Below are positions 1-64,000 of a stretch of DNA of 64,000 bases, in pieces (positions within the stretch are counted from its first letter, which is position 1; each line of letters begins with the position of its first letter). Origin of the DNA: Macrostomum lignano. Its lineage: Eukaryota. The stretch is from positions 372,001 through 436,000 of the forward strand of contig NIVC01000305.1 in the NCBI GenBank assembly GCA_002269645.1. The letters are read 5' to 3'. The notes under the pieces were generated by a model, which was not told the origin of the DNA, made no database searches, and saw nothing but the letters and a program-made list of their open reading frames with translations. A program made the position numbers and the translations under genes.

Positions 1-1965
1 GATGGGATTGACGCTTTTTGTTCAGGGAGTGACTGGTTCAGGGAGTGACGCTTTCTGTTCCGGGAGTGACTGGTTCAGGGAGTGACGCTTTCTGTTCAGG
101 AAGTGACTGGTTCAGGGAGTGACGCTTTCTGTTCAGGAAGTGACTGGTTCAGGGAGTGACGCTTTCTGTTCAGGGAGTGACGCTTTCTGTTCAGGGAGTG
201 ATGCTTTCTGTTCAGGGAGTGACTGGTTTAGGGAGTGACGCTTTCTGTTCAGGGAGTGATGCTTTCTGTTCAGGGAGTGACTGGTTCAGGGAGTGACGCT
301 TTCTGTTCAGGTAGTGACTGGTTCAGGGAGTGACGCTTTCTGTTCAGGGAGTGACTGGTTCAGGGAGTGACGCTTTCTGTTCAGGGAGTGACTGGTTCAG
401 GGAGTGACGCTTTCTGTTCCGGGAGTGACTGGTTCAGGGAGTGACGCTTTCTGTTAAGGAAGTGACTGGTTCAGGGAGTGACGCTTTCTGTTCAGGGAGT
501 GACTGGTTCAGGGAGTGACGCTTTCTGTTCAGGGAGTGACTGGTTCAGGGAGTGACGCTTTCTGTTCAGGGAGTGACTGGTTCAGGGAGTGACGCTTTCT
601 GTTCAGGAAGTGACTGGTTCAGGGAGTGACGCTTTCTGTTCAGGGAGTGACGCTTTCTGTTCAGGGAGTGATGCTTTCTGTTCAGGGAGTGACTGGTTTA
701 GGGAGTGACGCTTTCTGTTCAGGGAGTGATGCTTTCTGTTCAGGGAGTGACTGGTTCAGGGAGTGACGCTTTCTGTTCAGGTAGTGACTGGTTCAGGGAG
801 TGACGCTTTCTGTTCAGGGAGTGACTGGTTCAGGGAGTGACGCTTTCTGTTCAGGGAGTGACTGGTTCAGGGAGTGACGCTTTCTGTTCCGGGAGTGACT
901 GATTCAGGGAGTGACGCTTTCTGTTAAGGAAGTGACTGGTTCAGGGAGTGACGCTTTCTGTTCAGGGAGTGACTGGTTCAGGGAGTGACGCTTTCTGTTC
1001 AGGGAGTGACTGGTTCAGGGAGTGACGCTTTCTGTTCAGGGAGTGACTGGTTCAGGGAGTGACGCTTTCTGTTCAGGGAGTGACGCTTTCTGTTCAGGGA
1101 GTGACGCTTTCTGTTCAGGGAGTGACGCTTTCTGTTCAGGGAGTGACGCTTTCTGTTCAGGGAGTGACGCTTTCTGTTCAGGGAGTGACTGGTTCAGTGA
1201 GTGACGCTTTCTGTTCAGGGAGTGACTGGGTCAGGGAGTGACGCTTTCTGTTCAGGGAGTGACGCTTTCTGTTCAGGGAGTGACGCTTTCTGTTCAGGGA
1301 GTGACGCTTTCTGTTCAGGGAGTGACGCTTTCTGTTCAGGGAGTGACTGGGTCAGGGAGTGACTGGGTCAGGGAGTGACTGGGTCAGGGAGTGACTGGGT
1401 CAGGGAGTGACTGGGTCAGGGAGTGACTGGGTCAGGGAGTGACTGGGTCAGGGAGTGACTGGTTCAGGAGTGACTGGTTCAGGGAGTGACGCTTTCTGTT
1501 CAGGGAGTGACTGGGTCAGGGAGTGACTGGTTCAGGGAGTGACGCTTTCTGTTCAGGGAGTGACGCTTTCTGTTCAGGGAGTGACTGGTTCAGGGAGTGA
1601 CTGGTTCAGGAGTGACTGGTTCAGGGAGTGACGCTTTCTGTTCAGGGAGTGACTGGGTCAGGGAGTGACTGGTTCAGGGAGTGACTGGTTCAGGGAGTGA
1701 CTGGTTCAGGGAGTGACTGGTTCAGGGAGTGACTGGTTCAGGGAGTGACTGGTTCAGGGAGTGAGTGGTTTAGGGAGTGACTGGTTCAGGGAGTGACTGG
1801 TTCAGGGAGTGACTGGTTCAGGGAGTGACTGGTTCAGGGAGTGACTGGTTCAGGGAGTGACTGGTTCAGGGAGTGACTGGTTCAGGGAGTGACTGGTTCA
1901 GGGAGTGACTGGTTCAGGGAGTGACTCGTTCAGGGAGTGACTGGTTCAGGGAGTGACTGGTTCTG
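1..1965. repeat. Minisatellite of mixed 16-bp and 21-bp units with a 470-bp higher-order repeat
   Basis: Units TCAGGGAGTGACTGGT and TCAGGGAGTGACGCTTTCTGT. Rare variants recur 470 bp apart (221/691 and 311/781). Confidence 0.95.
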
Positions 1966-2017
1966 AGGGTGTGGCTTTGGGAGAACCAACCAGACCCAGT
2001 TGCCGGAACCAACTCAC

Positions 2018-2248
2018 TCAGCTTCACGGGGCTCAGGCCCAGCAGCGGCAGCCGGCCTGGCGCAGTGCACAACATCGGCAGCCAGCGTGGAGGCGACGCC
2101 GGAGGAGCGCAGCATGCCGGGAAGGTTGCCCCAGAACAGGCGGGCTCGGCGCTGAGCTGAGAAAATGACGGCGTCCAGGCGGATCGGCTCGCGGCCTAGG
2201 AACCTGCGGGGTGGGGTAGAGTAATGGACTGACGGAGGACAGACAGGC

Positions 2249-2293
<45 letters not shown>

Positions 2294-5200
2294 GGCAGAC
2301 AGACAGACCTGGAAATGCGAGTCTTATCCTCCTGCCGCATGCTGGCCACATTCTCGAACAGCCAGAACAGGGGGCGCCGTTGGCGCTCGTCGGCGCTCGG
2401 GCTGCCAATCCGACGGAGCAGTTCGAGAATTCGGTGAAACTCGAAAAAAAGCAGTCCGGATTCCGAAGCCAGGCCTTGCCTGACGGAGATGGGATATTAG
2501 AAAATTGAAATTTTCATAGGATTCTCGATACAGGAGGCTGGCCAAGAAAACGACACCTGGGAGGCGGGCAGCCCAGCAACTGAGGATCTGGGAGGCTGGC
2601 CCAGCAACTGAGGATCTGGGAGGCTGGCCCAACAACTGAGCATCTGGGAGGCTGGCCCAGCAACTGAGGATCTGGGAAGCTGGCCCAACAACTGAGGATC
2701 TGGGAGGCTGGCCCAGCAACTGAGGATCTGGGAAGCTGGCCCAGCAACTGAGCATCTGGGAGGCTGGCCCAACAACTGAGGATCTGGGAGGCTGGCCCAG
2801 CAACTGAGGATCTGGGAAGCTGGCCCAGCAACTGAGGATCCGGGAGGCTGGCCCAGCAACTGAGGATCCGGGAGGCTGGCCCAGCAACTGAGGATCTGGG
2901 AGGCAGAACACGTGCACCAGTGGAGCAAGAAGTCACCTATTGGGATTGGCAGCGGACAGCTGACTGCAAGGCGAGCCCCCAATCAGCAGATCGATGGGCA
3001 GCAGAGAGCGCAGCCGGTCCTCAGTCAGCTCGGTGACGCTGCCCAGCTGCCGCACCCGGTTGCCATGGTTACAAGCGGCCACACGGATTGCGTCCTGGTC
3101 GATCTCGGAGGCGAAGCAGATTTCTACGGACAGGCCGGCGGACTGCAGGCACAGCAAGGCGGAGGCCACGCCATCGAATAGCGACAGAACTCGAAGCGGC
3201 TGGGAGCAGCCCGCGCTGCGCTGAAGCTCCGGCGGCGGCGGCGGGTGCAGAGAATGGGGCTCCGTTTGGCTGCAATAAATAAAAGCGATGCTTTCGGGGT
3301 AATTAACCTGATTTTGACATATTTTCTCCTCCATTCTTATCACTGCTCTTCCCCTCTATTCTCATCCCTGCTCTTCCCCTCCATTCTCATCCCTGCTCTT
3401 CCACTCCATTCTCATCCCTGCTCTTCCCCTCCATTCTCATCCCTGCTCTTCCCCTCCATTCTCATCCCTGCTCTTTCCCTCTATTCTCATCCCTGCTCTT
3501 CCACTCCATTCTCATCCCTGCTCTTCCCCTCCATTCTCATCCCTACTCTTCCCCTCCATTCTCATCCCTGCTCTTCCCCTCCATTCTCATCCCTGCTCTT
3601 CCCCTCCATTCTCATCCCTGCTCTTCCCCTCTATTCTCATCCCTGCTCTTCCCCTCTATTCTCATCCCTGCTCTTTCCCTCCATTCTCATCCCTGCTCTT
3701 CCCCTCCATTCTCATCCCTGCTCTTCCACTCCATTCTCATCCCTGCTCTTCCCCTCCATTCTCATCCGTGCTCCTCCCCTCCATTCTCATTCCCTTCCAT
3801 TTTCGTGCCTTAACCCCTCAATTATCATGCTCCCCTCCTCTCTCTTCTCATCAATCAGCAGCAGAAACCTACTAATACAGTCGCTGCCGCCAGTCGCTCC
3901 TGGGCTGAATGAGACGCTCAGACAGCAGCTGGCACAGGTGGCACAGCCATCCATTGTCGCTGATAATTCTTTGCCAAGCATCTTGGCCAATCAGCAAGGT
4001 GAGGCAGCCTCGACAGAAGCATCTGCCGCATTCAGCTGAACCGCACATGGCCTGAAAATTCAATTATTTATCGAATAGATTGAAGCTTTGAGCTTGGGAA
4101 GCTTTGAGGATGAGAAGCTTTGAGGATGAGAAGCTTTAAGAATGAGAAGCTTTGAGCTTGGGAAGCTTTGAGGATGAGAAGCTTTAAGAATGAGAAGCTT
4201 TGAGCTTGAGAGGCTTTGAGCTTGGGAAGCTTTGAGCTTGGGAAGCTTTGAGGATGAGAAGCTTTGAGCTTGAGAGGCTTTGAGCATGAGAGGCTTTGAG
4301 CATGAGAGGCTTTGAGCTTGGGAAGCTTTGAGCATGAGAAGCTTTGAGCATGAGAAGCTTTGAGCTTGAGAGGCTTTGAGCTTGGGAAGCTTTGAGCTTG
4401 GGAAGCTTTGAGCTTGGGAAGCTTTGAGCATGAGAAGCTTTGAGCTTGAGAGGCTTTGAGCATGAGAGGCTTTGAGCATGAGAGGCTTTGAGCTTGGGAA
4501 GCTTTGAGCATGAGAAGCTTTGAGCATGAGAAGCTTTGAGCTTGAGAGGCTTTGAGCTTGGGAAGCTTTGAGCTTGGGAAGCTTTGAGCATGAGAAGCTT
4601 TGAGCTTGGGAAGCTTTGAGCTTGAGAGGCTTTGAGCTTGGGAAGCTTTGAGCATGAGAAGCTTTGAGCTTGGGAAGCTTTGAGCTTGGGAAGCTTTAAG
4701 CTTGGGAAGCTTTGAGCATGAGAAGCTTTGAGTTGGGAAGCTTTAATCTTGGGAAGCTTTAAGCTTGGGAAGCTTTAAGCTTGGGAAGCTTTAAGCTTGG
4801 GAAGCTTTAAGCTTGGGAAGCTTTAAGCTTGGGAAGCTTTAAGCTTGGGAAGCTTTAAGCTTGGGAAGCTTTAAGCTTGGGAAGCTTTAAGCTTGGGAAG
4901 CTTTAAGCTTGGGAAGCTTTAAGCTTGGGAAGCTTTAAGCTTGGGAAGCTTTAAGCTTGGGAAGCTTTAAGCTTGGGAAGCTTTAAGCTTGGGAAGCTTT
5001 AAGCTTGGGAAGCTTTAAGCTTGGGAAGCTTTGAGGATGAGAAGCTTTGAGCTTGGGAAGCTTTGAGCTTGGGAAGCTTTGAGCTTGGGAAGCTTTGAGC
5101 TTGGGAAGCTTTGAGCTTGAGAGGCTTTGAGCATGAGAGCTTGAGAGGCTTTGAGCATGAAAAGCTTCGAGCATGAGAAGCTTTGAGCATGAGAAGCTTC

Positions 5201-7535
5201 GAGCATGAGAAGCTTTGAGCATGAGAAGCTTTGAACATGAGAAGCTTTGAGCATGAGAGGCTTTGAGCATGAGAGGCTTTGAGCATGAGAGGCTTTGAGC
5301 TTGGGAAGCTTTGAGCTTGGGAAGCTTTGAGCTTGGGAAGCTTTGAGCATGAGAAGCTTTGAGCTTGGGAAGCTTTGAGCTTGGGAAGATTTAAGGATGA
5401 GAAGCTTTAAGAATGAGAAGCTTTGAGCTTGAGAGGCTTTGAGCATGAGAGGCTTTGAGCATGAGAGGCTTTGAGCTTGGGAAGCTTTGAGCTTGGGAAG
5501 CTTTGAGCATGAGAAGCTTTGAGCTTGGGAAGCTTTGAGCATGAGAAGCTTTGAGCTTGGGAAGCTTTGAGCATGAGAAGCTTTGAGCTTGGGAAGCTTT
5601 GAGCATGAGAAGCTTTGAGCTTGAGAGGCTTTGAGCATGAGAGGCTTTGAGCTTGGGAAGCTTTGAGGATGAGAAGCTTTAAGCTTGGGAAGCTTTAATC
5701 TTGGGAAGCTTTAAGCTTGGGAAGCTTTAAGCTTGGGAAGCTTTAAGCTTGGGAAGCTTTAAGCTTGGGAAGCTTTAAGCTTGGGAAGCTTTAAGCTTGG
5801 GAAGCTTTAAGCTTGGGAAGCTTTAAGCTTGGGAAGCTTTAAGCTTGGGAAGCTTTAAGCTTGGGAAGCTTTAAGCTTGGGAAGCTTTAAGCTTGGGAAG
5901 CTTTAAGCTTGGGAAGCTTTAAGCTTGGGAAGCTTTAAGCTTGGGAAGCTTTAAGCTTGGGAAGCTTTAAGCTTGGGAAGCTTTAAGCTTGGGAAGCTTT
6001 AAGCTTGGGAAGCTTTAAGCTTGGGAAGCTTTAAGCTTGGGAAGCTTTAAGCTTGGGAAGCTTTAAGCTTGGGAAGCTTTAAGCTTGGGAAGCTTTAAGC
6101 TTGGGAAGCTTTGAGCATGAGAAGCTTTGAGTTGGGAAGCTTTAATCTTGGGAAGCTTTAAGCTTGGGAAGCTTTAAGCTTGGGAAGCTTTAAGCTTGGG
6201 AAGCTTTAAGCTTGGGAAGCTTTAAGCTTGGGAAGCTTTAAGCTTGGGAAGCTTTAAGCTTGGGAAGCTTTAAGCTTGGGAAGCTTTAAGCTTGGGAAGC
6301 TTTAAGCTTGGGAAGCTTTAAGCTTGGGAAGCTTTAAGCTTGGGAAGCTTTGAGGATGAGAAGCTTTGAGCTTGGGAAGCTTTGAGCTTGGGAAGCTTTG
6401 AGCTTGGGAAGCTTTGAGCTTGGGAAGCTTTGAGCTTGGGAAGCTTTGAGCTTCGGAGGCTTTGAGCTTGGGAAGCTTCGAGCATGAGAAGCAAAAAGCT
6501 CTCAATAAATTACGATCTTTCAGAAAGCAGACGCTAACAGAAAGCAAGCCAGAAGCGCACCTGATTCCCGGGCCTGCCGCACACAGAGCAGTACATGAAC
6601 CAGCCGTCATCGCCAACGGAGAAGCACACAGTCAAATAGTTTTCCAAGCAGTCGACGCACAGCGACCCGCGCAGCACCGGGTGCTCCATCAACAGCGGCA
6701 GCTGCTGTTCAACCCGCACAGTGCCGCAGGCGAGGCAGACGTTCTCTAACGCGATCGATCCGTCCAAGACTTTCTCATAGATGGCGGTCACATCTGGCGA
6801 AACCAATCGAGGCCGCGAGCTCAGGCCAGACAGCGAGTTTCGATTCGAACCCGATGAGTAGGTTGACGATGATGGAGAGAACGAGTGAGGCTGAGCCATC
6901 CCAGCAGCCTCATCATCATCGGAGTCTGCGAGAATTCGAGAGAAGTGGACCGAGTATGGGGATCTGGAAGCTTAAGAATTTCACATCTAGAAATCTAGAG
7001 GATTTAGGGAAGATTTAGGGATCTGGGAATCTCGACGATTTGAGAAAATTTGGGGATCTGGGAATTTCGAGGATTTGAGAAAAATTTGGGGATCTGGGAA
7101 TCTCGAGGATTTGAGGAACATTTGGGGATCTGAGAATCTCGAGGATTTGAGGAACATTTGGGGATCTGAGAATCTCGGGATTTGGGAGATTTGGGTTCTG
7201 GTAATACCAGTATGAAGATTTGGCAAGTCAAGCCTGACGATCGCGGAAACCCTAGTCCCCACCTGACGTTTTCGGCACTGAGAAACTGAAGATCTGGGAA
7301 TAGTAGCATCTAGACGAAAAAACAACTCGATCGCATCGAAATGAAAGCCACAACAGCAATACAAAACTCACCGCTGACAGCGAGATGCAATCCCTCACTT
7401 TCGGCCACGGCACCGAGCGATTTACGGTGCTGCCTGCGGATGGGTGAGTCAGAATCAGGCTGTTGGTAAGGCTGTTGGAATTCACCATGAGTCACCATGA
7501 GTCCATGAGTCATGAGTCCACCCATCCATCCATCC

Positions 7536-7574
<39 letters not shown>

Positions 7575-7593
7575 ATCTATCTATCTATCTATC

Positions 7594-7679
<86 letters not shown>

Positions 7680-7715
7680 ATCTATCATCTATCTATCTAT
7701 CTATATATCTGTCTG

Positions 7716-7771
<56 letters not shown>

Positions 7772-7827
7772 CCTATCTATCTATCTACCTATCTATCTAT
7801 CTGTCTGTCTATCTATCTATCTGTCTG

Positions 7828-7880
<53 letters not shown>

Positions 7881-10800
7881 TTGTCTATCTATCTATCTAT
7901 CATCTAATCAGGCTTACTTATAAATGTCAACCAGACAGTCGGTGGCCCAGTCAGACAGAAGAGGCTGACGCCTCTTCCTCGCCGCCTCGTCCTCGGTAGC
8001 CAGTTGCGCCAAATCCTGACCGATTGCGCTGCCGCTACTACTGCCGGTAGCGCCATCAGACTTTTGAAAACTCTCGTCTCGACGTTCGATTAATTCTAGG
8101 CGAAGTCGGCGAACACCTCGAACTAGCAGGGAGTTTCTCTGCGCCGATGACGTCATAGCGGCTGCCAGGGACTGCGGATTGTCTATGGACTGGAGACCCG
8201 CAACGGGTAGCTCGGACACTTTGCCCTCAGCCAGCCACAGGAGCCAGCGCATCCCGGGGCGGGCCGGGCGAAGGTGACAGCGGCGGCCGGAGACCACCAG
8301 AGCTGGGTAGGACTGCGGGTTTGGTGTGGGATCTGAGTCTCTGCTGATGGGATCTGAATCTCTGCTGATGGGATCAGAGTCTCTATTGATGGGATCTGAG
8401 TCTCTATTGATGGGATCTGAGTCGCTGCTGATGGGATCAGAGTCTGCTGATGGGATCTGAATCTCTGCTGATGGGATCTGAGTCTCTGCTGATGGGATCT
8501 GAATCTCTGCTGATGGGATCTGAATCTCTGCTGATGGGATCTGAATCTCTGCTGATGGGATCTGAATCTCTGCTGATGGGATCTGAGTCTCTGCTGATGG
8601 GATCTGAATCTCTGCTGATGGGATCTGAATCTCTGCTGATGGGATCTGAGTCTCTGCTGATGGGATCTGAATCTCTGCTGATGGGATCTGAGTCTCTGCT
8701 GATGGGATCTGAATCTCTGCTGATGGGATCTGAATCTCTGCTGATGGGATCTGAATCTCTGCTGATGGGATCTGAGTCTCTGCTGATGGGATCTGAGTCT
8801 CTGCTGATGGGATCTGAATCTCTGCTGATGGGATCTGAGTCTCTGCTGATGGGATCTGAATCTCTGCTGATGGGATCTGAATCTCTGCTGATGGGATCTG
8901 AGTCTCTGCTGATGGGATCTGAGTCTCTGCTGATGGGATCTGAATCTCTGCTGATGGGATCTGAGTCTCTGCTGATGGGATCTGAGTCTCTGCTGATGGG
9001 ATCTGAATCTCTGCTGATGGGATCTGAGTCTCTGCTGATGGGATCTGAATCTCTGCTGATGGGATCTGAATCTCTGCTGATGGGATCTGAATCTCTGCTG
9101 ATGGGATCTGAATCTCTGCTGATGGGATCTGAGTCTCTGCTGATGGGATCTGAATCTCTGCTGATGGGATCTGAGTCTCTATTGATGAATAGAGATTCTG
9201 ATTATTATTTATAATTATTACTAGCAATCTACGCCCCCCGTTGGGGAGCCAAAGAAATGCAATACACGTTTTTTTAATAAGCTACATGTATCCTTGAAAT
9301 CTTAAAAAATCTCCTGTCAAACCTTGTAAGCCTTGACATGTCAGTAATTCCCCCCCACAAGCTTTAACATATCAACTTCCCCCCTTGACATCTCAGCAAT
9401 GCCCCCAATAAGCCTTGGAAATCTAAAAATATCTGTCAACCTTCTAACCCTAACCCTAGCCTAACCCTAACCCTAACCCTAACCCTAACCATAACCCTAA
9501 CCTAACCCTAAAGCATTGAAATTTCAGTAATTCTCTCTAAGAGTCATAATAGCACTACTACAGGATTATAGCGATTCCCTACAAGCCTCGACATCGTAGG
9601 GATTCCCAAATGAATCTCTTAACTTCGACATGAAGCTTTTATTTTTTACATTACGCTTTTTTATTATCAGCGATCCCTCCCCTGAGGAGGCATCAAATAA
9701 TGTAATAAAAAGTTACAATAAGTTTTCAATAAACTACATGTAGCTTCTGACTTTAGCCTTGAAATCTCATTTATACCCCCGTGAGCCTTGACATCTCAGC
9801 TATTCCCCCCGTAAGCCTTGACATGTCAGCGATGGCCCCCATAAACCTTGAAAACTAAAAAATCCCCTGTTAACCTTGAAACCCGATAAAATATAACCCT
9901 CAACCCAAACCTGACCTAACCTAACTTTAACCCAACCTAAAGCCTTGAAATCTCAGCAATTCTTCTCCCCTAAGCCTTGACATTTTAGTGATTCCTTCTT
10001 TAAGAATCACAGCACTATAACGATTTCCACCAAGCTTTGACATCGTAGCAATTCCCAAATGAATCTTTTAACTTCGACATGACTTTTCTTTTATGTATAC
10101 ATAGTGCTACTTTTATTTTTTACATGACTCTTCTTCTATCAGCGCCCCCCCCGTGGCGAGCCAACAAAGAATGCAATAAAAAAATTGAGTAAAGTACATG
10201 AACTTTGAAGTAGCTTCTGACTTTTGCTTTGACATCTCAGAAACCCCCCCCCCCGTAATCTCAGTTATTCTCTGAGAGCCTTTACGTCTCATATTCTCTG
10301 AGAGCCTTTACGTCTCAGTTTTTCTCCCCAGCACAGCATTATAGCTGCATTTAACTTTTACATGACACCCTTCATGTCTGACATGACGCTTCTTTTATTC
10401 TACCATGATGCTTCTTAATTTTTTAAATGACACTTTCATTAGTTTATAAATGAGGCTTCTATGATTTTTAAATGACGCTTCTATGATTTTTTAAATGACG
10501 CTTCTATGATTGTTTACATGACGCTTCTATGATTGTTTACATGACGCTTCTATGATTTTTTAAATTACGCTTCTATGATTGTTTACATGACGCTTCTATG
10601 ATTTTTTAAATGACGCTTCTATGATTGTTTACATGACGCTTCTATGATCTTTTAAATGACGCTTCTATGATTGTTTACATGACGCTTCTATGATTGTTTA
10701 CATGACGCTTCTATGATTGTTTACATGACGCTTTTATGATTGTTCACATGACGCTTCTATGATTTTTTACATGACGCTTCTATGATTTTTTAAATGACAC

Positions 10801-13392
10801 TTCTATGATTTTTATATGACGCTTCTACGATTTTTTACATGACGCTTCTATGATTTTTTAAATGATGCTGCTATGATTTTTATATGACGCTTCTACGATT
10901 TTTTACATGACGCTTCTATGATTGTTTACATGACGCTTCTATGATTGTTTACATGACGCTTCTATGATTTTTTACATGACGCTTCTATGATTGTTTACAT
11001 GACGCTTCTATGATTTTTATATGACGCTTCTATGATTGTTTACATGACGCTTCTATGATTTTTTAAATTACGCTTCTATGATTTTTAAATGACGCTTCTA
11101 TGATTTTTTACATGACGCTTCTATGATTGTTTACATGACGCTTCTATGATTTTTTAAATGACGCTTCTATGATTGTTTACATGACGCTTCTATGATTTTT
11201 TACATGACGCTTCTATGATTGTTTACATGACGCTTCTATGATTGTTTACATGACGCTTCTATGATTGTTTACATGACGCTTCTATGATTTTTTACATGAC
11301 GCTTCTATGATTTTTATATGACGCTTCTACGATTTTTTACATGACGCTTCTATGATTGTTTACATGACGCTTCTATGATTGTTTACATGACGCTTCTATG
11401 ATTTTTATATGACGCTTCTATGATTGTTTACATGACGCTTCTATGATTTTTTAAATTACGCTTCTATGATTTTTAAATGACGCTTCTATGATTGTTTACA
11501 TGACGCTTCTATGATTTTTTAAATTACGCTTCTATGATTGTTTACATGACGCTTCTATGATTTTTTAAATGACGCTTCTATGATTGTTTACATGACGCTT
11601 CTATGATCTTTTAAATGACGCTTCTATGATTGTTTACATGACGCTTCTATGATTGTTTACATGACGCTTCTATGATTGTTTACATGACGCTTTTATGATT
11701 GTTCACATGGCGCTTCTATAATTTTTTACATGACGCTTCTATGATTTTTTAAATGACGCTTCTATGATTTTTATATGACGCTTCTACGATTTTTTACATG
11801 ACGCTTCTATGATTTTTTAAATGATGCTTCTATGATTTTTAAATGACGCTTCTATGATTTTTAAATGACGCTTCTATGATTGTTTACATGACGCTTCTAT
11901 GATTTTTAAATGACGCTTCTATGATTGTTTACATGACGCTTCTGTGATTTTTTAAATGACGCTTCTATGATTGTTTACATGACGCTTCTATGATTGTTTA
12001 CATGACGCTTCTATGATTGTTTACATGACGCTTTTATGATTGTTCACATGACGCTTCTATAATTTTTTACATGACGCTTCTATGAGTTTTTAAATGACGC
12101 TTCTATGATTTTTATATGACGCTTTTACGATTTTTTACATGACGCTTCTATGATTGTTTACATGACGCTTCTATGATTTTTTACATGACGCTTTTATGAT
12201 TTTTACATGACGCTTCTTTTTAAAAAGTCTTTTAGTTTTCCTGACGTTGAAAAGCTTTAATTAAAAAAATTATACTCTATGAAAATTCGAACCATCGTCG
12301 CTGCATTTAGCAGTTCAGTCTGTTCACCTCTAGGCTAGCTCTCATCGTTTTGATAACATGAAATTTTGCACTTATATAATTCAACACTTTAAAATCCAAG
12401 CATCGAGCAAATCACACAAAGCAGTTATGACATAATCAGTTTCTCAGTCAGTCAGTATCAGTTAACAATATGGTTACGCAATTTAAATCAAGTCTGGTGC
12501 TACGCTTCCACACTGCATTTTCAATTCAAGTCGGAGTTACAATTCAGTTATGATGCAATCTATTTCAGAATCAGAATCAACCAGTCAATTTTTTCTCTAG
12601 CATTCTTACAATGCATTTCAAGTCGAAAACTTTGCTTGACCTTTGCAAAAAAGCATGTTTTTCGAATATTTAATGCCTTTAGCATCGAGCAATTTCTTAG
12701 CCACAATGCATGTACAGTCACGGGAAAATTTCTGATCGAACAGTGCAAGTTCGAACAAAATCGGTCCAGCCATTTTTTCTCTAATCGATTACAAGCAAGC
12801 AAGCAAGATTTTCATTTTTAGTATATAGGATTTGGAATCCAGACATTCATCCGGCCCAAAGATATAGCCAACAAAGTCTCACCTGTCTCTGCCAACGCGC
12901 CCACACCAGCCTGCCAATATCTTCATTTTCGCAATCATCTTTGCCATCAGAATTCGGATCATCATTCACAGATTGGCTAGTTGTCTTGCCAGCTGGGAGC
13001 AGAATGCTGCAGTCGGGTCTCAGCTCAGCTAGCCTATCGGCAGCAGATTTTGAGCTGGTGGCAGTGGCTGACTGCTTCACAGATTTGGAAATGTCAGTCA
13101 GTACCACACGTAGCTGGGGCAGTGTTGTCAAGTTTTCACTGCTAGCATTAGCAAGACCTGGCTTGGCTTGACCTGCAACATCACTGTCTACATCAGTTAT
13201 ATCAGTAGTAGACTTGTTTGCTGACTGTTGACGCTTTCTAAGCTGAGGTCCAAAGTGGCCACACCTTTTGGGATATTTTCTTTTATTGGATCTAGAAGAA
13301 CCAGCTGCCTTTGACTTTGGCACTGACAATGCTGGCTTTGAATTTATAGACACCCTGCGTTTTTGTAGCTTTACACTGTCATAGAGGGACAT
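2018..13392 (-). CDS. DNMT3: DNMT3-type de novo DNA (cytosine-5) methyltransferase, PWWP-ADD-MTase; 8 exons in window, probably continuing past the left edge
   Basis: Minus-strand exons joined at GT-AG sites with consistent phases: 13392-12883, 8312-7918, 7433-7372, 6925-6561, 4051-3873, 3269-2937, 2479-2309, 2203-2018 (~733 aa). PWWP-like: LVWARWQRQ|SYPALVVS...[13 protein letters not shown]: CLACG...[12 protein letters not shown]...[12 protein letters not shown]...[16 protein letters not shown]...WLCHLC. MTase motifs: [10 protein letters not shown], catalytic [38 protein letters not shown]. Confidence 0.93.
2230..2308. repeat. (ACAG)n microsatellite filling DNMT3 intron 7
   Basis: Direct observation; abuts the donor site. 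Confidence 0.95.
2533..2903. repeat. 28-bp minisatellite in DNMT3 intron 6
   Basis: Unit CAACTGAGGATCTGGGAGGCTGGCCCAG, period 28. Confidence 0.95.
3340..3790. repeat. 25-bp CT-rich minisatellite in DNMT3 intron 5
   Basis: Unit CCATTCTCATCCCTGCTCTTCCCCT. Confidence 0.95.
4080..6490. repeat. 16-bp AAGCTT-rich minisatellite in DNMT3 intron 4
   Basis: Units GAAGCTTTGAGCTTGG, GAAGCTTTGAGCATGA and GAAGCTTTAAGCTTGG, arranged in homogeneous blocks. Confidence 0.95.
6995..7195. repeat. Degenerate ~30-bp tandem repeat in DNMT3 intron 3
   Basis: TTTGGGGATCTG(G/A)GAATCTCGAGGATTTGAG recurs. Confidence 0.85.
7520..7905. repeat. (TCTA)n / GATA microsatellite in DNMT3 intron 2
   Basis: Direct observation. 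Confidence 0.97.
8328..9200. repeat. 21-bp minisatellite in DNMT3 intron 1
   Basis: Unit TCTCTGCTGATGGGATCTGA(A/G). Confidence 0.97.
9444..9510. repeat. Interstitial telomere-like (CCCTAA)n tract
   Basis: About 11 units with a few variants; a degenerate second copy lies at ~9895-9940. Confidence 0.85.
10450..12220. repeat. 22-23-bp AT-rich minisatellite in DNMT3 intron 1
   Basis: Unit ATGACGCTTCTATGATTGTTTAC and variants. Confidence 0.95.
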
Positions 13393-13513
13393 GATGATAA
13401 GCTTAATGTTATTCCAATATTAAAGACAAGATGATGAAACAATGGTCCTTTATCTGAAAAAAGAAATTGTAAATAAAATATTACAATGCATTATATACAT
13501 ATATAGTTAAGAG

Positions 13514-13894
13514 CATTTATGCAAGAGCCTCTTTATATCGCCAGTTCGAAAAATGGAACCGGTTCTGAACCAGTTTGATGCTCTTTATATTGATGGTTTG
13601 AAAAAACAGAATCAGTTCTGGAACATGGTTCTGGTTCTAGAAAATGGTTTGAGAAATTTTCTCGAACCGTTGTCATGTTTATACTTTAATAGTAAAATAT
13701 ATTTGAAATTATTGTTATTGTTATTGTTATTATTGTTATATACTTATTCCTTTTTTCATATCCAAGAAGAAACAAAGTCAAAAAATGACAAAATTAAATT
13801 GTAAATACTGTCAAACATAAAATGGGTTTGAAGCTCCTCATTTCACACTGGTTCTAGTTCTAGAACCGATTGCCATGAAGAGGCTCTATAAATG
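13514..13894. mobile_element. Putative MITE just upstream of DNMT3
   Basis: Imperfect terminal inverted repeat CATTTAT(GCA)AGAGCCTCTT ... AAGAGGCTCTATAAATG, with repeated internal GGTTCT/AGAACC motifs. No clear TSD. Confidence 0.45.
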
Positions 13895-16800
13895 AACTAG
13901 CTATATTGAATGCTTAAACAATCATTTTTATAGCAACTAACTGTTTATTTTACTTATGGCTATCTTTCTTCTATATGAGAAGCCTTTTAATATATGGATA
14001 AATGTTTAATTTTAATTGCTTTTACTAAATCTTGAAAATCTACTAATAAAATCCTAGAAAAGCCTAAATAGCTACATAAAAATTTATTAAAACAAATTAG
14101 CATATATGCTTCTACTTCTACATATTTTCATAGAATTCTATATTAAAACAATAGATGACTAGCTTATAGTTAGTAGGCCTATTGGTTTTAAAAGCAAGAA
14201 ATAAAGTAATAAGAATCTTGGTTTATTTTTTGTTGACTTAATAGCTATAATTGCCAATATTTAGGTTATGCTTTCATATAATTTCAATGATATTATGTTT
14301 TATAAAAAATTTGATATTAGAATTATTTTTAATATACTTTTAAAATTCTAATTAATATTACTTATTGCTTACTATATATTAGAATTTATTATTGGCAATA
14401 TAATATATAACCATAAGGCATAATTATTAAAAAATACTTTTATTTTTTAGTCTATTAAGTGACTAGAGTAGTAGAGGTCTAGTTCTAATTCTAATCTAAA
14501 AATCTTAATAAGATGAGATATCTAGATTAGAATAAAAGCTTAGCTGCTTAGTTAGGCCTAGGCCTTTTGATCAAATAATTATAGTCAATGGTGTAATTAT
14601 TAAAATGTTACGCACTAGAAATATATTTTGATATTATTATTATACTAGATTTCCTAATAATTTTAAATTAAAATTGAAAGGAAAGTCTACCTTCTACCTT
14701 CAAGTAAAAATCAAAATTCAAAATCAAAGTATTCAACTTTACTTATACAACTTCTAGTTTATGGCAATGCAATTATATAAGAATTAGGCTTAAAATCCAT
14801 TTATGCACCAAAATGTATGTAAACTACTAAAAGTATATAGACTATATTAGGACTAGAAAAATATAAAAAGTTACACTTTGATAGTTCTAAGGGCTACTCA
14901 AGTCCTACTCTACTCTACCTAGCACTATACTTGAGACTGTATTTAAGTAGTCCTTGGATAGTTAACCTATAGCACTTTAAATAAATACATATTATGCATG
15001 TACTTTCGAGCATTCAGGAAAAAACCACAAAACAAAACTAACCACGCCATTTAGGCCCAATGCTAATAAGTTGATGTTGAGCTAGGTCGAGTGACTCGAG
15101 TCGAAATTTTTATAGGCCTACTTATAGTCGTATAAAGCGGGACCAAAAATTACAGAACTAGAAACTACTTCTAAGGTTAGAGAATTAATTTTACAAGATC
15201 AAAAATCAAAGCAATTTTTCATGAACGGTTGGAAGAGTACAGGTAGTGCAAGTTCACTTTAGTAACTGATTTGGAGTTAATGAGCAAATGCTGATTGCTG
15301 AATAAAAATAATTAGTTGCTTTAAAAAATAGAAACTACTCATAAATAATTAATAAAGCCGAGTAATAATTAGAATTACTAGCTAATAAATAATCATACCG
15401 TTACGTTGAGAATGTATAGTTCTGTATTGTTAACCATGTTTGCAGTTAAAATGCACTACATAAATTTTATATTGTTCTTGAGAGTTAATACTGCATCCAT
15501 TAAAACACAATAATACTTTTTTCGTTAGGTTATCAAGGTCAAAATTTTATAAGTTTTCAAAAAGTAAACGATCCTTAATATAGAAAATATGTCTAATATA
15601 GCTATAACTTACTATATAGTTGTAAGTTTTGACGCGCGTATATAAATTTATGACTGTACTTTTCGAGACGTTGGCTCGCTGGATGCTAAGCTGGGTGAAC
15701 AGACTCAACACCCATTACTAATTACTCCATAGAAAATAGAATATTTAGTTTCTAAATTTTATTTTTTCATAGACTGGTCATTTACTGTATTTTAAGGTTG
15801 CTCTTTATTTTTTAATTGAATTTATATTATAGTTTCTTCTAGGCTTAATAATAATAGGTATTTTAATTATAAATGTATATTAATTTCAGGCTAGTGTGAA
15901 CAAGATTTTCAAAGCATAATAGGAAGTAAGGGATTCAAAAAATTTAAAGAATTTAAAGCATACTGCAAATTTTATTCCAAATCTAATTTAATACTTTTAG
16001 GTCACATAGCCATGGCCAATTTATTCAGTTAACAATTTTATAGCAATGATAGGAACTGACTATTCTAATAAATATTTTTTCAGCTGAGATTTTGCTCAAA
16101 ATATAAATGCAGTAAAGTTCAAGCCATTAATAATAATCAATGCTAATGTAATACATTTTAAGAGATAAATTATGCAATGTAATAAAGCATTATTTAGCTC
16201 CTATAATACCTGCAATCAGAGCTAATATCCTATATATTTTTTGCAGGATTTTTCAATTAATGGATATAAATTTCTGTATTTAATTGTATAGAAGTTTTAA
16301 AATACATTACTACATGTTACTCAATATCACTAGTTTTATTAAATAAAAGTAACCATTATTATGAGCACAAAATTCTACAATATTTATTTTGACAATAATT
16401 ATAAAAACAATTTATTTGTTCAATTTTCTTAGCTTGAAGTTTCATGTGCTTATTTGATATTTTTGAATTTGAGCAACCTTTTTGTGAAGCTAACCAATAA
16501 GACAATATTAGCTTAAGTTTTGAAGTCACTGCCAAAGTAAAGTTCTGACCTGAGTTGGGTTTGAATAGCTCAATGGTAAGCACATCTGGCTCTATACTAC
16601 TACCTCTATTTCAATTCTTTGTATAGCCATATTAATTTTGTGCTTATTAATTGGCAATAATGTATGGGAGTCAGTGCTATTGTACACCTTGTGTGAGCAT
16701 ATGAATAAGTTTGTGCCTCTGTGTAAGTATTGCCGCGCTGGTACATGTATGTTCTCAAGAGTCAGCAGAATGGGCAGAATTGCCTCAGCGCTGGTTGTGG

Positions 16801-16937
16801 GACGAATTCTGCATTATATTTTTAATCCTAAAGAAGCTTTAGTTCTTAGAAATGTTATCATTACTCAGTGCCAATATGTAGTTGACCACTGGGCACAGGC
16901 AAAACTTCATGTACCCACATCTGCACCCAACTTTCAG

Positions 16938-17470
16938 GATGTGACAGTGCTCGGAGCGGGCATTGTTGGCTGGTCGGTGGCAGTTCAATTGCTTGACGCT
17001 CTGCCGAACTGTCGTCTCACTGTGGTTGCCGACCAGCTGGATGGCGAGACCGTGTCCTGGGTGGCTGCCGGGTCGTTTCGCATTGAAAATTTTGAGGAAT
17101 TGTGCCCAGACAGGCCTGGACAGGGAAGGAAGTGGGCGGCGGATTCGTTCCAGCATTACCTGGATTTGGCTGTGTCTGGACAGGTACAGGTCAAATATTG
17201 AGCACTAGTGCGAATCCTATTATTAGGTCAAGGATATCATAGTTCACTCTGTTCATTTAACACAGAGAGAAGATAAATTTAAATGCCTGTATGCTCTAAA
17301 AGCCATCAACTTATAGGTTATTATAAGGGTTAAGTTGGTTAGTCAGTTAGTTTTTTAGTTAGTTAGTTAGTCAGTTAGTAAATTAGTTAGTTAGTTTGTT
17401 TGTTTGTTTGTTTGTTTGTTTGTTTGTTTGTTAGTTAGTTAGTTAGTTAGTTAGTTAGTCAGTTAGTAAA

Positions 17471-17506
<36 letters not shown>

Positions 17507-19249
17507 GTCAGTCAGCTATTTGTTTACTTATTTATTTATTTATTTATTTATGTAGTCAGTTGTTCGTAGTTACAGTTAGTCAGTTACCTAGTTAACTAAT
17601 TATTTAACTAGTTGGTTTTGGAACCTATTTGTTTGTGTGTGTTCTCTAGAAAATCTCCTCAAAATTGCCATACAAAAACGCCAACACAATGTCCCTTAAA
17701 AATCCGCCTAAAATCCCTCAGGGCAGCTCAGCGGGCTGCCTGCTGCTGCCGCTTGTGCAAGTGTACGAAGACTCCAACCAGACTCCGCCCGACTACCTGC
17801 AGCTGGCGCACTCGGTGGCCACCCTGACACCCGACCAGCTCAGGACCGAGTTCCCGCGTTGGCCAAGCCTGCAGTGCGGCTGGTCGTGCGAGACCACCCT
17901 GACTGAGAGCCGGCTGTACCTGCCGTTTCTGAGAGCCAGGTACTTGCACGTGTTTTAATTTGATTGACTGCGTGAACTGGGGAGTTGCTGAGATGCCATG
18001 GCTCAATGGGGGAGTTGCTGAGATGCCAATTGGCTCAATGGGGGAGTTGCTGAGATGCCAATTGGCTCAATGGGGGAGTTGCTGAGATGCCAATTGGCAC
18101 AATGGGGAGATGCTGAGATGCCAATTGGCTCAATGGGGGAGTTGCTGAGATGCCAATTAGCACAGTGGGGAGATGCTGAGATGCCATGGCTCACTTGGGA
18201 GTTGCTGAGATGCCATGGCTCACTTGGGAGTTGCTGAGATGCCAATTGGCTCAATGGGGGAGTTGCTGAGATGCCAATTAGCACAGTGGGGAGATGCTGA
18301 GATGCCATGGCTCACTTGGGAGTTGCTGAGATGCCAATTAGCACAGTGGGGAGATGCTGAGATGCCATGGCTCACTTGGGAGTTGCTGAGATGCCAATTA
18401 GCACAGTGGGGAGATGCTGAGTTGCCATGGCTCACTTGGGAGTTGCTGAGATGCCATGGCTCACTTGGGAGTTGCTGAGATGCCAATTGGCTCAATGGGG
18501 GAGTTGCTGAGATGCCAATTGTCTCAATGGGGGAGTTGCTGAGATGCCATGGCTCAATGGGGGGAGATGCTGAGATGCCAATTGGCTCAATGGGGGAGTT
18601 GCTGAGATGCCAATTGGCACAATGGGGAGTTGCTGAAATCCCATGGCTCAAGTAAAAATCGTGGAGATGGTGCCGGAACCAATTCGCCAGCAACCAACCC
18701 GATTGCAGATGCCGCTGCACCAATCTAACTGTGACTCGCCATCGTGTCAATTCGCTATCCGAACTACTCGACGGCTCGTCCTGCCGTTTGTTATTCAACT
18801 GCTCAGGTTTGGGCGCCGCCCAGCTGGCCAAGGATCCGAATGTGTACCCAATCCGTGGCCAGGTGTTCAAAGTTCGAGCTCCCTGGCTCAAGCGAGCCGT
18901 GATTGGACCGAATGGGGAGACGTACATCTACCCGGGAGCTACCGACATCGTTACAGTTGGCGGTTGTCGCCAACCAAACAGCTGGTCGACCGAGCCCTGT
19001 CCCGATGACGCCTCCAAAATCTGGTCTCGAGCTACCCGACTCGTACCGTCAGTGGGCGGCGCGGAAACTGTCAATCAACTGGCCGGGCTGAGGCCGGCTC
19101 GACTCGGCGGGATTCGGGTCGAATTAGATTCCACCGACTCGCGAATAGTGCACTGCTACGGCCACGGCGGCAACGGGGTGGCCCTGGCCTGGGGCACCGC
19201 ATCTGAGGCAGTTAAACTCGGCTTAGAATCGCTGCGCAGAGGCGGCTGA
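16938..19249 (+). CDS. DDO: FAD-dependent D-amino-acid oxidase family enzyme, most like D-aspartate oxidase; first few N-terminal codons not located
   Basis: Exons 16938-17183, 17722-17939, 18709-19249 (334 aa, phases consistent). Rossmann motif VTVLGAGIVG, plus VAAG, YLPFL, NCSGLGA, PIRGQV, TYIYPG, GGCRQ, GLRPAR and HCYGHGGNG. TYIYPG and GGxRQ match DDO better than DAO. Confidence 0.88.
17335..17615. repeat. (TTAG)n/(TTTG)n/(TTTA)n compound microsatellite in DDO intron
   Basis: Direct observation. Confidence 0.9.
17978..18650. repeat. ~28-32-bp minisatellite in DDO intron
   Basis: Core GGGAGTTGCTGAGATGCCA with variable tails. Confidence 0.92.
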
Positions 19250-19639
19250 CAGCGGCTAATGCGCTATTTTCAAATGCACCGATATGTATCGAAAATAGTA
19301 TTTTTTAACTTTGATTCTTTGCAGCATCAGCTGCTCCTAGACAAAAATATTGAAACGCTCGAGCTTTGCTACTGTCAGTAAGTGGCCAGGATATTTATTT
19401 GAACTTTTTAGTTGTCTTTATCTGTAATAAGTGCATTTTAAATTTGTTATGAATTTGATTTATAAAAATGCCTATTTTCATACCGTTGTTTTAAAACCGT
19501 GCAATTAAAAATTAGTTTGGGTGCGCAATAAATTTCTGGATTCTTTTTGGTTGCAGTTTAACCATTGTTAATTGCTTTTTAGCTTCAGTTTTAACTTGAA
19601 CAAATTTTTTTGAAGCGTTAATATGACTAAATTTTCAAG

Positions 19640-20772
19640 GCACCTGTTAGACTGGTTTCGCTTGTTAGATACTGAATGTCACCTGTTAGACACTGAATTT
19701 CACCTCTTAGACACTGAGTGTCACCTGTTAGACACTTGGTGTCGCCTGTTAGACACTGGGTGTCGTCTGTTAGACACTGAGTGTCGCCTGTTAGACACAG
19801 GGTGTCGCCTGTTAGACACTGAGTGTCACCTGTTAGACACTGAATGTCACCTGTTAGACACTGAATGTCACCTGTTAGAAACTGAGTGTCGCCTGTTAGA
19901 CACTGAATTTCACCTGTTAGACACTGAATGTCACCTGTTAGACACTGAATTTCACCTGTTAGACACTGAATGTCACCTGTTAGAAACTGAGTGTCACCTG
20001 TTAGACACTGAATTTCACCTCTTAGACACTGAGTGTCACCTGTTAGACACTGAATTTCACCTCTTAGACACTGAGTATCACCTGTTAGACACTTGGTGTC
20101 GCCTGTTAGACACTGGGTGTCGCCTGTTAGACACTGAGTGTCGCCTGTTAGACACTGGGTGTCGCCTGTTAGACACTGAATGTCACCTGTTAGACACTGG
20201 GTGTCGCCTGTTAGACACTGAATGTCACCTGTTAGACACTGAATTTCACCTGTTAGACACTGAATGTCACCTGTTAGACACTGAATTTCACCTGTTAGAC
20301 ACTGAATGTCACCTGTTAGAAACTGAGTGTCACCTGTTAGACACTGGGTGTCGCCTGTTAGACACTGAGTGTCGCCTGTTAGACACTGGGTGTCACCTGT
20401 AAGACACTGAATGCACCTGTTAGACACTGGGTGTCACCTGTTAGACACTGGGTGTCGCCTGTTAGACACTGAGTGTCGCCTGTTAGACACTGAATGCACC
20501 TGTTAGACACTGGGTGTCACCTGTTAGACACTGGGTGTCGCCTGTTAGACACTGAGTGTCGCCTGTTAGACACTGAATGCACCTGTTAGACACTGGGTGT
20601 CACCTGTTAGACACTGGGTGTCGCCTGTTAGACACTGAGTGTCGCCTGTTAGACACTGAATGCACCTGTTAGACACTGGGTGTTACCTGTTAGACACTGG
20701 GTGTCGCCTGTTAGACACTGAATGTCACCTGTTAGAAACTGGGTGTCGCCTGTTAGACACTGAATGTCACCC
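19640..20772. repeat. 21-bp intergenic minisatellite
   Basis: Unit CACCTGTTAGACACTGAATGT and variants. Confidence 0.95.
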
Positions 20773-21270
20773 ATTAATAACATATATCATATTATATGCA
20801 TAACATAAGTGTTAACGTAACAAGTGAACAGTGACTTATCCTGGCACTGGCACTTAGACACATCGTTTTCTGGGATGAGCTACAATGTATAGATAATTTA
20901 ATATAAGCCTACATGCTCCTGTTTCCTTATTAGGGAGTCTTTCTCAACAGTAGTAATTGGCCGACTCAGACTCCGTCCGTATATTGCTCCAGCAGTCATG
21001 TACAACACACACAAGACCGAGCTTCTCTCTCCTTCCCTCCTCTCTCTCTCTCTCTCCGCTCAGTGAGTGAGCGGTCCGAACTCGGGCAAGAGAAAGTAAC
21101 GGAAAAAACTGGCTGCACTTGAAGGAGCGGCGGCGCAGATTTCTTTATAGCAGAGGCCCATGTCCTTTGAGCTCAATCCCTTGCTCAAAGCAGATTCTTG
21201 CTAAACTGGATCTGTCTTCCTCACTTGCCGGCGGCGTTCCAGTTTAATCCAGTCGAGTAATTTTTCTGCA

Positions 21271-24200
21271 ATGGTTTTAGAGAACGTGAACATTCTTGGA
21301 CTGGTATCCGTGCTGCTGTTCTATCTGCTCATTCTAGCTGTGGGCATCTGGGCTGGACGAAGGAGCAAGAACCGCGGCGACAGCGAAGAGGTCATGGTGG
21401 CTGACAGGAGCATCGGGCTGACCGTGGGAATCTTCACGATGACTGGTGAGTCACAGATCTACGAGGGGCGTCCGGAAAGTAGTGTTACTATTACTCGGTG
21501 TGGACGTATGGAAAGTTGCACTTGCATGAGTTTGGTGTCATTTGAAAGCGGCAAGTCTCTTCTTTAAAATGACACCAATTGCAAGAGATTTGAATATGTG
21601 CTTCAAGAGATATGGACCAAGGGGCTTTAGCACTAAGGGGCTTTAGCACCAAGGGGCTTTAGCACCAAGGGGCTTTAGCACCAAGGGGCTTTAGCACCAA
21701 GGGGCGCCAGCACCAAGGGGCGCCAGCACCAAGGGGCGCCAGCACCAAGGGGCGCCAGCACCAAGGGGCGCCAGCACCAAGGGGCGCCAGCACCAAGGGG
21801 CGCCAGCACCAAGGGGCGCCAGCACCAAGGGGCGCCAGCACCAAGGGGCGCCAGCACCAAGGGGCGCCAGCACCAAGGGGCGCCAGCACCAAGGGGCGCC
21901 AGCACCAAGGGGCGCCAGCACCAAGGGGCGCCAGCACCAAGGGGCGCCAGCACCAAGGGGCGCCAGCACCAAGGGGCGCCAGCACCAAGGGGCGCCAGCA
22001 CCAAGGGGCGCCAGCACCAAGGGGCGCCAGCACCAAGGGGCGCCAGCACCAAGGGGCGCCAGCACCAAGGGGCGCCAGCACCAAGGGGCGCCAGCACCAA
22101 GGGGCGCCAGCACCAAGGGGCGCCAGCACCAAGGGGCGCCAGCACCAAGGGGCGCCAGCACCAAGGGGCGCCAGCACCAAGGGGCGCCAGCACCAAGGGG
22201 CGCCAGCACCAAGGGGCGCCAGCACCAAGGGGCGCCAGCACCAAGGGGCGCCACCACCAAGGGGCGCCAGCACCAAGGGGCGCCAGCACCAAGGGGCGCC
22301 AGCACCAAGGGGCGCCAGCACCAAGGGGCGCCAGCACCAAGGGGCGCCACCACCAAGGGGCGCCACCACCAAGGGGCGCCAGCACCAAGGGGCGCCAGCA
22401 CCAAGGGGCGCCAGCACAATTTCCTGTAAAAGTAGCTAGTAGTCCATACATATAAATAAGCCACTGATAATGACAATTGCTCCACAACTTTCCCATTCCA
22501 ACACGCACAGCCACCTGGGTTGGCGGAGGCTACATCAACGGCACGGCAGAGACGGTGTTCAACCCGGCCATCGCGGGCTGGTTGGTGCTCAGGCTCCGTT
22601 TGGCTACGCTTTCAGCCTGGTCTTCGGTTTGTAACAATTCTTGTAGATTTTGTGCGCACTATTTGCACCAACTACTTAAAGTAGACTTTTGCGAGTAAAG
22701 TGCATAATTTATAAATTAATTAGACTAAATAATAAGTATATAACGCGCTTCTTTTAACTGAGTTGCTGGGCCAGCCTCCCAGATCCTCAGTTGCTGGGCC
22801 AGCCCTGTCAGATCCTCAGTTGCTGGGCCAGCCCTGTCAGATCCTCAGTTGCTGGGCCAGCCTCCCAGATCCTCAGTTACTGGGCCAGCCTAGCAGATCC
22901 TCAGTTGCTGGGCCAGCCTCTCAGATCTTCAGTTGCTGGGCCAGCCTCCCAGATCCTCAGTTGCTGGGCCAGCCTAGCAGATCCTCAGTTGCTGGGCCAG
23001 CCTCCCAGATCCTCAGTTGCTGGGCCAACCCTCCCAGATCCTCAGTTGCTGGGCCAGCCTCCCAGATCCTCAGTTGCTGGGCCAGCCTCCCAGATCCTCA
23101 GTTGCTGGGCCAGCCCTGTCAGATCCTCAGTTGCTGGGCCAGCTTCCCAGATCCTCAGCTCAATAATACCAGCCACAATCGCTCTCACACCTAGGCGGGC
23201 TGTTCTTCGCGAACCAGATGCGCAGTAGGGGCTACGTGACCATGCTGGACCCGTTCCAGTACAAGTACGGCGAGAGAATGTGCGGCCTGCTGTTTGTGCC
23301 GGCTCTGCTTGGCGAAGTTTTCTGGTCGGCAGCGATTCTGTCCGCACTGGGTGAGCCTCATTAATAGCGAGAGGTGCAAGGTGCACCTACCTAAATGAGC
23401 ATTGAGTTGTCAGGGCAGCCTACTATGTGAATTTTCAAAGGACACGAGTGCCGGATAGAGAGGCTTCGCGGGCCGTCTGAGGCCCTTGTTTACATTCGAA
23501 CTAGGCAAAAATCATGTGGCGACGCGAACGCTTCCAGAGTCGAAGTAAAACTTAGGCATCTCAATGAAGACATTAAATTTACATCTGACACTCCAGATTG
23601 CGGGTTTTATGCTTGATTCAGATGCAACTTTAACCGTAACAGGAGATTAAAATTCGTTTCTGAATTTATTCAACACGCAGGCGCCACACTCAAAGTGATA
23701 CTAAACATGGACAACACTCACGCTGTGATTGTGTCAGCCTGCATCGCACTCGGCTACACTCTGTTTGGAGGTCTCTACTCGGTGGCTTACACAGACGTTG
23801 TGCAGCTGTTCTGCATATTTATTGGACTGGTAAATGATTGCTTCGGCGTCTGCTTGACGTTTTACCTAAAGGTGTCACCTGGATTTGTCTCCAAGTGTGC
23901 CTGCAAGTGTGATTGCCTAAAGTGCGTCCTGCACGTGATACATGATGTTTAACAGTTTAACCTTCACTGGGCAGCCTAGTTCAGAGTCTTCGATAACATC
24001 TTCCAGTGAATCCTGCTCATTCAGCAAACTCCTGAGAACATTTACAAGTGAGCCAGTGTCGTACACAGACACGCACGCATTCACACGCTCACACAGGGTG
24101 TACAACGGGCCCTAATTGATTTTCTAATCGTCAGGCATGTACACTCTCTGTCAGTGATGGGCACCGCTAAATTTATTTTTAGCGCCGCTAATTAGCGCTG

Positions 24201-26740
24201 TCGCTAACTGATAGAAGAAAAAAGTTGGTGATCGCTAATTAGCGGGCGCCATTTCTACTTTGAGTTTTGCGCAATTAGCGCCGCTAATTTTGGAATGCGC
24301 TAATTAATAAATACATTTAATATAAACTGCCGTTTCACACGTACTTATGCGCTATTGCACATTTTTAACTCACACTTTTTAAATGAATAAGCTATATAAT
24401 AATGCTATTGCTAATAATTTGTTTTTATTATCAATCCTAATAAAAAATCCTCAAGCCGCTGAACTGTCAGAGCAACAGTTATTAGAAAGAGTTCCTAAAC
24501 TACAATGCTGTTTGCCTTGAAAAACGTCAAGGGCCCTTGCTACCGGGGCCATGGTCTTATACTCAAGAAGGAAGGCCTGTCGCTTCGCATCATCGCTTAG
24601 AATATCAACTGAGTTGAACGTTGAATTCTTTGATTAAATTAAATTAATCAACAACTTTTTGCTAACGAATTAAAGGTAGTAAGAAAACTTTTGAAAGTCA
24701 ATGATGAAAACAAGATAAATTGTTGATAACGAAAGCAAAAAAAAGATATTCAAATTTCGTTTCGCATTTCTAAGAAAATTAGAAACATTTTAGAGATTTA
24801 GTATAGGTGGATTTACGTAATATTTAACTTATTACTCAAATATGGTCTCATTTTAAGTATTAAACAGTCATTAACCGTCTAGTTTTATAGCAAAAAAAAT
24901 GAATTTAGCGCAATTAGCGATTTTCAGAAAATAATAGCGGCGCTTTGATAGCGCCCGCTAATTTGAATTTCAATTTAGTGGAATTAGCGGCGCTAACAAA
25001 ACGTTAGCGGCGCATTAGCGGAATTCAAATTTAGCGGCGCTAGTGCCTATCACTGCTCTCTGTGCTTTGTGGGTTGGCCCTCATGGTTGCGAATCACAGG
25101 ACAACCCCCAGAAATATTTTCTGGCACAAGCAAGACCCAAATGAATGTTGCCGCACACGGAATAAAACCAGGGGTACTAGTCAGATGCTTCAATTGAATA
25201 GAATGATACATTGAAAGCTTGCTGATTGAGAGCCAACCTATTCACACTTTATCCTCATCAGTGGCTCTCCATTCCGTTCGCCATGATGAACCCGCTGGTG
25301 CAGCCCATCGCAACCACAGCGCTCACTCGGGTTGTGAACGGCACCGAACAGACCGGCTGGCTGGGCACCGTGGCACCTCAGGATGCCGCTTACTACGCCG
25401 ATAATTTTTTGATGCTCACCTTTGGCGGCATACCCTGGCAGGTGTATTTTCAACGCGTTCTGTCGGCCAAGACGGCTCGAAATGCTCAGTTATTGTCGTA
25501 CATTGCCGCCTTTGGCTGCTTGGTGATGGCTCTGCCATCCGTTCTAATTGGAGCTGTGGCAGCTTCAACAGGTAAGAGAGCTCTCTCTGTGCCGCGCGCT
25601 GATGATTTCTCCACCACATCAAATATCACACTGACCCTGATGCAACGTCTTTTGACGCAGTCATACGCACAGGCACACACTCATACAGGAGTGTACAGCG
25701 GCCCTAACTTTATTTATCTTCGTAAATTGCACTAGCAGACCCGAGCCGAGATTCCAATTTAGTCCGAAATTAACGTGACTGCACTTGGAATCGAGCCTGG
25801 GCCGCTGGCACATGGAGCACCGCACCAGACTACTAGGATACGTCCCCCCAACAAATGCCCCTATTCCATCTTACAAACTGGTAACATGCGCATGGTACTG
25901 TTCATGTGGTATCATTAGCCTTGTCCAACACATTCCCCTGCCCCACTGCCAGACTGGGAGAGCACAGCCTACTTCAACCTGACCCAGTCGACGCCATTTA
26001 GCAAAGACGACATGAAGCTGATTCTGCCGCTAGTCCTGCAGTACCTCTGCCCGCCGGCCGTCGCTTTTGTCGGCTTGGGCGTCGTCTCCGCCGCCGTGAT
26101 GTCCTCAGCGGACAGCTCGATCCTCTCTGCCGCTTCCATGTTCGCTCGCAATGTGATGAAGCCGATTTTTTGGCTGACGGCAACTGACCGCCACGTCATC
26201 TGGTCGATGCGGGCAGCCATTGTAGTTGTTGGCATCATTGCTTGCATCTTAGCCATCCAGATCTCGACAATCTACGGCTTGTGGTTCCTCTGTTCGGATC
26301 TTGTCTATGTAGTCCTGTTCCCGCAGCTGATCTCTGTTATCTACCTAGACTGGTCCAACACGTACGGCAGTTTGGCCGGTTACGTCACCGGGATGTTTCT
26401 GAGAATATCGGCCGGCGAGGCGCTGATCTTCCTGCCCGCTCTGTTCCACTATCCCGGCTTTGTTGACGGCAGCGAATTTTATCAACGATTTCCCGTTAAA
26501 ACATTCAGCATGCTGGCTTCGTTGGCTTCGTCCGCTCTAGTGAGCTACATGACTCACCGACTTTTCACTGAAGGAAAGCTGCCACCTGCTTGGGATGTTT
26601 TTCAATGCGTTGTCCCGAAGGAGACTCGAAGTGTCACCATCGCTGCTGCTGCTGAAGATGATGATGGATTGATGCTGCCACCAATGGTTCAGCCGAAGCC
26701 AGAGGCCAACGAGCCTGAGTTGCGATCTGATATTGATTAA
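21271..26740 (+). CDS. SLC5A7: High-affinity choline transporter (SLC5A7/CHT1/cho-1); 6 exons, with a 1-bp frameshift in exon 2
   Basis: Exons 21271-21445, 22511-22626, 23195-23350, 23681-23829, 25262-25571, 25953-26740. Signature stretches: [94 protein letters not shown]. About 564 aa once the missing base is restored. Confidence 0.95.
21615..22416. repeat. 16-bp GC-rich minisatellite in SLC5A7 intron 1
   Basis: Unit AGCACCAAGGGGCGCC, nearly perfect. Confidence 0.97.
22757..23160. repeat. 28-bp minisatellite in SLC5A7 intron 2 (same family as DNMT3 intron 6)
   Basis: Unit CTCAGTTGCTGGGCCAGCCTCCCAGATC, the reverse complement of the 2533-2903 unit. Confidence 0.95.
24152..25055. mobile_element. 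Non-autonomous hAT element (MITE) in SLC5A7 intron 4
   Basis: TIRs CAGTGATGGGCAC / GTGCCTATCACTG; perfect 8-bp TSD CTCTCTGT (24144-24151 and 25056-25063); many subterminal TAGCGGCGCTA-like motifs. Confidence 0.88.
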
Positions 26741-27684
26741 GCTTGGACATCCGCGTTGTAGCGGGTTAGTACAGTCTACATATAGCTTGACAAAATTTAT
26801 TGTTGTTTTAATACTAAAGTATTAAAGTAGTTTAGGAATAAAACTTAAGGCTATCTATATGTATAGATAAAGCTACTTAAATATTTTTATAATTGGGTAG
26901 CTCATCCGTTAGCTGTAGATATAAAAATGCACACGCTCCGGAAAACAAGAAAGTTGAATATTGTATTTGATTAATGCTATTTTCTCATTCGCAGTTATTC
27001 ACAAAATTCGAGGTTGTTTTTTTTTATTTAAAAATTTTGATTTTTTAAAAATCTGCTTGAAACATATACTGTCAAAGTATTATTGTTTTTCAATATCTAA
27101 CTTTACATATTTTTGCTGTTATTTTTAATATAAATTTTGCGCTCATATTTGTGCATTGCATACTGTAGTATCAATGCCGATGCAAACGATAGTTATTCCG
27201 TTTCAAAAAGGTTGTAGAATCAATATTTAACTTTTTAATCAAGGATTTTGTTTAAAGTATTTTTTAATTGCTACCTCGCAAATCCTCAGCAGTTTTATTC
27301 ATTTTTAGTCAAATCGACGAAGGTTGTATCTTGATGTTCATTTTTTTATAGCTCTTTCTGTGCATGTAGTTTTTTTAACTTTTCGGCTGACACTTTTATG
27401 TTTTACGATAGTTTGTGTCCATTCTACTTTTGCGATTAATTTAACATGAAAATTCACTCAAATACACGTTGATTTTTACAGCACTCTTTGTTGAAGCGCT
27501 GCCCGAACTTAGAAGAGATGGACTATCAAGCTTATTAAATAATAAAACTTATTCCACACTTAGAATTAACTGACTATTAGCTGATTAACTGACTCCCCTT
27601 TTTCATGGCTGTATAATTTTAATTTTTCGAGACTACGATGGGAACAAGCCTACTACAACTATCGCCTGTTTTGGGCCTTCTAAA

Positions 27685-27748
27685 AGTAGTAGTAGTAGTA
27701 GTTGCTGTAGTAGTAGTAGTAGTATTAGTAGTTGTAGTAGTAGTTGTT

Positions 27749-27826
<78 letters not shown>
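27685..27826. repeat. (GTA)n microsatellite
   Basis: Direct observation. Confidence 0.95.
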
Positions 27827-28165
27827 TCTGTTTTGTTGTTTTGTAGTTCTGATTCTCAGAAATTCTGTATTGCGTTTCTCAGCATGATCAGCTTCAGCGA
27901 ATGCCTTTCTAAATAGAGCGTCTTTGTAAAATAATTTGAACGGGCGAACAAGGAGTGTTTAACTATTTATAGGCTCCACCATACCGCTCACTGCCCAGTA
28001 CACAAACCGACGTTGAAAAACATGAAGTGCAGTATTTGATTTTACCCTCATTGCCGTCAACCTTAATGAATTATTCATGAAGATCTTAAACCGCCTTAAT
28101 TTTACTGGAATAACACTGCACGCGGTAAGTCCTTCATAAGAACGGCACGGTAAAGAGCTCCTCAC

Positions 28166-29559
28166 ATGGCATTCTCTGGCTGTGCGCCTACCAAAATGCC
28201 GGGGCCTCCGAACGACATGCTGACGGAGCTGCAGAACCGGCAGCGGGCCTACATTCAAAGCACTTGTGAGCCGCCATCGCCAACCCACGAGCCCGAACGT
28301 GACGTTGTTGAAGACTGCAACAACGGTTCTAGACAACGACAGAATGCTAAAACGATGGTGACTGGTGAAGGTCAGTGTGAGTTGCCGATGCTCTGGTGGT
28401 TACACATGTAACTTATGTACAGAATTCTTCGGTATCGACAACAGGCAATTGCGGCTGTCAGCATGCTGGCGTATGTCACTTTACATGACAATAATTAAAG
28501 ACTAGAACCCTACAGCAATCCGACATATCGATGTGACTAGCAAATTATTACTGTTACACTACAGCGACGTTCACCCGACGTCTACAATTACGATGACAAG
28601 GGTGTTCACAAACATCCTGGATGCCACTGCTGAACCAGGAACTTCTCTTCCCGCGCTCGCCAGCACTTTAGCCTCTCTCTCTGCTCGTTCTCCTTTGCCG
28701 ACTCGCCCGCCAGCACATCCGGCCTCCTCATTGCCTTCAATACCACAACGGCTGGGAATCCACTTCAGGATGAATTGGTGAACAGTTTGGACCAGCTTCT
28801 TACTAAGCTCTTTACGGATTTTGCTACCTAACGGATTTCTACCTCTGCCGCTGATCATATGCAGCCCGCTCTTGTTATCCATGTAAATTAGCGCCTTCTT
28901 CCAGGCGTGTTAGAGTCTCCAACCATCTGACCGCCTGAGAAGTACGGAACGCAAAGTTCCGCATGAGAAGAAGACGCGAGTCTTCCGCCCGCCACTTTCC
29001 GCAGCTCGATCGGCCCTCTGCTGCTCTTTGATCTGCCCACCACGCCACCTCCCCTACTGCCCGCCTTGTCCACAGAAGCAACCATCTGTGAGGATTGTCA
29101 AGTGCACGGGTACTAGACTTATTTCTATACTAGTGGTTCTTTGACAAAAAATATCATCACACGTAACTCTGACACATCACCTAAAGATGCATCACTTGGA
29201 ATTTGAGGAGTCTGAATATGGATATGATATGGTGGATATGACTAATGGACTCCAAAAAAGCAGAACGTCGGTTTTGAAAAAAAGAGCCCTAACTCAACAA
29301 TTGAATCGAAGTTTAAGCTCAAGGTTGTATTTATTTAATTTTTCGTACATAATACGATTCAAACACAATTCCAGCTCACCACAGCAGTACGTGCCGTATT
29401 TTGCTGAGCCAAATCTCAGCCCTGGGAGCTGTGGGTCTGACGATCAGCCTGACCGGCCTCATCACCGTCTGCGTGGGATTCGCCTTGAGCAGATCCGCCA
29501 TCGGCGAGTTCGTGCGACAGCATCAGGACCGACATGATGTCACGTTCGACATGATGTGA
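28166..29559 (+). CDS. Possible two-exon orphan small membrane protein (~130 aa, one C-terminal hydrophobic helix)
   Basis: ATG at 28166 open to donor AAG|GTCAGT at 28370. Acceptor TTCCAG| at 29374 is phase-compatible and gives ...ISALGAVGLTISLTGLITVCVGFAL...DMM*. No family recognised. Confidence 0.3.
28690..29090 (-). mobile_element. Decayed LINE RNase H fragment
   Basis: Minus-strand translation gives SSSHAEL, DNKSGLHMI and ILKWIPSRCGIEGNEEA, matching the RNase H AEL / SDS / WIPSHCGIxGNExAD motifs. Confidence 0.6.
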
Positions 29560-32083
29560 GGCTGCAATGCGGTCTGTTAAATAACATAAGCAGTGTTTTG
29601 ACTTCTTGGTCAGCTGAAGCAGGACCATTTTTGCAGGAAATTTTTAGGATTAGATTTTGAATAGCTCGCCTTCTGGATTGCCGAATTCTCGGAATCTGGC
29701 CTCTTTCAGATACTTTTTAAACAGCTAGGAAGGCAAGTAAACCTGATAAGTAATCTCTTTTACCTACGCCAGGTGTCCCAATGTGACCAACAGTATCATA
29801 GGTATCGTTGTTGGAAGCTTCACGTACTCGGCGATCCACTTTCTAGTTAATTGCGTCACATCTACTGGCTTCGGCTTCGGCTGCCGAAAGCGAACACTCG
29901 TGGCTATTGTGAGTAGCTATTTTTGTTAAACAGCATCTCTTTAACACGTCTCAATGGCAAAGCCATTTAGCACGTCTTCCTGTCAAGGAATTTTTTTCGC
30001 ACATTCACTTTCTGGAGCAACTGTGGCACAAAAGCGTTCTTCGTCTTTCCAAGTGCGCTCAGCAAACCGATGTCAGCGATGTCGGGTAAGAAATTTCGCA
30101 CGGGAAGGTTCCAAAACGTTGTGTACTGTCCAAAGTATAGCTGAACTGCTCTGACCACTTCCAACAGGGGTCGGCATGCACACTCCGACCCGCGGACCAC
30201 ACAAGCGGCCCGCGAAGCCTCTATCCGACCTTCGGGTCCGAGAAACTTCACGGGTAGTGTCTCTGTTAACTCTCTTTTTTATTCTATTCCCTCTCCTCTC
30301 TTTCTTCCTCTCCCTTCTGTCTCCCATTCTCTCCACCCTCTTCTTCCACCTGCTCTATACCCTAATTCTTCCTTCTTTGCCTTTTTTTCCTCTATTCCCT
30401 CTCTTCTCTCTGGCCGGCAGTCATGCGCTAGATTATATACTTGTCCCTAAAGTCAAAACAGTTTGCCGACATCCGACTTAGAGCTTTTTTAATACTCGTA
30501 ATTTCTGCTTATCTACATCATTACTTGAATTTCTTATGACTTTCCAAAACAAATCATTTTCGGCTCTTACAAAAGCAAATAGTAATCCTGACGTCGAAAG
30601 AAGTCGACGACGTACGTTGGATTGTTGCACAAGTAAGCAGTAAAACAGATTGCTAACAAGTCAGATCTCCTGACCCTCAACCGCAGTGGCTGACTCTGGA
30701 CATATTCGTGACAGCTGGGTGGTGTCTGCTATCCTGCCTGTCCTTCGTGCCCCTGTTCGCTCACCTGGCCTACTCCAGTCGATTAAAACGAGGCGTACAT
30801 GACTTGGACCTGAATCATTACATCACCGCGTTGGTGGTAAATCCTAACCTAATAGTTACAATGACAACAGGTGACGAAGCATCCGCCTTGAAGCCGGCTG
30901 TGAGGAAACAACGATTTCAACTTAAAAACCTTATAATAAAAAACCGAATTACATCATATATAAAAGTACGAGAAATCCTTTTCAGTCGTTCTCTACATTT
31001 TATCCAATATTAACGCTATACATTGGAAACTGCGTTGTGACAGCTAGTCTGGTAAACTCCATTAATTTATTGGATTTGACTTGTTATACAACAGCTTATA
31101 GTAGTCCTTTAGCTTCACCGGTTAGCCAGTAGCTTCGCTTAATAGTAGCAAGTAGAGTGTAGTTTCATTAAATTTTAATTCAGTTTTAGCTAAAATAACG
31201 AACAAACAAATTTCGCTGCAGGTACTTCAAGCGAGTTGCCTTGCTGTAAATCTGGTTACAAACCAAATACTTCGTGGTAATCGGCAAGAAAAATCATCCA
31301 ATAATCGACGAGATATACAAAGTCAGCCTGCTGTCACTGATCAATCGAGGCAAGTCGTTGCTATGAATACTACAGGCTGCATCTTGCCAAACTAAATTTG
31401 ATCGATAATAAATACTTAAAACAAATACTTGAATTTACTTCAAACGTATCCCTCCAAAGTATCTTTTTATCACACTTTGTTAATCACAATTTAATAGTGA
31501 TTAGGTGAATAAGATAAACAACCTACTTGAGTCAACAAATATACTCTGAAGTTGTTAAGCCGTTAATATGCGAGAGGTAACATATTTCCAGGCAAAATAA
31601 CATACATGTAACATAATAAGTTAAAATGTCATATAGTTAATTACACAACCGACTCTAAAAATGATAGAGCCAACTCAATTAGAGATAAAAGCTCGTCGAC
31701 AAATACGCACGAAACTAACAAAAGATTATTTACATTAATTAATTTCCAAGGCAAACGCACTGTCGGGGCCACATCAAGTTAGCCAACCTAGTCAAACACA
31801 GGCGCAAATAATCCATCAATTTATGAGTTAGCCAATAGCACTACATGTAAATGGGATTGCCATTCAATTATCGGGTATTTCCTATTCCCCGATAGCAAAT
31901 AACCATGATTGCTGCCCATGAACACTGCTTAGTTTGGACTATATGCAATCATAAAACGCATACCGGATGCAATATTGTCAGCTTCAATACATCCATTGTA
32001 GCATTCAGAGACTACATGTACATATAACAGCATCGCAGATGCGTATTAGTCGAATTAGAAGCATCTAAGTCGAATCTTTCGCG

Positions 32084-33385
32084 ATGGCTGTCGAAAGCAT
32101 GAAGCTACTTGCAATATTGCTTCTGTTCTGTTCGATCCTGGCAACGGAAAGCATCGCCAAGCGGAGAGACTATCAAGCCGAGCTGTTCAAATACTTGAAG
32201 AACAACATTACTGACTACAGTCCGAAACTGCGACCTACGCTCGACCTAGACCAGGATGTGGAAGTACACGTCATCGCCTCGCCAAGAATGATTGTATCCG
32301 TGGACAGCGCCAAGCAGAGCATGACAATAGCTGGCATGTTTTTTGCCAGCTGGTACGAGGAGCGACTGGTCTGGGACCCCCAGCTGTTCGGGAATGTCAC
32401 AATGATGGACTGGGACAGCAACCAGCTCTGGCTCCCGGTCATAATCGTCTACAACGGCATGGGAGACAATCAACTGCTCAGTCCTCAGTTTCCGCCGTAC
32501 ATCACTTCCGTGCAGTCCAATTTGTCAGTGGTATCGACAACCTGGAGACAGGAGTGGGAGTTCTCTTGCGAGTTTAATATGACCCGCTTCCCTCTGGACC
32601 GTCACATCTGCGACATGGAGCTGTTCATGAATGCCCGCGCATTGGACAAAATCGTCCCGAGAAAAGGCTTATTATTGGCAAACTCATCGTTTGAATATAA
32701 TGAAGGCGCAGCTTTTGCTCGTAACAGCGAATGGCGGGTGCTGAACCTCAGCACATTCATACGGTACAACGACTTCAAAATGTTCAAAAGTCAGCCGCCA
32801 GTGAAAATGCCGACCTTTGTGATGCGACTGGAGATTGAGCGAGTGTCTACTTACTACATGCTCAACGTGGTGGCTCCCCTAATGCTGCTCACGCTGCTCC
32901 AGGTGCTCGTCTTCTTCGTGCCCGTCGAGTCTGGAGAGAAGCTGGGCTTCGGCATCACCATCACGCTGAGCTACACGGTGTTCCTGCTGCTACTGGACGG
33001 CCTGCTGCCCAAGTCGCAGTCGATGCCGGCCGTGGCGTCGTTCATCACGGCGGCCATGGTGCTGTCGACGTCGTCTCTGCTGCTGACGTCGGTGTCGATT
33101 CGGTTCCACTTCGCTGCGGAGTCTCAGCCGATGCCGTCGTGTCTCCGGTTCATGTTCGTGAGCTGCCTGGGCCGCGCGATGCTGTGCGGTGAGAGGCGAG
33201 GCGGCAGCAGGACGGCGCCGGAGGGAGACGCCGATGACTCCGTGGTGAGCAAGGCGAGCGACGTCGGTGAAAGGCGCTCGGAGTGGCAGGTCGCAGCGGT
33301 CGCCGTGGAGCGGCTGATGATTTTCTTGGGCTGTCCTGCCGCAGTGGCCATTGTGGTTGCATTTGTCATTGTTCCATCCTGTTAA
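32084..33385 (+). CDS. Intronless Cys-loop ligand-gated ion channel, divergent nAChR-like non-alpha subunit; copy 1 (A-type ectodomain, B-type tail)
   Basis: 433-aa single ORF with signal peptide, Cys-loop CEFNMTRFPLDRHIC, M1-M2 PVESGEKLGFGIT, M3 and M4, and a short M3-M4 loop. No vicinal cysteines. Confidence 0.92.
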   Translation: MAVESMKLLAILLLFCSILATESIAKRRDYQAELFKYLKNNITDYSPKLRPTLDLDQDVEVHVIASPRMIVSVDSAKQSMTIAGMFFASWYEERLVWDPQLFGNVTMMDWDSNQLWLPVIIVYNGMGDNQLLSPQFPPYITSVQSNLSVVSTTWRQEWEFSCEFNMTRFPLDRHICDMELFMNARALDKIVPRKGLLLANSSFEYNEGAAFARNSEWRVLNLSTFIRYNDFKMFKSQPPVKMPTFVMRLEIERVSTYYMLNVVAPLMLLTLLQVLVFFVPVESGEKLGFGITITLSYTVFLLLLDGLLPKSQSMPAVASFITAAMVLSTSSLLLTSVSIRFHFAAESQPMPSCLRFMFVSCLGRAMLCGERRGGSRTAPEGDADDSVVSKASDVGERRSEWQVAAVAVERLMIFLGCPAAVAIVVAFVIVPSC

Positions 33386-33944
33386 TTTTAACTCGGCTAG
33401 ACAAAAAATCGAAGCACAGTGATAGAGCGCTCTGTAGTAATATGAACTTATTAAACGTAATTTAAAAAAGCAGTCTCTCTTGTCTAATAGTTATTCTCTT
33501 TTACGTTCTCTAAGAAATGCCTCGCTGCTGAAGCCTTGGGGTCCAAAATTAAAGGTCACATTTGCTTAAACTATTTACACTAATGGGCAATGCTTAAAAT
33601 ACAAAATCCAACTTTAAAATCGAAGTGGTGTCAATCGTTCTAAATACACAAATTTTATTCTTTTTGTGAATCTTTGTGGACTAATTTCTTTCTTAACCTT
33701 TTCTGCAACAAAGGGCATGATACTCCAAAACTGAGTCTATTTTGTACCTTATGTATGGAAAAGCTTTCACACAGAACTTACGGATTCAGAACGGTGAGTT
33801 GTATATAACTGTCACAACTTGAGACATCGCAAAATCTGAAGCGATCGCTGAGTTGACTTCTGCAACTTTAACTTTTCGACTGCACCTTCGACTGCACCCG
33901 CATACTGCCGTCCAGGGCCATGAAAGGCACAGAGTGAGGACCAA

Positions 33945-34200
33945 GGGTTTATTAGGCTGAGGACCATGTGTTCATTGGGCTGAAGACCATGGGTTCATTG
34001 GGCTGAGGACCACGTGTTCATTGGGCTGAAGACCAAGGGTTCATTGGGCTGAAGACTATGGGTTCATTGGGCTGAGGACCACGTGTTCATTGGGCTGAGG
34101 ACCATGGGTACATTGGGCTGAGGACCACGTGTTCATTGGGCTGAAGACCAAGGGTTCACTGGTTTGAGGACCATGACTTCATGAGAACTGAGGACCAATA
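33945..34200. repeat. 23-bp minisatellite downstream of copy 1; homologues at 44728-45010 and 55468-56035
   Basis: Unit TGAGGACCATGGGTTCATTGGGC. The third array is expanded and shifted to GAGACTGAGGACCATGATTTCAT. Confidence 0.9.
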
Positions 34201-34899
34201 ATGTGGTAGCGTGTGGCGTGTGTCTGGGGTGTTTGCATGGTGCTAGTTTGGTTTGGGTGTGTTATCGAATTATCGATTGTTCGTCCGAAGCTTCTAACGT
34301 TTTCGGCTTTGATAAATCTAAAGACAAAATATGTCAATTAATAAACTTTATCTGACATTTTCCAATATGCGAAATTTCCTCCGCTCAATTGGCAGTGAAA
34401 TTTGATAGCGAAGCTGCTATTCTAGTATGATGCTTCGAATTTGGACGAAGCAATTGCTTCTCTTTCGACACCTCGATTTCGCCTCGAATAGTAAATTAAT
34501 TTCACTAAAATATCAAAGCAGTCACGAACCTATAGAGTAAACACCTGAGCCATTTTTACACAGACATGTATAGATGCATGGACACCTGAGGTATAGGCCG
34601 GTGGGATATTTTCGAATCTCTTTTAGGGTTATTATTGTCATCTGGATCGGTATCTGGCAGTCAAGGTCAACTGATTATAGGCTTTTAGCCTGTTAGTCAG
34701 TTCTTCAAAGCCTGTTAGACAGTCTGTAGAGATCTCTAAAACATAGTATAAGCAGACTACTAGAAGTGGAAAGATAAAATATTTGAAAGACAAATTTTAC
34801 ATGCTACGGTTCATACTCAATTTTTAATAGTAATCACGAAAACAGTAAACGTCTATTCCATTATGCGAAAAACCGGTTCTCAACATCTAATTTTAGAAC

Positions 34900-36610
34900 T
34901 TCCTTTGATATCAATTACCGGAGGAGGGGCACAGAGGAAGGCATTCATGCCTTCAAAGGGAGTAGAGGGTGGAGCGCCTATAGTCATGCGTCAGGCTCTG
35001 CCCTGGATTTTGTAGAGATTGCCGAAATTCCAAAATTGCCGAAAGTGGGCTAGATGACCGCTAGCCCACACGAGGCTGGCGTAACAGATTGAGGGGCGGA
35101 TAATGGCAGTGTAAATCCACCACAGTTTTCTGGGGGTGAGCCCTAGGTGGTGCCCACGGCGCACCTGATCTGAGCCAGGACAGCCAGGGCTTTTTTGGCT
35201 TTAGTTTGAATGTGCGGAGTCCAGTTTAAGCCTGTGGTCCAGAGTGAGGCCCAGGCAGCGGACCTGCTTCTCCATGGAAATATCCTTTCCATAGAGGGCG
35301 AGGGGCTTAATGGTCCAGAGCAGTTTGTTGGTAAACATGACCGCTGTGGTTTTCGACTCTGAGAGTCTAAGGCCACATTGGTTTGCCCAACGCTCCGCTC
35401 GTCCCAGAAAGCCCTGCAGAAGATCTCTGAGGTATCAAACGAGGGACCCTCGCATATGGTGGTCACATTATAGGCATAGCCCACCTTGAGAATGGTGTCA
35501 TGGAGATCACTGCAAAGCAACTTATCCATGCGTCCTTTCTGGACAGGCGCCGTTAGAGAGCTGCTGTTCAGGTGGACCACGACAGTGCGGTTCCGGATCA
35601 TGAACATGATCCACCGAACAAGGGGAGGGTGCGTGGCCCTGGATTCCAGGGGTCTGCAAAAGGCCTCGAAGATGACATTGTCGAAGGCCCCCTCAATCTC
35701 CAGGAAAAGCGAGAGGGCAAAGCCGCTGCCAAGAACGGCCCTCTTCAGGAAGTCAACGATGACATTGAGGGCACTCTCAGTGGACCTGCCCGCGCGGAAG
35801 GCGTGCTGGTTATGCGAGAGAGGGAAGCGCTTCAGCTCGATTGAAAGTAAGCGCCAAAGCACCAGTCTTTCGAGGAGCTTAAGGCAGAAGGAGGTAAGGC
35901 TGATAGGCCTGAAGGCCTTCACCTATTGGTAGTCGCAATATCCAGGCTTGGGGATAAAGACCACCCGGGCCTCTTTCCACGCAACTGGTACATAGCCCAG
36001 CTCCACACAAGCTCGGAGGAGACGACAGAGGAGGTCTAGGAAGCGGTGGTTTTTCACTGCCTCGTGCAAGAACGCTTAGTAGATGCCATCGGGCCCAGGC
36101 GCCTTGAACGGGTTGAAGGACCTTGCCGCTCTAGTAATGCGGTCTTTGCTGATCATAGACTTTGCTTGGCCTTGCCCTTCCACGGTGGGGTCAGGCGGGC
36201 CCTGCTGAGTCGGAGATTTAGGGAAGCTCTCTGTGACCGAGCCATCAGGTTTCTTCACAACAGATAGTTTAGAAAAACGGTCGTTCGTGAGTGCCTTTAC
36301 CACGTGGGCTACGGGGCGAGAGCCCTCAAGCCCTTCGCAATATTGGCGCCACTTGGCCCTTCTGACTTGGCCCTTAAACTCGTGGATAGCACGGGTATAG
36401 GCCTCTCTATCAGATGGGTCTTTGGTTTTCAACGCTCGTCTTTGGAGGGTCCTGGCTCGGCGCCGAAGGGCTCTGGGTTTCACCAGGGAGCAGATTTCTT
36501 GCCTTTGAAGGCCTTAAGAGGGCAGGCTGCCTCATAGGCAGTGGTGATCGCCCCGTCCAGGGGGGAGGCGTGATCATCCACAACCCGGCAGTCAGAGAGG
36601 TCACTGGGGA
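34900..36610 (-). mobile_element. Decayed non-LTR retrotransposon RT fragment (LOA/R1-like, inferred)
   Basis: Frameshifted RT-region motifs: FKAPGPDGI, FRPISLTSFCLKLLERL, QHAFRAGRST, LEIEGAFDNV, and [17 protein letters not shown]. Confidence 0.85.
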
Positions 36611-36654
36611 CTGCTAGATCGGAACCCAACCATTCGATGGATGGAGTTGCCCTA

Positions 36655-37850
36655 GCTCCAGAGGCTTATTCTCTGGCGGCTGCTTTCATGCGAGCTGACA
36701 GCAATGCCCCTCAGCAATAATCAGCACGCCTTCCGTACCGAGAGAACGACTGACAGCGCCCTGCATGCGATAGTCGAAAAGATTGAACGGGCGGTACTGG
36801 GTGACGGTTACGCCCTGGCTCTTTTTCTCGACATTGTTGGCGCCTTCGACAACGTTATCTTTAAAGCGTTTCAGAGGGCCCTTCAAAACCGCAAAGCTCA
36901 CGCTACCCTCATACGGTGGATCATGTACATGCTCTCTAACCGTACGGTCACTGCCCAACTTCTCGGGCAAACTGCCTCCACCAGAGTCTGTAAGGGTGGA
37001 CCCCAAGGTGGAGTCCTCAGCCCGACGCTCTGGTATCTGGTCATGGACGCTCTTCTGGGTGACTCCCGACCTGATCCAGTTTTCAAAGTCGGGTATGCTG
37101 ACGACGTATTTGCCATTGTGGCAGGGCCGTCCCCCAGCACGCTCAGGGATCTGATGCAGAGCTTTATCCGCAAAGCAGAATCCTGGGCCAATGACAACGG
37201 TCTGGAACTCTCTGAGCCCAAAACCGTTGCCAATATGTTCACCAGCAGAATACGCTGGAACATACGACCTCTGCAGTTATAAGGCAGAGATATTGCCTTC
37301 GCGCACCAGACCAGATGTCTCGGGATCATAATTGACCACCGGCTCAACTGGTCCTTCCACGTGAAAGCAAAAGCCAAGCGTGCCTCAGCCATCCTGGCCC
37401 AGCTCCGACGAGCACTTGGCACTTCTTGGGGTCTTTCCCCAAAGCGACTTTGGTAGATCTACACTTCCGTAGTTAGACCTGCCATTACGTACGCCTCGGT
37501 TGTCTGGGTTAGCGCTACCCAGGTCAAAAGTCATGCAGATTTGCTCAACACGATCCAGGGCAGAGCGTGTAGGCTTATCTGCAACGCCACCAGGTCCACG
37601 CCCTTTGCCGGCATGGGGGCCTTCCTTAATCTACCGCTTCTCGACCTCTTCGTCAGGGGTGAGGCGGCTAGAACGACGCGGCGTTTACTTGATGCCGGCG
37701 TCAAATTCCTTTGCATGAGGGCACCTGCTAAGCGGAACCTCGTCCCGCATAGCGACCTGTGCCTCAACATTCTTAACGAGTGTCAGGCCAATCGCGTCTT
37801 CACCGATGGCATTGCCTCAACGCTCAACATATTGCTAAAAACTTTGCTTT
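36655..37850 (+). mobile_element. Second non-LTR retrotransposon RT fragment, related but distinct family, head-to-head with the previous one
   Basis: QHAFRTERTT, LDIVGAFDNV, GGPQGGVLSP, GYADD and WGLSPKRLW.IYTSVVRP, with in-frame stops. Confidence 0.88.
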
Positions 37851-38321
37851 CCTGACCCTCAACCGCAGTGGCTGACTCTGGACATATTCGTCACAGCTGG
37901 CTGGTCCCTGCTATCCTGCCTGTCCTTCGTGCCCCTGTTCGCTCACGTGGCCTACTCCAGTCGACTAAAGCGAGGTATACTGGACTTGGACCTGAATCAT
38001 TACGTCACCACGCTGGTGGTAAATCCTAATCTAATAGTTACCATGACAACAGGTGACAAAGCATCCGCCTTTGAGCCAGCTGTGAGGAAACAACGATTTC
38101 AATTTATAAATCTTATAATCGAAAACCGAATTAAATCATATATAAAAGTACGAGTAATCCTTTTCAGTCGTTCTCTACATTTTATCCAATATTAACGCTG
38201 TACATTGGAAACTGCGTTGTGACAGCTAGTCTGGTAAACTCCTTTAATTTATTGGATTTGACTTGTTATACAACAGCTTTTAGCCCTTTAGCTTCACTGA
38301 TTAGCCAGTAGATTCGCTTAA

Positions 38322-38855
38322 CAGTAGGAATGCCACGCCATTTTTCCGCCCGTCGAACTACCAAGGGGAAGGGGATTCCCCCCTAACAAGTGTTTTTGCT
38401 GCGCCCGAACGGAGCAACGCAGGCACACGAAATTCAAGAACACGGGCTAACCTTTGTTATGCAACTTCTCAAACAAGAATCAAGTGGCCAGCCCTCCGGA
38501 CCGTCGAGATATTCGACGATTCTGCCAGAAAGTCGGATTTTAGCCATAAGCGATAGTGTATTCAGTACACCCCTGTACGCCAATTAGCACTGCGCCTTAG
38601 TGCAGCCTTTTCAAGCCTCCAAATTTCATCAGCACGTCGATCACACGCGGCTGCTTCAGCTCTGACTTCTTTAGTCACTGGCCTTCACCCAGGCGGAGCT
38701 TCTGGACCTTCAACAGGTGGCACCAGGTGAGTTTGAGAAGTTGCACAACAAAAAGTTAGCCCGTGCTCTTGAATTTCGTGTGCCTGCGTTGCTCCGTTCG
38801 GGCGCATTAAAGAAATTGTCAGAGGGGGGTAAATTCCCCCTTGGTAGTTCTACTG
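38322..38855. mobile_element. MITE with ~120-bp internal inverted repeats, inserted at a TTAA (or TA) target
   Basis: Ends CAGTAG...CTACTG flanked by TTAA on both sides. Arms 38356-38474 and 38731-38850 are reverse complements. The homologous empty site TTCGCTTAATAGTAG is at ~31135-31149. Confidence 0.88.
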
Positions 38856-39788
38856 TTAATAGTAGCAAGTAGAGTGTAGTCTCATTAAATTTTAATTCAG
38901 TTTTAGCTAAGCAACGACCAAACAATTTTCGCAGAGTACTTCAAGCGAGTTGCCTTGCTGTAAATCTGTTTACAAACCAAATACTTCGTGTTGATCGGCA
39001 AGAAAAATCATCCAATAATCGACGAGATAAACAAAATCAACCTGCTGTCACTGAATAATCGAGGCAAGTCGTTGCTATGGATACAACAGAATGCATCTTA
39101 GGACAGGATGCATATTTAGAACAAATTACTTGAATCGACTTCAAATTTATCACTGCAAAGTAATTTTTTATCAAACTTTGGTAATCACGATTTATAGTAC
39201 CGCATAAATAGCCTACTTGAGTCAACAAATATACTCTGAAGTTTTTAAGCCGTTTATATGCGAGAGGAAACATATTTCGAGGTAAAATAACATAACAGAA
39301 TAAATTACAATGTCATATAGTTAATTACACAACCGACTCTAAAAATGATAGAGCCAAGTCAATTAGACATGAAAGCTCGTTGAAAAATACGCACGAAACT
39401 AATAAAAAGATTATTTACATTAATTAATTTCCAAGGCAAACGCACTGTCAGGACAAATCAACCTACGAGTAATCAAACACAGACGCAAATGATCCATCAA
39501 TTTATGAGTTAGCCAATAGCACTAAATGGGATGGCGATTCAATTATTCAATTATTCAATTATTCAATTATTCAATTATTCAAACGGGTATTTGCTATGCC
39601 CCGATAGCAAATAACCACGATTGCTTCCCATGAACACTGCTTAGTTTGGACTATATGCAATCATAAAACGCATACCGGATGCAATATTGTCTGCTTCTAT
39701 GCATCCATGTAGCATCCAGAGATTACAAATACCGGCATCGAAGCAGTGTATTAGTCGAATTAGAGGCATCTAAGTCGAATCTTTCGCG

Positions 39789-41117
39789 ATGGCTGTCGAA
39801 GGGATGAAGTTGCTTGCAATATTGCTTCTGTTCTGTTCGATCCTGGCAAAGGAATGCCTCGCCAAGCGGAGAGACTATCAAGCCGAGCTGTTCAAATACT
39901 TGAAGAACAACATTACTGACTACAGTCCGAAACTGCGACCTACGCTCGACCCAGACCAGGAGGTAGAAGTACACGTCATCGCCTCACCAGGAATGATTGT
40001 ATCCGTGGACAGTGCCAAGCAGAGCATGACAATAGCTGGTATGTTTTTTGCCAGCTGGTACGAGGAGCGACTGGTCTGGGACCCCCGGCTTTTCGGAAAT
40101 GTCACCGCGATGGACTGGGACGGCAACCAGCTCTGGTTCCCGGTCATATTTGTCTACAACGGCATGGGAGACAATCAACTACTCAGTCCTCAGTTTCCGC
40201 CGTACATCACTTCCGTGCAGTCCAATTTGTCAGTGGTATCGACAACCTGGAGACAGGAGTGGGAGTTCTCTTGCGAGTTTAATATGACCCGCTTCCCTCT
40301 GGACCGTCACATCTGCGACATGGAGCTGTTCATGAATTCCCGCGAATCGGACAAAATTGTCCTAAGAAAAGGCTTATTATTGGCAAACTCATCCTTTGAA
40401 TACAATGAAGGCGTGGCTTTTGCTCGTAACAGCGAATGGCGGGTGCTGAACCTCAGCACATTCATACGGTACAACGACTTCAAAATGTTCAAAAATCTGC
40501 CGCCAGTGAAAATGCCGAACTTCGTGATGCGACTGGAGATTGAGCGGGTGTCCACTTACTACATGCTCAACGTGGTGACTCCCCTAATGCTGCTCACGCT
40601 GCTCCAGGTGCTCGTCTTCTTCGTGCCCGTCGAGTCTGGAGAGAAGCTGGGCTTCGGCATCACCATCATGCTGAGCTACACGGTGTTCCTGCTGCTGCTG
40701 GACGGCCTGCTGCCCAAGTCGCAGTCGATGCCGGCCGTGGCGTCGTTCATCACGGCGGCCATGGTGCTGTCGACGTCGTCTCTGCTGCTGACGTCGGTGT
40801 CGATTCGGTTCCACTTCGCTGCGGAGTCTCAGCCGATGCCGTCGTGTCTCCGGGTCGTGTTCGTGAGCTGCCTGGGCCGCGTGATGCTGTGCGGTGAGCG
40901 GCGAGGCGGCAGCAGGACGGCACCGGAGGGAGACCTCGATGATTCTGCTGTGAACGAACCGAGCCATGACGATAAGAGGACCGGAGAGACGTCCGGAGAG
41001 CCGAGGCGCTCGGAGTGGCAGGTTGCAGAGGTCGCCGTGGAGCGGCTGCTGATCCTCCTAGGCTGTCCGGTCACTTTGGCCATCACGTTTTGTTTCCTTA
41101 TTTTTCCGTTTCTTTGA
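39789..41117 (+). CDS. Intronless Cys-loop ligand-gated ion channel, divergent nAChR-like; copy 2 (A-type)
   Basis: 442-aa ORF with the same architecture as copy 1 but a distinct M3-M4 loop and M4 (DDSAVNEPSHDDKRTGETSGEPRRSEWQVAEVAVERLL). Confidence 0.92.
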   Translation: MAVEGMKLLAILLLFCSILAKECLAKRRDYQAELFKYLKNNITDYSPKLRPTLDPDQEVEVHVIASPGMIVSVDSAKQSMTIAGMFFASWYEERLVWDPRLFGNVTAMDWDGNQLWFPVIFVYNGMGDNQLLSPQFPPYITSVQSNLSVVSTTWRQEWEFSCEFNMTRFPLDRHICDMELFMNSRESDKIVLRKGLLLANSSFEYNEGVAFARNSEWRVLNLSTFIRYNDFKMFKNLPPVKMPNFVMRLEIERVSTYYMLNVVTPLMLLTLLQVLVFFVPVESGEKLGFGITIMLSYTVFLLLLDGLLPKSQSMPAVASFITAAMVLSTSSLLLTSVSIRFHFAAESQPMPSCLRVVFVSCLGRVMLCGERRGGSRTAPEGDLDDSAVNEPSHDDKRTGETSGEPRRSEWQVAEVAVERLLILLGCPVTLAITFCFLIFPFL

Positions 41118-41579
41118 AAAAACATTCGGTGGCACCTTCACGGAGATGGGTTTTCTGATGGGTTAAAAATTCTCGTGTCTGACGAGAGTTTCGATATCTA
41201 AGCACCAAATTAACTTTGAAGATGATACGAAAACATTTTAATAGTGTAATAAAGTCGGTTACTAATATATAGTTGCACTGAGTGAGGTGAAGAGTAAGTA
41301 TCACGCTTAAACGTCATTAGTAATTTTTTCGGCGAACTGAATGTATAGATGTATACGGACACTGTACTAAAAAATTATGATTACTCTTTTCTAGGTCAAG
41401 TTTTTCTTTGGTAAGACCCTCTTGGCACAGCGCAAAAAGCTTAAAAAGATCAGAATAAACAACTTTTCTATGCATTGCCGCTATCCAATAAGATTCTTTT
41501 AAGTTTTCGATTAAAGCTTGTCAAAAAATGCATGCTGCTTCAGGTGTTATTTATAATATAAAATAGTACAATCATATAA

Positions 41580-41870
41580 TGATAGATAACACCTGCCCTA
41601 ATGGGCAGATTTGCAACCGACAGCTCAGCCGCAGCTATTGCGTGTCGCATCTGAAGGCTGCGTACGGCTGTTCAGTCCGAGGACTGGGGGGGGGGTTCAT
41701 ACACACCCTCAATTACCCCCAGCTAATGCTGATACAAATTTTACAGCTGGGTGAACCGAAGCATGTCAGTGTCTTGCTCGAGGACACAAATTGTTCCAAG
41801 AGGGTCGATAATCGAACCCCCGACCTTTCAGTCGTGAGTCCGACGCTCTCACCACTAGGCTAGATTTAAC
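41580..41870 (-). mobile_element. tRNA-derived SINE with a Nin/Deu-like central domain
   Basis: Minus strand has A-box TAGCCTAGTGG and B-box GGTTCGATT, followed by TGTGTCCTCGAGCAAGACACT and CACCCAGCTGTAAAATTTGTA. Confidence 0.6.
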
Positions 41871-42872
41871 TACATCCAATAATAAGATAGTTCAGATGAC
41901 GCAAGTGCAGGAAGGTTCCATGGGAATCGGCCAGAATTGCAAGTCTGAAAACGGCGCAGTATTATTTGATGCAAACATTTTGAAGGGACTGCGTGCGGAA
42001 AACTTATTATAAATCACGCATGGGTTTTATCATATATTATTTACCTTTTCATCCATATGATTTTTAACTAAATAACGCGTGTTAATGTGTCGGCTGCTTC
42101 TTGTGTGTCGAAGGAATTGAAGAAAAATGTGTCCACATTATGCTTTAAGCGACAAACCTCACATGTGAAAAATACTTGCTTGCTGTTATTCATTCTAAGT
42201 TACGCGTGCTAAAGCGCGTCTGCTGCCCCGTGAGGATCAAGGGGAAAACTGAGCACTACCGTGACTTATTGATATGTAATGTTTTAGGGTCTTTGACCTT
42301 AACTATGTATATAAGCTAGGACACAATGGATCAATGGTACAAGCTAAAATTAAATTGGGCATTAGTTATTATTATACGCTATCGTATCTCAGATGAATCA
42401 CATGTAAGTTCTTAGTTTGCGGCCGATTAGAAACTTATAGCTACATTTAGTCATTCTACATTAGATGTCCACACGCTCCTCGAGCGAGCTTTATCCAGAG
42501 GCAAAGATCAGCAGAGGAGCTGCGTAGAATCCGCAAATATCAGTCATACCTGGCAAAGTCAATTTAGAAAATGAATCGCAAATAATACTAATTTGCTGAT
42601 GAGACGAAGGTCACACAATGAGATATACCTGGTTCAGTCCTGCATCAGATTAATTACGGGATACTCAGTGACTGCAATTCACAGATGCTCGTAGCAACTA
42701 AATAGGCAGACTATGCAAACTTCAGAATTTGATAGCCTACTGCAGTGTCAACATGTAAAACGCATTTACGCTTGTATAGCTTAAAGGCTCGGGTTCAACA
42801 GGATCTGGGGATTTTATTGTCCAAGCTTAGCACGCTGCTCATCATTGAGACGGCTAACTCAACTACATCCAC

Positions 42873-44179
42873 GTGCCACAGTTCAGCCTTACCCGCTTCT
42901 GTTTGGTCTTCAGCGCCATCGCTAGTGTTCAGGTGGCTCAGCTAGAGACTTTGAAGCGGAATTGCTCGATTACTTGAAGACTAACAACTCTCGGTATAGC
43001 CGTACGCTCAGGCCGAAACTAGATCCACATCAGGTGATTGAAGTGTCGCTCGGTGCTTGTCTGCTGAAAATTCTGGACGTAGACAGCGCCAAGCAGAGCG
43101 TCACCATAGCCGCAACGATCTACGCGATGTGGTTTGATGAACGCCTCGTCTGGGACCCGACCCAGTTTGGGAACATCACAATATTGGAATGGGACAACCA
43201 GAAAATCTGGTTTCCTCCAATCGTTATTCTGAATGGTCTCGGCGACAATCAGCTGCTGAAGCCGGAGTTTCCATCATTTTTGGCCTCGATGTCATCGAAC
43301 AAGACATTGGTGTCGACTATTTGGCGACGAGGTTTCGAGTTCACCTGCCAATTAAGCATGTACCGATTTCCAATGGATCGACACGTATGCAGTTTTAGCC
43401 TGCAAAAGGAGGACCAGGCTCAGCTATACAAAAGTATAGTTCCAAGCAAGAAATTTTTGTGGAATGCGGAGAATGAGCAAGATGTGGAGTTAAATGAACT
43501 CGGTGCGCATAAAAACAGCAGCGAGTGGCGACTGCTAAGTTTGAGTACTTCGGTAGAATATGGACTTGTCAACTTTTTTAAGAATTCACCACTGATGCTA
43601 ATACCAGCCTACAATATGCAAATGGAAATCGAGCGGGAGTCCACTTACTACATGCTCAACGTGGTGACTCCACTACTGCTGCTCACGCTGCTCCAGGTGC
43701 TCGTCTTCTTCGTGCCAGTCGAGTCTGGAGAGAAGCTTGGCTTCGGCATCACCATCATGCTGAGCTACACGGTGTTCCTGCTGCTGCTGGACGGCCTGCT
43801 GCCCAAGTCGCAGTCGATGCCGGCCGTGGCGTCGTTCATCACGGCGGCCATGGTGCTGTCGACGTCGTCTCTGCTGCTGACGTCGGTAGCGATTCGGTTC
43901 CACTTCGCTGCGGAGTCTCAGCCGATGCCGTTGTGTCTCTGGGTCGTGTTCGTGAGCTGCCTGGGCCGCGTGATGCTGTGCGGTGAGCGGCGAGGCGGCA
44001 GCAGGACGGCGCCGGAGGGAGACGCCGATGACTCCGTGGTGAGCAAGGCGAGCGACGTCGGTGAAAGGCGCTCGGAGTGGCAGGTCGCAGCGGTCGCCGT
44101 GGAGCGGCTGATGATTTTCTTGGGCTGTCCTGCCGCAGTGGCCATTGTGGTTGCATTTTTCATTGTTCCATTCTGTTAA
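42873..44179 (+). pseudogene. Intronless Cys-loop channel copy 3 (B-type); start codon lost and signal peptide frameshifted
   Basis: Compared with intact copy 5, ATG reads GTG at 42873, and GCTCAGGCTAGA reads GCTCAGCTAGA (1-bp deletion near 42940). The rest (42962-44179) is open, with Cys-loop CQLSMYRFPMDRHVC. Confidence 0.8.
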
Positions 44180-45719
44180 TTTTACTCGTCTAGAGAAAAA
44201 ATCGAAGCACAGTGATAGAGCGCTCAGTAGTAATATGAACTTATTAAACGTAATTAAAAAAGCAGTCTCTTTTGTCTAATAGTTATTCTCTTTTACGTTC
44301 TCTAAGAAATGCCTCGCTGCTGAAGCCTTGGGGTCCAAAATAAAAGGTCACATTTGCTTAAACTATTTACACTAATGGGCAATGCTTAAAATACAAAATC
44401 CAACTTTAAAATCGAAGTGGTGTCAATCGTTCTAAATACACAAATTTTATTCTTTTTGTGAATCTTTGTGGACTAATTTCTTTCTTAACCTTTTCTGCAA
44501 CAAAGGGCATGATACTCCAAAACTGAGTCTATTTTGTACCTTATGTATGGAAAAGCTTTCACACAGAACTTACGGATTCAGAACGGTGAGTTGTATATAA
44601 CTGTCACAACTTGAGACATCGCAAAATCTGAAGCGATCGCTGAGTTGACTTCTGCAACTTTAACTATTCGACTGCACCTTCGACTGCACCTGCATACTGC
44701 CGTCCAGGGCCATGAAAGGCACAGAGTGAGGACCAAGGGTTTATTAGGCTGAGGACCATGTGTTCATTGGGCTGAAGACCATGGGTTCATTGGGCTGAGG
44801 ACCACGTGTTCATTGGGCTGAAGACCAAGGGTTCATTGGGCTGAAGACTATGGGTTCATTGGGCTGAAGACCATGGGTACATTGGGCTGAGGACCACGTG
44901 TTCATTGGGCTGAGGACCATGGGTTCATTGGGCTGAGGACCACGTGTTCATTGGGCTGAAGACCAAGGGTTCACTGGTTTGAGGACCATGACTTCATGAG
45001 AACTGAGGACCAATAATGTGGTAGCGTGTGGCGTGTGTCTGGGGTGTTTGCATGGTGCTAGTTTGGTTTGGGTGTGTTATCGAATTATCGATTGTTCGTC
45101 CGAAGCTTCTAACGTTTTCGGCTTTGATAAATCTAAAAACAAAATATGTCAATAAATAAACTTTATCTGACATTTTCCATTATGCGAAATTTCCTCCGCT
45201 CAATTGGCAGTGAAATTTGATAGCGAAGCTGCTATTCTAGTATGATGCTTCGAATTTGGACGAAGCAATTGCTTCTCTTTCGACACCTCGATTTCGCCTC
45301 GAATAGTGAATTAATTTCACTAAAATATCAAAGCAGTCACGAACCTATAGAGTAAACACCTGAGCCATTTTTACACAGACATGTATAGATGCATGGACAC
45401 CTGAGGTATAGGCCGGTGGGATATTTTCGAATCTCTTTTAGGGTTATTATTGTCATCTGGATCGGTATCTGGCAGTCAAGGTCAACTGATTATAGGCTTT
45501 TAGCCTGTTAGTCAGTTCTTCACAGCCCGTTAGACAGTCTGTAGAAATCTCTAAAACATAGTATAAGCAGACTACTAGAAGTGGAAAGATAAAATATTTG
45601 AAAGACAAATTTTACATGTTACGGTTCATACTCAATTTTTAATAGTAATCACGAAAACAGTAAACGTCTATTCCATTATGCGAAAAACCGGTTCTCAACA
45701 TCTAATTTTAGAACTTCCT

Positions 45720-47445
45720 TTGATATCAATTACCGGAGGAGGGGCACAGAGGAAGGCATTCATGCCTTCAAAGGGAGTAGAGGGTGGAGCGCCTATAGTC
45801 ATGCGTCAGGCTCTGCCCTGGATTTTGTAGAGATTGCCGAAATTCCAAAATTGCCGAAAGTGGGCTAGATGACCGCTAGCCCACACGAGGCTGGCGTAAC
45901 AGATTGAGGGGCGGATAATGGCAGTGTAAATCCACCACAGTTTTCTGGGGGTGAGCCCTAGGTGGTTCCTACGGCGCGCCTAATCTGAGCCAGGACAGCC
46001 AGGGCTTTTTTGGCTTTGGTTTGGATGTGCGGAGTCCAGTTTAGCCTGTGGTCCAGAGTGAGGCCCAGGCAGCGGACCTGCTTCTCATGGAAATATCCTT
46101 TCCATAGAGGGCGAGGGGCTTAATGGTCCAGAGCAGTTTGTTGGTAAACATGACCGCTGTGGTTTTCGACTCTGAGAGTCTAAGGCCACATTGGTTTGCC
46201 CAACGCTCCGCTCGTCCCAGAAAGCCCTGCAGAAGATCTCTGAGGTATCAAACGAGGGACCCGCGCATATGGTGGTCACATTATAGGCATGGCCCACCTT
46301 GAGAATGGTGTCATGGAGATCACTGCAAAGCAACTTATCCATGCGTCCTTTCTGGACAGGCGCCGTTAGAGAGCTGCTGTTCAGGTGGACCACGACAGTG
46401 CGGTTCCGGATCATGAACATGATCCACCGAACAAGGGGAGGGTGCGTGGCCCTGGATTCCAGGGGTCTGCAAAAGGCCTCGAAGGCCCCCTCAATCTCCA
46501 GGAAAAGCGAGAGGGCAAAGCCGCTGCCAAGAACGGCCCTCTTCAGGAAGTCAACGATGACATTGAGGGCACTCTCGGTGGACCTGCCCGCGCGGAAGGC
46601 GTGCTGGTTTTGCGAGAGAGGGAAGCGCTTCAGCTCGATTGAAAGTAAGCGCCAAAGCACCAGTCTTTCGAGGAGCTTAAGGCAGAAGGAGGTAAGGCTG
46701 ATAGGCCTGAAGGCCTTCACCTATTGGTAGTCGCAATATCCAGGCTTGGGGATAAAGACCACCCGGGCCTCTTTCCACGCAACTGGTACATAGCCCAGCT
46801 CCACACAAGCTCGGAGGAGACGACAGAGGAGGTCTAGGAAGCGGTGGTTTTTCACTGCCTCGTGCAAGAACGCTTAGTAGATGCCATCGGGCCCGGGCGC
46901 CTTGAACGGGTTGAAGGACCTTGTCGCTCTAGTAATGCGGTCTTTGGTGATAATAGACTTTGCTTGGCCTTGCCCTTCCACGGTGTGGTCAGGCGGGCCC
47001 TGCTGAGTCGGAGATTTAGGGAAGAAACTGTTGAGCATAAGCTCTAGAGTATCTTCAGAGCTCTCTGTGACCGAGCCATCAGGTCTCTTCACAACAGAGA
47101 GTTTAGAAAAACGGTCGTTCGTGAGTGCCTTTACCATGTGGGCTACGGGGCGAGAGCCCTCAAGCCCTTCGCAATATTGGCGCCACTTGGCCCTTCTGAC
47201 TTGGCCCTTAAACTCGTGGATAGCACGGGTATAGGCCTCTCTATCAGATGGGTCTTTGGTTTTCAACGCTCGTCTTTGGAGGGTCCTGGCTCGGCGCCGA
47301 AGGCTCTGGGTTTCATCAGGGAGCAGATTTCTTGCCTTTGAAGGCCTTAAGAGAGCAGGCTGCCTCATAGGCAGTGGTGATCGCCCCGTCCAGGGGGGAG
47401 GCGTGATCATCCACAACCCGGCAGTCAGAGAGGTCACTGGGGACT
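45720..47445 (-). mobile_element. Duplicate of the minus-strand LINE RT fragment
   Basis: Near-identical to 34900-36610. It carries an extra segment (GGAAGAAACTGTTGAGCATAAGCTCTAGAGTATCTTCA) and lacks a short segment near 46480. Confidence 0.85.
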
Positions 47446-47492
47446 AGACTGCTAGATCGGAACCCAACCATTCGATGGATGGAGTTGCCCTA

Positions 47493-48688
47493 GCTCCAGA
47501 GGCTTATTCTCTGGCGGCTGCTTTCATGCGAGCTGACAGCAATGCCCCTCAGCAATAATCAGCACGCCTTCCGTACCGAGAGAACGACTGACAGCGCCCT
47601 GCATGCGATAGTCGAAAAGATTGAACGGGCGGTACTGGGTGACGGTTACGCCCTGGCTCTTTTTCTCGACATTGTTGGCGCCTTCGACAACGTTATCTTT
47701 GAAGCGTTTCAGAGGGCCCTTCAAAACCACAAAGCCCACGCTACCCTCATACGGTGGATCATGTACATGATCTCTAACCGTACGGTCACTGCCCAACTTC
47801 TCGGGCAAACTGCCTCCGCCAGAGTCTGTAAGGGTGGACCCCAAGGCGGAGTCCTCACCCCGATGCTCTGGAATCTGTTCATGGACGCTCTTCTGTGTGA
47901 CTCCCGACCTGATCCTGTTTTCAAAGTCGGGTATGCTGACGACGTCACTGCCATTGTGGCAGGGCAGTCCCCCAGCACGCTCAGGGATCTGATGCAGAGC
48001 TTTATCCGCAAAGCAGAATCCTGGGCCAATGACAACGGTCTGGAACTCTCTGAGACCAAAACCGTTGCCATTATGTTCACCAGCAGAATACGCTGAAACA
48101 TACGACCTCTGCAGTTATAAGGCAGAGATATTGCCTTCGCGCACCAGACCAGATGTCTCGGGGTCATAATTGACCACCGGCTCAACTGGTCCTTTCACGT
48201 GAAAGCAAAAGCCAAGCGTGCCTCAGCCATCCTGGCCCAGCTCCGACGAGCACTTGGCACCTCTTGGGGTCTATCCCCAAAGCGACTTTGGTGGATCTAC
48301 ACTTCCGTAGTTAGACCTGCCATTACGTACGCCTCGGTTGTCTGGGTTAGCGCTACCCAGGTCAAAAGTCATGCAGATTTGCTCAACGCGATCCAGGGCA
48401 GAGCGTGTAGGCTTATCTGCAACGCCACCAGGTCCACGCCCTTTGCTGGCATGGGGGCCTTCCTTAATCTACCGCCTCTCGACCTCTTCGTCAGGGGTGA
48501 GGCGGCTAGAACGACGCGGCGTTTACTTGATGCCGGCGTCAAATTCCTTTGCATGAGGGCACCTGCTAAGCGGAACCTCGTCCCGCATAGCGACCTGTGC
48601 CTCAACATTCTTAACGAGTGTCAGGCCAATCGCGTCTTCACCGATGGCATTGCCTCAACGCTCAACATATTGCTAAAAACTTTGCTTT
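47493..48688 (+). mobile_element. Duplicate of the plus-strand LINE RT fragment
   Basis: Near-identical to 36655-37850; GGPQGGVLTPMLWNLFMD and GYADD. Confidence 0.88.
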
Positions 48689-49159
48689 CCTGACCCTCAA
48701 CCGCAGTGGCTGACTCTGGACATATTCGTCACAGCTGGCTGGTCCCTGCTATCCTGCCTGTCCTTCGTGCCCCTGTTCGCTCACGTGGCCTACTCCAGTC
48801 GACTAAAGCGAGGTATACTAGACTTGGACCTGAATCATTACGTCACCACGCTGGTGGTAAATCCTAATCTAATAGTTACCATGACAACAGGTGACAAAGC
48901 ATCCGCCTTTGAGCCAGCTGTGAGGAAACAACGATTTCAATTTATAAATCTTATAATCGAAAACCGAATTAAATCATATATAAAAGTACGAGTAATCCTT
49001 TTCAGTCGTTCTCTACATTTTATCCAATATTAACGCTGTACATTAGAAACTGCGTTGTGACAGCTAGTCTGGTAAACTCCTTTAATTTATTGGATTTGAC
49101 TTGTTATACAACAGCTTTTAGCCCTTTAGCTTCACTGATTAGCCAGTAGATTCGCTTAA

Positions 49160-49694
49160 CAGTAGGAATGCCACGCCATTTTTCCGCCCGTCGAACTACC
49201 AAGGGGAAGGGGATTCCCCCCTAACAAGTGTTTTTGCTGCGCCCGAACGGAGCAACGCAGGCACACGAAATTCAAGAACACGGGCTAACCTTTGTTATGC
49301 AACTTCTCAAACAAGAATCAAGTGGCCAGCCCTCCGGACCGTCGAGATATTCGACGATTCTGCCAGAAAGTCGGATTTTAGCCATAAGCGATAGTGTATT
49401 CAGTACACCCCTGTACGCCAATTAGCACTGCGCCTTAGTGCAGCCTTTTCAAGCCTCCAAATTTCATCAGCACGTCGATCACACGCGGCTGCTTCAGCTC
49501 TGACTTCTTTAGTCACTGGCCTTCACCCAGGCGGAGCTTCTGGACCTTCAACAGGTGGCACCAGGTGAGTTTGAGAAGTTGCACAACAAAAAGTTAGCCC
49601 GTGCTCTTGAATTTCGTGTGCCTGCGTTGCTCCGTTCGGGCGCATTAAAGAAATTGTCAGAGGGGGGGTAAATTCCCCCTTGGTAGTTCTACTG
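49160..49694. mobile_element. Second copy of the same MITE, carried by segmental duplication
   Basis: Same ends, TTAA flanks and context as 38322-38855. Confidence 0.88.
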
Positions 49695-50618
49695 TTAATA
49701 GTAGCAAGTAGAGTGTAGTCTCATTAAATTTTAATTCAGTTTTAGCTAAGCAACGACCAAACAATTTTCGCAGAGTACTTCAAGCGAGTTGCCTTGCTGT
49801 AAATCTGTTTACAAACCAAATACTTCGTGTTGATCGGCAAGAAAAATCATCCAATAATCGACGAGATAAACAAAATCAACCTGCTGTCACTGAATAATCG
49901 AGGCAAGTCGTTGCTATGGATACAACAGAATGCATCTTAGGACAGGATGCATATTTAGAACAAATTACTTGAATCGACTTCAAATTTATCACTGCAAAGT
50001 AATTTTTATCAAACTTTGGTAATCACGATTTATAGTACCGCATAAATAGCCTACTTGAGTCAACAAATATACTCTGAAGTTTTTAAGCCGTTTATATGCG
50101 AGAGGAAACATATTTCGAGGTAAAATAACATAACAGAATAAATTACAATGTCATATAGTTAATTACACAACCGACTCTAAAAATGATAGAGCCAAGTCAA
50201 TTAGACATGAAAGCTCGTTGAAAAATACGCACGAAACTAATAAAAAGATTATTTACATTAATTAATTTCCAAGGCAAACGCACTGTCAGGACAAATCAAC
50301 CTACGAGTAATCAAACACAGACGCAAATGATCCATCAATTTATGAGTTAGCCAATAGCACTAAATGGGATGGCGATTCAATTATTCAATTATTCAATTAT
50401 TCAATTATTCAAACGGGTATTTGCTATGCCCCGATAGCAAATAACCACGATTGCTTCCCATGAACACTGCTTAGTTTGGACTATATGCAATCATAAAACG
50501 CATACCGGATGCAATATTGTCTGCTTCTATGCATCCATGTAGCATCCAGAGATTACAAATACCGGCATCGCAGCAGTGTATTAGTCGAATTAGAGGCATC
50601 TAAGTGGAATCTTTCGCG

Positions 50619-51946
50619 ATGGCTGTCGAAGGGATGAAGTTGCTTGCAATATTGCTTCTGTTCTGTTCGATCCTGGCAACGGAAAGCATCGCCAAGCGGA
50701 GAGACTATCAAGCCGAGCTGTTCAAATACTTGAAGAACAACATTACTGACTACAGTCCAAAACTGCGACCTACGCTCGACCCAGACCAGGATGTGGAAGT
50801 ACACGTCATCGCCTCGCCAAGAATGATTGTATCCGTGGACAGTGCCAAGCAGAGCATGACAATAGCTGGCATGTTTTTTGCCAGCTGGTACGAGGAGCGA
50901 CTGGTCTGGGACCCCCGGCTTTTCGGAAATGTCACCGCGATGGACTGGGACGGCAACCAGCTCTGGTTCCCGGTCATATTTGTCTACAACGGCATGGGAG
51001 ACAATCAACTACTCAGTCCTCAGTTTCCGCCGTACATCACTTCCGTGCAGTCCAATTTGTCAGTGGTATCGACAACCTGGAGACAGGAGTGGGAGTTCTC
51101 TTGCGAGTTTAATATGACCCGCTTCCCTCTGGACCGTCACATCTGCGACATGGAGCTGTTCATGAATTCCCGCGAATCGGACAAAATTGTCCTAAGAAAA
51201 GGCTTATTATTGGCAAACTCATCCTTTGAATACAATGAAGGCGTGGCTTTTGCTCGTAACAGCGAATGGCGGGTGCTGAACCTCAGCACATTCATACGGT
51301 ACAACGACTTCAAAATGTTCAAAAATCTGCCGCCAGTGAAAATGCCGAACTTCGTGATGCGACTGGAGATTGAGCGAGTGTCCACTTACTACATGCTCAA
51401 CGTGGTGACTCCCCTAATGCTGCTCACGCTGCTCAGGTGCTCGTCTTCTTCGTGCCCGTCGAGTCTGGAGAGAAGCTGGGCTTCGGCATCACCATCATGC
51501 TGAGCTACACGGTGTTCCTGCTGCTGCTGGACGGCCTGCTGCCCAAGTCGCAGTCGATGCCGGCCGTGGCGTCGTTCATCACGGCGGCCATGGTGCTGTC
51601 GACGTCGTCTCTGCTGCTGACGTCGGTGTCGATTCGGTTCCACTTCGCTGCGGAGTCTCAGCCGATGCCGTCGTGTCTCCGGGTCGTGTTCGTGAGCTGC
51701 CTGGGCCGCGTGATGCTGTGCGGTGAGCGGCGAGGCGGCAGCAGGACGGCACCGGAGGGAGACCTCGATGATTCTGCTGTGAACAAACCGAGCCGTGACG
51801 ATGTGAGGACCGGAGAGACGTCCGGAGAGCCGAGGCGCTCGGAGTGGCAGGTTGCAGAGGTCGCCGTGGAGCGGCTGCTGATCCTCCTAGGCTGTCCGGT
51901 CACTTTGGCCATCACGTTTTGTTTCCTTATTTTTCCGTTTCTTTGA
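50619..51946 (+). pseudogene. Intronless Cys-loop channel copy 4 (A-type) with a 1-bp deletion in M1
   Basis: CTGCTCCAGGTG in the other copies reads CTGCTCAGGTG at ~51434, splitting the ORF (50619-51503 and 51437-51946). This may be a homopolymer sequencing error. Confidence 0.75.
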
Positions 51947-52409
51947 AAAAACATTCGGTGGCACCTTCACGGAGATGGGTTTTCTGATGGGTTAAAAATT
52001 CTCGTGTCTGACGAGAGTTTCGATATCTAAGCACCAAATTAACTTTGAAGATGATACGAAAACATTTTAATAGTGTAATAAAGTCGGTTACTAATATATA
52101 GTTGCACTGAGTGAGGTGAAGAGTAAGTATCACGCTTAAACGTCATTAGTAATTTTTTCGGCGAACTGAATGTATAGATGTATACGGACACTGTACTAAA
52201 AAATTATGATTACTCTTTTCTAGGTCAAGTTTTTCTTTGGTAAGACCCTCTTGGCACAGCGCAAAAAGCTTAAAAAGATCAGAATAAACAACTTTTCTAT
52301 GCATTGCCGCTATCCAATAAGATTCTTTTAAAGTTTTTGATTGAAGATTGTCAAAAAACGCATGCTTGCTTCAGGTGTTATTTATAATATAAAATAGTAC
52401 AATCATATA

Positions 52410-52702
52410 ATGATAGATAACACCTGTCCTAATGAAGCAGATTTGCAACCGACAGCTCAGCCGCAGCTATTGCGTGTCGCATCTGAAGGCTGCGTACGGC
52501 TGTTCAGTCCGAGGACTGGGGGGGGGGGTTCATACACACCCTCAATTACCCCCAGCTAATGCTGGTACAAATTTTACAGCTGGGTGAACCGAAGCGTGTC
52601 AGTGTCTTGCTCGAGGACACAAATTGTTCCAAGAGGGTCGAGAATCGAACCCCCGACCTTTCAGTCGTGAGTCCGACGCTCTGACCACTAGGCTAGATTT
52701 AA
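52410..52702 (-). mobile_element. Duplicate of the tRNA-derived SINE
   Basis: TAGCCTAGTGGTCAGAGCG...GGTTCGATTCTCG on the minus strand, in the same context as 41580-41870. Confidence 0.6.
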
Positions 52703-53602
52703 CTACATCCAATAATAAGATAGTTGAGATGACGCAAGTGCAGGAAGGTTCCATGGGAATCGGCCAGAATTGCAAGTCTGAAAACGGCGCAGTATTATTT
52801 GATGCAAACATTTTGAAGGGACTGCGTGCGGAAAACTTATTATAAATCACGCATGGGTTTCATCATATATTCTTTACCTTTTCATCCATATACATGTGAA
52901 AAATACTTGCTTGCTGTTATTCATTCTAAGTTACGCGTCCTAAAGCGCGTCTGCTGCCCCTTGAGGATCAAGGGGAAAACTGAGCACTACCGTGACTTAT
53001 TGATATGTAATGTTTTAGGGTCTTTGACCTTAACTATGTATATAAGCTAGGACACAATGGATCAATGGTACAAGCTAAAATTAAATTGGGCATTAGTTAT
53101 TATTATACGCTATCGTATCTCAGATGAATCACATGTAAGTTCTTAGTTTGCGGCCGATTAGAAACTTATAGCTGCATTTAGTCATTCTACATTAGATGTC
53201 CACACGCTCCTCGAGCGAGCTTTATCCAGAGGCAAATATCAGCAGAGGAGCTGCGTAGAATCCGCAAATATCAGTCATACCTGGCAAAGTCAATTTAGAA
53301 AATGAATCGCAAATAATACTAATTTTCTGATGAGACGAAAGTCACACAATGAGATATACCTGGCTCAGTGCTGCATCAGATTAATTACGGATACTCAGTG
53401 ACTGCAATTCACAGATGCTCGTAGCAACTAAATAGGCAGACTATGCAAACTTCAGAATTTGATAGCCTACTGCAGTGTCAACATGTAAAACGCATTTACG
53501 CTTGTATAGCTTAAAGGCTCGGGTTCAACAGGATCTTGGGATTTTATTGTCCAAGCTTAGCACGCTGCTCATCATTGAGACGGCTAACTCAACTACATCC
53601 AC

Positions 53603-54910
53603 ATGCCACAGTTTAGCCTTACCCGCTTCTGTTTGGTCTTCAGCGCCATCGCTAGTGTTCAGGCGGCTCAGGCTAGAGACTTTGAAGCGGATTTGCTCGA
53701 TTACTTGAAGACTAACAACTCTCGGTATAGCCGTACGCTCAGGCCGAAACTAGATCCACATCAGGTGATTGAAGTGTCGCTCGGTGCTTGTCTGCTGAAA
53801 ATTCTGGACGTAGACAGCGCCAAGCAGAGCGTCACCATAGCCGCAATGGTCTACGCGATGTGGTTTGATGAACGCCTCGTCTGGGACCCGACCCAGTTTG
53901 GGAACATCACAATATTGGAATGGGACAACCAGCAAATCTGGTTTCCTCCAATCGTTATTCTGAATGGTCTCGGCGACAATCAGCTGCTGAAGCCGGAGTT
54001 TCCATCATTTTTGGCCTCGATGTCATCGAAAAAGACATTGGTGTCGACTATTTGGCGACGAGATTTCGAGTTCACCTGCCAATTAAGCATGTACCGATTT
54101 CCAATGGATCGACACGTATGCAATTTTAGTTTGTATATGGAGGACCAGGCTCAGCTATACAAAAGTATCGTTCCAAGCAAGAAATTTTTGTGGAATGCGG
54201 AGAATGAGCAAGATGTGGAGTTAAATGAAATTGGTGCGTATAAAAACAGCAGCGAGTGGCGACTGCTAAGTTTGAGTACTTCGGTAGAATATGGACTTGT
54301 CAACTTTTTTAAGAATTCACCACTGATGCTAATACCAGCCTACAATATGCAAATGGAAATCGAGCGGGAGTCCACTTACTACATGCTCAACGTGGTGACT
54401 CCACTACTGCTGCTCACGCTGCTCCAGGTGCTCGTCTTCTTCGTGCCAGTCGAGTCTGGAGAGAAGCTTGGCTTCGGCATCACCATCATGCTGAGCTACA
54501 CGGTGTTCCTGCTGCTGCTGGACGGCCTGCTGCCCAAGTCGCAGTCGATGCCGGCCGTGGCGTCGTTCATCACGGCGGCCATGGTGCTGTCGACGTCGTC
54601 TCTGCTGCTGACGTCGGTAGCGATTCGGTTCCACTTCGCTGCGGAGTCTCAGCCGATGCCGTTGTGTCTCTGGGTCGTGTTCGTGAGCTGCCTGGGCCGC
54701 GTGATGCTGTGCGGTGAGCGGCGAGGCGGCAGCAGGACGGCGCCGGAGGGAGACGCCGATGACTCCGTGGTGAGCAAGGCGAGCGACGTCGGTGAAAGGC
54801 GCTCGGAGTGGCAGGTCGCAGCGGTCGCCGTGGAGCGGCTGATGATTTTCTTGGGCTGTTCTGCCGCAGTGGCCACTGTGGCTGCATTTGTCATTGTTCC
54901 ATTCTGTTAA
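53603..54910 (+). CDS. Intronless Cys-loop ligand-gated ion channel, divergent nAChR-like; copy 5 (B-type, intact)
   Basis: 435-aa ORF with signal peptide, Cys-loop CQLSMYRFPMDRHVC, GEK motif and four TM segments. Confidence 0.92.
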   Translation: MPQFSLTRFCLVFSAIASVQAAQARDFEADLLDYLKTNNSRYSRTLRPKLDPHQVIEVSLGACLLKILDVDSAKQSVTIAAMVYAMWFDERLVWDPTQFGNITILEWDNQQIWFPPIVILNGLGDNQLLKPEFPSFLASMSSKKTLVSTIWRRDFEFTCQLSMYRFPMDRHVCNFSLYMEDQAQLYKSIVPSKKFLWNAENEQDVELNEIGAYKNSSEWRLLSLSTSVEYGLVNFFKNSPLMLIPAYNMQMEIERESTYYMLNVVTPLLLLTLLQVLVFFVPVESGEKLGFGITIMLSYTVFLLLLDGLLPKSQSMPAVASFITAAMVLSTSSLLLTSVAIRFHFAAESQPMPLCLWVVFVSCLGRVMLCGERRGGSRTAPEGDADDSVVSKASDVGERRSEWQVAAVAVERLMIFLGCSAAVATVAAFVIVPFC

Positions 54911-57322
54911 TTTTACTCGTCTAGAGAAAAATCGAAGCACTCTTATTCGGCGTTAAGTTGTAGTATGAGCTTATCGAACGTAATTTCAAAAAAGAAAGAG
55001 CTATTTCCTTTGTCTAATAATTATTCTCTGTTACATTTTTTAAAGAAATAGCTCGCTTCTGAAGCTTTGAAGTCCAAAATAGAAGTTTATATTTGCTTAC
55101 ACTGGCTACTGGACAATGCTTAAAATACAAAATCCAACTTTAAAATCGACGTGGTCGCATTCGCTCTGAATGCACCAATTTTATCCTTTTTGTGAATCTT
55201 TGTGGTCTAATTTTATTTTTTAACCTCTTTTGCGACTAAGGTCTCGGTACTCCGAAACTGAGGCTGTTTTTACTTTATGTACCGGTATGGAAAAGCTTGA
55301 GTTTACACGGCACCTACGGATTCAGAACGGCGAGTTGGAGACTGTCACCAATTGGGACATCCCAAATCTGAAGCGATCACTGATTTGACTTCTGCAACTT
55401 TAACTTTCAGAAACTTTTAGGCTGCACCTTCGTCCCGCATACTGCCGTCCGGGGCTATAAAAGGCACACAGTGAGGACCAAGGGTTTATTGGGCTGAGGA
55501 CCATGGGTTCATTGGACTGAGGACCATGGGTTCATGAGAATGAGATCCATGGGTTCAATGGGCTGAGGACCATGATTTCATGAGACTGAGGACCATGAAT
55601 TCATGAGACTGAGGACCATGATTTCATGAGACTGAGGACCATGGGTTCATGAGAATGAGATCCATGGGTTCAATGGGCTGAGGACCATGATTTCATGAGA
55701 CTGAGGACCATGAATTCATGAGACTGAGGACCATGATTTCATGATACCGAGGACTATGAATTCATGAGACTGAGGACCATGATTTCATGAGACTGAGGAC
55801 CATGGGTTCATGAGAATGAGATCCATGGGTTCAATGAGCTGAGGACCATGATTTCATGAGACTGAGGACCATGAATTCATGAGACTGAGGACCATGATTT
55901 CATGAGACCGAGGACTATGAATTCATGAGACTGAGGACCATGGGTTCATGAGACTGAGGACCATGATTTCATGAGACTGAGGACCATGATTTCATGAGAC
56001 TGAAGACAATGGGTTCATTGGGCAGAAGACCAAGGCTTCGTTGTGCTGAAGACCAATGATGTCGTAGCGTGGGGCATGTGTCGCGTTTCTGGGGCGTTTT
56101 GTGCTGGTATGAGGTTTCGTTTGATTGGTATTTAGTTGGCGTGGGGGCTGCTCTCTTATTACTTGCATCTCGCCACGCCAGTTGGATGAGAGTCTATTTA
56201 TAACCTTTCTATCGCTTTCTATCGCTAACAGAGACAGTGACAGTTCATTAGGTTAGAGACCATGATTTTATTTGTGCTGAGGATCATGGCTTCATGAGAC
56301 TGGGGATCATGGTGTGGTGGCATGCGTCGCTGTTTGCATATACAAAATGTCCTCTACTCGTTGACAGTGAACCTCGACAGCAAAACTGCCATTCCAGTAT
56401 GCCGCTTAGAATTTCGGACGAAACAATTGCATCTAGGTCGTATTTTGTCATCTCGAATAGCTATTTGCTTTTCTTCCAGCTTTCCAATCTAAAGCAATAA
56501 TAAATCCACAGTCACAGGCTCAGAGCGATAGCTAATGCATCCGCAAACACTGGATGAAAGCGATTTAATGTCATAAAAATCTCGAAGTAGTCACTGACCT
56601 AGAGTAAATACCTGAGCTATGTTTACACAGATATGTAAACATGAACACTTGAGTTCAGACCAATGGAATATCTTTGAATCATTTTTTAGGATAAATATAG
56701 CTATCTGGATTGATATCCGCCAGTCAAAGCCAATGGATTATATGGCTCTGGTTCCAGTGCTGTCCGTTCAAACAAAACCCATCACAGGCAGGCTGGTCGC
56801 AAAGAAATTTGTTCTACACAGTGACCTGGAACTGTTTGCCCTGTGCATTAGCCTAATTGCATTTCGGAGGAGTGTATTTACAAATAGGACTATAGAAACG
56901 TATGATTATTAGTGTCCAAATACCAAGTTTTCGGACAAAGCAAAGTTTGTCACGGTATAGATTGGAGTGCTTTCAGTTCCAGGCGTTCAATAAATTCTTT
57001 TTCAGGAAAATCGAGTGTATAGTGTATTTCTACTCCAGTTATTAATGTTTGTGATTAAGTGAATAATTAATCTGTCAAATATCTTGTGTGTCCTCTAACG
57101 AATGTTTATCAATCTGCCGTGTTACTCACATTGCCAGTAGTTTATCCAATTACCGCATTAGCAGCTTCATGCTGCAGCATAAATCTGATTAGCTTCAGCC
57201 AATAACTATTCACCAGGGAAGTGAAAAAGCAGCCGAACTCTAAAAAAAGATGAGCCTGCTCACATAAAACCTGCGATTCACCAACCGGAGTTCACTGCTT
57301 ACTGGTCTCAAATAAGAGCGAA

Positions 57323-58642
57323 ATGCTGTGTAAAATATTCATTAAAGCTCTTGCTCTTGTCGCCTTGCTGACCACTGAATATCAGTTAGCAGCAGGTGCT
57401 GAAGACTACGAGGCCGAACTGTTGCACTACTTAAGGCACAACATCACCGGCTACAGCCCGACTCTCCGACCATTGCTGAATTCAAAGCAGACTGTCTTTG
57501 TGTCAGCAGACATTATAATTGGTCAGATAATCTCGGTTGACAGCTCAAAGCAAAGTGTAACAATTTCCGCAATTATCTCAGCCAGCTGGAGCAACGAGCG
57601 GTTAATCTGGGACCCGGCCAAGTTCGGCAACATCACCGTGATGGACTGGGACAGCAGTCAGCTCTGGTTCCCTGTTGTGGTCGTCTACAACGGCCTTGGA
57701 GACAACCAGCTGCTGAGTCCTCAGCTTCCGACATTCATCACGTCAGTGTCGCCCAACAGATCTACAGTGTCCACCGGCTGGATCGGGCAGTGGGAGTTCT
57801 CCTGCAAGTTTAACATGAATCGGTTTCCGTTCGATCGGCACTCCTGCGAGATGGAGCTGTTTGCGAATGACCAGAGCCGCGGGTTGCCCAGCACTGTTAT
57901 AAAGAAAGGGGTCATTTCTACTGATGCGCCATCGGAGCCAACGGAGTACAACAATAAGGGTGCCTATAGGACCAATGGCGAATGGAACTTGGTCAACTTG
58001 ACCACTTATATAAAGAAAATACCCTATGAGGTGCTTAAGGGAGCATCAAAGGTTAATCTGTCTACGTTGGCTTTGCACATGGAGCTCGAGCGAGTGCCCA
58101 CTTACTACATTTTGAGCGTAATGACCCCCCTGCTGCTGCTCACGCTGCTCCAGGTGCTCGTCTTCTTCGTTCCCGTTGAGTCTGGAGAGAAGCTGGGCTT
58201 CGGCATCACAATCATGCTGAGCTACACGGTGTTTCTGCTGCTGCTGGACGGCCTGCTGCCCAAGTCGCAGTCGATGCCGGCCGTGGCGTCGTTCATCACG
58301 GCGGCCATGGTGCTGTCGACGTCGTCTCTGCTGCTGACGTCGGTGTCGATTCGGTTCCACTTCGCTGCGGAGTCTCAGCCGATGCCGTCGTGTCTTCGGT
58401 TCGTGTTCGTGAGCTGCCTGGGCCGCGCGATGCTGTGCGGTGAGAGGCGAGGCGGCGGCAGGACGGCGCCTGAGGAAGACGCCGACGACGCTGTGGTGAG
58501 AAAGGCGGGCGACGACGGCGAGAAGCGCTCGGACTGGAAAGCAGCTTCAACCGCCGTGGAGCGGTGCATGATTGTCGTAGGCTTGCCAATCACCGCAGCG
58601 CTTTTGATCGCTTTGGTCGCGGTTCCTTTTGCTGAATTTTGA
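57323..58642 (+). CDS. Intronless Cys-loop ligand-gated ion channel, divergent nAChR-like; copy 6 (C-type, intact)
   Basis: 439-aa ORF with signal peptide, Cys-loop CKFNMNRFPFDRHSC, GEK motif and four TM segments. Confidence 0.92.
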   Translation: MLCKIFIKALALVALLTTEYQLAAGAEDYEAELLHYLRHNITGYSPTLRPLLNSKQTVFVSADIIIGQIISVDSSKQSVTISAIISASWSNERLIWDPAKFGNITVMDWDSSQLWFPVVVVYNGLGDNQLLSPQLPTFITSVSPNRSTVSTGWIGQWEFSCKFNMNRFPFDRHSCEMELFANDQSRGLPSTVIKKGVISTDAPSEPTEYNNKGAYRTNGEWNLVNLTTYIKKIPYEVLKGASKVNLSTLALHMELERVPTYYILSVMTPLLLLTLLQVLVFFVPVESGEKLGFGITIMLSYTVFLLLLDGLLPKSQSMPAVASFITAAMVLSTSSLLLTSVSIRFHFAAESQPMPSCLRFVFVSCLGRAMLCGERRGGGRTAPEEDADDAVVRKAGDDGEKRSDWKAASTAVERCMIVVGLPITAALLIALVAVPFAEF

Positions 58643-59636
58643 ATCCGCTTTATTTGCCCCTCTTGAGAGCAGCAAATATTAATTGATAGACCATAGCAAA
58701 CATGTTTATCAAGCACCTGATGAGCTTAAAGATCTTAAGTGTTGTCTCTAGTTTAATGCTTTACAATCTGTCATGACTCACAAATGCTACTATTCAAAAG
58801 CTATTAATCAACTATCTCGGATATTTATTTGTCTTTGGACTAAAAATATGTTTTATGCCCATACTATGACATTAATCTTCTGATTCGATAGTGTCATTTT
58901 ATGATTCAATGTTTTATTTTTTTCTTTGGATTTATGAGTACAAGGCTACCGTTATAGCTTAGGGGCTGTCTGGTGGCTAATAAAAGGTCAAATAAAGTAA
59001 CTCTATGCATTAATTTTGTTGCAAATATTTATTAAGTGATCTGTGCGATTACTGAAAGGGTTGTGATGTATGAATTTAATGAACTTTACAAATTCGGGTC
59101 GCTTTCACAAGACGAAACTAAACTTCATAACACAGAAATTTCACAACGACGAAAAATACCGCGCGGCACTTCATGAGACCGAAATTTCACATCATAGAAA
59201 ACCTAATAAAACAAGGACCATGCAGAATTTTGGCCGTTGTGAAGCTTCGGTCTTGTGAAGTTTCAGTCTTGTGAAGCTTCGGTCTTGTGAAGTTTCGGTC
59301 TTGTGAAGCTTCGGTCTTGTGAAGCTTCGGTCTTGTGAAGTTTCGGTCTTGTGAAGCTTCGGTCTTGTGAAGTTTCTTGTGAATTTTACTTGATTGTGGC
59401 GATTGCCAGAAGTGATCACCAGGTACATGTATGTCATCAACAAGGCATGCATGTTTGGTCTCGCAGTTTTGCTCATTTTTATTTTGTTAGTGTGATAACG
59501 CTGATACCTTCATTACCTAGTGTTTTCTAGAACTTTCCAGACTTTCCAACAGTGCCTTCAAAACCGAAACAAAACTAAACAAACTTGATGAAGGTCTATT
59601 TTAGCCACTGTATAAACAAAGGCATCAGCATACTAA

Positions 59637-61607
59637 CCGAGAGACAGTGGCGCACACCGAGAGACAGTGGCGCACACCGAGAGACAGTGGCGCACACCTA
59701 GAGACAGTGGCGCACACCGAGAGACAGTGGCGCACACCGAGAGACAGTGGCGCACACCGAGAGACAGTGCCGCACACCAAGAGACAGTGCCGCACACCGA
59801 GAGACAGTGCCGCACACCGAGAGACAGTGGCGCACGTGGCGCACACCGAGAGACAGTGGCGCACACCGAGAGACAGTGGCGCACACCTAGAGACAGTGAC
59901 GCACACCGAGAGACAGTGGCGCACACCGAGAGACAGTGGCGCACACCGAGAGACAGTGGCGCACACCGAGAGACAGTGGCGCACACCGAGAGACAGTGCC
60001 GCACACCGAGAGACAGTGGCGCACACCAAGAGACAGTGGGCACACCAAGAGACAGTGGTGCACACCAAGAGACAGTGGTGCACACCAAGAGACAGTGACG
60101 AACACCGAGAGACAGTGCCGCACACCAAGAGACAGTGGCGCACACCGAGAGACAGTGGCGCACACCGAAAGACAGTGACGCACACCGAGAGACAGTGCCG
60201 CACACCGAGAGACAGTGCCGCACACCAAGAGACAGTGGTGCACACCAAGAGACAGTGGTGCACACCAAGAGACAGTGGCGCACACCGAGAGACAGTGATG
60301 CACACCGAGAGACAGTGCCGCACACCAAGAGACAGTGGTGCACACCAAGAGACAGTGGCGCACACCGAGAGACAGTGGCGCACACCGAGAGACATTGGCA
60401 CACACCAAGAGACAGTGGCGCACACCGAGAGACAGTGGCGCACACCGAGAGACAGTGCCGCACACCGAGAGACAGTGCCGCACACCTAGAGACAGTGCCG
60501 CACACCAAGAGACAGTGGTGCACACCAAAAGACAGTGGTGCACACCAAGAGACAGTGGCGCACACCGAGAGACAGTGGTGCACACCAAGAGACAGTGGCG
60601 CACACCGAGAGACAGTGGTGCACACCAAGAGACAGTGGCGCACACCGAGAGACAGTGGCGCACACCTAGAGACAGTGGCGCACACCTAGAGACAGTGGCG
60701 CACACCGAGAGACATTGGAACACACCAAGAGACAGTGGTGCACACCAAGAGACAGTGATCCACACCGAGAGACAGTGGCGCACACCTAGAGACAGTGGCG
60801 CACACCGAGAGACATTGGCACACACCAAGAGACAGTGGTGCACACCAAGAGACAGTGATCCACACCGAGAGACAGTGGCGCACACCTAGAGACAGTGGCG
60901 CATACCGAGAGACAGTGGTGCACACCTAGAGACAGTGGCGCACACCAAGAGACAGTGCCGCACACCTAGAGACAGTGCCGCACACCAAGAGACAGTGGTG
61001 CACACCAAGAGACAGTGACGAACACCGAGAGACAGTGGTGCACACCAAGAGACAGTGCCGCACACCGAGAGACAGTGGTGCACACCAAGAGACAGTGGTG
61101 CACACCAAGAGACAGTGACGCACACCGAGAGACAGTGCCGCACACCAAGAGACAGTGGCGCACACCGAGAGACAGTGGCGCACACCGAGAGACAGTGCCG
61201 CACACCAAGAGACAGTGGTGCACACCAAGAGACAGTGGCGCACACCGAGAGACAGTGCCGCACACCGAGATACAGTGATGCACACCGAGAGACAGTGCCG
61301 CACACCAAGAGACAGTGGTGCACACCAAGAGACAGTGGCGCACACCGAGAGACAGTGGCGCACACCAAGAGACAGTGGCGCACACCGAGAGACAGTGGCG
61401 CACACCGAGAGACAGTGCCGCACACCGAGAGACAGTGGCGCACACCGAGAGACAGTGCCGCACACCGAGAGACAGTGGCGCACACCAAGAGACAGTGGCG
61501 CACACCGAGAGACAGTGGCGCACACCGAGAGACAGTGCCGCACACCGAGAGACAGTGGCGCACACCAAGAGACAGTGCCGCACACCGAGAGACAGTGCCG
61601 CACACCT
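59637..61607. repeat. 20-bp minisatellite, ~2 kb
   Basis: Unit CACACCGAGAGACAGTGGCG. Confidence 0.97.
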
Positions 61608-62130
61608 AAATACACGCGACTGAATTCGTTGTAAAGAAGAGATGTGCCGCTTTAGAATAACACCAAAGTTGTGCTTGCAACTGCTACTGATTTTGCTCTG
61701 TGATTAAAAGTGTCAGGACTTTGCGGAGACCCCTCTTATATTTAAATTCGATCCACATAACTAAAATTTATCGCGCGCGCCATACCTAGTGTAATGTTAC
61801 AGTTTGGTATAATTCGCAGAAGCTTCTAGAAAGTTCCGGTTGGACTATTTTCTATGTACGACGTATAAGTATACGGTACGTGTCTTCACGATTTTCAAGT
61901 TACTTTTCTCTTACGGGAGACTCAACAATAAAACAAAAACCACTGCCTCGCTCTGCTTTATTCTCTTCATCGCTGCTATACCAGCACTGCTGATCCAGGA
62001 AACCGAGCTGCCATTGTTGATAAGGGAGGCTGTTCTACATGACCAGGGGGCACATTACAAGTTAGGTAGTTAGATTCCAAGATAAAATTAACATTTTACA
62101 CTTTCTACTTTTTAAAAGTAGACTTTAGAA

Positions 62131-62195
62131 CAGGGTTCGGCAAACTCCGGCTCGAGGACCGCATGCAGCCTGCGAAGCATCCGGCCCTCGGGTCC
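62131..62195 (+). mobile_element. hAT (Charlie-like) terminus fragment
   Basis: CAGGGTTCGGCAAACTCCGGCTCGAGGACCGCATGCAGCC resembles Charlie-type left ends and follows CTTTAGAA. No partner end found. Confidence 0.4.
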
Positions 62196-62844
62196 TTTGA
62201 AACTTGACAAGCAATTCGGTCCCGCTCAAGGTTTGTGTCGCTTTGCAGCTCTCCTCTAATAATCTCTTCTCTGTAATAAATCTCTTATCTGTAACAAATC
62301 TCTTCTCTATTAAGTCTCCTCTCTAATAATCTTTTCTCTTCCTTCTCTCCTCTTCTCTTTTTTCTCTTCTCTTCACTTCTTTCACTTCTCTTCCCCTCTC
62401 GCTTTTCTCCTCTCTCTGCTCTCTCTTCTCTCGTCGCTACTCTCCTCTCTCGTCTCTACTCTCTTCTCTCTCCTCTCTCGTCTCTACTCTCTTCTCTCCT
62501 CTCTCCTCTCTCGTCTCTCGTCTCTACTCTCCTCTCTCGTCTCTACTCTCTTCTCTCTCCTCTCTCGTCTCTACTCTCTTCTCTCCTCTCTCCTCTCTCG
62601 TCTCTACTCTCTTCTCTCCTCTCTCGTCTCTCGTCTCTACTCTCTACTATCTTGCCTCCTCTTTTCCTCTGACTCTCTTCCCTATCCCCTCCTCTATCTG
62701 GCAGTCATGCACTATGACTAAATTCTCTACCCTAGAAAAAAAACAAGCCAAACTTGCTAAGTACTTGGTAAGTCAACAATGCAACCTCGTGGCAAGTACC
62801 GCCTAAGTACTTTCTAAGTTTTCCAAGTACACTCAATAAGTATT

Positions 62845-63325
62845 TTCCAAGTATGCAATGTTTTCTCCAGTCACTTCTCAAATACTTTCCAAGTATGCAA
62901 TGTTTTCTCCAGTCACTTCTCAAATACTTTCCAAGTATGCAATGTTTTCTCCAGTCACTTTTCAAATACTTTCCAAGTATGCAATGTTTTCTCCAGTCAC
63001 TTCTCAAGTACTTTCCAAGTATGCAATGTTTTCTCCAGTCACTTCTCAAGTACTTTCCAAGTATGCAATGTTTTCTCCAGTCACTTCTCAAGTACTTTCC
63101 AAGTATGCAATGTTTTCTCCAGTCACTTCTCAAATACTTTCCAAGTATGCAATGTTTTCTCCAGTCACTTTTCAAATACTTTCCAAGTATGCAATGTTTT
63201 CTCCAGTCACTTCTCAAGTACTTTCCAAGTATGCAATGTTTTCTCCAGTCACTTCTCAAGTACTTTCCAAGTATGCAATGTTTTCTCCAGTCACTTCTCA
63301 AGTACCTTCCAAGTATGCAATGTTC
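62845..63325. repeat. 42-bp minisatellite
   Basis: Unit TTCCAAGTATGCAATGTTTTCTCCAGTCACTTCTCAAATACT, about 11 copies. Confidence 0.95.
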
Positions 63326-64000
63326 ACAAGAGCTATAAATACTTATCACATTTCAAAGTGATTTAGGTGACTTAAAAATGTTGATACTCATACCATGGAC
63401 TTGCAAAAGTTACAAAGAACAAAAAATAATTCCATCATACAGAATTTCACTTGTTAAAGAAAAATTCAACAAGCAATTAGGAGCTTCAAAATAATTGTAA
63501 AGTGTACTGTTATATTGTATTCAAAGTATTGATGCACATAAAAGTTGCAACTTAACAAACTATTCAGATGATCACAGGCAGAAAAATGCAAGACAAAGAA
63601 AAAGCAGCATAAAAAATAAATAGCTTAGTCAGGTGCCAATTTTTTTGAACAAAATTAGTAAAAAATAGACAATTATACAGCTAACAAATCTTCATTGTGT
63701 TCAGCAGGTTTTTTAAATGTAGATGATGACATTTGTAGATGGTAGCATAAATGGAGATTTAAGTGAATATGAATAATTATATTTCACAAAAAAATTAAAC
63801 CATGTAAATTTTACCCAGGTAATAGTTCTTAATCTAAAGAAATGCTAAGTAAATGCACTTTATAATATAATTACTATTTTGAGACTAATAGCAATCTTTT
63901 TTGAATGTAATCAATAAGTCTTTAAATATTTTTATAGAGATATTATAAAATGTAGAAAATATTGAAATCTAAATATATTCCAAACAAAAATATTACTTTG

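Follow-up and report, generated by a model that had tools for sequence, protein, structure and literature searches.

A hybrid A-head/B-tail receptor gene and a near-identical transmembrane block in a tandem nAChR-like cluster of Macrostomum lignano

The receptor cluster and its shared transmembrane block

The window analysed here is a stretch of 64,000 nucleotides from Macrostomum lignano (contig NIVC01000305.1, positions 372,001 to 436,000 of the forward strand). Within at most 27 kb of it lie six intronless genes, each a single open reading frame and all on one strand, which form a tandem array of nAChR-like pentameric ligand-gated channels. They fall into three ectodomain types: A (copy 1, A2 and A4), B (B3 and B5) and C (C6). 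The genes adjoining the cluster, which belong to the DAO and SSF families, are split into exons, unlike the receptors. The members of the array are as follows.

32084 to 33385, forward strand: copy 1 (c1), an intact hybrid Cys-loop receptor gene of 433 codons with signal peptide, Cys-loop CEFNMTRFPLDRHIC and M1 to M4, described from its reading frame, Pfam and an alignment with nAChR alpha
39789 to 41117, forward strand: A2, an intact A-type gene of 442 amino acids, with an A-type tail that carries a 27-bp insert
42873 to 44179, forward strand: B3, a B-type gene and second hybrid, with B5-type head and block and the tail and flank of the copy 1 unit
50619 to 51946, forward strand: A4, an A-type gene in which a 1-bp deletion (A2 CDS position 816) shifts the frame
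53603 to 54910, forward strand: B5, an intact B-type gene of 435 amino acids, the only one with a B tail and flank independent of unit 1
57323 to 58642, forward strand: C6, an intact gene of the third type, 439 amino acids, which has the transmembrane block alone in common with the others (93-95%)

Pfam places Neur_chan_LBD (PF02931) and Neur_chan_memb (PF02932) above the curated cut-offs in copy 1, A2 and B3, and the closest PDB matches are nAChR subunits (E = 4e-32). A homologue search with the copy 1 protein returned two metaclust proteins alone, at 45-46% identity, and metagenome contigs scanned by protein pattern and 40-mer gave no match. An exact-protein look-up of c1, A2, B5, C6, P0001 and P0002 had zero matches; as the other five are missing too, the failure to find copy 1 there is uninformative.

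The Cys-loop of copy 1, CEFNMTRFPLDRHIC, has 13 residues between its two cysteines and matches the Cys-loop in the nAChR alpha alignment. M1 to M3 can be aligned residue by residue with a solved nAChR alpha chain, and M4 was called by inspection of the hydrophobic C-terminal stretch alone. The cytoplasmic loop between M3 and M4 is unusually short (about 60-70 residues). In M2 the segment SGEKLGFGITI(T/M)LSYTVF is aligned with SGEKMTLSISVLLSLTVF, which puts Glu at -1' and Leu at 9', as in cation-selective nAChR/5-HT3-like channels. The residues with which alpha subunits bind acetylcholine are missing from copy 1 in the same alignment, namely the vicinal Cys pair and the tyrosines of loop C (nAChR YSCCPDTPY aligned with FKSQPPVKM) and the Trp of loop B (TWTYD aligned with ARALD). 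With these residues lost, the term nAChR-like refers to fold and pore and not to the agonist. By its sequence, copy 1 is expected to belong to a cation channel and to bind something other than a cholinergic ligand.

Since copy 1 and the A genes separated, the 749 bp that code for the ectodomain have taken up no indels, against about 20 gap events in the non-coding DNA beside them, and dN/dS is about 0.3; the copy 1 head has thus been under constraint. The first-pass annotation had reported Thr for Met at M2 8', and we find this change (ACG for ATG, site 32964) to be private to copy 1. The private changes of copy 1 in the otherwise invariant block number five non-synonymous to three synonymous, which is compatible with relaxed constraint.

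The genes of the cluster differ strongly in the parts on either side of this block. Amino acid identity of the ectodomains is 52% between A and C6, 48% between A and B and 43% between B and C6, while the tails of A and B are 60% identical to each other and 53% and 40% identical to that of C6. The block itself has these positions.

32845 to 33216, forward strand: shared transmembrane block in copy 1; A and B are 97.8% identical here, and 55% and 72% identical on its two sides
40550 to 40921 (A2), 43639 to 44010 (B3), about 51380 to 51750 (A4), 54370 to 54741 (B5) and about 58096 to 58467 (C6): equivalent blocks

Its borders are sharp, with A-B identity going from 0.55 to 0.978 and back to 0.72. 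The transmembrane DNA had been called identical between the types, which is too strong: of its 372 bp, 8 are different in A and B, and no perfectly matching stretch exceeds 149 bp. The A-B comparison gives a dS of 0.05 for the block, more than 2.5 (saturation) for the ectodomain and about 0.75 for the tail; against C6 the block has a dS of 0.13-0.16. The block is also richer in GC at third codon positions (0.86-0.90) than the ectodomain (0.56-0.67) and the other flanking coding part (0.65-0.68). A low-dS block with sharp borders inside otherwise saturated paralogues, together with the GC enrichment at silent sites, points to interlocus gene conversion as the process that probably homogenises M1 to M3. 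Purifying selection alone was rejected as the cause, because the synonymous sites of the block are identical as well.

C6 was considered as an outgroup with which to polarise the recombinant and was rejected. Its flanks are unrelated to those of all other copies, its tail cannot be assigned clearly to either A or B, and because it exchanges block sequence with the other copies it polarises single sites only weakly.

Two mosaic genes and a younger duplication

The unit that contains copy 1 is itself composed of parts with different relationships, which can be laid out along the window.

30644 to 33146, forward strand: A-derived part of unit 1 (upstream segment U, promoter region, ectodomain and M1 to M3 up to the last A-specific site), from BLAST, identity profile and site table
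33147 to 33216, forward strand: 70-bp crossover interval, past M3 and at the beginning of the M3-M4 loop, where A equals B; maximum chi-square 547
33217 to 34197, forward strand: B-derived part of unit 1 (end of the loop, M4, stop and 3' flank up to a 23-bp satellite)
34198 to 37825, forward strand: remaining flank of unit 1 (F1/F2), with two LINE-type reverse-transcriptase fragments (Pfam RVT_1), about 98.5% identical to 45013 to 48663

In self-BLAST and identity profiles, the 5' flank and head of copy 1 align with the A units over 30644 to 33259. Substitution identity to them is about 0.89-0.91 in non-coding DNA (JC 0.09-0.12) and 0.95-0.96 in the ectodomain, where dS is 0.10-0.12 and the comparison with B is saturated. 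From about 33200 to 37826 copy 1 instead follows the tail and flank of B3 (43994 to 48664) at about 0.985-0.99. Against B5 the coding tail is 97% identical, with a dS of 0 (about 0.75 against A), and the 3' flank is 83% identical (17% different, JC 0.19). The homology with this independent B5 flank extends for some 0.8 kb, and both flanks reach the 23-bp satellite.

The informative sites place the switch precisely. All 12 A-versus-B sites of the shared block between 32833 and 33146 are A-like in copy 1, and from 33217 on every such site is B-like, including the absence of A's 27-bp insert. For the breakpoint test we chose A2 and B5 as parents, as they are independent of unit 1. To the left, 397 sites are A-like and 23 B-like, to the right 33 are A-like and 304 B-like, and the maximum chi-square of 547, which lies between 33146 and 33217, was reached by none of 2000 permutations. 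The results support copy 1 as a genuine mosaic of A head and B tail, which changes over once, within the shared block. The first-pass annotation had described it as A-type in promoter and ectodomain and B-type in M3-M4 loop, M4 and 3' flank, and identity profiles, informative sites and chi-square all confirm this description. It had also put the crossover within the pore block; the switch is inside the block, but after M3 at the start of the loop and not in the pore-lining M2. Likewise a B-type tail does sit on an A head, but the swapped tail amounts to merely some 53 codons, covering the end of the M3-M4 loop and M4.

In the protein the crossover interval corresponds to about amino acids 355-378, where the cytoplasmic loop begins; in the DNA it forms the 3' edge of the shared block. 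A and B are 100% identical in it and copy 1 differs from both at four bases (33149T, 33152A, 33177C and 33194A). Three of the four are shared with C6 alone, so the history of exchange in the block is more complex than one crossover.

The second mosaic, B3, belongs to a younger event. About 33.2-44.0 kb of the window matches 44.0-54.8 kb at an unbroken identity of some 99%, which makes a tandem duplication of 10.8 kb whose copies differ by 0.7-2%; A2 and A4 differ by 0.7%. B3 is its junction gene, B5-like up to 43988 and like the copy 1 unit from 44196.

43989 to 44196, forward strand: duplication junction interval in B3 (loop end, M4 and stop); chi-square 124.6, 0 of 2000 permutations, with patchy informative sites

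The junction lies at the same end of the block as the copy 1 breakpoint and marks a second, independent recombinant. With a B5-like head and a copy-1-like tail, B3 received its tail and flank from the copy 1 unit and not the reverse, and B3, which the earlier description had used as the reference B tail, is not an independent one. It starts with GTG and has lost 1 bp within the signal peptide, and is thus likely to be a pseudogene.

Units 2 and 3 share an insertion that unit 1 does not have.

38322 to 38855, unstranded: MITE of 534 bp with TTAA target-site duplication and long subterminal inverted repeats, in units 2 and 3 (second copy at 49160 to 49694)

The element had been estimated at about 540 bp; at its measured 534 bp it has TTAA target-site duplications, and the corresponding position in unit 1 is a clean, empty TTAA (31139 to 31142). 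The clean site means that unit 1 never had the MITE common to units 2 and 3, and the order of events was therefore an old split, the MITE insertion and then the 10.8-kb duplication. At its left end (30644) the cluster abuts satellite DNA, and the homology of unit 1 sets in within a LINE ORF, 30 bp short of its stop. The idea that segment U is a dispersed LINE 3' UTR found no support, as the window contains no further copies.

Origin of copy 1

Copy 1 is probably an ordinary Lepore-type product with a history older and more tangled than a single recent crossover. Among A, B and copy 1, only copy 1 can be expressed as a one-event mosaic of the other two, and BLAST within the window found no A tail, spacer or B head in unit 1. 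The interpretation given by the first-pass annotation, an unequal crossover in a parent resembling unit 2, is partly supported. What unit 1 lacks is indeed exactly A tail, spacer and B head, and homologous recombination in the shared DNA is the most economical way to lose them, but the parent does not hold. The copy 1 head is 5-11% from A2 and A4 and its tail and flank only some 1-1.5% from B3, so units 2 and 3 are not supported as the parental type, and a single deletion from a unit-2-like parent does not account for both values. The lengths cited in favour are accurate: the unit ends given by BLAST (30644, 37826 and 48664) make the units 7182 and 10838 bp long, and 3062 bp separate the A and B stops (44179-41117). 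That the difference equals this spacing plus the MITE follows from the architecture, however, and is no independent evidence.

A recent single crossover in such a parent, joining an A2-like gene to a B3-like one, would fit this length difference and the roughly 99% identity of tail and flank with B3 over 4.6 kb, and we still hold it to be very improbable. The head and 5' flank are 5-11% from A2 and A4 although these two differ by just 0.7%, the MITE site of unit 1 is empty, and the 99% tract runs on as the 10.8-kb tandem period with B3 as junction gene. The unequal divergence of head and tail contradicts this account, which could be rescued only if all of the 5' half of unit 1 had later been replaced from an unseen donor. 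We think it rather probable instead, if far from assured, that copy 1 is a Lepore-type hybrid from an older sister unit, formed by recombination in a conversion-homogenised pore module. Gene conversion between loci would keep the M1-M3 module near-identical while the ectodomains saturate, and the resulting block of some 370 bp in direct orientation could act as a site of homologous recombination. In an older sister unit of the order U-A-spacer-B-flank, the unit's own A and B blocks would have recombined, by unequal exchange or an intrachromatid loop-out. A crossover in 33147 to 33216 would remove the A tail, spacer and B head and leave an uninterrupted reading frame, A in its ectodomain and B in its tail, under the control of the A-type upstream region. 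A second unequal exchange, in which the gene at the copy 1 position recombined with B5 close to where the block ends on its 3' side, probably duplicated 10.8 kb and produced B3, with the head of B5 and the tail and flank of unit 1; it could have come later or possibly earlier. This second exchange would be why the copy 1 tail appears about 99% B3-like. Deletion as the route, and the order of the steps, we infer; the event is probably an old one, and the hybrid may be expressed and may have a function.

The distances to unit 3 leave a further complication, since a simple duplication of the whole unit followed by deletion predicts equal values at both ends, and those found (JC 0.09-0.12 in the 5' non-coding DNA and 0.19 in the 3' flank) count against it. 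The gap could have arisen if parts of the 5' half were converted afterwards, as one identity window there falls to 0.84 and copy 1 and A4 share a tract at 32145 to 32335, or it could reflect separate events.

Several other histories have to be weighed against an older sister unit with deletion. Copy 1 might be the junction gene of an older duplication, arising when a B gene to the left exchanged unequally with the A gene of the next unit to the right, or through a template switch of the FoSTeS/MMBIR type between blocks during partial copying. B3 demonstrates that such junction genes form in this array, and different ages of head (about 0.10) and tail (0.19 against B5) would be allowed. Under this model a B gene, together with flank, satellite and F1/F2 DNA, should lie directly to the left of 30644; in the window upstream of that position there is no F1/F2 match and no receptor match, and we see only a small chance that it is right. 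We also regard an assembly artefact as unlikely, either as a jump between near-identical blocks that skipped about 3.1 kb or as two haplotypes of the 10.8-kb segment placed in tandem. It is true that the breakpoints lie exactly in repeated DNA, and the 0.7-2% divergence between the 10.8-kb copies is within the range of heterozygosity of many invertebrates. However, the repeat measures just about 370-560 bp, and multi-kilobase satellite arrays in the window were assembled through, which argues for long reads able to span the block. The copy 1 block moreover has private bases on either side of the switch and is thus a separate physical copy, not a consensus sequence blended from A2 and B3; misplaced haplotypes would call B3 and the duplication into question, but not the chimeric nature of copy 1.

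It could also be asked whether the copy 1 arrangement is ancestral and A, with a new tail, and B, with a new head, are the recombinants. Copy 1 has the C6 state at most informative sites of 32833 to 33271, and the C6 loop is without A's 27-bp insert. Such C6-like states are equally predicted by the deletion model, though, and an ancestral copy 1 needs two events against one. Copy 1 carries A-derived states on the left (32836 and 32882) and B-derived states on the right (33241, 33264, 33271, 33328 and others), and C6 does not itself have an A head plus a B tail, since the tails of A and B are closer to each other than either is to C6 and the three ectodomains are 43-52% identical. We take this history to be highly unlikely. 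Hardly credible is gene conversion without crossover, in which the tail and 3' flank of an A-type gene were overwritten by a long B tract. Conversion is clearly active in the cluster, and the coding tails of copy 1 and B5 have a dS of 0 while their flanks are 17% different, but a conversion tract must also end in homologous sequence and does not displace the DNA beyond it, and in unit 1 neither an A-type 3' flank nor a spacer nor a further B gene comes after the tract. Retroposition or reverse-transcriptase template switching as the origin of unit 1 was rejected, as there is no poly-A or target-site duplication at the unit end and the homology ends in the 23-bp satellite.

Comparison with known systems

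Hybrids of tandem paralogues made by unequal crossover include those of the red/green opsin, CYP11B1/B2 and glycophorin genes. In haemoglobin Lepore, a delta-beta fusion gene arose by unequal crossover between tandem paralogues (PMC9422200). Copy 1 resembles it in taking its promoter and 5' part from the upstream paralogue and its 3' part, in the same orientation, from the downstream one, with one in-frame breakpoint inside a near-identity tract and the DNA between the parents lost. It differs in that the tract is a short module, probably maintained by conversion, within saturated paralogues and not an overall similarity of the genes, in that the parental chromosome and the reciprocal "anti-Lepore" product (B head, A tail) are not seen, and in its probable age, with 5-19% divergence in place of a recent allele.

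Domain-restricted gene conversion is known from the tandem receptor genes TLR1/TLR6 (PMC2077338) and from clustered protocadherins (PMC1852091, PMC2764143), where, as here, the membrane or signalling part is homogenised and the ligand-facing ectodomain diverges. The present case concerns a pentameric channel, has a more extreme contrast (dS 0.05 against saturation) over three types, and has a block that was at least twice the site of a crossover altering gene structure. One could go further and suggest that the pore module is a maintained "constant cassette", a built-in recombination site that re-pairs ectodomains, tails, promoters and flanks. If true, it would be a DNA-level counterpart of the variable-exon/constant-exon clusters of protocadherins or UGT1. 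Two independent hybrids within 12 kb and a block-only exchange with a third gene type fit the suggestion, to which we give a low probability.

Intronless tandem expansions of nAChR-like genes have been described in lophotrochozoans, as have the chemotactile receptors of cephalopods, and retroposition and tandem duplication are invoked for these families (PMC6896357, PMC11526382). Gene conversion, recombination and chimeric genes go unmentioned in PMC6896357. The cluster shares with these families the intronless, nAChR-like genes in tandem, the divergent ligand-binding domains and the loss of canonical acetylcholine-binding residues, but the closest homologue retrieved for copy 1 is just 46% identical. 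Within the same superfamily, human CHRFAM7A is a partial CHRNA7 duplication fused to FAM7A that arose from segmental duplication and recombination. It is a hybrid gene like copy 1, and the fusion structure is among the PDB entries retrieved, but it joins receptor exons to an unrelated gene and has a truncated ligand-binding domain, whereas copy 1 is a full-length, in-frame hybrid of two paralogues.

The mechanism is a textbook one and its general significance is modest. The cluster offers a sequence-resolved case in which a tandem nAChR-like family changes beyond simple duplication: a channel core probably homogenised by conversion, beside ectodomains that run free, would double as a crossover site and yield hybrid genes and changes in copy number. 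For annotation it is a warning that paralogue trees built from the transmembrane domain will mislead in such families, and that apparently new receptors may be mosaics. Copy 1 can also be regarded as a natural domain-swap construct, with A ectodomain and pore, B loop end and M4 and the private Thr at M2 8', that can be compared with its parents. As a minor observation that bears on a comparison with A2 and B5, copy 1 is without the MITE and carries one ATTCAATT unit against about five.

The receptor cluster and its setting

Six Cys-loop receptor genes, each a single open reading frame, lie on the forward strand between 32 and 58.7 kb; the letters A, B and C denote the ectodomain type. They are listed here with the genes 5' of the cluster.

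16638-19249 and 25226-26740, forward: exon-like ORFs of a DAO-family FAD oxidoreductase and a sodium:solute symporter (SSF family)
32084-33385, forward: copy 1 (c1), 433 aa, intact
39789-41117, forward: A2, 442 aa, intact
42873-44179, forward: B3, probably disabled; GTG replaces ATG, and the signal peptide has a 1-bp deletion
50619-51946, forward: A4, frameshifted by a 1-bp deletion in M1 (A2 CDS position 816, window about 51433)
53603-54910, forward: B5, 435 aa, intact
57323-58642, forward: C6, 439 aa, intact

Following a recent duplication, one member of each pair (A4 and B3) appears disabled, with A2 and B5 still intact. The deletion in A4 could alternatively be a sequencing error. The genome is eukaryotic, and beside the oxidoreductase and symporter genes, which are broken into exons, the intronless receptor genes stand out. 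The symporter looks choline-transporter-like by eye. Much of the DNA beside the cluster (1-23158, 59636-63324) is short-period satellites, with more than 12 different arrays of periods 4-69 bp and at most 2.4 kb each; a 28-bp array at 2571-2904 reappears inverted at 22761-23158.

The Cys-loop is common to all six genes in the six-way alignment, and the Pfam ligand-binding and transmembrane domains are present in c1, A2 and B3, the three genes scanned. Among solved structures, nicotinic receptor subunits come closest (E = 4e-32). In an alignment to an nAChR alpha chain, Glu at M2 -1' and Leu at 9' are conserved, and the Cys pair and tyrosines of loop C and the Trp of loop B are missing. From these residues we predict nAChR-like cation-channel subunits, a label that says nothing on the agonist. 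A homologous-protein search, and protein-pattern and 40-mer scans of metagenome contigs, gave no close relatives.

In its setting the family is like the lophotrochozoan expansions of intronless nAChR genes in tandem (PMC6896357) and the cephalopod chemotactile receptors (PMC11526382). Gene conversion, recombination and chimeric genes are unmentioned in PMC6896357, and in a full-text literature search on Cys-loop and gene conversion there were just five matches, and neither term occurred in the title of any of them. A documented case in the Cys-loop superfamily therefore has some value.

The switch in copy 1

The first-pass annotation had read c1 as an A-type sensor on a B-type tail, and the comparisons bear this out. 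In self-BLAST and identity profiles unit 1, the first of three array repeats (starts 30644, 37826 and 48664), aligns with the A units from 30644 to about 33259, and with the B3 tail and flank from 32822 onward. In the six-way alignment c1 has the A state at 12 of 12 A-versus-B informative sites in the block from 32833 to 33146 and the B state at all informative sites from 33217 on; a 27-bp insert that marks A tails is missing. With A2 and B5 as independent parents, the best breakpoint falls between 33146 and 33217 (chi-square 547, reached by 0 of 2000 permutations), with 397 A-like against 23 B-like sites to its left and 33 against 304 to its right. This interval lies 3' of M3, where the cytoplasmic loop begins, and outside M2; the annotation had set the crossover in 'identical' transmembrane DNA, for which we measure 97.8%.

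An independent comparison groups the head of c1 with A and its coding tail (dS of 0) with B5. The 3' flank groups with B5 over about 0.8 kb, ending in a common 23-bp satellite, and no alignment of the A tail and flank to this c1/B5-type flank was possible. Thr at M2 8' of c1 (ACG vs ATG, site 32964) had been noted correctly, as had the lengths of units 1 and 2 (7182 and 10838 bp) and the stop-to-stop spacing (3062 bp). Unit 1 is without exactly the A tail, the spacer and the B head.

The shared pore block and a second hybrid

All copies share the M1-M3 transmembrane DNA (372 bp; 32845-33216 in c1). By Nei-Gojobori, the A-B dS goes from saturation (above 2.5) in the ectodomain to 0.05 in the block and back up to about 0.75 in the tail; comparisons with C6 give 0.13-0.16 for the block and a saturated ectodomain. 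The borders are sharp, A-B identity being 0.55 in the 150 bp before, 0.978 inside and 0.72 after, and GC3 is 0.86-0.90 in the block vs 0.56-0.68 in adjoining coding parts. C6 has only this block in common with the others, and its flanks match nothing else. Protein-level selection is ruled out as the cause of the identity, because silent sites are homogenised too. The standard explanation would be interlocus gene conversion, which is usually GC-biased, comparable to the domain-restricted homogenisation of TLR1/TLR6 (PMC2077338) and of protocadherin clusters (PMC1852091, PMC2764143). Long antisense ORFs over the transmembrane blocks are most simply a non-genic by-product of sense-strand GC3 near 0.9:

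40584-40967, reverse
43839-44156, reverse
54404-54940, reverse
58046-58716, reverse

Identity between B3 and B5 is 98-100% as far as about 44069-44195 and falls to about 0.84 beyond it, in the 3' flank. The approximately 99% similarity in the array is therefore a single unbroken tandem period of 10.8 kb (about 33200-44000 vs 44000-54800). B3 sits at the duplication junction: all 22 sites up to 43988 have the B5 state, those at 44129-44195 are mixed, and from 44196 on 131 of 134 sites have the unit 1 state (chi-square 124.6, reached by 0 of 2000 permutations). B3 (42873-44229) is therefore a younger hybrid, whose head and block are B5-type and whose tail and 4.5-kb flank came from the copy 1 unit. 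The match of about 99% to B3, which the annotation had taken as its reference B tail, is uninformative on the origin of c1, since B3 was the recipient. The conversion-maintained pore module would have been a crossover site at least twice, giving the intact hybrid c1 and the apparently dead hybrid B3. We consider this array-level picture the more informative result.

Origin of copy 1

Divergence tiers (JC-corrected)
Units 2 and 3, over the upstream segment, A and spacer: 0.007
Units 2 and 3, over spacer and B head: 0.020
Flanks of units 1 and 2: 0.010-0.015
5' non-coding DNA of c1 and of the A units: 0.09-0.12
3' flanks of c1 and B5: 0.19

A single event suffices to derive c1 as a mosaic of A and B, whereas neither A nor B can be derived in this way from the other two. 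Most economically, it is the product of a Lepore-type deletion, by homologous recombination between tandem paralogues, in an older sister unit; the mechanism is the one behind haemoglobin Lepore (PMC9422200) and further hybrid genes of tandem families. By a crossover within 70 bp over which A and B do not differ, the deletion would have removed the tail of A, the spacer and the head of B. The mosaic and its missing segments in the first-pass history stand, but the origin as written there conflicts with the divergence tiers. The deletion may have come before or after the 10.8-kb duplication.

Were c1 the junction gene of a duplication, a B gene and flank should lie left of 30644, and neither is present. 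An ancestral c1 arrangement would take two events, and C6 lends it no support. Conversion of the tail without crossover would have kept A-type DNA downstream, where there is none. Misassembly is less likely: the repeat is short, long satellites in the window were assembled, and the c1 block has private bases.

Some details fit the Lepore-type deletion less neatly. The head of c1 (about 0.10; ectodomain dS to A 0.10-0.12) and its 3' flank (0.19) are of unequal age, which may reflect continued exchange of the 5' half with the A genes; one 250-bp window of that half is just 0.84 identical in the identity profile. In a 190-bp ectodomain tract (32145-32335 in c1, 39850-40040 in A2, 50680-50870 in A4) A4 equals c1 and A2 differs at 8 sites, although elsewhere A2 and A4 hardly differ. 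A short conversion between c1 and one of the A copies would account for this, as would the copying of a foreign tract into A2. The crossover interval holds four c1-private bases, three in common with C6: at 33149, 33177 and 33194 c1 agrees with C6 only, 25 kb away, and A and B have the alternative base. Either c1 has kept ancestral states here, or a C-type block was the source of a mini-conversion.

The repeats of the array are as follows.

38322-38855: MITE, 534 bp, with TTAA duplications (piggyBac-like target)
49160-49694: second MITE copy
31139-31142: clean empty TTAA site in unit 1
33935-34197, 44727-45012, 55472-56058: 23-bp satellite (TGAGGACCATGGGTTCATTGGGC), 11, 12 and about 26 units, 3' of every B-type tail
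35143-35922 (reverse), 36704-37282 (forward): degraded LINE-type reverse-transcriptase fragments, head-to-head between receptor units
46085-46720 and 47542-48096: copies of these fragments
39537-39582, 50375-50412, 31868-31875: (ATTCAATT)n microsatellite, about 210 bp 5' of A-type start codons

The MITE had been recognised correctly. It has ends CAGTAG...CTACTG and subterminal inverted repeats of about 130 bp, and lies about 930 bp 5' of the A genes. It is common to units 2 and 3 and was never carried by unit 1, so unit 1 split off, the MITE then inserted and the 10.8-kb duplication followed. The last ORF of the forward-strand LINE ends at 37855, about 30 bp into the segment matching unit 1 from 30644. 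The microsatellite runs to 5.75 units in A2 and 4.75 in A4, against just one in c1, a possible promoter difference.

Follow-up and report, generated by a model that had tools for sequence, protein, structure and literature searches.

The window, by which we mean the whole 64,000-nucleotide stretch of DNA analysed here, contains a cluster of six genes that we read, with a probability of about 60%, as a lineage-specific, probably flatworm, array of orphan pentameric cation-channel subunits derived from nicotinic acetylcholine receptors (nAChRs). The genes place three divergent ectodomain types on one nearly uniform pore-coding segment, and this pattern points to gene conversion limited to one domain. 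Intronless tandem expansions of nAChR genes have been described in molluscs, and annelid expansions were noted as well (Jiao et al. 2019, BMC Genomics 20:937, PMC6896357); the array is an additional, probably flatworm, example of that phenomenon.

Six single-exon subunit genes, four intact as assembled

The original prediction placed six single-exon Cys-loop genes in one orientation in this region, and open reading frames, Pfam and tblastn bore it out. The genes lie between 32084 and 58642 on the plus strand, each in a single open reading frame, in the order A1, A2, B1, A3, B2 and C1, where the letters denote three ectodomain types, every one of them found on a single-exon gene (Table 1). All six frames matched the Pfam domains Neur_chan_LBD (E 2e-24 to 2e-30) and Neur_chan_memb (E 1e-16 to 3e-18). 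A tblastn search of the window gave a copy number of exactly six, and no additional array fragments were found within it. We describe the coding sequences as single-exon, at the CDS level, because each frame is open from the signal peptide through M4. The surroundings are intron-rich, as had been stated: a choline-transporter gene at 22513-26740 has at least five exons, and DNMT3-like and DAO-like genes are split too. The best hits of the choline transporter by identity were from trematodes and a monogenean, at 59-61%.

Table 1. Positions of the subunit genes, homogenised blocks and repeats in the window
Feature	Position	Strand	Description
A1	32084-33385	+	Intact single-exon nAChR-like subunit gene, 433 aa; ORF, Pfam LBD and TM domains
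A2	39789-41117	+	Intact single-exon subunit gene, 442 aa; ORF, Pfam
B1	42873-44179	+	B-type copy, probable pseudogene
A3	50619-51946	+	Recent A2 copy; frameshifted pseudogene or assembly error
B2	53603-54910	+	Intact single-exon subunit gene, 435 aa; loop B Glu, loop A Leu
C1	57323-58642	+	Intact single-exon subunit gene, 439 aa; modelled with AlphaFold2
Homogenised 405-nt block, A1	32822-33226	+	From pre-M1 'EIER' through M1-M3 to about 35 codons past M3
Same block, A2	40527-40931	+	
Same block, B1	43616-44020	+	
Same block, A3	51357-51760	+	
Same block, B2	54347-54751	+	
Same block, C1	58073-58477	+	
First copy of recent tandem segmental duplication	32822-42058	+	Self-BLAST: matches 43616-52891, 97.7% over 9.3 kb
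Degenerate reverse-transcriptase (retrotransposon-derived) fragments	35143-37422	both	Between A1 and A2; RVT_1 E 5e-10, 2e-20
23-bp minisatellite TGAGGACCATGGGTTCATTGGGC	33935-34197		About 550 bp downstream of A1

Although six copies are present as claimed, breakage in two of them had been overlooked. B1 has GTG, not ATG, at its start position, 42873, and its signal-peptide region has lost 1 bp near 42941, a second lesion that shifts the frame. A3 is out of frame because, within M1, a 1-bp deletion at 51434 turns CC into C. With these lesions, four of the six genes are intact as assembled. Judged from its reading frame, B1 is probably a pseudogene; its ectodomain dN/dS against B2 was about 0.8. 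A3 is either a frameshifted pseudogene or an assembly error. Both 1-bp deletions fall in two-base homopolymers and could be assembly errors.

The best PDB sequence matches were the nAChR subunits alpha1, beta1, alpha3 and alpha4 (phmmer, E about 1e-30 to 1e-32) and alpha7, with muscle alpha1 the best match of A2 (E 2.5e-32). An AlphaFold2 model of C1, from whose input alignment two Macrostomum lignano translations (locus L001) were left out, had a pLDDT of 87.3 and a pTM of 0.80 and adopted the canonical subunit fold of an ion channel of the pentameric ligand-gated kind (pLGIC), with helices at residues 260-281, 289-311, 320-346 and 404-437. The best 50 Foldseek matches of the model were all nAChR chains, with TM-scores of 0.68-0.75 (query-normalised) and 0.73-0.88 (target-normalised). 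The Cys-x13-Cys loop spans C162-C176 in type A, C159-C173 in type B and C161-C175 in type C. The elements of pore and gating are intact, namely the Cys-loop FPxD, the pre-M1 Arg, the SGEK ring, Leu9' and the M2-M3 Pro, and all members carry the -1' Glu (GEK) and the 9' Leu at the ring positions. HMMER and MAFFT alignments thus agreed with the claim that all six genes keep the Cys-loop, the GEK ring and the M2 Leu9', and the M3-M4 loop, a stretch of about 57-66 residues, is short as described. By domain content, by best match and by Cys-loop, transmembrane and ring features, the genes belong to the cationic nAChR-like branch of the Cys-loop pLGICs.

Recent duplication and the homogenised pore block

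Self-BLAST revealed two long copies of one segment (Table 1), and the homology continues between 42161-45010 and 52892-55754, with a period of about 10.8 kb. The six copies go back to four older genes and a recent tandem duplication of 10.8 kb, whose copies are about 2.3% diverged. A map of informative sites showed that B1 tracks B2 up to 43988 and A1 from 44196 onward, with a short mosaic between, A1-like at 44129-44151 and B2-like at 44172-44195. This switch from B2-like to A1-like sequence indicates that B1 carries the junction of the recent duplication. The crossover, between 43988 and 44196, lies in M4 and the stop codon, within the shared 3' coding end. A1 is also a mosaic in its identity profile: its 5' flank and ectodomain are A-type, and its loop, M4 and 3' flank are B-like. 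The predicted local amplification is therefore shown directly, by the 10.8-kb tandem duplication and by the mosaic paralogs. Non-allelic homologous recombination drives the growth and turnover of the array; the 10.8-kb duplication crossed over where the copies share their 3' coding end, and disabling lesions have since arisen in two genes.

Repeats accompany the duplicated units. The reverse-transcriptase fragments are duplicated at 46085-48693, between B1 and A3, and the 23-bp minisatellite also follows B1 (44727-45012) and B2 (55472-56018), marking the end of the shared 3' flank. We discounted an antisense open reading frame at 54404-54940 and other frames in repeats as by-products that arise from GC-rich or repetitive sequence. 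A breakpoint at the start of the transmembrane block (32822/43616), as suggested by self-BLAST, was rejected; in the informative-site map this position is merely the start of the homogenised block.

The cluster had also been described as retroposed, a claim that the data did not support. The lack of introns is its sole indication; no poly(A) remnant was found downstream of any copy, and no A-run of 7 or more occurs within 700 bp of the stop codon of any copy. The intronless tandem state is common to M. lignano, and any retroposition must therefore be old and not an event of the window locus.

What the original prediction missed, its array and residue claims being otherwise borne out, is the homogenisation of the pore-encoding half. 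Between types, the block is 91-100% identical at the nucleotide level, whereas the ectodomains are 40-55% identical (Fisher p 1e-34 to 1e-53 for nucleotide differences in ectodomain vs block), and the step in identity is located at the boundary between ectodomain and transmembrane domain. Between-type pS in the ectodomain was 0.70-0.83, that is, saturated, compared with a dS of 0.05-0.18 in M1-M3, and GC3 was 0.85-0.88 in the block vs 0.54-0.67 in the ectodomain. A near-identical block next to synonymously saturated ectodomains points to domain-limited gene conversion, in which the segment from pre-M1 to post-M3 would be kept near-identical among paralogs by interlocus exchange while the ectodomains stay apart. 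Since the M1-M3 dS between M. lignano paralogs was 0.9-1.0, protein constraint alone does not explain the nucleotide identity. The pattern was seen in this one cluster, and the M. lignano array is without it. Selection would tolerate conversion in the channel half and remove tracts that erase ectodomain differences.

In the open literature that we searched, we found no report of gene conversion in arrays of pentameric ligand-gated channels. The variable exons of clustered protocadherins are an example of region-restricted gene conversion in clustered receptor genes; there, too, tandem paralogs have one part homogenised and a diverse recognition part, although the protein family differs. The pre-M1 boundary of the block is the junction used in laboratory alpha7/5-HT3 chimeras.

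We asked whether the duplication, the homogenised block or both could be artefacts of assembly or polishing. The 10.8-kb copies are 97.7% identical, which is within the range of heterozygous haplotypes, and each frameshift comes from the loss of 1 bp in a dinucleotide run. However, the region is gap-free, with no N runs in the window, and two alleles of one locus could not yield a gene that changes, in frame, from B-like to A1-like sequence. Moreover, the block is not uniformly 100% identical but 91-100%, its GC3 is raised, and the recent copies have consistently inherited the differences within it (A2 equals A3, B1 equals B2). We consider an artefact scarcely credible.

The altered acetylcholine site and the relatives of the family

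Residues at the binding site were read from a HMMER alignment to muscle alpha1 and from a 63-sequence MAFFT alignment, and the substitutions agreed with those predicted. The loop B Trp (W149 in alpha1) is Asn in types A and C and Glu in type B, the loop D Trp is Met in A and B2, Thr in B1 and Ile in C, and no member has the loop C Cys-Cys; in loop A, types A and C retain the Tyr and type B has Leu. Of these four elements of the canonical orthosteric site for acetylcholine (ACh), the loop A Tyr alone survives, in types A and C, and the tryptophans of the cation-pi box are gone from both the principal and the complementary face. Sequence and structural model support the view that the window genes encode cation-channel subunits that derive from nAChRs and have no canonical ACh aromatic box. 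At the position two residues before that of the loop B Trp, most members keep a Phe or Tyr that could still line the pocket.

M. lignano relatives have Ser (P0001) or Asn (P0002) at the loop B position in the 63-sequence alignment, and two unannotated paralogs at L001 have Ile and Ala there in the family alignment, read by eye; the loop D position is Ile or Phe. None of the six family members has the Trp of loop B, the Trp of loop D or the Cys-Cys of loop C. Among the 57 nearest representatives outside the family, the loop B Trp is kept in 44 and the loop D Trp in 39, and both are also absent from about 10 of these 57 cluster representatives, including vertebrate muscle beta1. On these alignments, loss of the aromatic box alone is not distinctive, beta1 being an ordinary structural subunit that lacks both tryptophans.

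Among 15 billion proteins, the only relatives of the family were M. lignano genes, which are likewise intronless and tandem; at least 5 M. lignano paralogs were seen, L001 holds an intronless tandem triplet, and PAA92206.1 and its neighbours belong to the M. lignano orthogroup. Window and M. lignano sequences formed one clade in 100 of 100 neighbour-joining bootstraps of a tree built without cephalopod chemotactile receptor (CR) sequences, and the nearest outgroups are merely 22-32% identical to the family. Sequence comparison therefore supports a lineage-specific clade. Two M. lignano proteins and one Pomacea protein were among the matches listed by word-indexed homology searches. No exact match on public contigs was obtained for the window proteins, P0001, P0002 or P0021, and P0152 alone gave a locus; a scan of metagenomes with the family profile returned no relative. 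Our literature search on nAChR-like families in Macrostomum or other flatworms found nothing specific.

Between the window genes and their M. lignano relatives, M1-M3 showed a dN of 0.13 and a dS above 1, and M2 was 96% identical. The least conserved segments of the ectodomain in this comparison were loops B, F and C (0.23-0.27 identity). The ectodomain dN/dS between A1 and A2 was about 0.27, which speaks for constraint and gives no sign of diversifying selection.

Possible roles of the array and known systems

The subunits may assemble with one another, as homo- or heteropentamers that share one pore and interface module. Gating, if by a ligand, would be by something other than ACh at the remodelled pocket, and the divergent loops B, C and F would set ligand specificity.

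Cephalopod CRs such as CRT1 and CRB1 (van Giesen 2020, Allard 2023, Kang 2023) are a comparable known case. According to the summaries in PMC11526382 and PMC10338036, they are nAChR-derived, intronless and of the cation-channel type, and the ACh site is not used; the window genes are likewise intronless and tandem and have lost the ACh site. The array might consist of peripheral chemosensory receptors, a flatworm counterpart of CRs that arose independently from nAChRs. The hallmarks that it has in common with CRs and other chemoreceptors (intronless, tandem, nAChR-derived, ACh-binding residues gone; PMC11526382), the concentration of divergence in loops B, C and F over a fixed pore, the birth-and-death turnover with pseudogenes and the separation of the clade from everything else all favour such a role. 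Yet the family is small, with three types in the window and at least 5 M. lignano paralogs, the A1-A2 ratio carries no diversifying-selection sign, and molluscs have hundreds of nAChR-like genes with these hallmarks that are tied to development, immunity and stress and not to chemosensation (PMC6896357). Expression in sensory epithelium and poorly soluble or hydrophobic agonists are shown for CRs. As far as name look-ups and PDB matches go, with no CR sequences in the tree, the window genes appear to lie outside the cephalopod clade: of 30 clusters whose names were checked, 28 of them receptor hits and 2 transporter hits, none came from a cephalopod, and no CR chain was among the best 50-60 PDB matches, including the best 60 of a window protein and two box-less molluscan proteins. 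We regard the chemosensory role as unlikely, though not far-fetched. More speculative, and more doubtful, is a flatworm chemoreceptor family, derived from nAChRs independently of CRs, in which interchangeable 'sensor' ectodomains sit on one pore module that domain-limited conversion keeps uniform for co-assembly in any mix.

It is also improbable that the genes encode ordinary structural or accessory subunits, themselves non-binding, which join canonical alpha subunits from other loci in ACh-gated receptors. In vertebrate muscle beta1 (the P0071 cluster), which has the same fold, the Tyr of loop A, the Trp of loops B and D and the Cys-Cys are missing too, the pore of the window genes is of the canonical cationic nAChR type, and about 5 kb upstream there is a gene for a high-affinity choline transporter. 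But three divergent ectodomain types on one identical transmembrane domain suggest assembly within the family, the site is changed on its principal as well as its complementary face, and identity to any conserved synaptic subunit is 22-32%, with no one-to-one orthologue outside Macrostomum. The beta1 gene differs from the window genes: it is conserved, single-copy and rich in introns, has one-to-one orthologues and encodes a long M3-M4 loop. That the array is non-functional, a set of decaying retrocopies without a role, is very improbable: two of the six copies carry disabling lesions, and intron-poor nAChRs include more silent genes (Jiao 2019, PMC6896357), but four full-length frames retain the signal peptide, the Cys-loop, the gating residues and M1-M4, dN is far below dS, and M2 is conserved in M. 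lignano despite saturated synonymous sites.

The reading as a lineage-specific array of orphan subunits agrees with the expansions of Jiao et al. (PMC6896357), which are also single-exon, same-orientation tandem arrays that form lineage-specific clades with strong divergence and some degenerate copies. The window genes show the same intronless coding sequences, same-strand tandem order and lineage-specific clade, as does L001. The molluscan and annelid genes differ in being 22-32% identical to the window clade, whose nearest relatives are from the flatworm M. lignano; the window family is small as seen, and a homogenised pore-coding block was not described by Jiao et al. If the subunits are expressed and gated by a ligand other than ACh, the repurposing of a neurotransmitter-gated channel, functionally demonstrated for cephalopod CRs only, would extend to flatworms. 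The locus is a compact natural experiment, with three ectodomains (40-55% nucleotide identity) on a 91-100% identical pore block, and it would define the pre-M1 boundary as the place where a pLGIC tolerates module swapping. Its four intact genes are ready-made constructs for deorphanisation.

An orphan receptor is also known from annelids. Alpo4 (eLife 2023;12:e86029, PMC10338036) is an ACh-insensitive nAChR-like subunit from a lophotrochozoan and, like the window family, has no Cys-Cys in loop C; it keeps the aromatic cage (F103, W159, Y199, Y205 and W65), whereas the window family lacks the loop B and loop D Trp.

Six single-exon genes, two of them probably decayed

Pfam searches identified six ORFs on the + strand with both Neur_chan_LBD (E 2e-24 to 2e-30) and Neur_chan_memb (E 1e-16 to 3e-18) domains, named A1 to C1 by ectodomain type. 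The frame between a hydrophobic signal peptide and M4 is uninterrupted in all six genes, which makes their coding sequences single-exon. When the 64-kb window was searched by tblastn with the four intact proteins, no family match beyond the six copies was found. ORFs, Pfam and tblastn thus agree with the original prediction of six single-exon Cys-loop genes in one orientation.

In the assembly as it stands, A1, A2, B2 and C1 are intact, and B1 and A3 are pseudogenes. B1 has GTG at 42873, where B2 carries the initiator ATG, and a frameshift within the signal peptide, where one G is missing near 42941. Compared with A2, A3 has a 1-nt deletion in M1 (a C at 51434). These 1-nt deletions both lie within two-base runs and could be assembly errors; the start-codon substitution in B1 is evidence for decay independent of them. 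The ectodomain dN/dS of B1 versus B2 (~0.8) is compatible with relaxed constraint on B1.

Features of the window and of a related M. lignano locus
Feature	Position	Strand	Remark
DNMT3-like gene fragments	~2014-13392	-	C-5 cytosine methylase domain 2933-3343; ADD_DNMT3 zinc finger 6534-6899
DAO-like gene (D-amino-acid or D-aspartate oxidase-like, Pfam DAO)	16638-19249	+	split by intron
High-affinity choline transporter (SLC5A7/CHT1-like)	22513-26740	+	at least 5 exons
A1	32084-33385	+	433 aa, intact
A2	39789-41117	+	442 aa, intact
B1	42873-44179	+	start codon lost, frameshift
A3	50619-51946	+	frameshift in M1
B2	53603-54910	+	435 aa, intact
C1	57323-58642	+	439 aa, intact
RT fragments	35143-37422, 46085-48693	opposite strands	no intact element
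23-bp minisatellite	33935-34197, 44727-45012, 55472-56018		~550 bp downstream of A1, B1, B2
Minisatellite arrays, 5' part	4-1963, 2571-2904, 3324-3795, 4082-6492, 7524-9187, 10381-12217
Minisatellite arrays, rest	19641-20771, 21616-22417, 22761-23158, 59636-61606, 62838-63324
Paralogs on NIVC01000059.1	7863-9188, 12783-14105		full-length, flank PAA92206.1; no called gene in record used

Divergent binding sites and a homogenised pore block

Residues were read in two alignments, one of 63 sequences (MAFFT) and one to muscle alpha1 (HMMER). In loop B, the site of alpha1 Trp149 (7 residues past the second Cys) holds Asn in types A and C and Glu in B, Met, Thr or Ile takes the place of the loop D Trp, and loop C has no Cys-Cys; the loop A Tyr is retained in types A and C, with Leu in B. 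Every member has Leu9' and the SGEK ring, and the M2-M3 Pro, the Cys-loop FPxD motif and the pre-M1 Arg are invariant. Both alignments thus reproduce the residues first reported for loops A to D, the ring and Leu9'. The AlphaFold2 model of C1 (pTM 0.80, pLDDT 87.3) has the canonical fold, and its best 50 Foldseek matches in the PDB are all nAChR chains. These data indicate a lineage-specific, nAChR-derived subunit family in which the cation pore and gating machinery are intact and the aromatic (cation-pi) box for ACh is missing on both faces. Box loss is also common outside the window genes: of the 57 closest representatives that are not family members, ~10 lack both Trp (loops B and D), among them gastropod, Dreissena, Lineus and Montipora proteins and vertebrate muscle beta1.

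Between types, identity is lowest in loops B, F and C (0.23-0.27) versus 1.00 in M2. The ectodomain-coding nucleotides of types A, B and C are only 40-55% identical, with dN of 0.38-0.51 and saturated synonymous sites (pS 0.70-0.83). A block of 405 nt in each of the six genes, which starts at the EIER codons immediately ahead of M1 and ends ~35 codons past M3, is 91-100% identical, and 90 nt of it are the same in all six; dS between types in M1-M3 is 0.05-0.18. The nucleotide differences of ectodomain and block are distinct at Fisher p of 1e-34 to 1e-53. This block had gone unnoticed in the original prediction. Protein-level constraint alone does not account for it, because three M. lignano paralogs at the PAA92206.1 locus encode nearly the same M1-M3 protein (dN 0.08-0.13) and yet have dS of 0.9-1.0. 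GC3 is 0.85-0.88 in the block versus 0.54-0.67 in the ectodomain, a difference in the direction that GC-biased gene conversion would give; it is 0.55-0.78 in the block of those paralogs. On the 3' side of the block the genes form a mosaic, in which the loop and M4 are common to A1, B1 and B2 (dS 0), and A2/A3 and C1 differ (dS 0.75-0.9). We conclude that the channel half was probably homogenised recently by interlocus gene conversion or repeated unequal exchange, with tracts that seem to end at the ectodomain/transmembrane boundary. In the open literature searched, we found no report of domain-restricted conversion in pLGIC arrays. A 178-aa antisense ORF (54404-54940, -) overlaps the GC-rich 3' half of B2; it is most likely no gene but a consequence of the block GC3 (~0.86).

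Growth of the array

Self-BLAST revealed a 9.3-kb match (97.7%) between 32822-42058 and 43616-52891, which carries on between 42161-45010 and 52892-55754. The two segments form a tandem duplication (period ~10.8 kb), which bears out the claim of local amplification together with the mosaic junction in B1. At sites informative for A1 and B2, B1 is B2-like up to 43988 and A1-like from 44196 onward; between these it is mosaic (A1-like 44129-44151, B2-like 44172-44195). This switch places the crossover, over a stretch in which A1 and B are nearly identical, at the stop codon or within the final ~190 coding nt. The order A1 - [RT debris] - A2 - B1 | [RT debris] - A3 - B2 - C1 is the one expected if the 3' ends of A1 and B had undergone non-allelic homologous recombination. 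Such a junction could not arise from two alleles of a single locus, and the window is free of gaps. The six genes descend from four older ones, and the synonymous difference between recent copies is ~0.03. One older event relates A1 to A2 (ectodomain dS 0.12, ~1.4 kb of homologous 5' flanks) and the A1 3' flank to that of B2 (80-87% identity). The array evolves by birth and death with domain-limited conversion.

The RT fragments were brought along with the 10.8-kb duplication, and their opposite strands suggest nested or rearranged retrotransposon copies. The 23-bp minisatellite, expanded to ~24 copies after B2 versus 11-12 after A1 and B1, marks the end of the common 3' flank; the RT debris starts beyond it in the A1 and B1 copies.

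Absence of introns is all that speaks for the retroposition originally proposed. No A-run of 7 or more was found in the 700 bp 3' of the stop codons of the array genes, and retroposition is not borne out; the nAChR-derived, box-less and locally amplified character of the cluster stands.

Relatives, possible role and neighbours

Run exhaustively against 1.84 billion cluster representatives, phmmer returned one full-length relative (P0002, 47% identity) and fragments (P0004, from M. lignano, and P0021), below which scores fall to ordinary nAChR-like proteins of 22-32% identity. The cluster of P0001, 45-48% identical to the window proteins, contains PAA92206.1 of M. lignano, whose locus has three uninterrupted family ORFs on the same strand, spaced by 0.8-1.5 kb. 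Since two of these are uncalled, the family in M. lignano is larger than annotation suggests. A neighbour-joining tree of 102 sequences, none of them cephalopod CRs, grouped the four window genes, and likewise the window genes with their M. lignano relatives, in 100 of 100 bootstraps. The nearest outgroups were alpha9/10-like and unnamed proteins of sea stars, Lingula, amphioxus, corals, bivalves and annelids. Absence of introns, tandem arrangement and loss of the box would predate the split from the Macrostomum relatives and would not be innovations of this locus. The open literature searched contained no report of the family in flatworms.

Intronless, tandem, highly divergent nAChR genes are described in molluscs, and expansions are noted in annelids too (Jiao et al. 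2019, PMC6896357); the array belongs to the same category in a new lineage, and adds an instructive evolutionary mechanism to an already described kind of receptor expansion. Cephalopod CRs, according to PMC11526382 and PMC10338036, derive from nAChRs, lack introns and are gated by hydrophobic compounds; the array is alike in architecture but not a demonstrated member of the CR clade. Alpo4, an orphan annelid relative, retains the aromatic cage (PMC10338036). The window subunits may co-assemble with each other, given the pore and interface module that they have in common, and may be responsive to a stimulus other than ACh; a chemosensory role is possible.

The choline transporter gene, most similar to trematode and monogenean proteins (59-61% identity, no close match), ends ~5.3 kb upstream of A1. 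Together with the M. lignano relatives of the array, these matches make a flatworm the probable source of the window. A cholinergic-synapse gene thus adjoins a receptor cluster without an ACh site, which may be coincidence. This gene and the DAO-like and DNMT3-like genes are all split, as expected from the earlier description of intron-bearing neighbours. Parasitic flatworms and planarians are reported without DNMT3, so the DNMT3-like fragments either are informative on the lineage or speak against a flatworm source. The DAO-like intron holds a 32/63-bp minisatellite (17978-18651). Long minisatellite arrays are very dense in the window (periods of 16-46 bp, up to ~150 copies), filling introns and intergenic DNA and generating many spurious long ORFs on both strands.

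Follow-up and report, generated by a model that had tools for sequence, protein, structure and literature searches.

Regional gene conversion between tandem receptor paralogues has been described in vertebrates. In the clustered protocadherins of fugu, zebrafish and human, it is reported together with raised GC3 in fugu (PMC1852091, citing Noonan et al. 2004). For TLR1 and TLR6, gene conversion limits C-terminal divergence, has been shown independently in nine species and leaves the paralogues more similar to one another than to their orthologues (Kruithof et al. 2007, PMC2077338). In the nicotinic acetylcholine receptor (nAChR) family, intronless tandem nAChR-like genes occur in molluscs and other lophotrochozoans, where retroposition followed by tandem duplication has been proposed and paralogues cluster by species (Jiao et al. 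2019, PMC6896357), and the nAChR-derived chemotactile receptors of cephalopods form homo- and heteropentamers with diversifying ligand-binding pockets (PMC11526382). A literature search returned no published case of domain-restricted concerted evolution in this ion-channel family, and the searchable literature on the cephalopod chemotactile receptors describes no pore block maintained by conversion.

The window, a stretch of 64,000 nucleotides, carries six tandem intronless ORFs on the forward strand that encode nAChR-like Cys-loop receptor subunits. Their ectodomains fall into type A (G1, G2 and G4), type B (G3 and G5) and type C (G6):

32084–33385, + strand: G1, intact and intronless, 433 aa (ORF, Pfam LBD and TM domains)
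39789–41117, + strand: G2, intact type A, 442 aa (ORF, Pfam, divergence comparison)
42873–44179, + strand: G3, type B, probable pseudogene and recombinant
50619–51946, + strand: G4, type A, frameshifted; pseudogene or assembly indel
53603–54910, + strand: G5, intact type B, 435 aa (ORF and Pfam)
57323–58642, + strand: G6, intact type C, 439 aa (ORF, Pfam, matches to solved relatives)

Neur_chan_LBD followed by Neur_chan_memb scored above the Pfam gathering cut-off in G1, G2, G5 and G6, and the best solved relatives were nAChR beta/alpha/delta, alpha7 and 5-HT3A (E-values 1e-40 to 1e-29). The signature disulphide loop, recognized as two cysteines with 13 residues between them plus an FPxD motif, is present as C-EFNMTRFPLDRHI-C in type A and as aligned equivalents in types B and C. 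All six copies contain SGEKLGFGITIMLSYTVFLLL, which, under the established nAChR/5-HT3 numbering of M2, comprises Gly-Glu-Lys at the intracellular mouth of M2 and the 9' Leu. The array is thus predicted from its sequence to consist of nAChR-like (cation-type) pentameric ligand-gated channel subunit genes. The loop-C strings quoted in the initial annotation are present in G1 (A), G3 and G5 (B) and G6 (C); the vicinal Cys-Cys pair that marks nAChR alpha subunits is absent from loop C in all three types, and the predicted subunits are of non-alpha or orphan type.

Two of the six copies, G3 and G4, look like pseudogenes. G3 has an ATG>GTG change at its start codon (42873), a 1-nt deletion at about 42942 within the signal peptide and an ectodomain dN/dS of about 0.8 against G5, and is probably a pseudogene; in G4 one nucleotide is missing at 51433 (CC>C) within M1, which shifts the frame and marks either a pseudogene or an indel introduced by assembly. 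Since G1, G2 and G4 are recent duplicates of one another, as are G3 and G5, the six paralogues counted initially are indeed six genes but represent only three independent ectodomain lineages. Degenerate non-LTR reverse-transcriptase (RT) fragments lie between the receptor genes:

35143–37422, strand not assigned: RT fragments between G1 and G2 (Pfam RVT_1, ORFs)
about 46085–48185: second copy of these fragments, duplicated as part of a 10.8-kb unit

Elsewhere in the window, a choline-transporter exon adjoins the array (best protein matches 56–61%), a 16-bp satellite dominated the repeat search, and the tRNA search found none.

The initial annotation had proposed that M1–M3 is almost identical at the DNA level beneath greatly diverged ectodomains. 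The ectodomains of A, B and C are indeed far apart, with pS of 0.73–0.84, which is saturated, and dN of 0.39–0.53 (Nei–Gojobori), and the block positions it had listed agree with ours to within a few bases. Its account of the block itself needed adjusting: identity between copies is 93–100% rather than complete throughout, and the block covers M1–M3 but continues past M3 into the M3–M4 loop. As delimited here it spans 393 nt, comprising the pre-M1 Arg, M1–M3 and about 40 post-M3 codons (the first part of the M3–M4 loop). The proposed start at ERxxTYY was recovered, except that in type C the tightly conserved part begins about 16 codons later:

32837–33229, + strand: block in G1 (breakpoint scan, codon alignment, variant sites)
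40542–40934, + strand: block in G2 (breakpoint scan, codon alignment, variant sites)
43631–44023, + strand: block in G3, matching the G5 block at 100%, inside a 548-nt identical run
51372–51763, + strand: block in G4, containing the 1-nt deletion
54362–54754, + strand: block in G5 (breakpoint scan, codon alignment)
58088–58480, + strand: block in G6, tight part from near 58136 (codon column 274)

By tblastn there are exactly six block copies, every one inside a gene, and neither self-BLAST nor tblastn revealed extra or dispersed copies in the window. Each gene is a continuous ORF carrying its own block, with no constant exon set shared by splicing to variable exons, so that the earlier description of a constant region plus variable regions survives as an analogy only.

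Within the one genome and one haplotype sampled, the homogenisation extends to synonymous sites, as had been claimed. Block dS between types is 0.04–0.17 (dN 0.02–0.04), about 20-fold or more below the ectodomain, and the tail (loop plus M4) again reaches dS of about 0.6–0.75 between types A, B and C. A two-breakpoint scan of A against B placed the low-divergence segment at codon columns 258–388, with 10/393 mismatches inside and 378/897 outside (Fisher p = 1e-58), and the scan of C against A placed it at columns 274–383 (p = 2e-47). Both edges are abrupt, mismatch being 2.5–3% inside and 40–42% outside (p about 1e-46 to 1e-58); the alignment shows the change from one codon to the next, at a position that independent copies share, with reading frames running across it.

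Variation inside the block is limited but structured. Of its 393 sites, 36 are variable, and 101 nt are identical in 6/6 copies; 8 B-specific sites are common to G3 and G5 and 17 sites are specific to G6. These private variants bear on whether repeat collapse or cross-mapped reads could have made the six copies alike during consensus building. Over-polishing is a risk for repeats with an identity of 95% or more, and two copies have 1-nt deletions in dinucleotide runs that may be consensus errors; nevertheless, the type-specific variants persist in the block, its boundaries fall at one codon in independent copies with frames intact, cross-mapping requires high identity beforehand and could not build the block from divergence at the ectodomain level, and the same pattern turns up in a different phylum, in an assembly unrelated to this one (Mactra, below). 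An assembly or polishing artefact is accordingly very improbable.

The block also records exchange between copies. Its variable sites are mosaic: three clustered sites unite {G1,G6}, one separates {G1,G2,G4} from {G3,G5,G6} and one unites {G1,G4,G6}, patterns that break the four-gamete rule and are incompatible with a single tree. G3 equals G5 over 548 nt spanning the block, though their ectodomains differ by 2.5%, and G2 equals G4 over 408 nt. The ectodomain of G1 is 95–96% identical to those of G2 and G4, whereas its loop and M4 are 97.5–98.7% identical to G3 and G5 and only 72% to G2 and G4; its grouping is thus incongruent between segments, and G1 reads as a chimera of a type-A ectodomain and a type-B tail. 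G3 is likewise recombinant, matching G5 in ectodomain and block and G1 in the tail and downstream. Upstream of the junction G3 is unlike G1 at 18 consecutive informative sites, and downstream it is unlike G5:

43989–44128, + strand: recombination junction in G3 at the 3' block edge; G3 = G5 upstream, = G1 downstream
32822–43615, + strand: tandem duplication unit 1, about 10.8 kb, comprising block plus B tail, minisatellite, RT fragments, A gene and B ectodomain
43616–54346, + strand: tandem duplication unit 2 (self-BLAST)

In self-BLAST, 32822–42058 matches 43616–52891 at 97.7% and 42161–45010 matches 52892–55754 at 92%, and the junction fits this 10.8-kb tandem duplication. A Sawyer/GENECONV-style permutation of polymorphic sites, the test proposed at the outset, detected the G1–G3 tail chimera (p ≤ 1e-4) but is unsuited to the block, where its power is low because polymorphic sites are depleted across all copies at once; spatial heterogeneity of mismatches was used there instead.

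These traces distinguish repeated exchange from a few one-off domain swaps, in which a handful of recent unequal crossovers or duplications would have joined a single pore module to each of the three ancient ectodomains, and the copies would be alike merely because those events are young. Unequal recombination at the block did occur, as the G1 chimera, the junction in G3 and the 10.8-kb duplication attest, and the A–B block dS of 0.04 is close to the ectodomain dS of the recent duplicates G2–G4 and G3–G5 (0.03). Single crossovers, however, move everything downstream, and the block is instead bounded on both sides, with tails at dS of about 0.6–0.75. Moreover, the blocks differ from one another to several distinct degrees (0 to 0.17), the incompatible site patterns within them require several separate events, and between same-type copies, too, runs of excess identity centre on the block. 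We consider one-off swaps improbable. Given the sharp boundaries, mosaic sites, junction and chimera, the block was very probably homogenised through ectopic gene conversion together with unequal recombination, both restricted to this segment, in keeping with the conversion of the pore segment first suggested; the word ‘recurrent’ reflects some four to five events that can be deduced, not a measured rate.

The closest relatives provide a control for protein constraint. An exhaustive profile search found none closer than three tandem Macrostomum lignano genes (locus L002), and a word-indexed protein search gave two matches only, at 45–46% identity. Ectodomain amino-acid identity is 0.42–0.52 among the window genes and 0.33–0.40 against the L002 genes, and the window genes group together in both ectodomain and block in this comparison, which is a distant one. 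Block residues common to all window paralogues include FFVPVESG and DGLLP, the L002 paralogues sharing YF(V/L)PLESG and DGILP. The three L002 paralogues are 97–100% identical in amino acids over a 40-codon pore core, yet their dS is 0.31–0.76 there and 0.95–1.4 across M1–M3. Over 41 post-M3 codons they retain 42–50% amino-acid and 51–63% nucleotide identity, against 93–98% nucleotide identity among the window copies. Because this core is conserved without synonymous identity, protein constraint does not explain the block, as the initial annotation had argued.

The same control weighs on selection acting on the nucleotides themselves, whether for codon usage, for mRNA structure, for membrane insertion during translation or for an overlapping antisense product. 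The strong GC3 bias of the block and the long antisense ORFs that overlap it (40584–40967, 54404–54940 and 58046–58360) might be read in favour of such selection, but a near-identical core is encoded by the M. lignano paralogues at dS 0.3–1.4, the block reaches into a weakly conserved loop, and mosaic patterns, a chimera and a junction would not arise from selection. The antisense ORF is low in complexity and rich in Arg/Gln/His, as expected by chance opposite GC3-rich codons, and matched no Pfam family; no Rfam match was found in 30000–60000. Nucleotide-level selection is therefore a highly unlikely explanation, and conversion remains the preferred one.

The GC-rich block and its abrupt switch at ERxxTYY, also reported initially, are both evident. 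GC3 is 0.85–0.89 in the block, 0.54–0.67 in the ectodomain and 0.65–0.69 in the tail, and the switch falls at the ‘ER’ codons of the motif. The non-homogenised M. lignano equivalents have GC3 of 0.55, 0.63 and 0.78 and are not consistently raised. In a tally of variant sites, minority alleles in the block were mostly G/C to A/T, roughly as base composition predicts. An origin of the raised GC3 in GC-biased conversion is plausible; the GC3 contrast is consistent with it but is no demonstration.

A second case comes from the bivalve Mactra antiquata, in which two tandem nAChR-like genes share 98% of their nucleotides across 62 codons that begin at the same pre-M1 position (12040–12225 against 33307–33492 of locus L001) and 57% immediately upstream of it. 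This pair shows M1–M2-restricted homogenisation of the same kind, in a block that is AT-rich (GC3 0.26), which weighs against a GC bias. The other fused tandem gene models examined from the profile search were either similar or diverged throughout, the restricted block being seen only in the Mactra pair.

Taken together, these observations suggest a model in which ectodomain lineages A, B and C are old and a pore segment of about 390 bp has been overwritten repeatedly between paralogues, by ectopic (interlocus) gene conversion and, now and then, unequal crossing-over within that segment. With diverged sequence on either flank, patch-type conversions or double crossovers are indicated rather than simple 3'-end swaps, while crossovers in the block or at its edge would have produced the chimeric G1 and the 10.8-kb duplication giving G2/G4 and G3/G5. 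Tracts may be confined because only the pore segment retains enough nucleotide identity for homology-dependent repair, with mismatch rejection, selection for distinct binding sites or both keeping them off the ectodomain; each conversion would restore the identity that permits the next, and GC-biased repair of heteroduplex DNA could account for the high GC3.

The initial annotation attached a plausible purpose to this process, namely that subunits would stay compatible for co-assembly. Passive persistence where identity is still high, with conversion in the diverged ectodomain prevented or eliminated, fits equally well. A stronger proposal, that pore homogenisation is selectively maintained and that spiralian nAChR-derived arrays follow a ‘common pore, interchangeable sensor’ design reached convergently by this flatworm-like array and the Mactra pair, is tentative and in our judgement rather unlikely; if true, identical M1–M3 interfaces and gating machinery would let any mix of diversifying subunits co-assemble. 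Under either reading, three very different sensor domains on one pore constitute a natural experiment for co-assembly and domain–pore coupling, and the conserved block also serves as the substrate on which unequal recombination expands and rearranges the array, yielding the chimeric gene and the 10.8-kb duplication. Segmental homogenisation of the kind seen in the array and in Mactra could also inflate the apparent species-specific clustering of nAChR-like paralogues. If pores are homogenised, full-length or TM-weighted trees of invertebrate nAChR-like genes would overstate lineage-specific expansion, and ectodomain-only trees would be safer.

In quantitative terms the locus is a clear example of an ion-channel family undergoing concerted evolution restricted to one domain. 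Processes of this kind are already known from protocadherins and TLR1/TLR6; what we did not find in the literature is an instance in this channel family. Like the cephalopod chemotactile receptors, the array comprises expanded nAChR-derived subunits, a likeness drawn here from sequence alone and carrying no claim of orthology. It shares with the genes of Jiao et al. an intronless structure, tandem arrangement and membership of the nAChR family, but that paper (PMC6896357) makes no mention of gene conversion and the present array is nearest to macrostomid flatworm genes. TLR1 and TLR6 are likewise tandem paralogues in which the C-terminal part (last LRRs, TM and TIR) is converted while the ligand-binding N-terminus diverges, and their authors' rationale, shared partners, is the same functional one; two genes are involved there and an array here. 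The protocadherins parallel the locus in being tandem receptor paralogues with a diverged 5' recognition part, a 3' part similar down to synonymous sites, raised GC3 and regional conversion invoked as the cause. They belong, however, to another protein family, their homogenised segment comprises the membrane-proximal ectodomain, TM and a cytoplasmic stub, and their constant exons are shared by splicing, whereas each intronless gene of this array carries its own block, bounded on both sides by sequence that is diverged between the paralogues.

The 32-59 kb portion of the window carries, on the + strand, six intronless continuous ORFs of 433-442 codons each (G1-G6), whose ectodomains fall into three classes, A (G1, G2 and G4), B (G3 and G5) and C (G6). 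In each of the four proteins tested, Pfam identified both a ligand-binding and a transmembrane domain of the neurotransmitter-gated channel type, and the closest solved structures were those of nAChR beta, alpha and delta, alpha7 and 5-HT3A. The M3-M4 loop is very short, M2 is of the cation type (SGEKLGFGITIMLSYTVF) and the alignment reveals a C-x13-C Cys-loop with FPxD and, in these receptors, no vicinal cysteines in loop C; the loop-C strings quoted for the three types in the initial annotation are present in the window. On these features, G1-G6 are predicted to be non-alpha, orphan-type nAChR-like subunits. G3 is damaged by a start-codon change (ATG>GTG) and a 1-nt deletion near 42942, and G4 by a 1-nt deletion at 51433, within M1.

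Receptor genes and their pore-coding blocks (blocks from breakpoint scan and alignment)
32084-33385, + strand: G1, intronless ORF, type A ectodomain; block 32837-33229 (+)
39789-41117, + strand: G2, intronless ORF, type A ectodomain; block 40542-40934 (+)
42873-44179, + strand: G3, intronless ORF, type B ectodomain, damaged; block 43631-44023 (+)
50619-51946, + strand: G4, intronless ORF, type A ectodomain, damaged; block 51372-51763 (+)
53603-54910, + strand: G5, intronless ORF, type B ectodomain; block 54362-54754 (+)
57323-58642, + strand: G6, intronless ORF, type C ectodomain; block 58088-58480 (+)

A protein-guided codon alignment of the six genes with Nei-Gojobori estimates revealed saturated synonymous divergence between ectodomain types (pS 0.73-0.84, dN 0.39-0.53) and a dS of ~0.75 between tail types over the remaining loop and M4, whereas the block, which opens with the Arg of ERxxTYY and closes at ...RTAPEGD (131 codons, 393 nt), showed dS of 0.04-0.17 and dN of 0.02-0.04. 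A two-breakpoint likelihood scan recovered this block without prior information, at codon columns 258-388 for A versus B (10/393 mismatches inside versus 378/897 outside; Fisher p = 1e-58), and a low-mismatch segment at columns 274-383 for A versus C (p = 2e-47). In the codon-by-codon display, identity rises at the block edge from ~50% to nearly 100% inside two codons; only 36 of the 393 block sites vary, and 101 nt are identical across all six copies. Within the block GC3 is 0.85-0.89, against 0.54-0.67 for the ectodomain and 0.65-0.69 for the tail; intergenic DNA has a GC content of 37-42%. The initial annotation had described near-identical M1-M3 DNA, synonymous sites included, with a GC-rich switch at ERxxTYY; these features are borne out, and its six coordinate ranges essentially match the mapped blocks.

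Among about 1.8 billion representative proteins, the nearest relatives of the window receptors were Macrostomum lignano proteins, and an M. lignano array (L002, NIVC01000059.1) provides a control for protein constraint.

Paralogues of the comparison array (NIVC01000059.1)
7863-9188: gene M1, intact intronless tandem paralogue
10001-11305: gene M2, intact intronless tandem paralogue
12783-14105: gene M3, intact intronless tandem paralogue

Only one of these three genes has a called gene, the ORFs at 7863-9188 and 12783-14105 being unannotated, as is a receptor transmembrane fragment at about 16392-16526. Their ectodomains are about as divergent as types A, B and C, and their transmembrane M1-M3 segments show dS of 0.95-1.4. 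A 40-codon core (QVLV...KSQ) retains 97-100% amino-acid identity, yet its dS is 0.31-0.76, which upholds the claim that protein constraint alone does not fix synonymous sites and also argues against selection on nucleotides. Over the 41 post-M3 codons, these paralogues share 42-50% protein and 51-63% DNA identity, versus 93-98% DNA identity among the window copies. Because the block spans weakly as well as strongly constrained sequence, protein selection does not explain it. An overlapping element holding synonymous sites alike is likewise disfavoured, since an Rfam search of the receptor region returned zero matches and the antisense ORF is low-complexity, without a Pfam family. Assembly artefact is unlikely as the main cause, given that type-specific variants survive within the block and that cross-mapping cannot make identity out of 40% diverged sequence.

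Traces of recombination are present within and beside the block. Three clustered block sites unite G1 with G6, one separates G1/G2/G4 from G3/G5/G6 and another groups G1/G4/G6. By ectodomain, G1 groups with G2/G4 (95-96% identity); by tail, it groups with G3/G5 (97.5-98.7%, versus 72% to G2/G4). Different segments of G1 thus yield different trees, and its sequence marks it as a chimera. When G1, G3 and G5 are compared with one another starting at the block, G3 equals G5 and both differ from G1 at 18 consecutive informative sites (43636-43988), while from 44129 on G3 equals G1, unlike G5, at almost every site, placing a junction in G3 at 43989-44128, the 3' edge of the block. A four-site patch within this G1-like tail (44172-44195), where G3 again equals G5, may be an extra small conversion tract. 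The junction fits a 10.8-kb tandem duplication found by window self-comparison (32822-42058 versus 43616-52891, 97.7%, continuing as 42161-45010 versus 52892-55754). The unit boundaries coincide with the block, as would be expected from unequal crossing-over between blocks of two different genes. Excess identity between same-type genes is also centred on the block (G3/G5 identical over 548 nt, G2/G4 over 408 nt). A few one-off swaps would differ from recurrent conversion in tempo only; no fewer than four or five events are needed to account for edges on both sides, several grades of divergence and the mosaic sites.

Several repeats accompany the array. A ~23-bp-period minisatellite follows every B-type tail (33931-34197, 44723-45012, 55472-56082), expanded roughly twofold after G5. 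Degenerate RVT_1 reverse-transcriptase fragments in opposite orientations (35143-37422, 46085-48185) lie between receptor genes and were copied along with the 10.8-kb unit. A ~500-bp MITE-like insertion, with 123-nt inverted repeats that are 85% complementary at its ends, lies upstream of G2 (38352-38474/38731-38853) and G4 (49190-49312/49569-49692) and is absent at the homologous position upstream of G1. Long minisatellite and satellite arrays are unusually abundant in the window (2571-2904 versus 22833-23030; 3962 to about 6400; 7463-9227; 19623-20427; 21659-22514; 59636-61614; 62793-63324), among them a 16-bp array of about 150 registers and an inverted-orientation pair 20 kb apart; many give rise to long spurious ORFs.

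Other genes are also present. High-affinity choline transporter exons (SLC5A7/CHT1-like; 25226-26740, +; best matches 56-61% identical) lie ~5 kb upstream of the array, so that a cholinergic-pathway gene adjoins the nAChR-like genes. Two exon-like ORFs matching the FAD-dependent oxidoreductase (DAO) family (16638-17201 and 18731-19249, +) are probably a single intron-containing gene. An ORF fragment at 2933-3343 (-) matches Pfam C-5 cytosine DNA methylase, with DNMT3-like motifs (LFDG..., GGSPC); many flatworms are not known to possess such enzymes, which would make the fragment notable if the genome is a flatworm's.

Collectively, the conflicting block sites, chimeric G1, mapped junction and two-sided edges favour the original proposal that gene conversion homogenises the pore, and a conversion mechanism confined to the block is strongly supported. 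Because diverged sequence lies on both sides of the block, the homogenising events must have been patch-type (non-crossover) conversions or double crossovers; single crossovers also took place, producing the G1 chimera and the 10.8-kb duplication. Tracts may be confined because homology-dependent repair requires a run of near-identity, which only the block still has, and because they would be kept from entering the ectodomain by mismatch rejection and/or by selection acting on differences between binding sites; every conversion would restore the identity required for the next. The excess of GC3 is particular to the homogenised block (0.85-0.89 in the window), the equivalent segments of the L002 genes having values of 0.55, 0.63 and 0.78; this contrast is consistent with GC-biased conversion, which is plausible. 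The co-assembly purpose put forward in the initial annotation is hypothetical. The proposed likeness to constant and variable regions holds as an analogy only: within the window no constant exon is shared, every gene being a continuous ORF with its own block copy.

An independent case occurs in the bivalve Mactra antiquata, where two intron-bearing nAChR-like genes in tandem are fused in gene model P0004 (locus L001, CM103827.1). Beginning at the pre-M1 position at which the window block also starts (QRKYSYY in this pair), 62 codons (M1-M2; 12040-12225 versus 33307-33492) share 98% DNA identity with four synonymous differences, versus 57% over the 17 codons directly upstream in the same exon; elsewhere in the pair no comparable DNA similarity was found, only weak ~70% matches (e.g. 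the M3 exon) and repeats. This block is AT-rich (GC3 0.26). Homogenisation limited to the pore segment may thus recur among the expanded nAChR-like genes of spiralians.

Intronless tandem nAChR expansions have been described in molluscs without mention of gene conversion (PMC6896357), and full-text searches on gene conversion in Cys-loop, ligand-gated ion channel, nicotinic or chemotactile receptors brought up no account of such a pattern. The process thus appears undescribed for nAChR-like channels, for which this array offers a clean, well-controlled example, a natural experiment in sensor-pore modularity and practical consequences for receptor phylogenies. It is familiar from other receptor families, domain-restricted conversion between tandem paralogues being already established in TLR1/TLR6, in which conversion acts on the TM/TIR region and the ligand-binding portion escapes it (PMC2077338), and in clustered protocadherins, where regional homogenisation accompanies raised GC3, as in the window block, and GC-biased conversion has been argued for fugu (PMC1852091).
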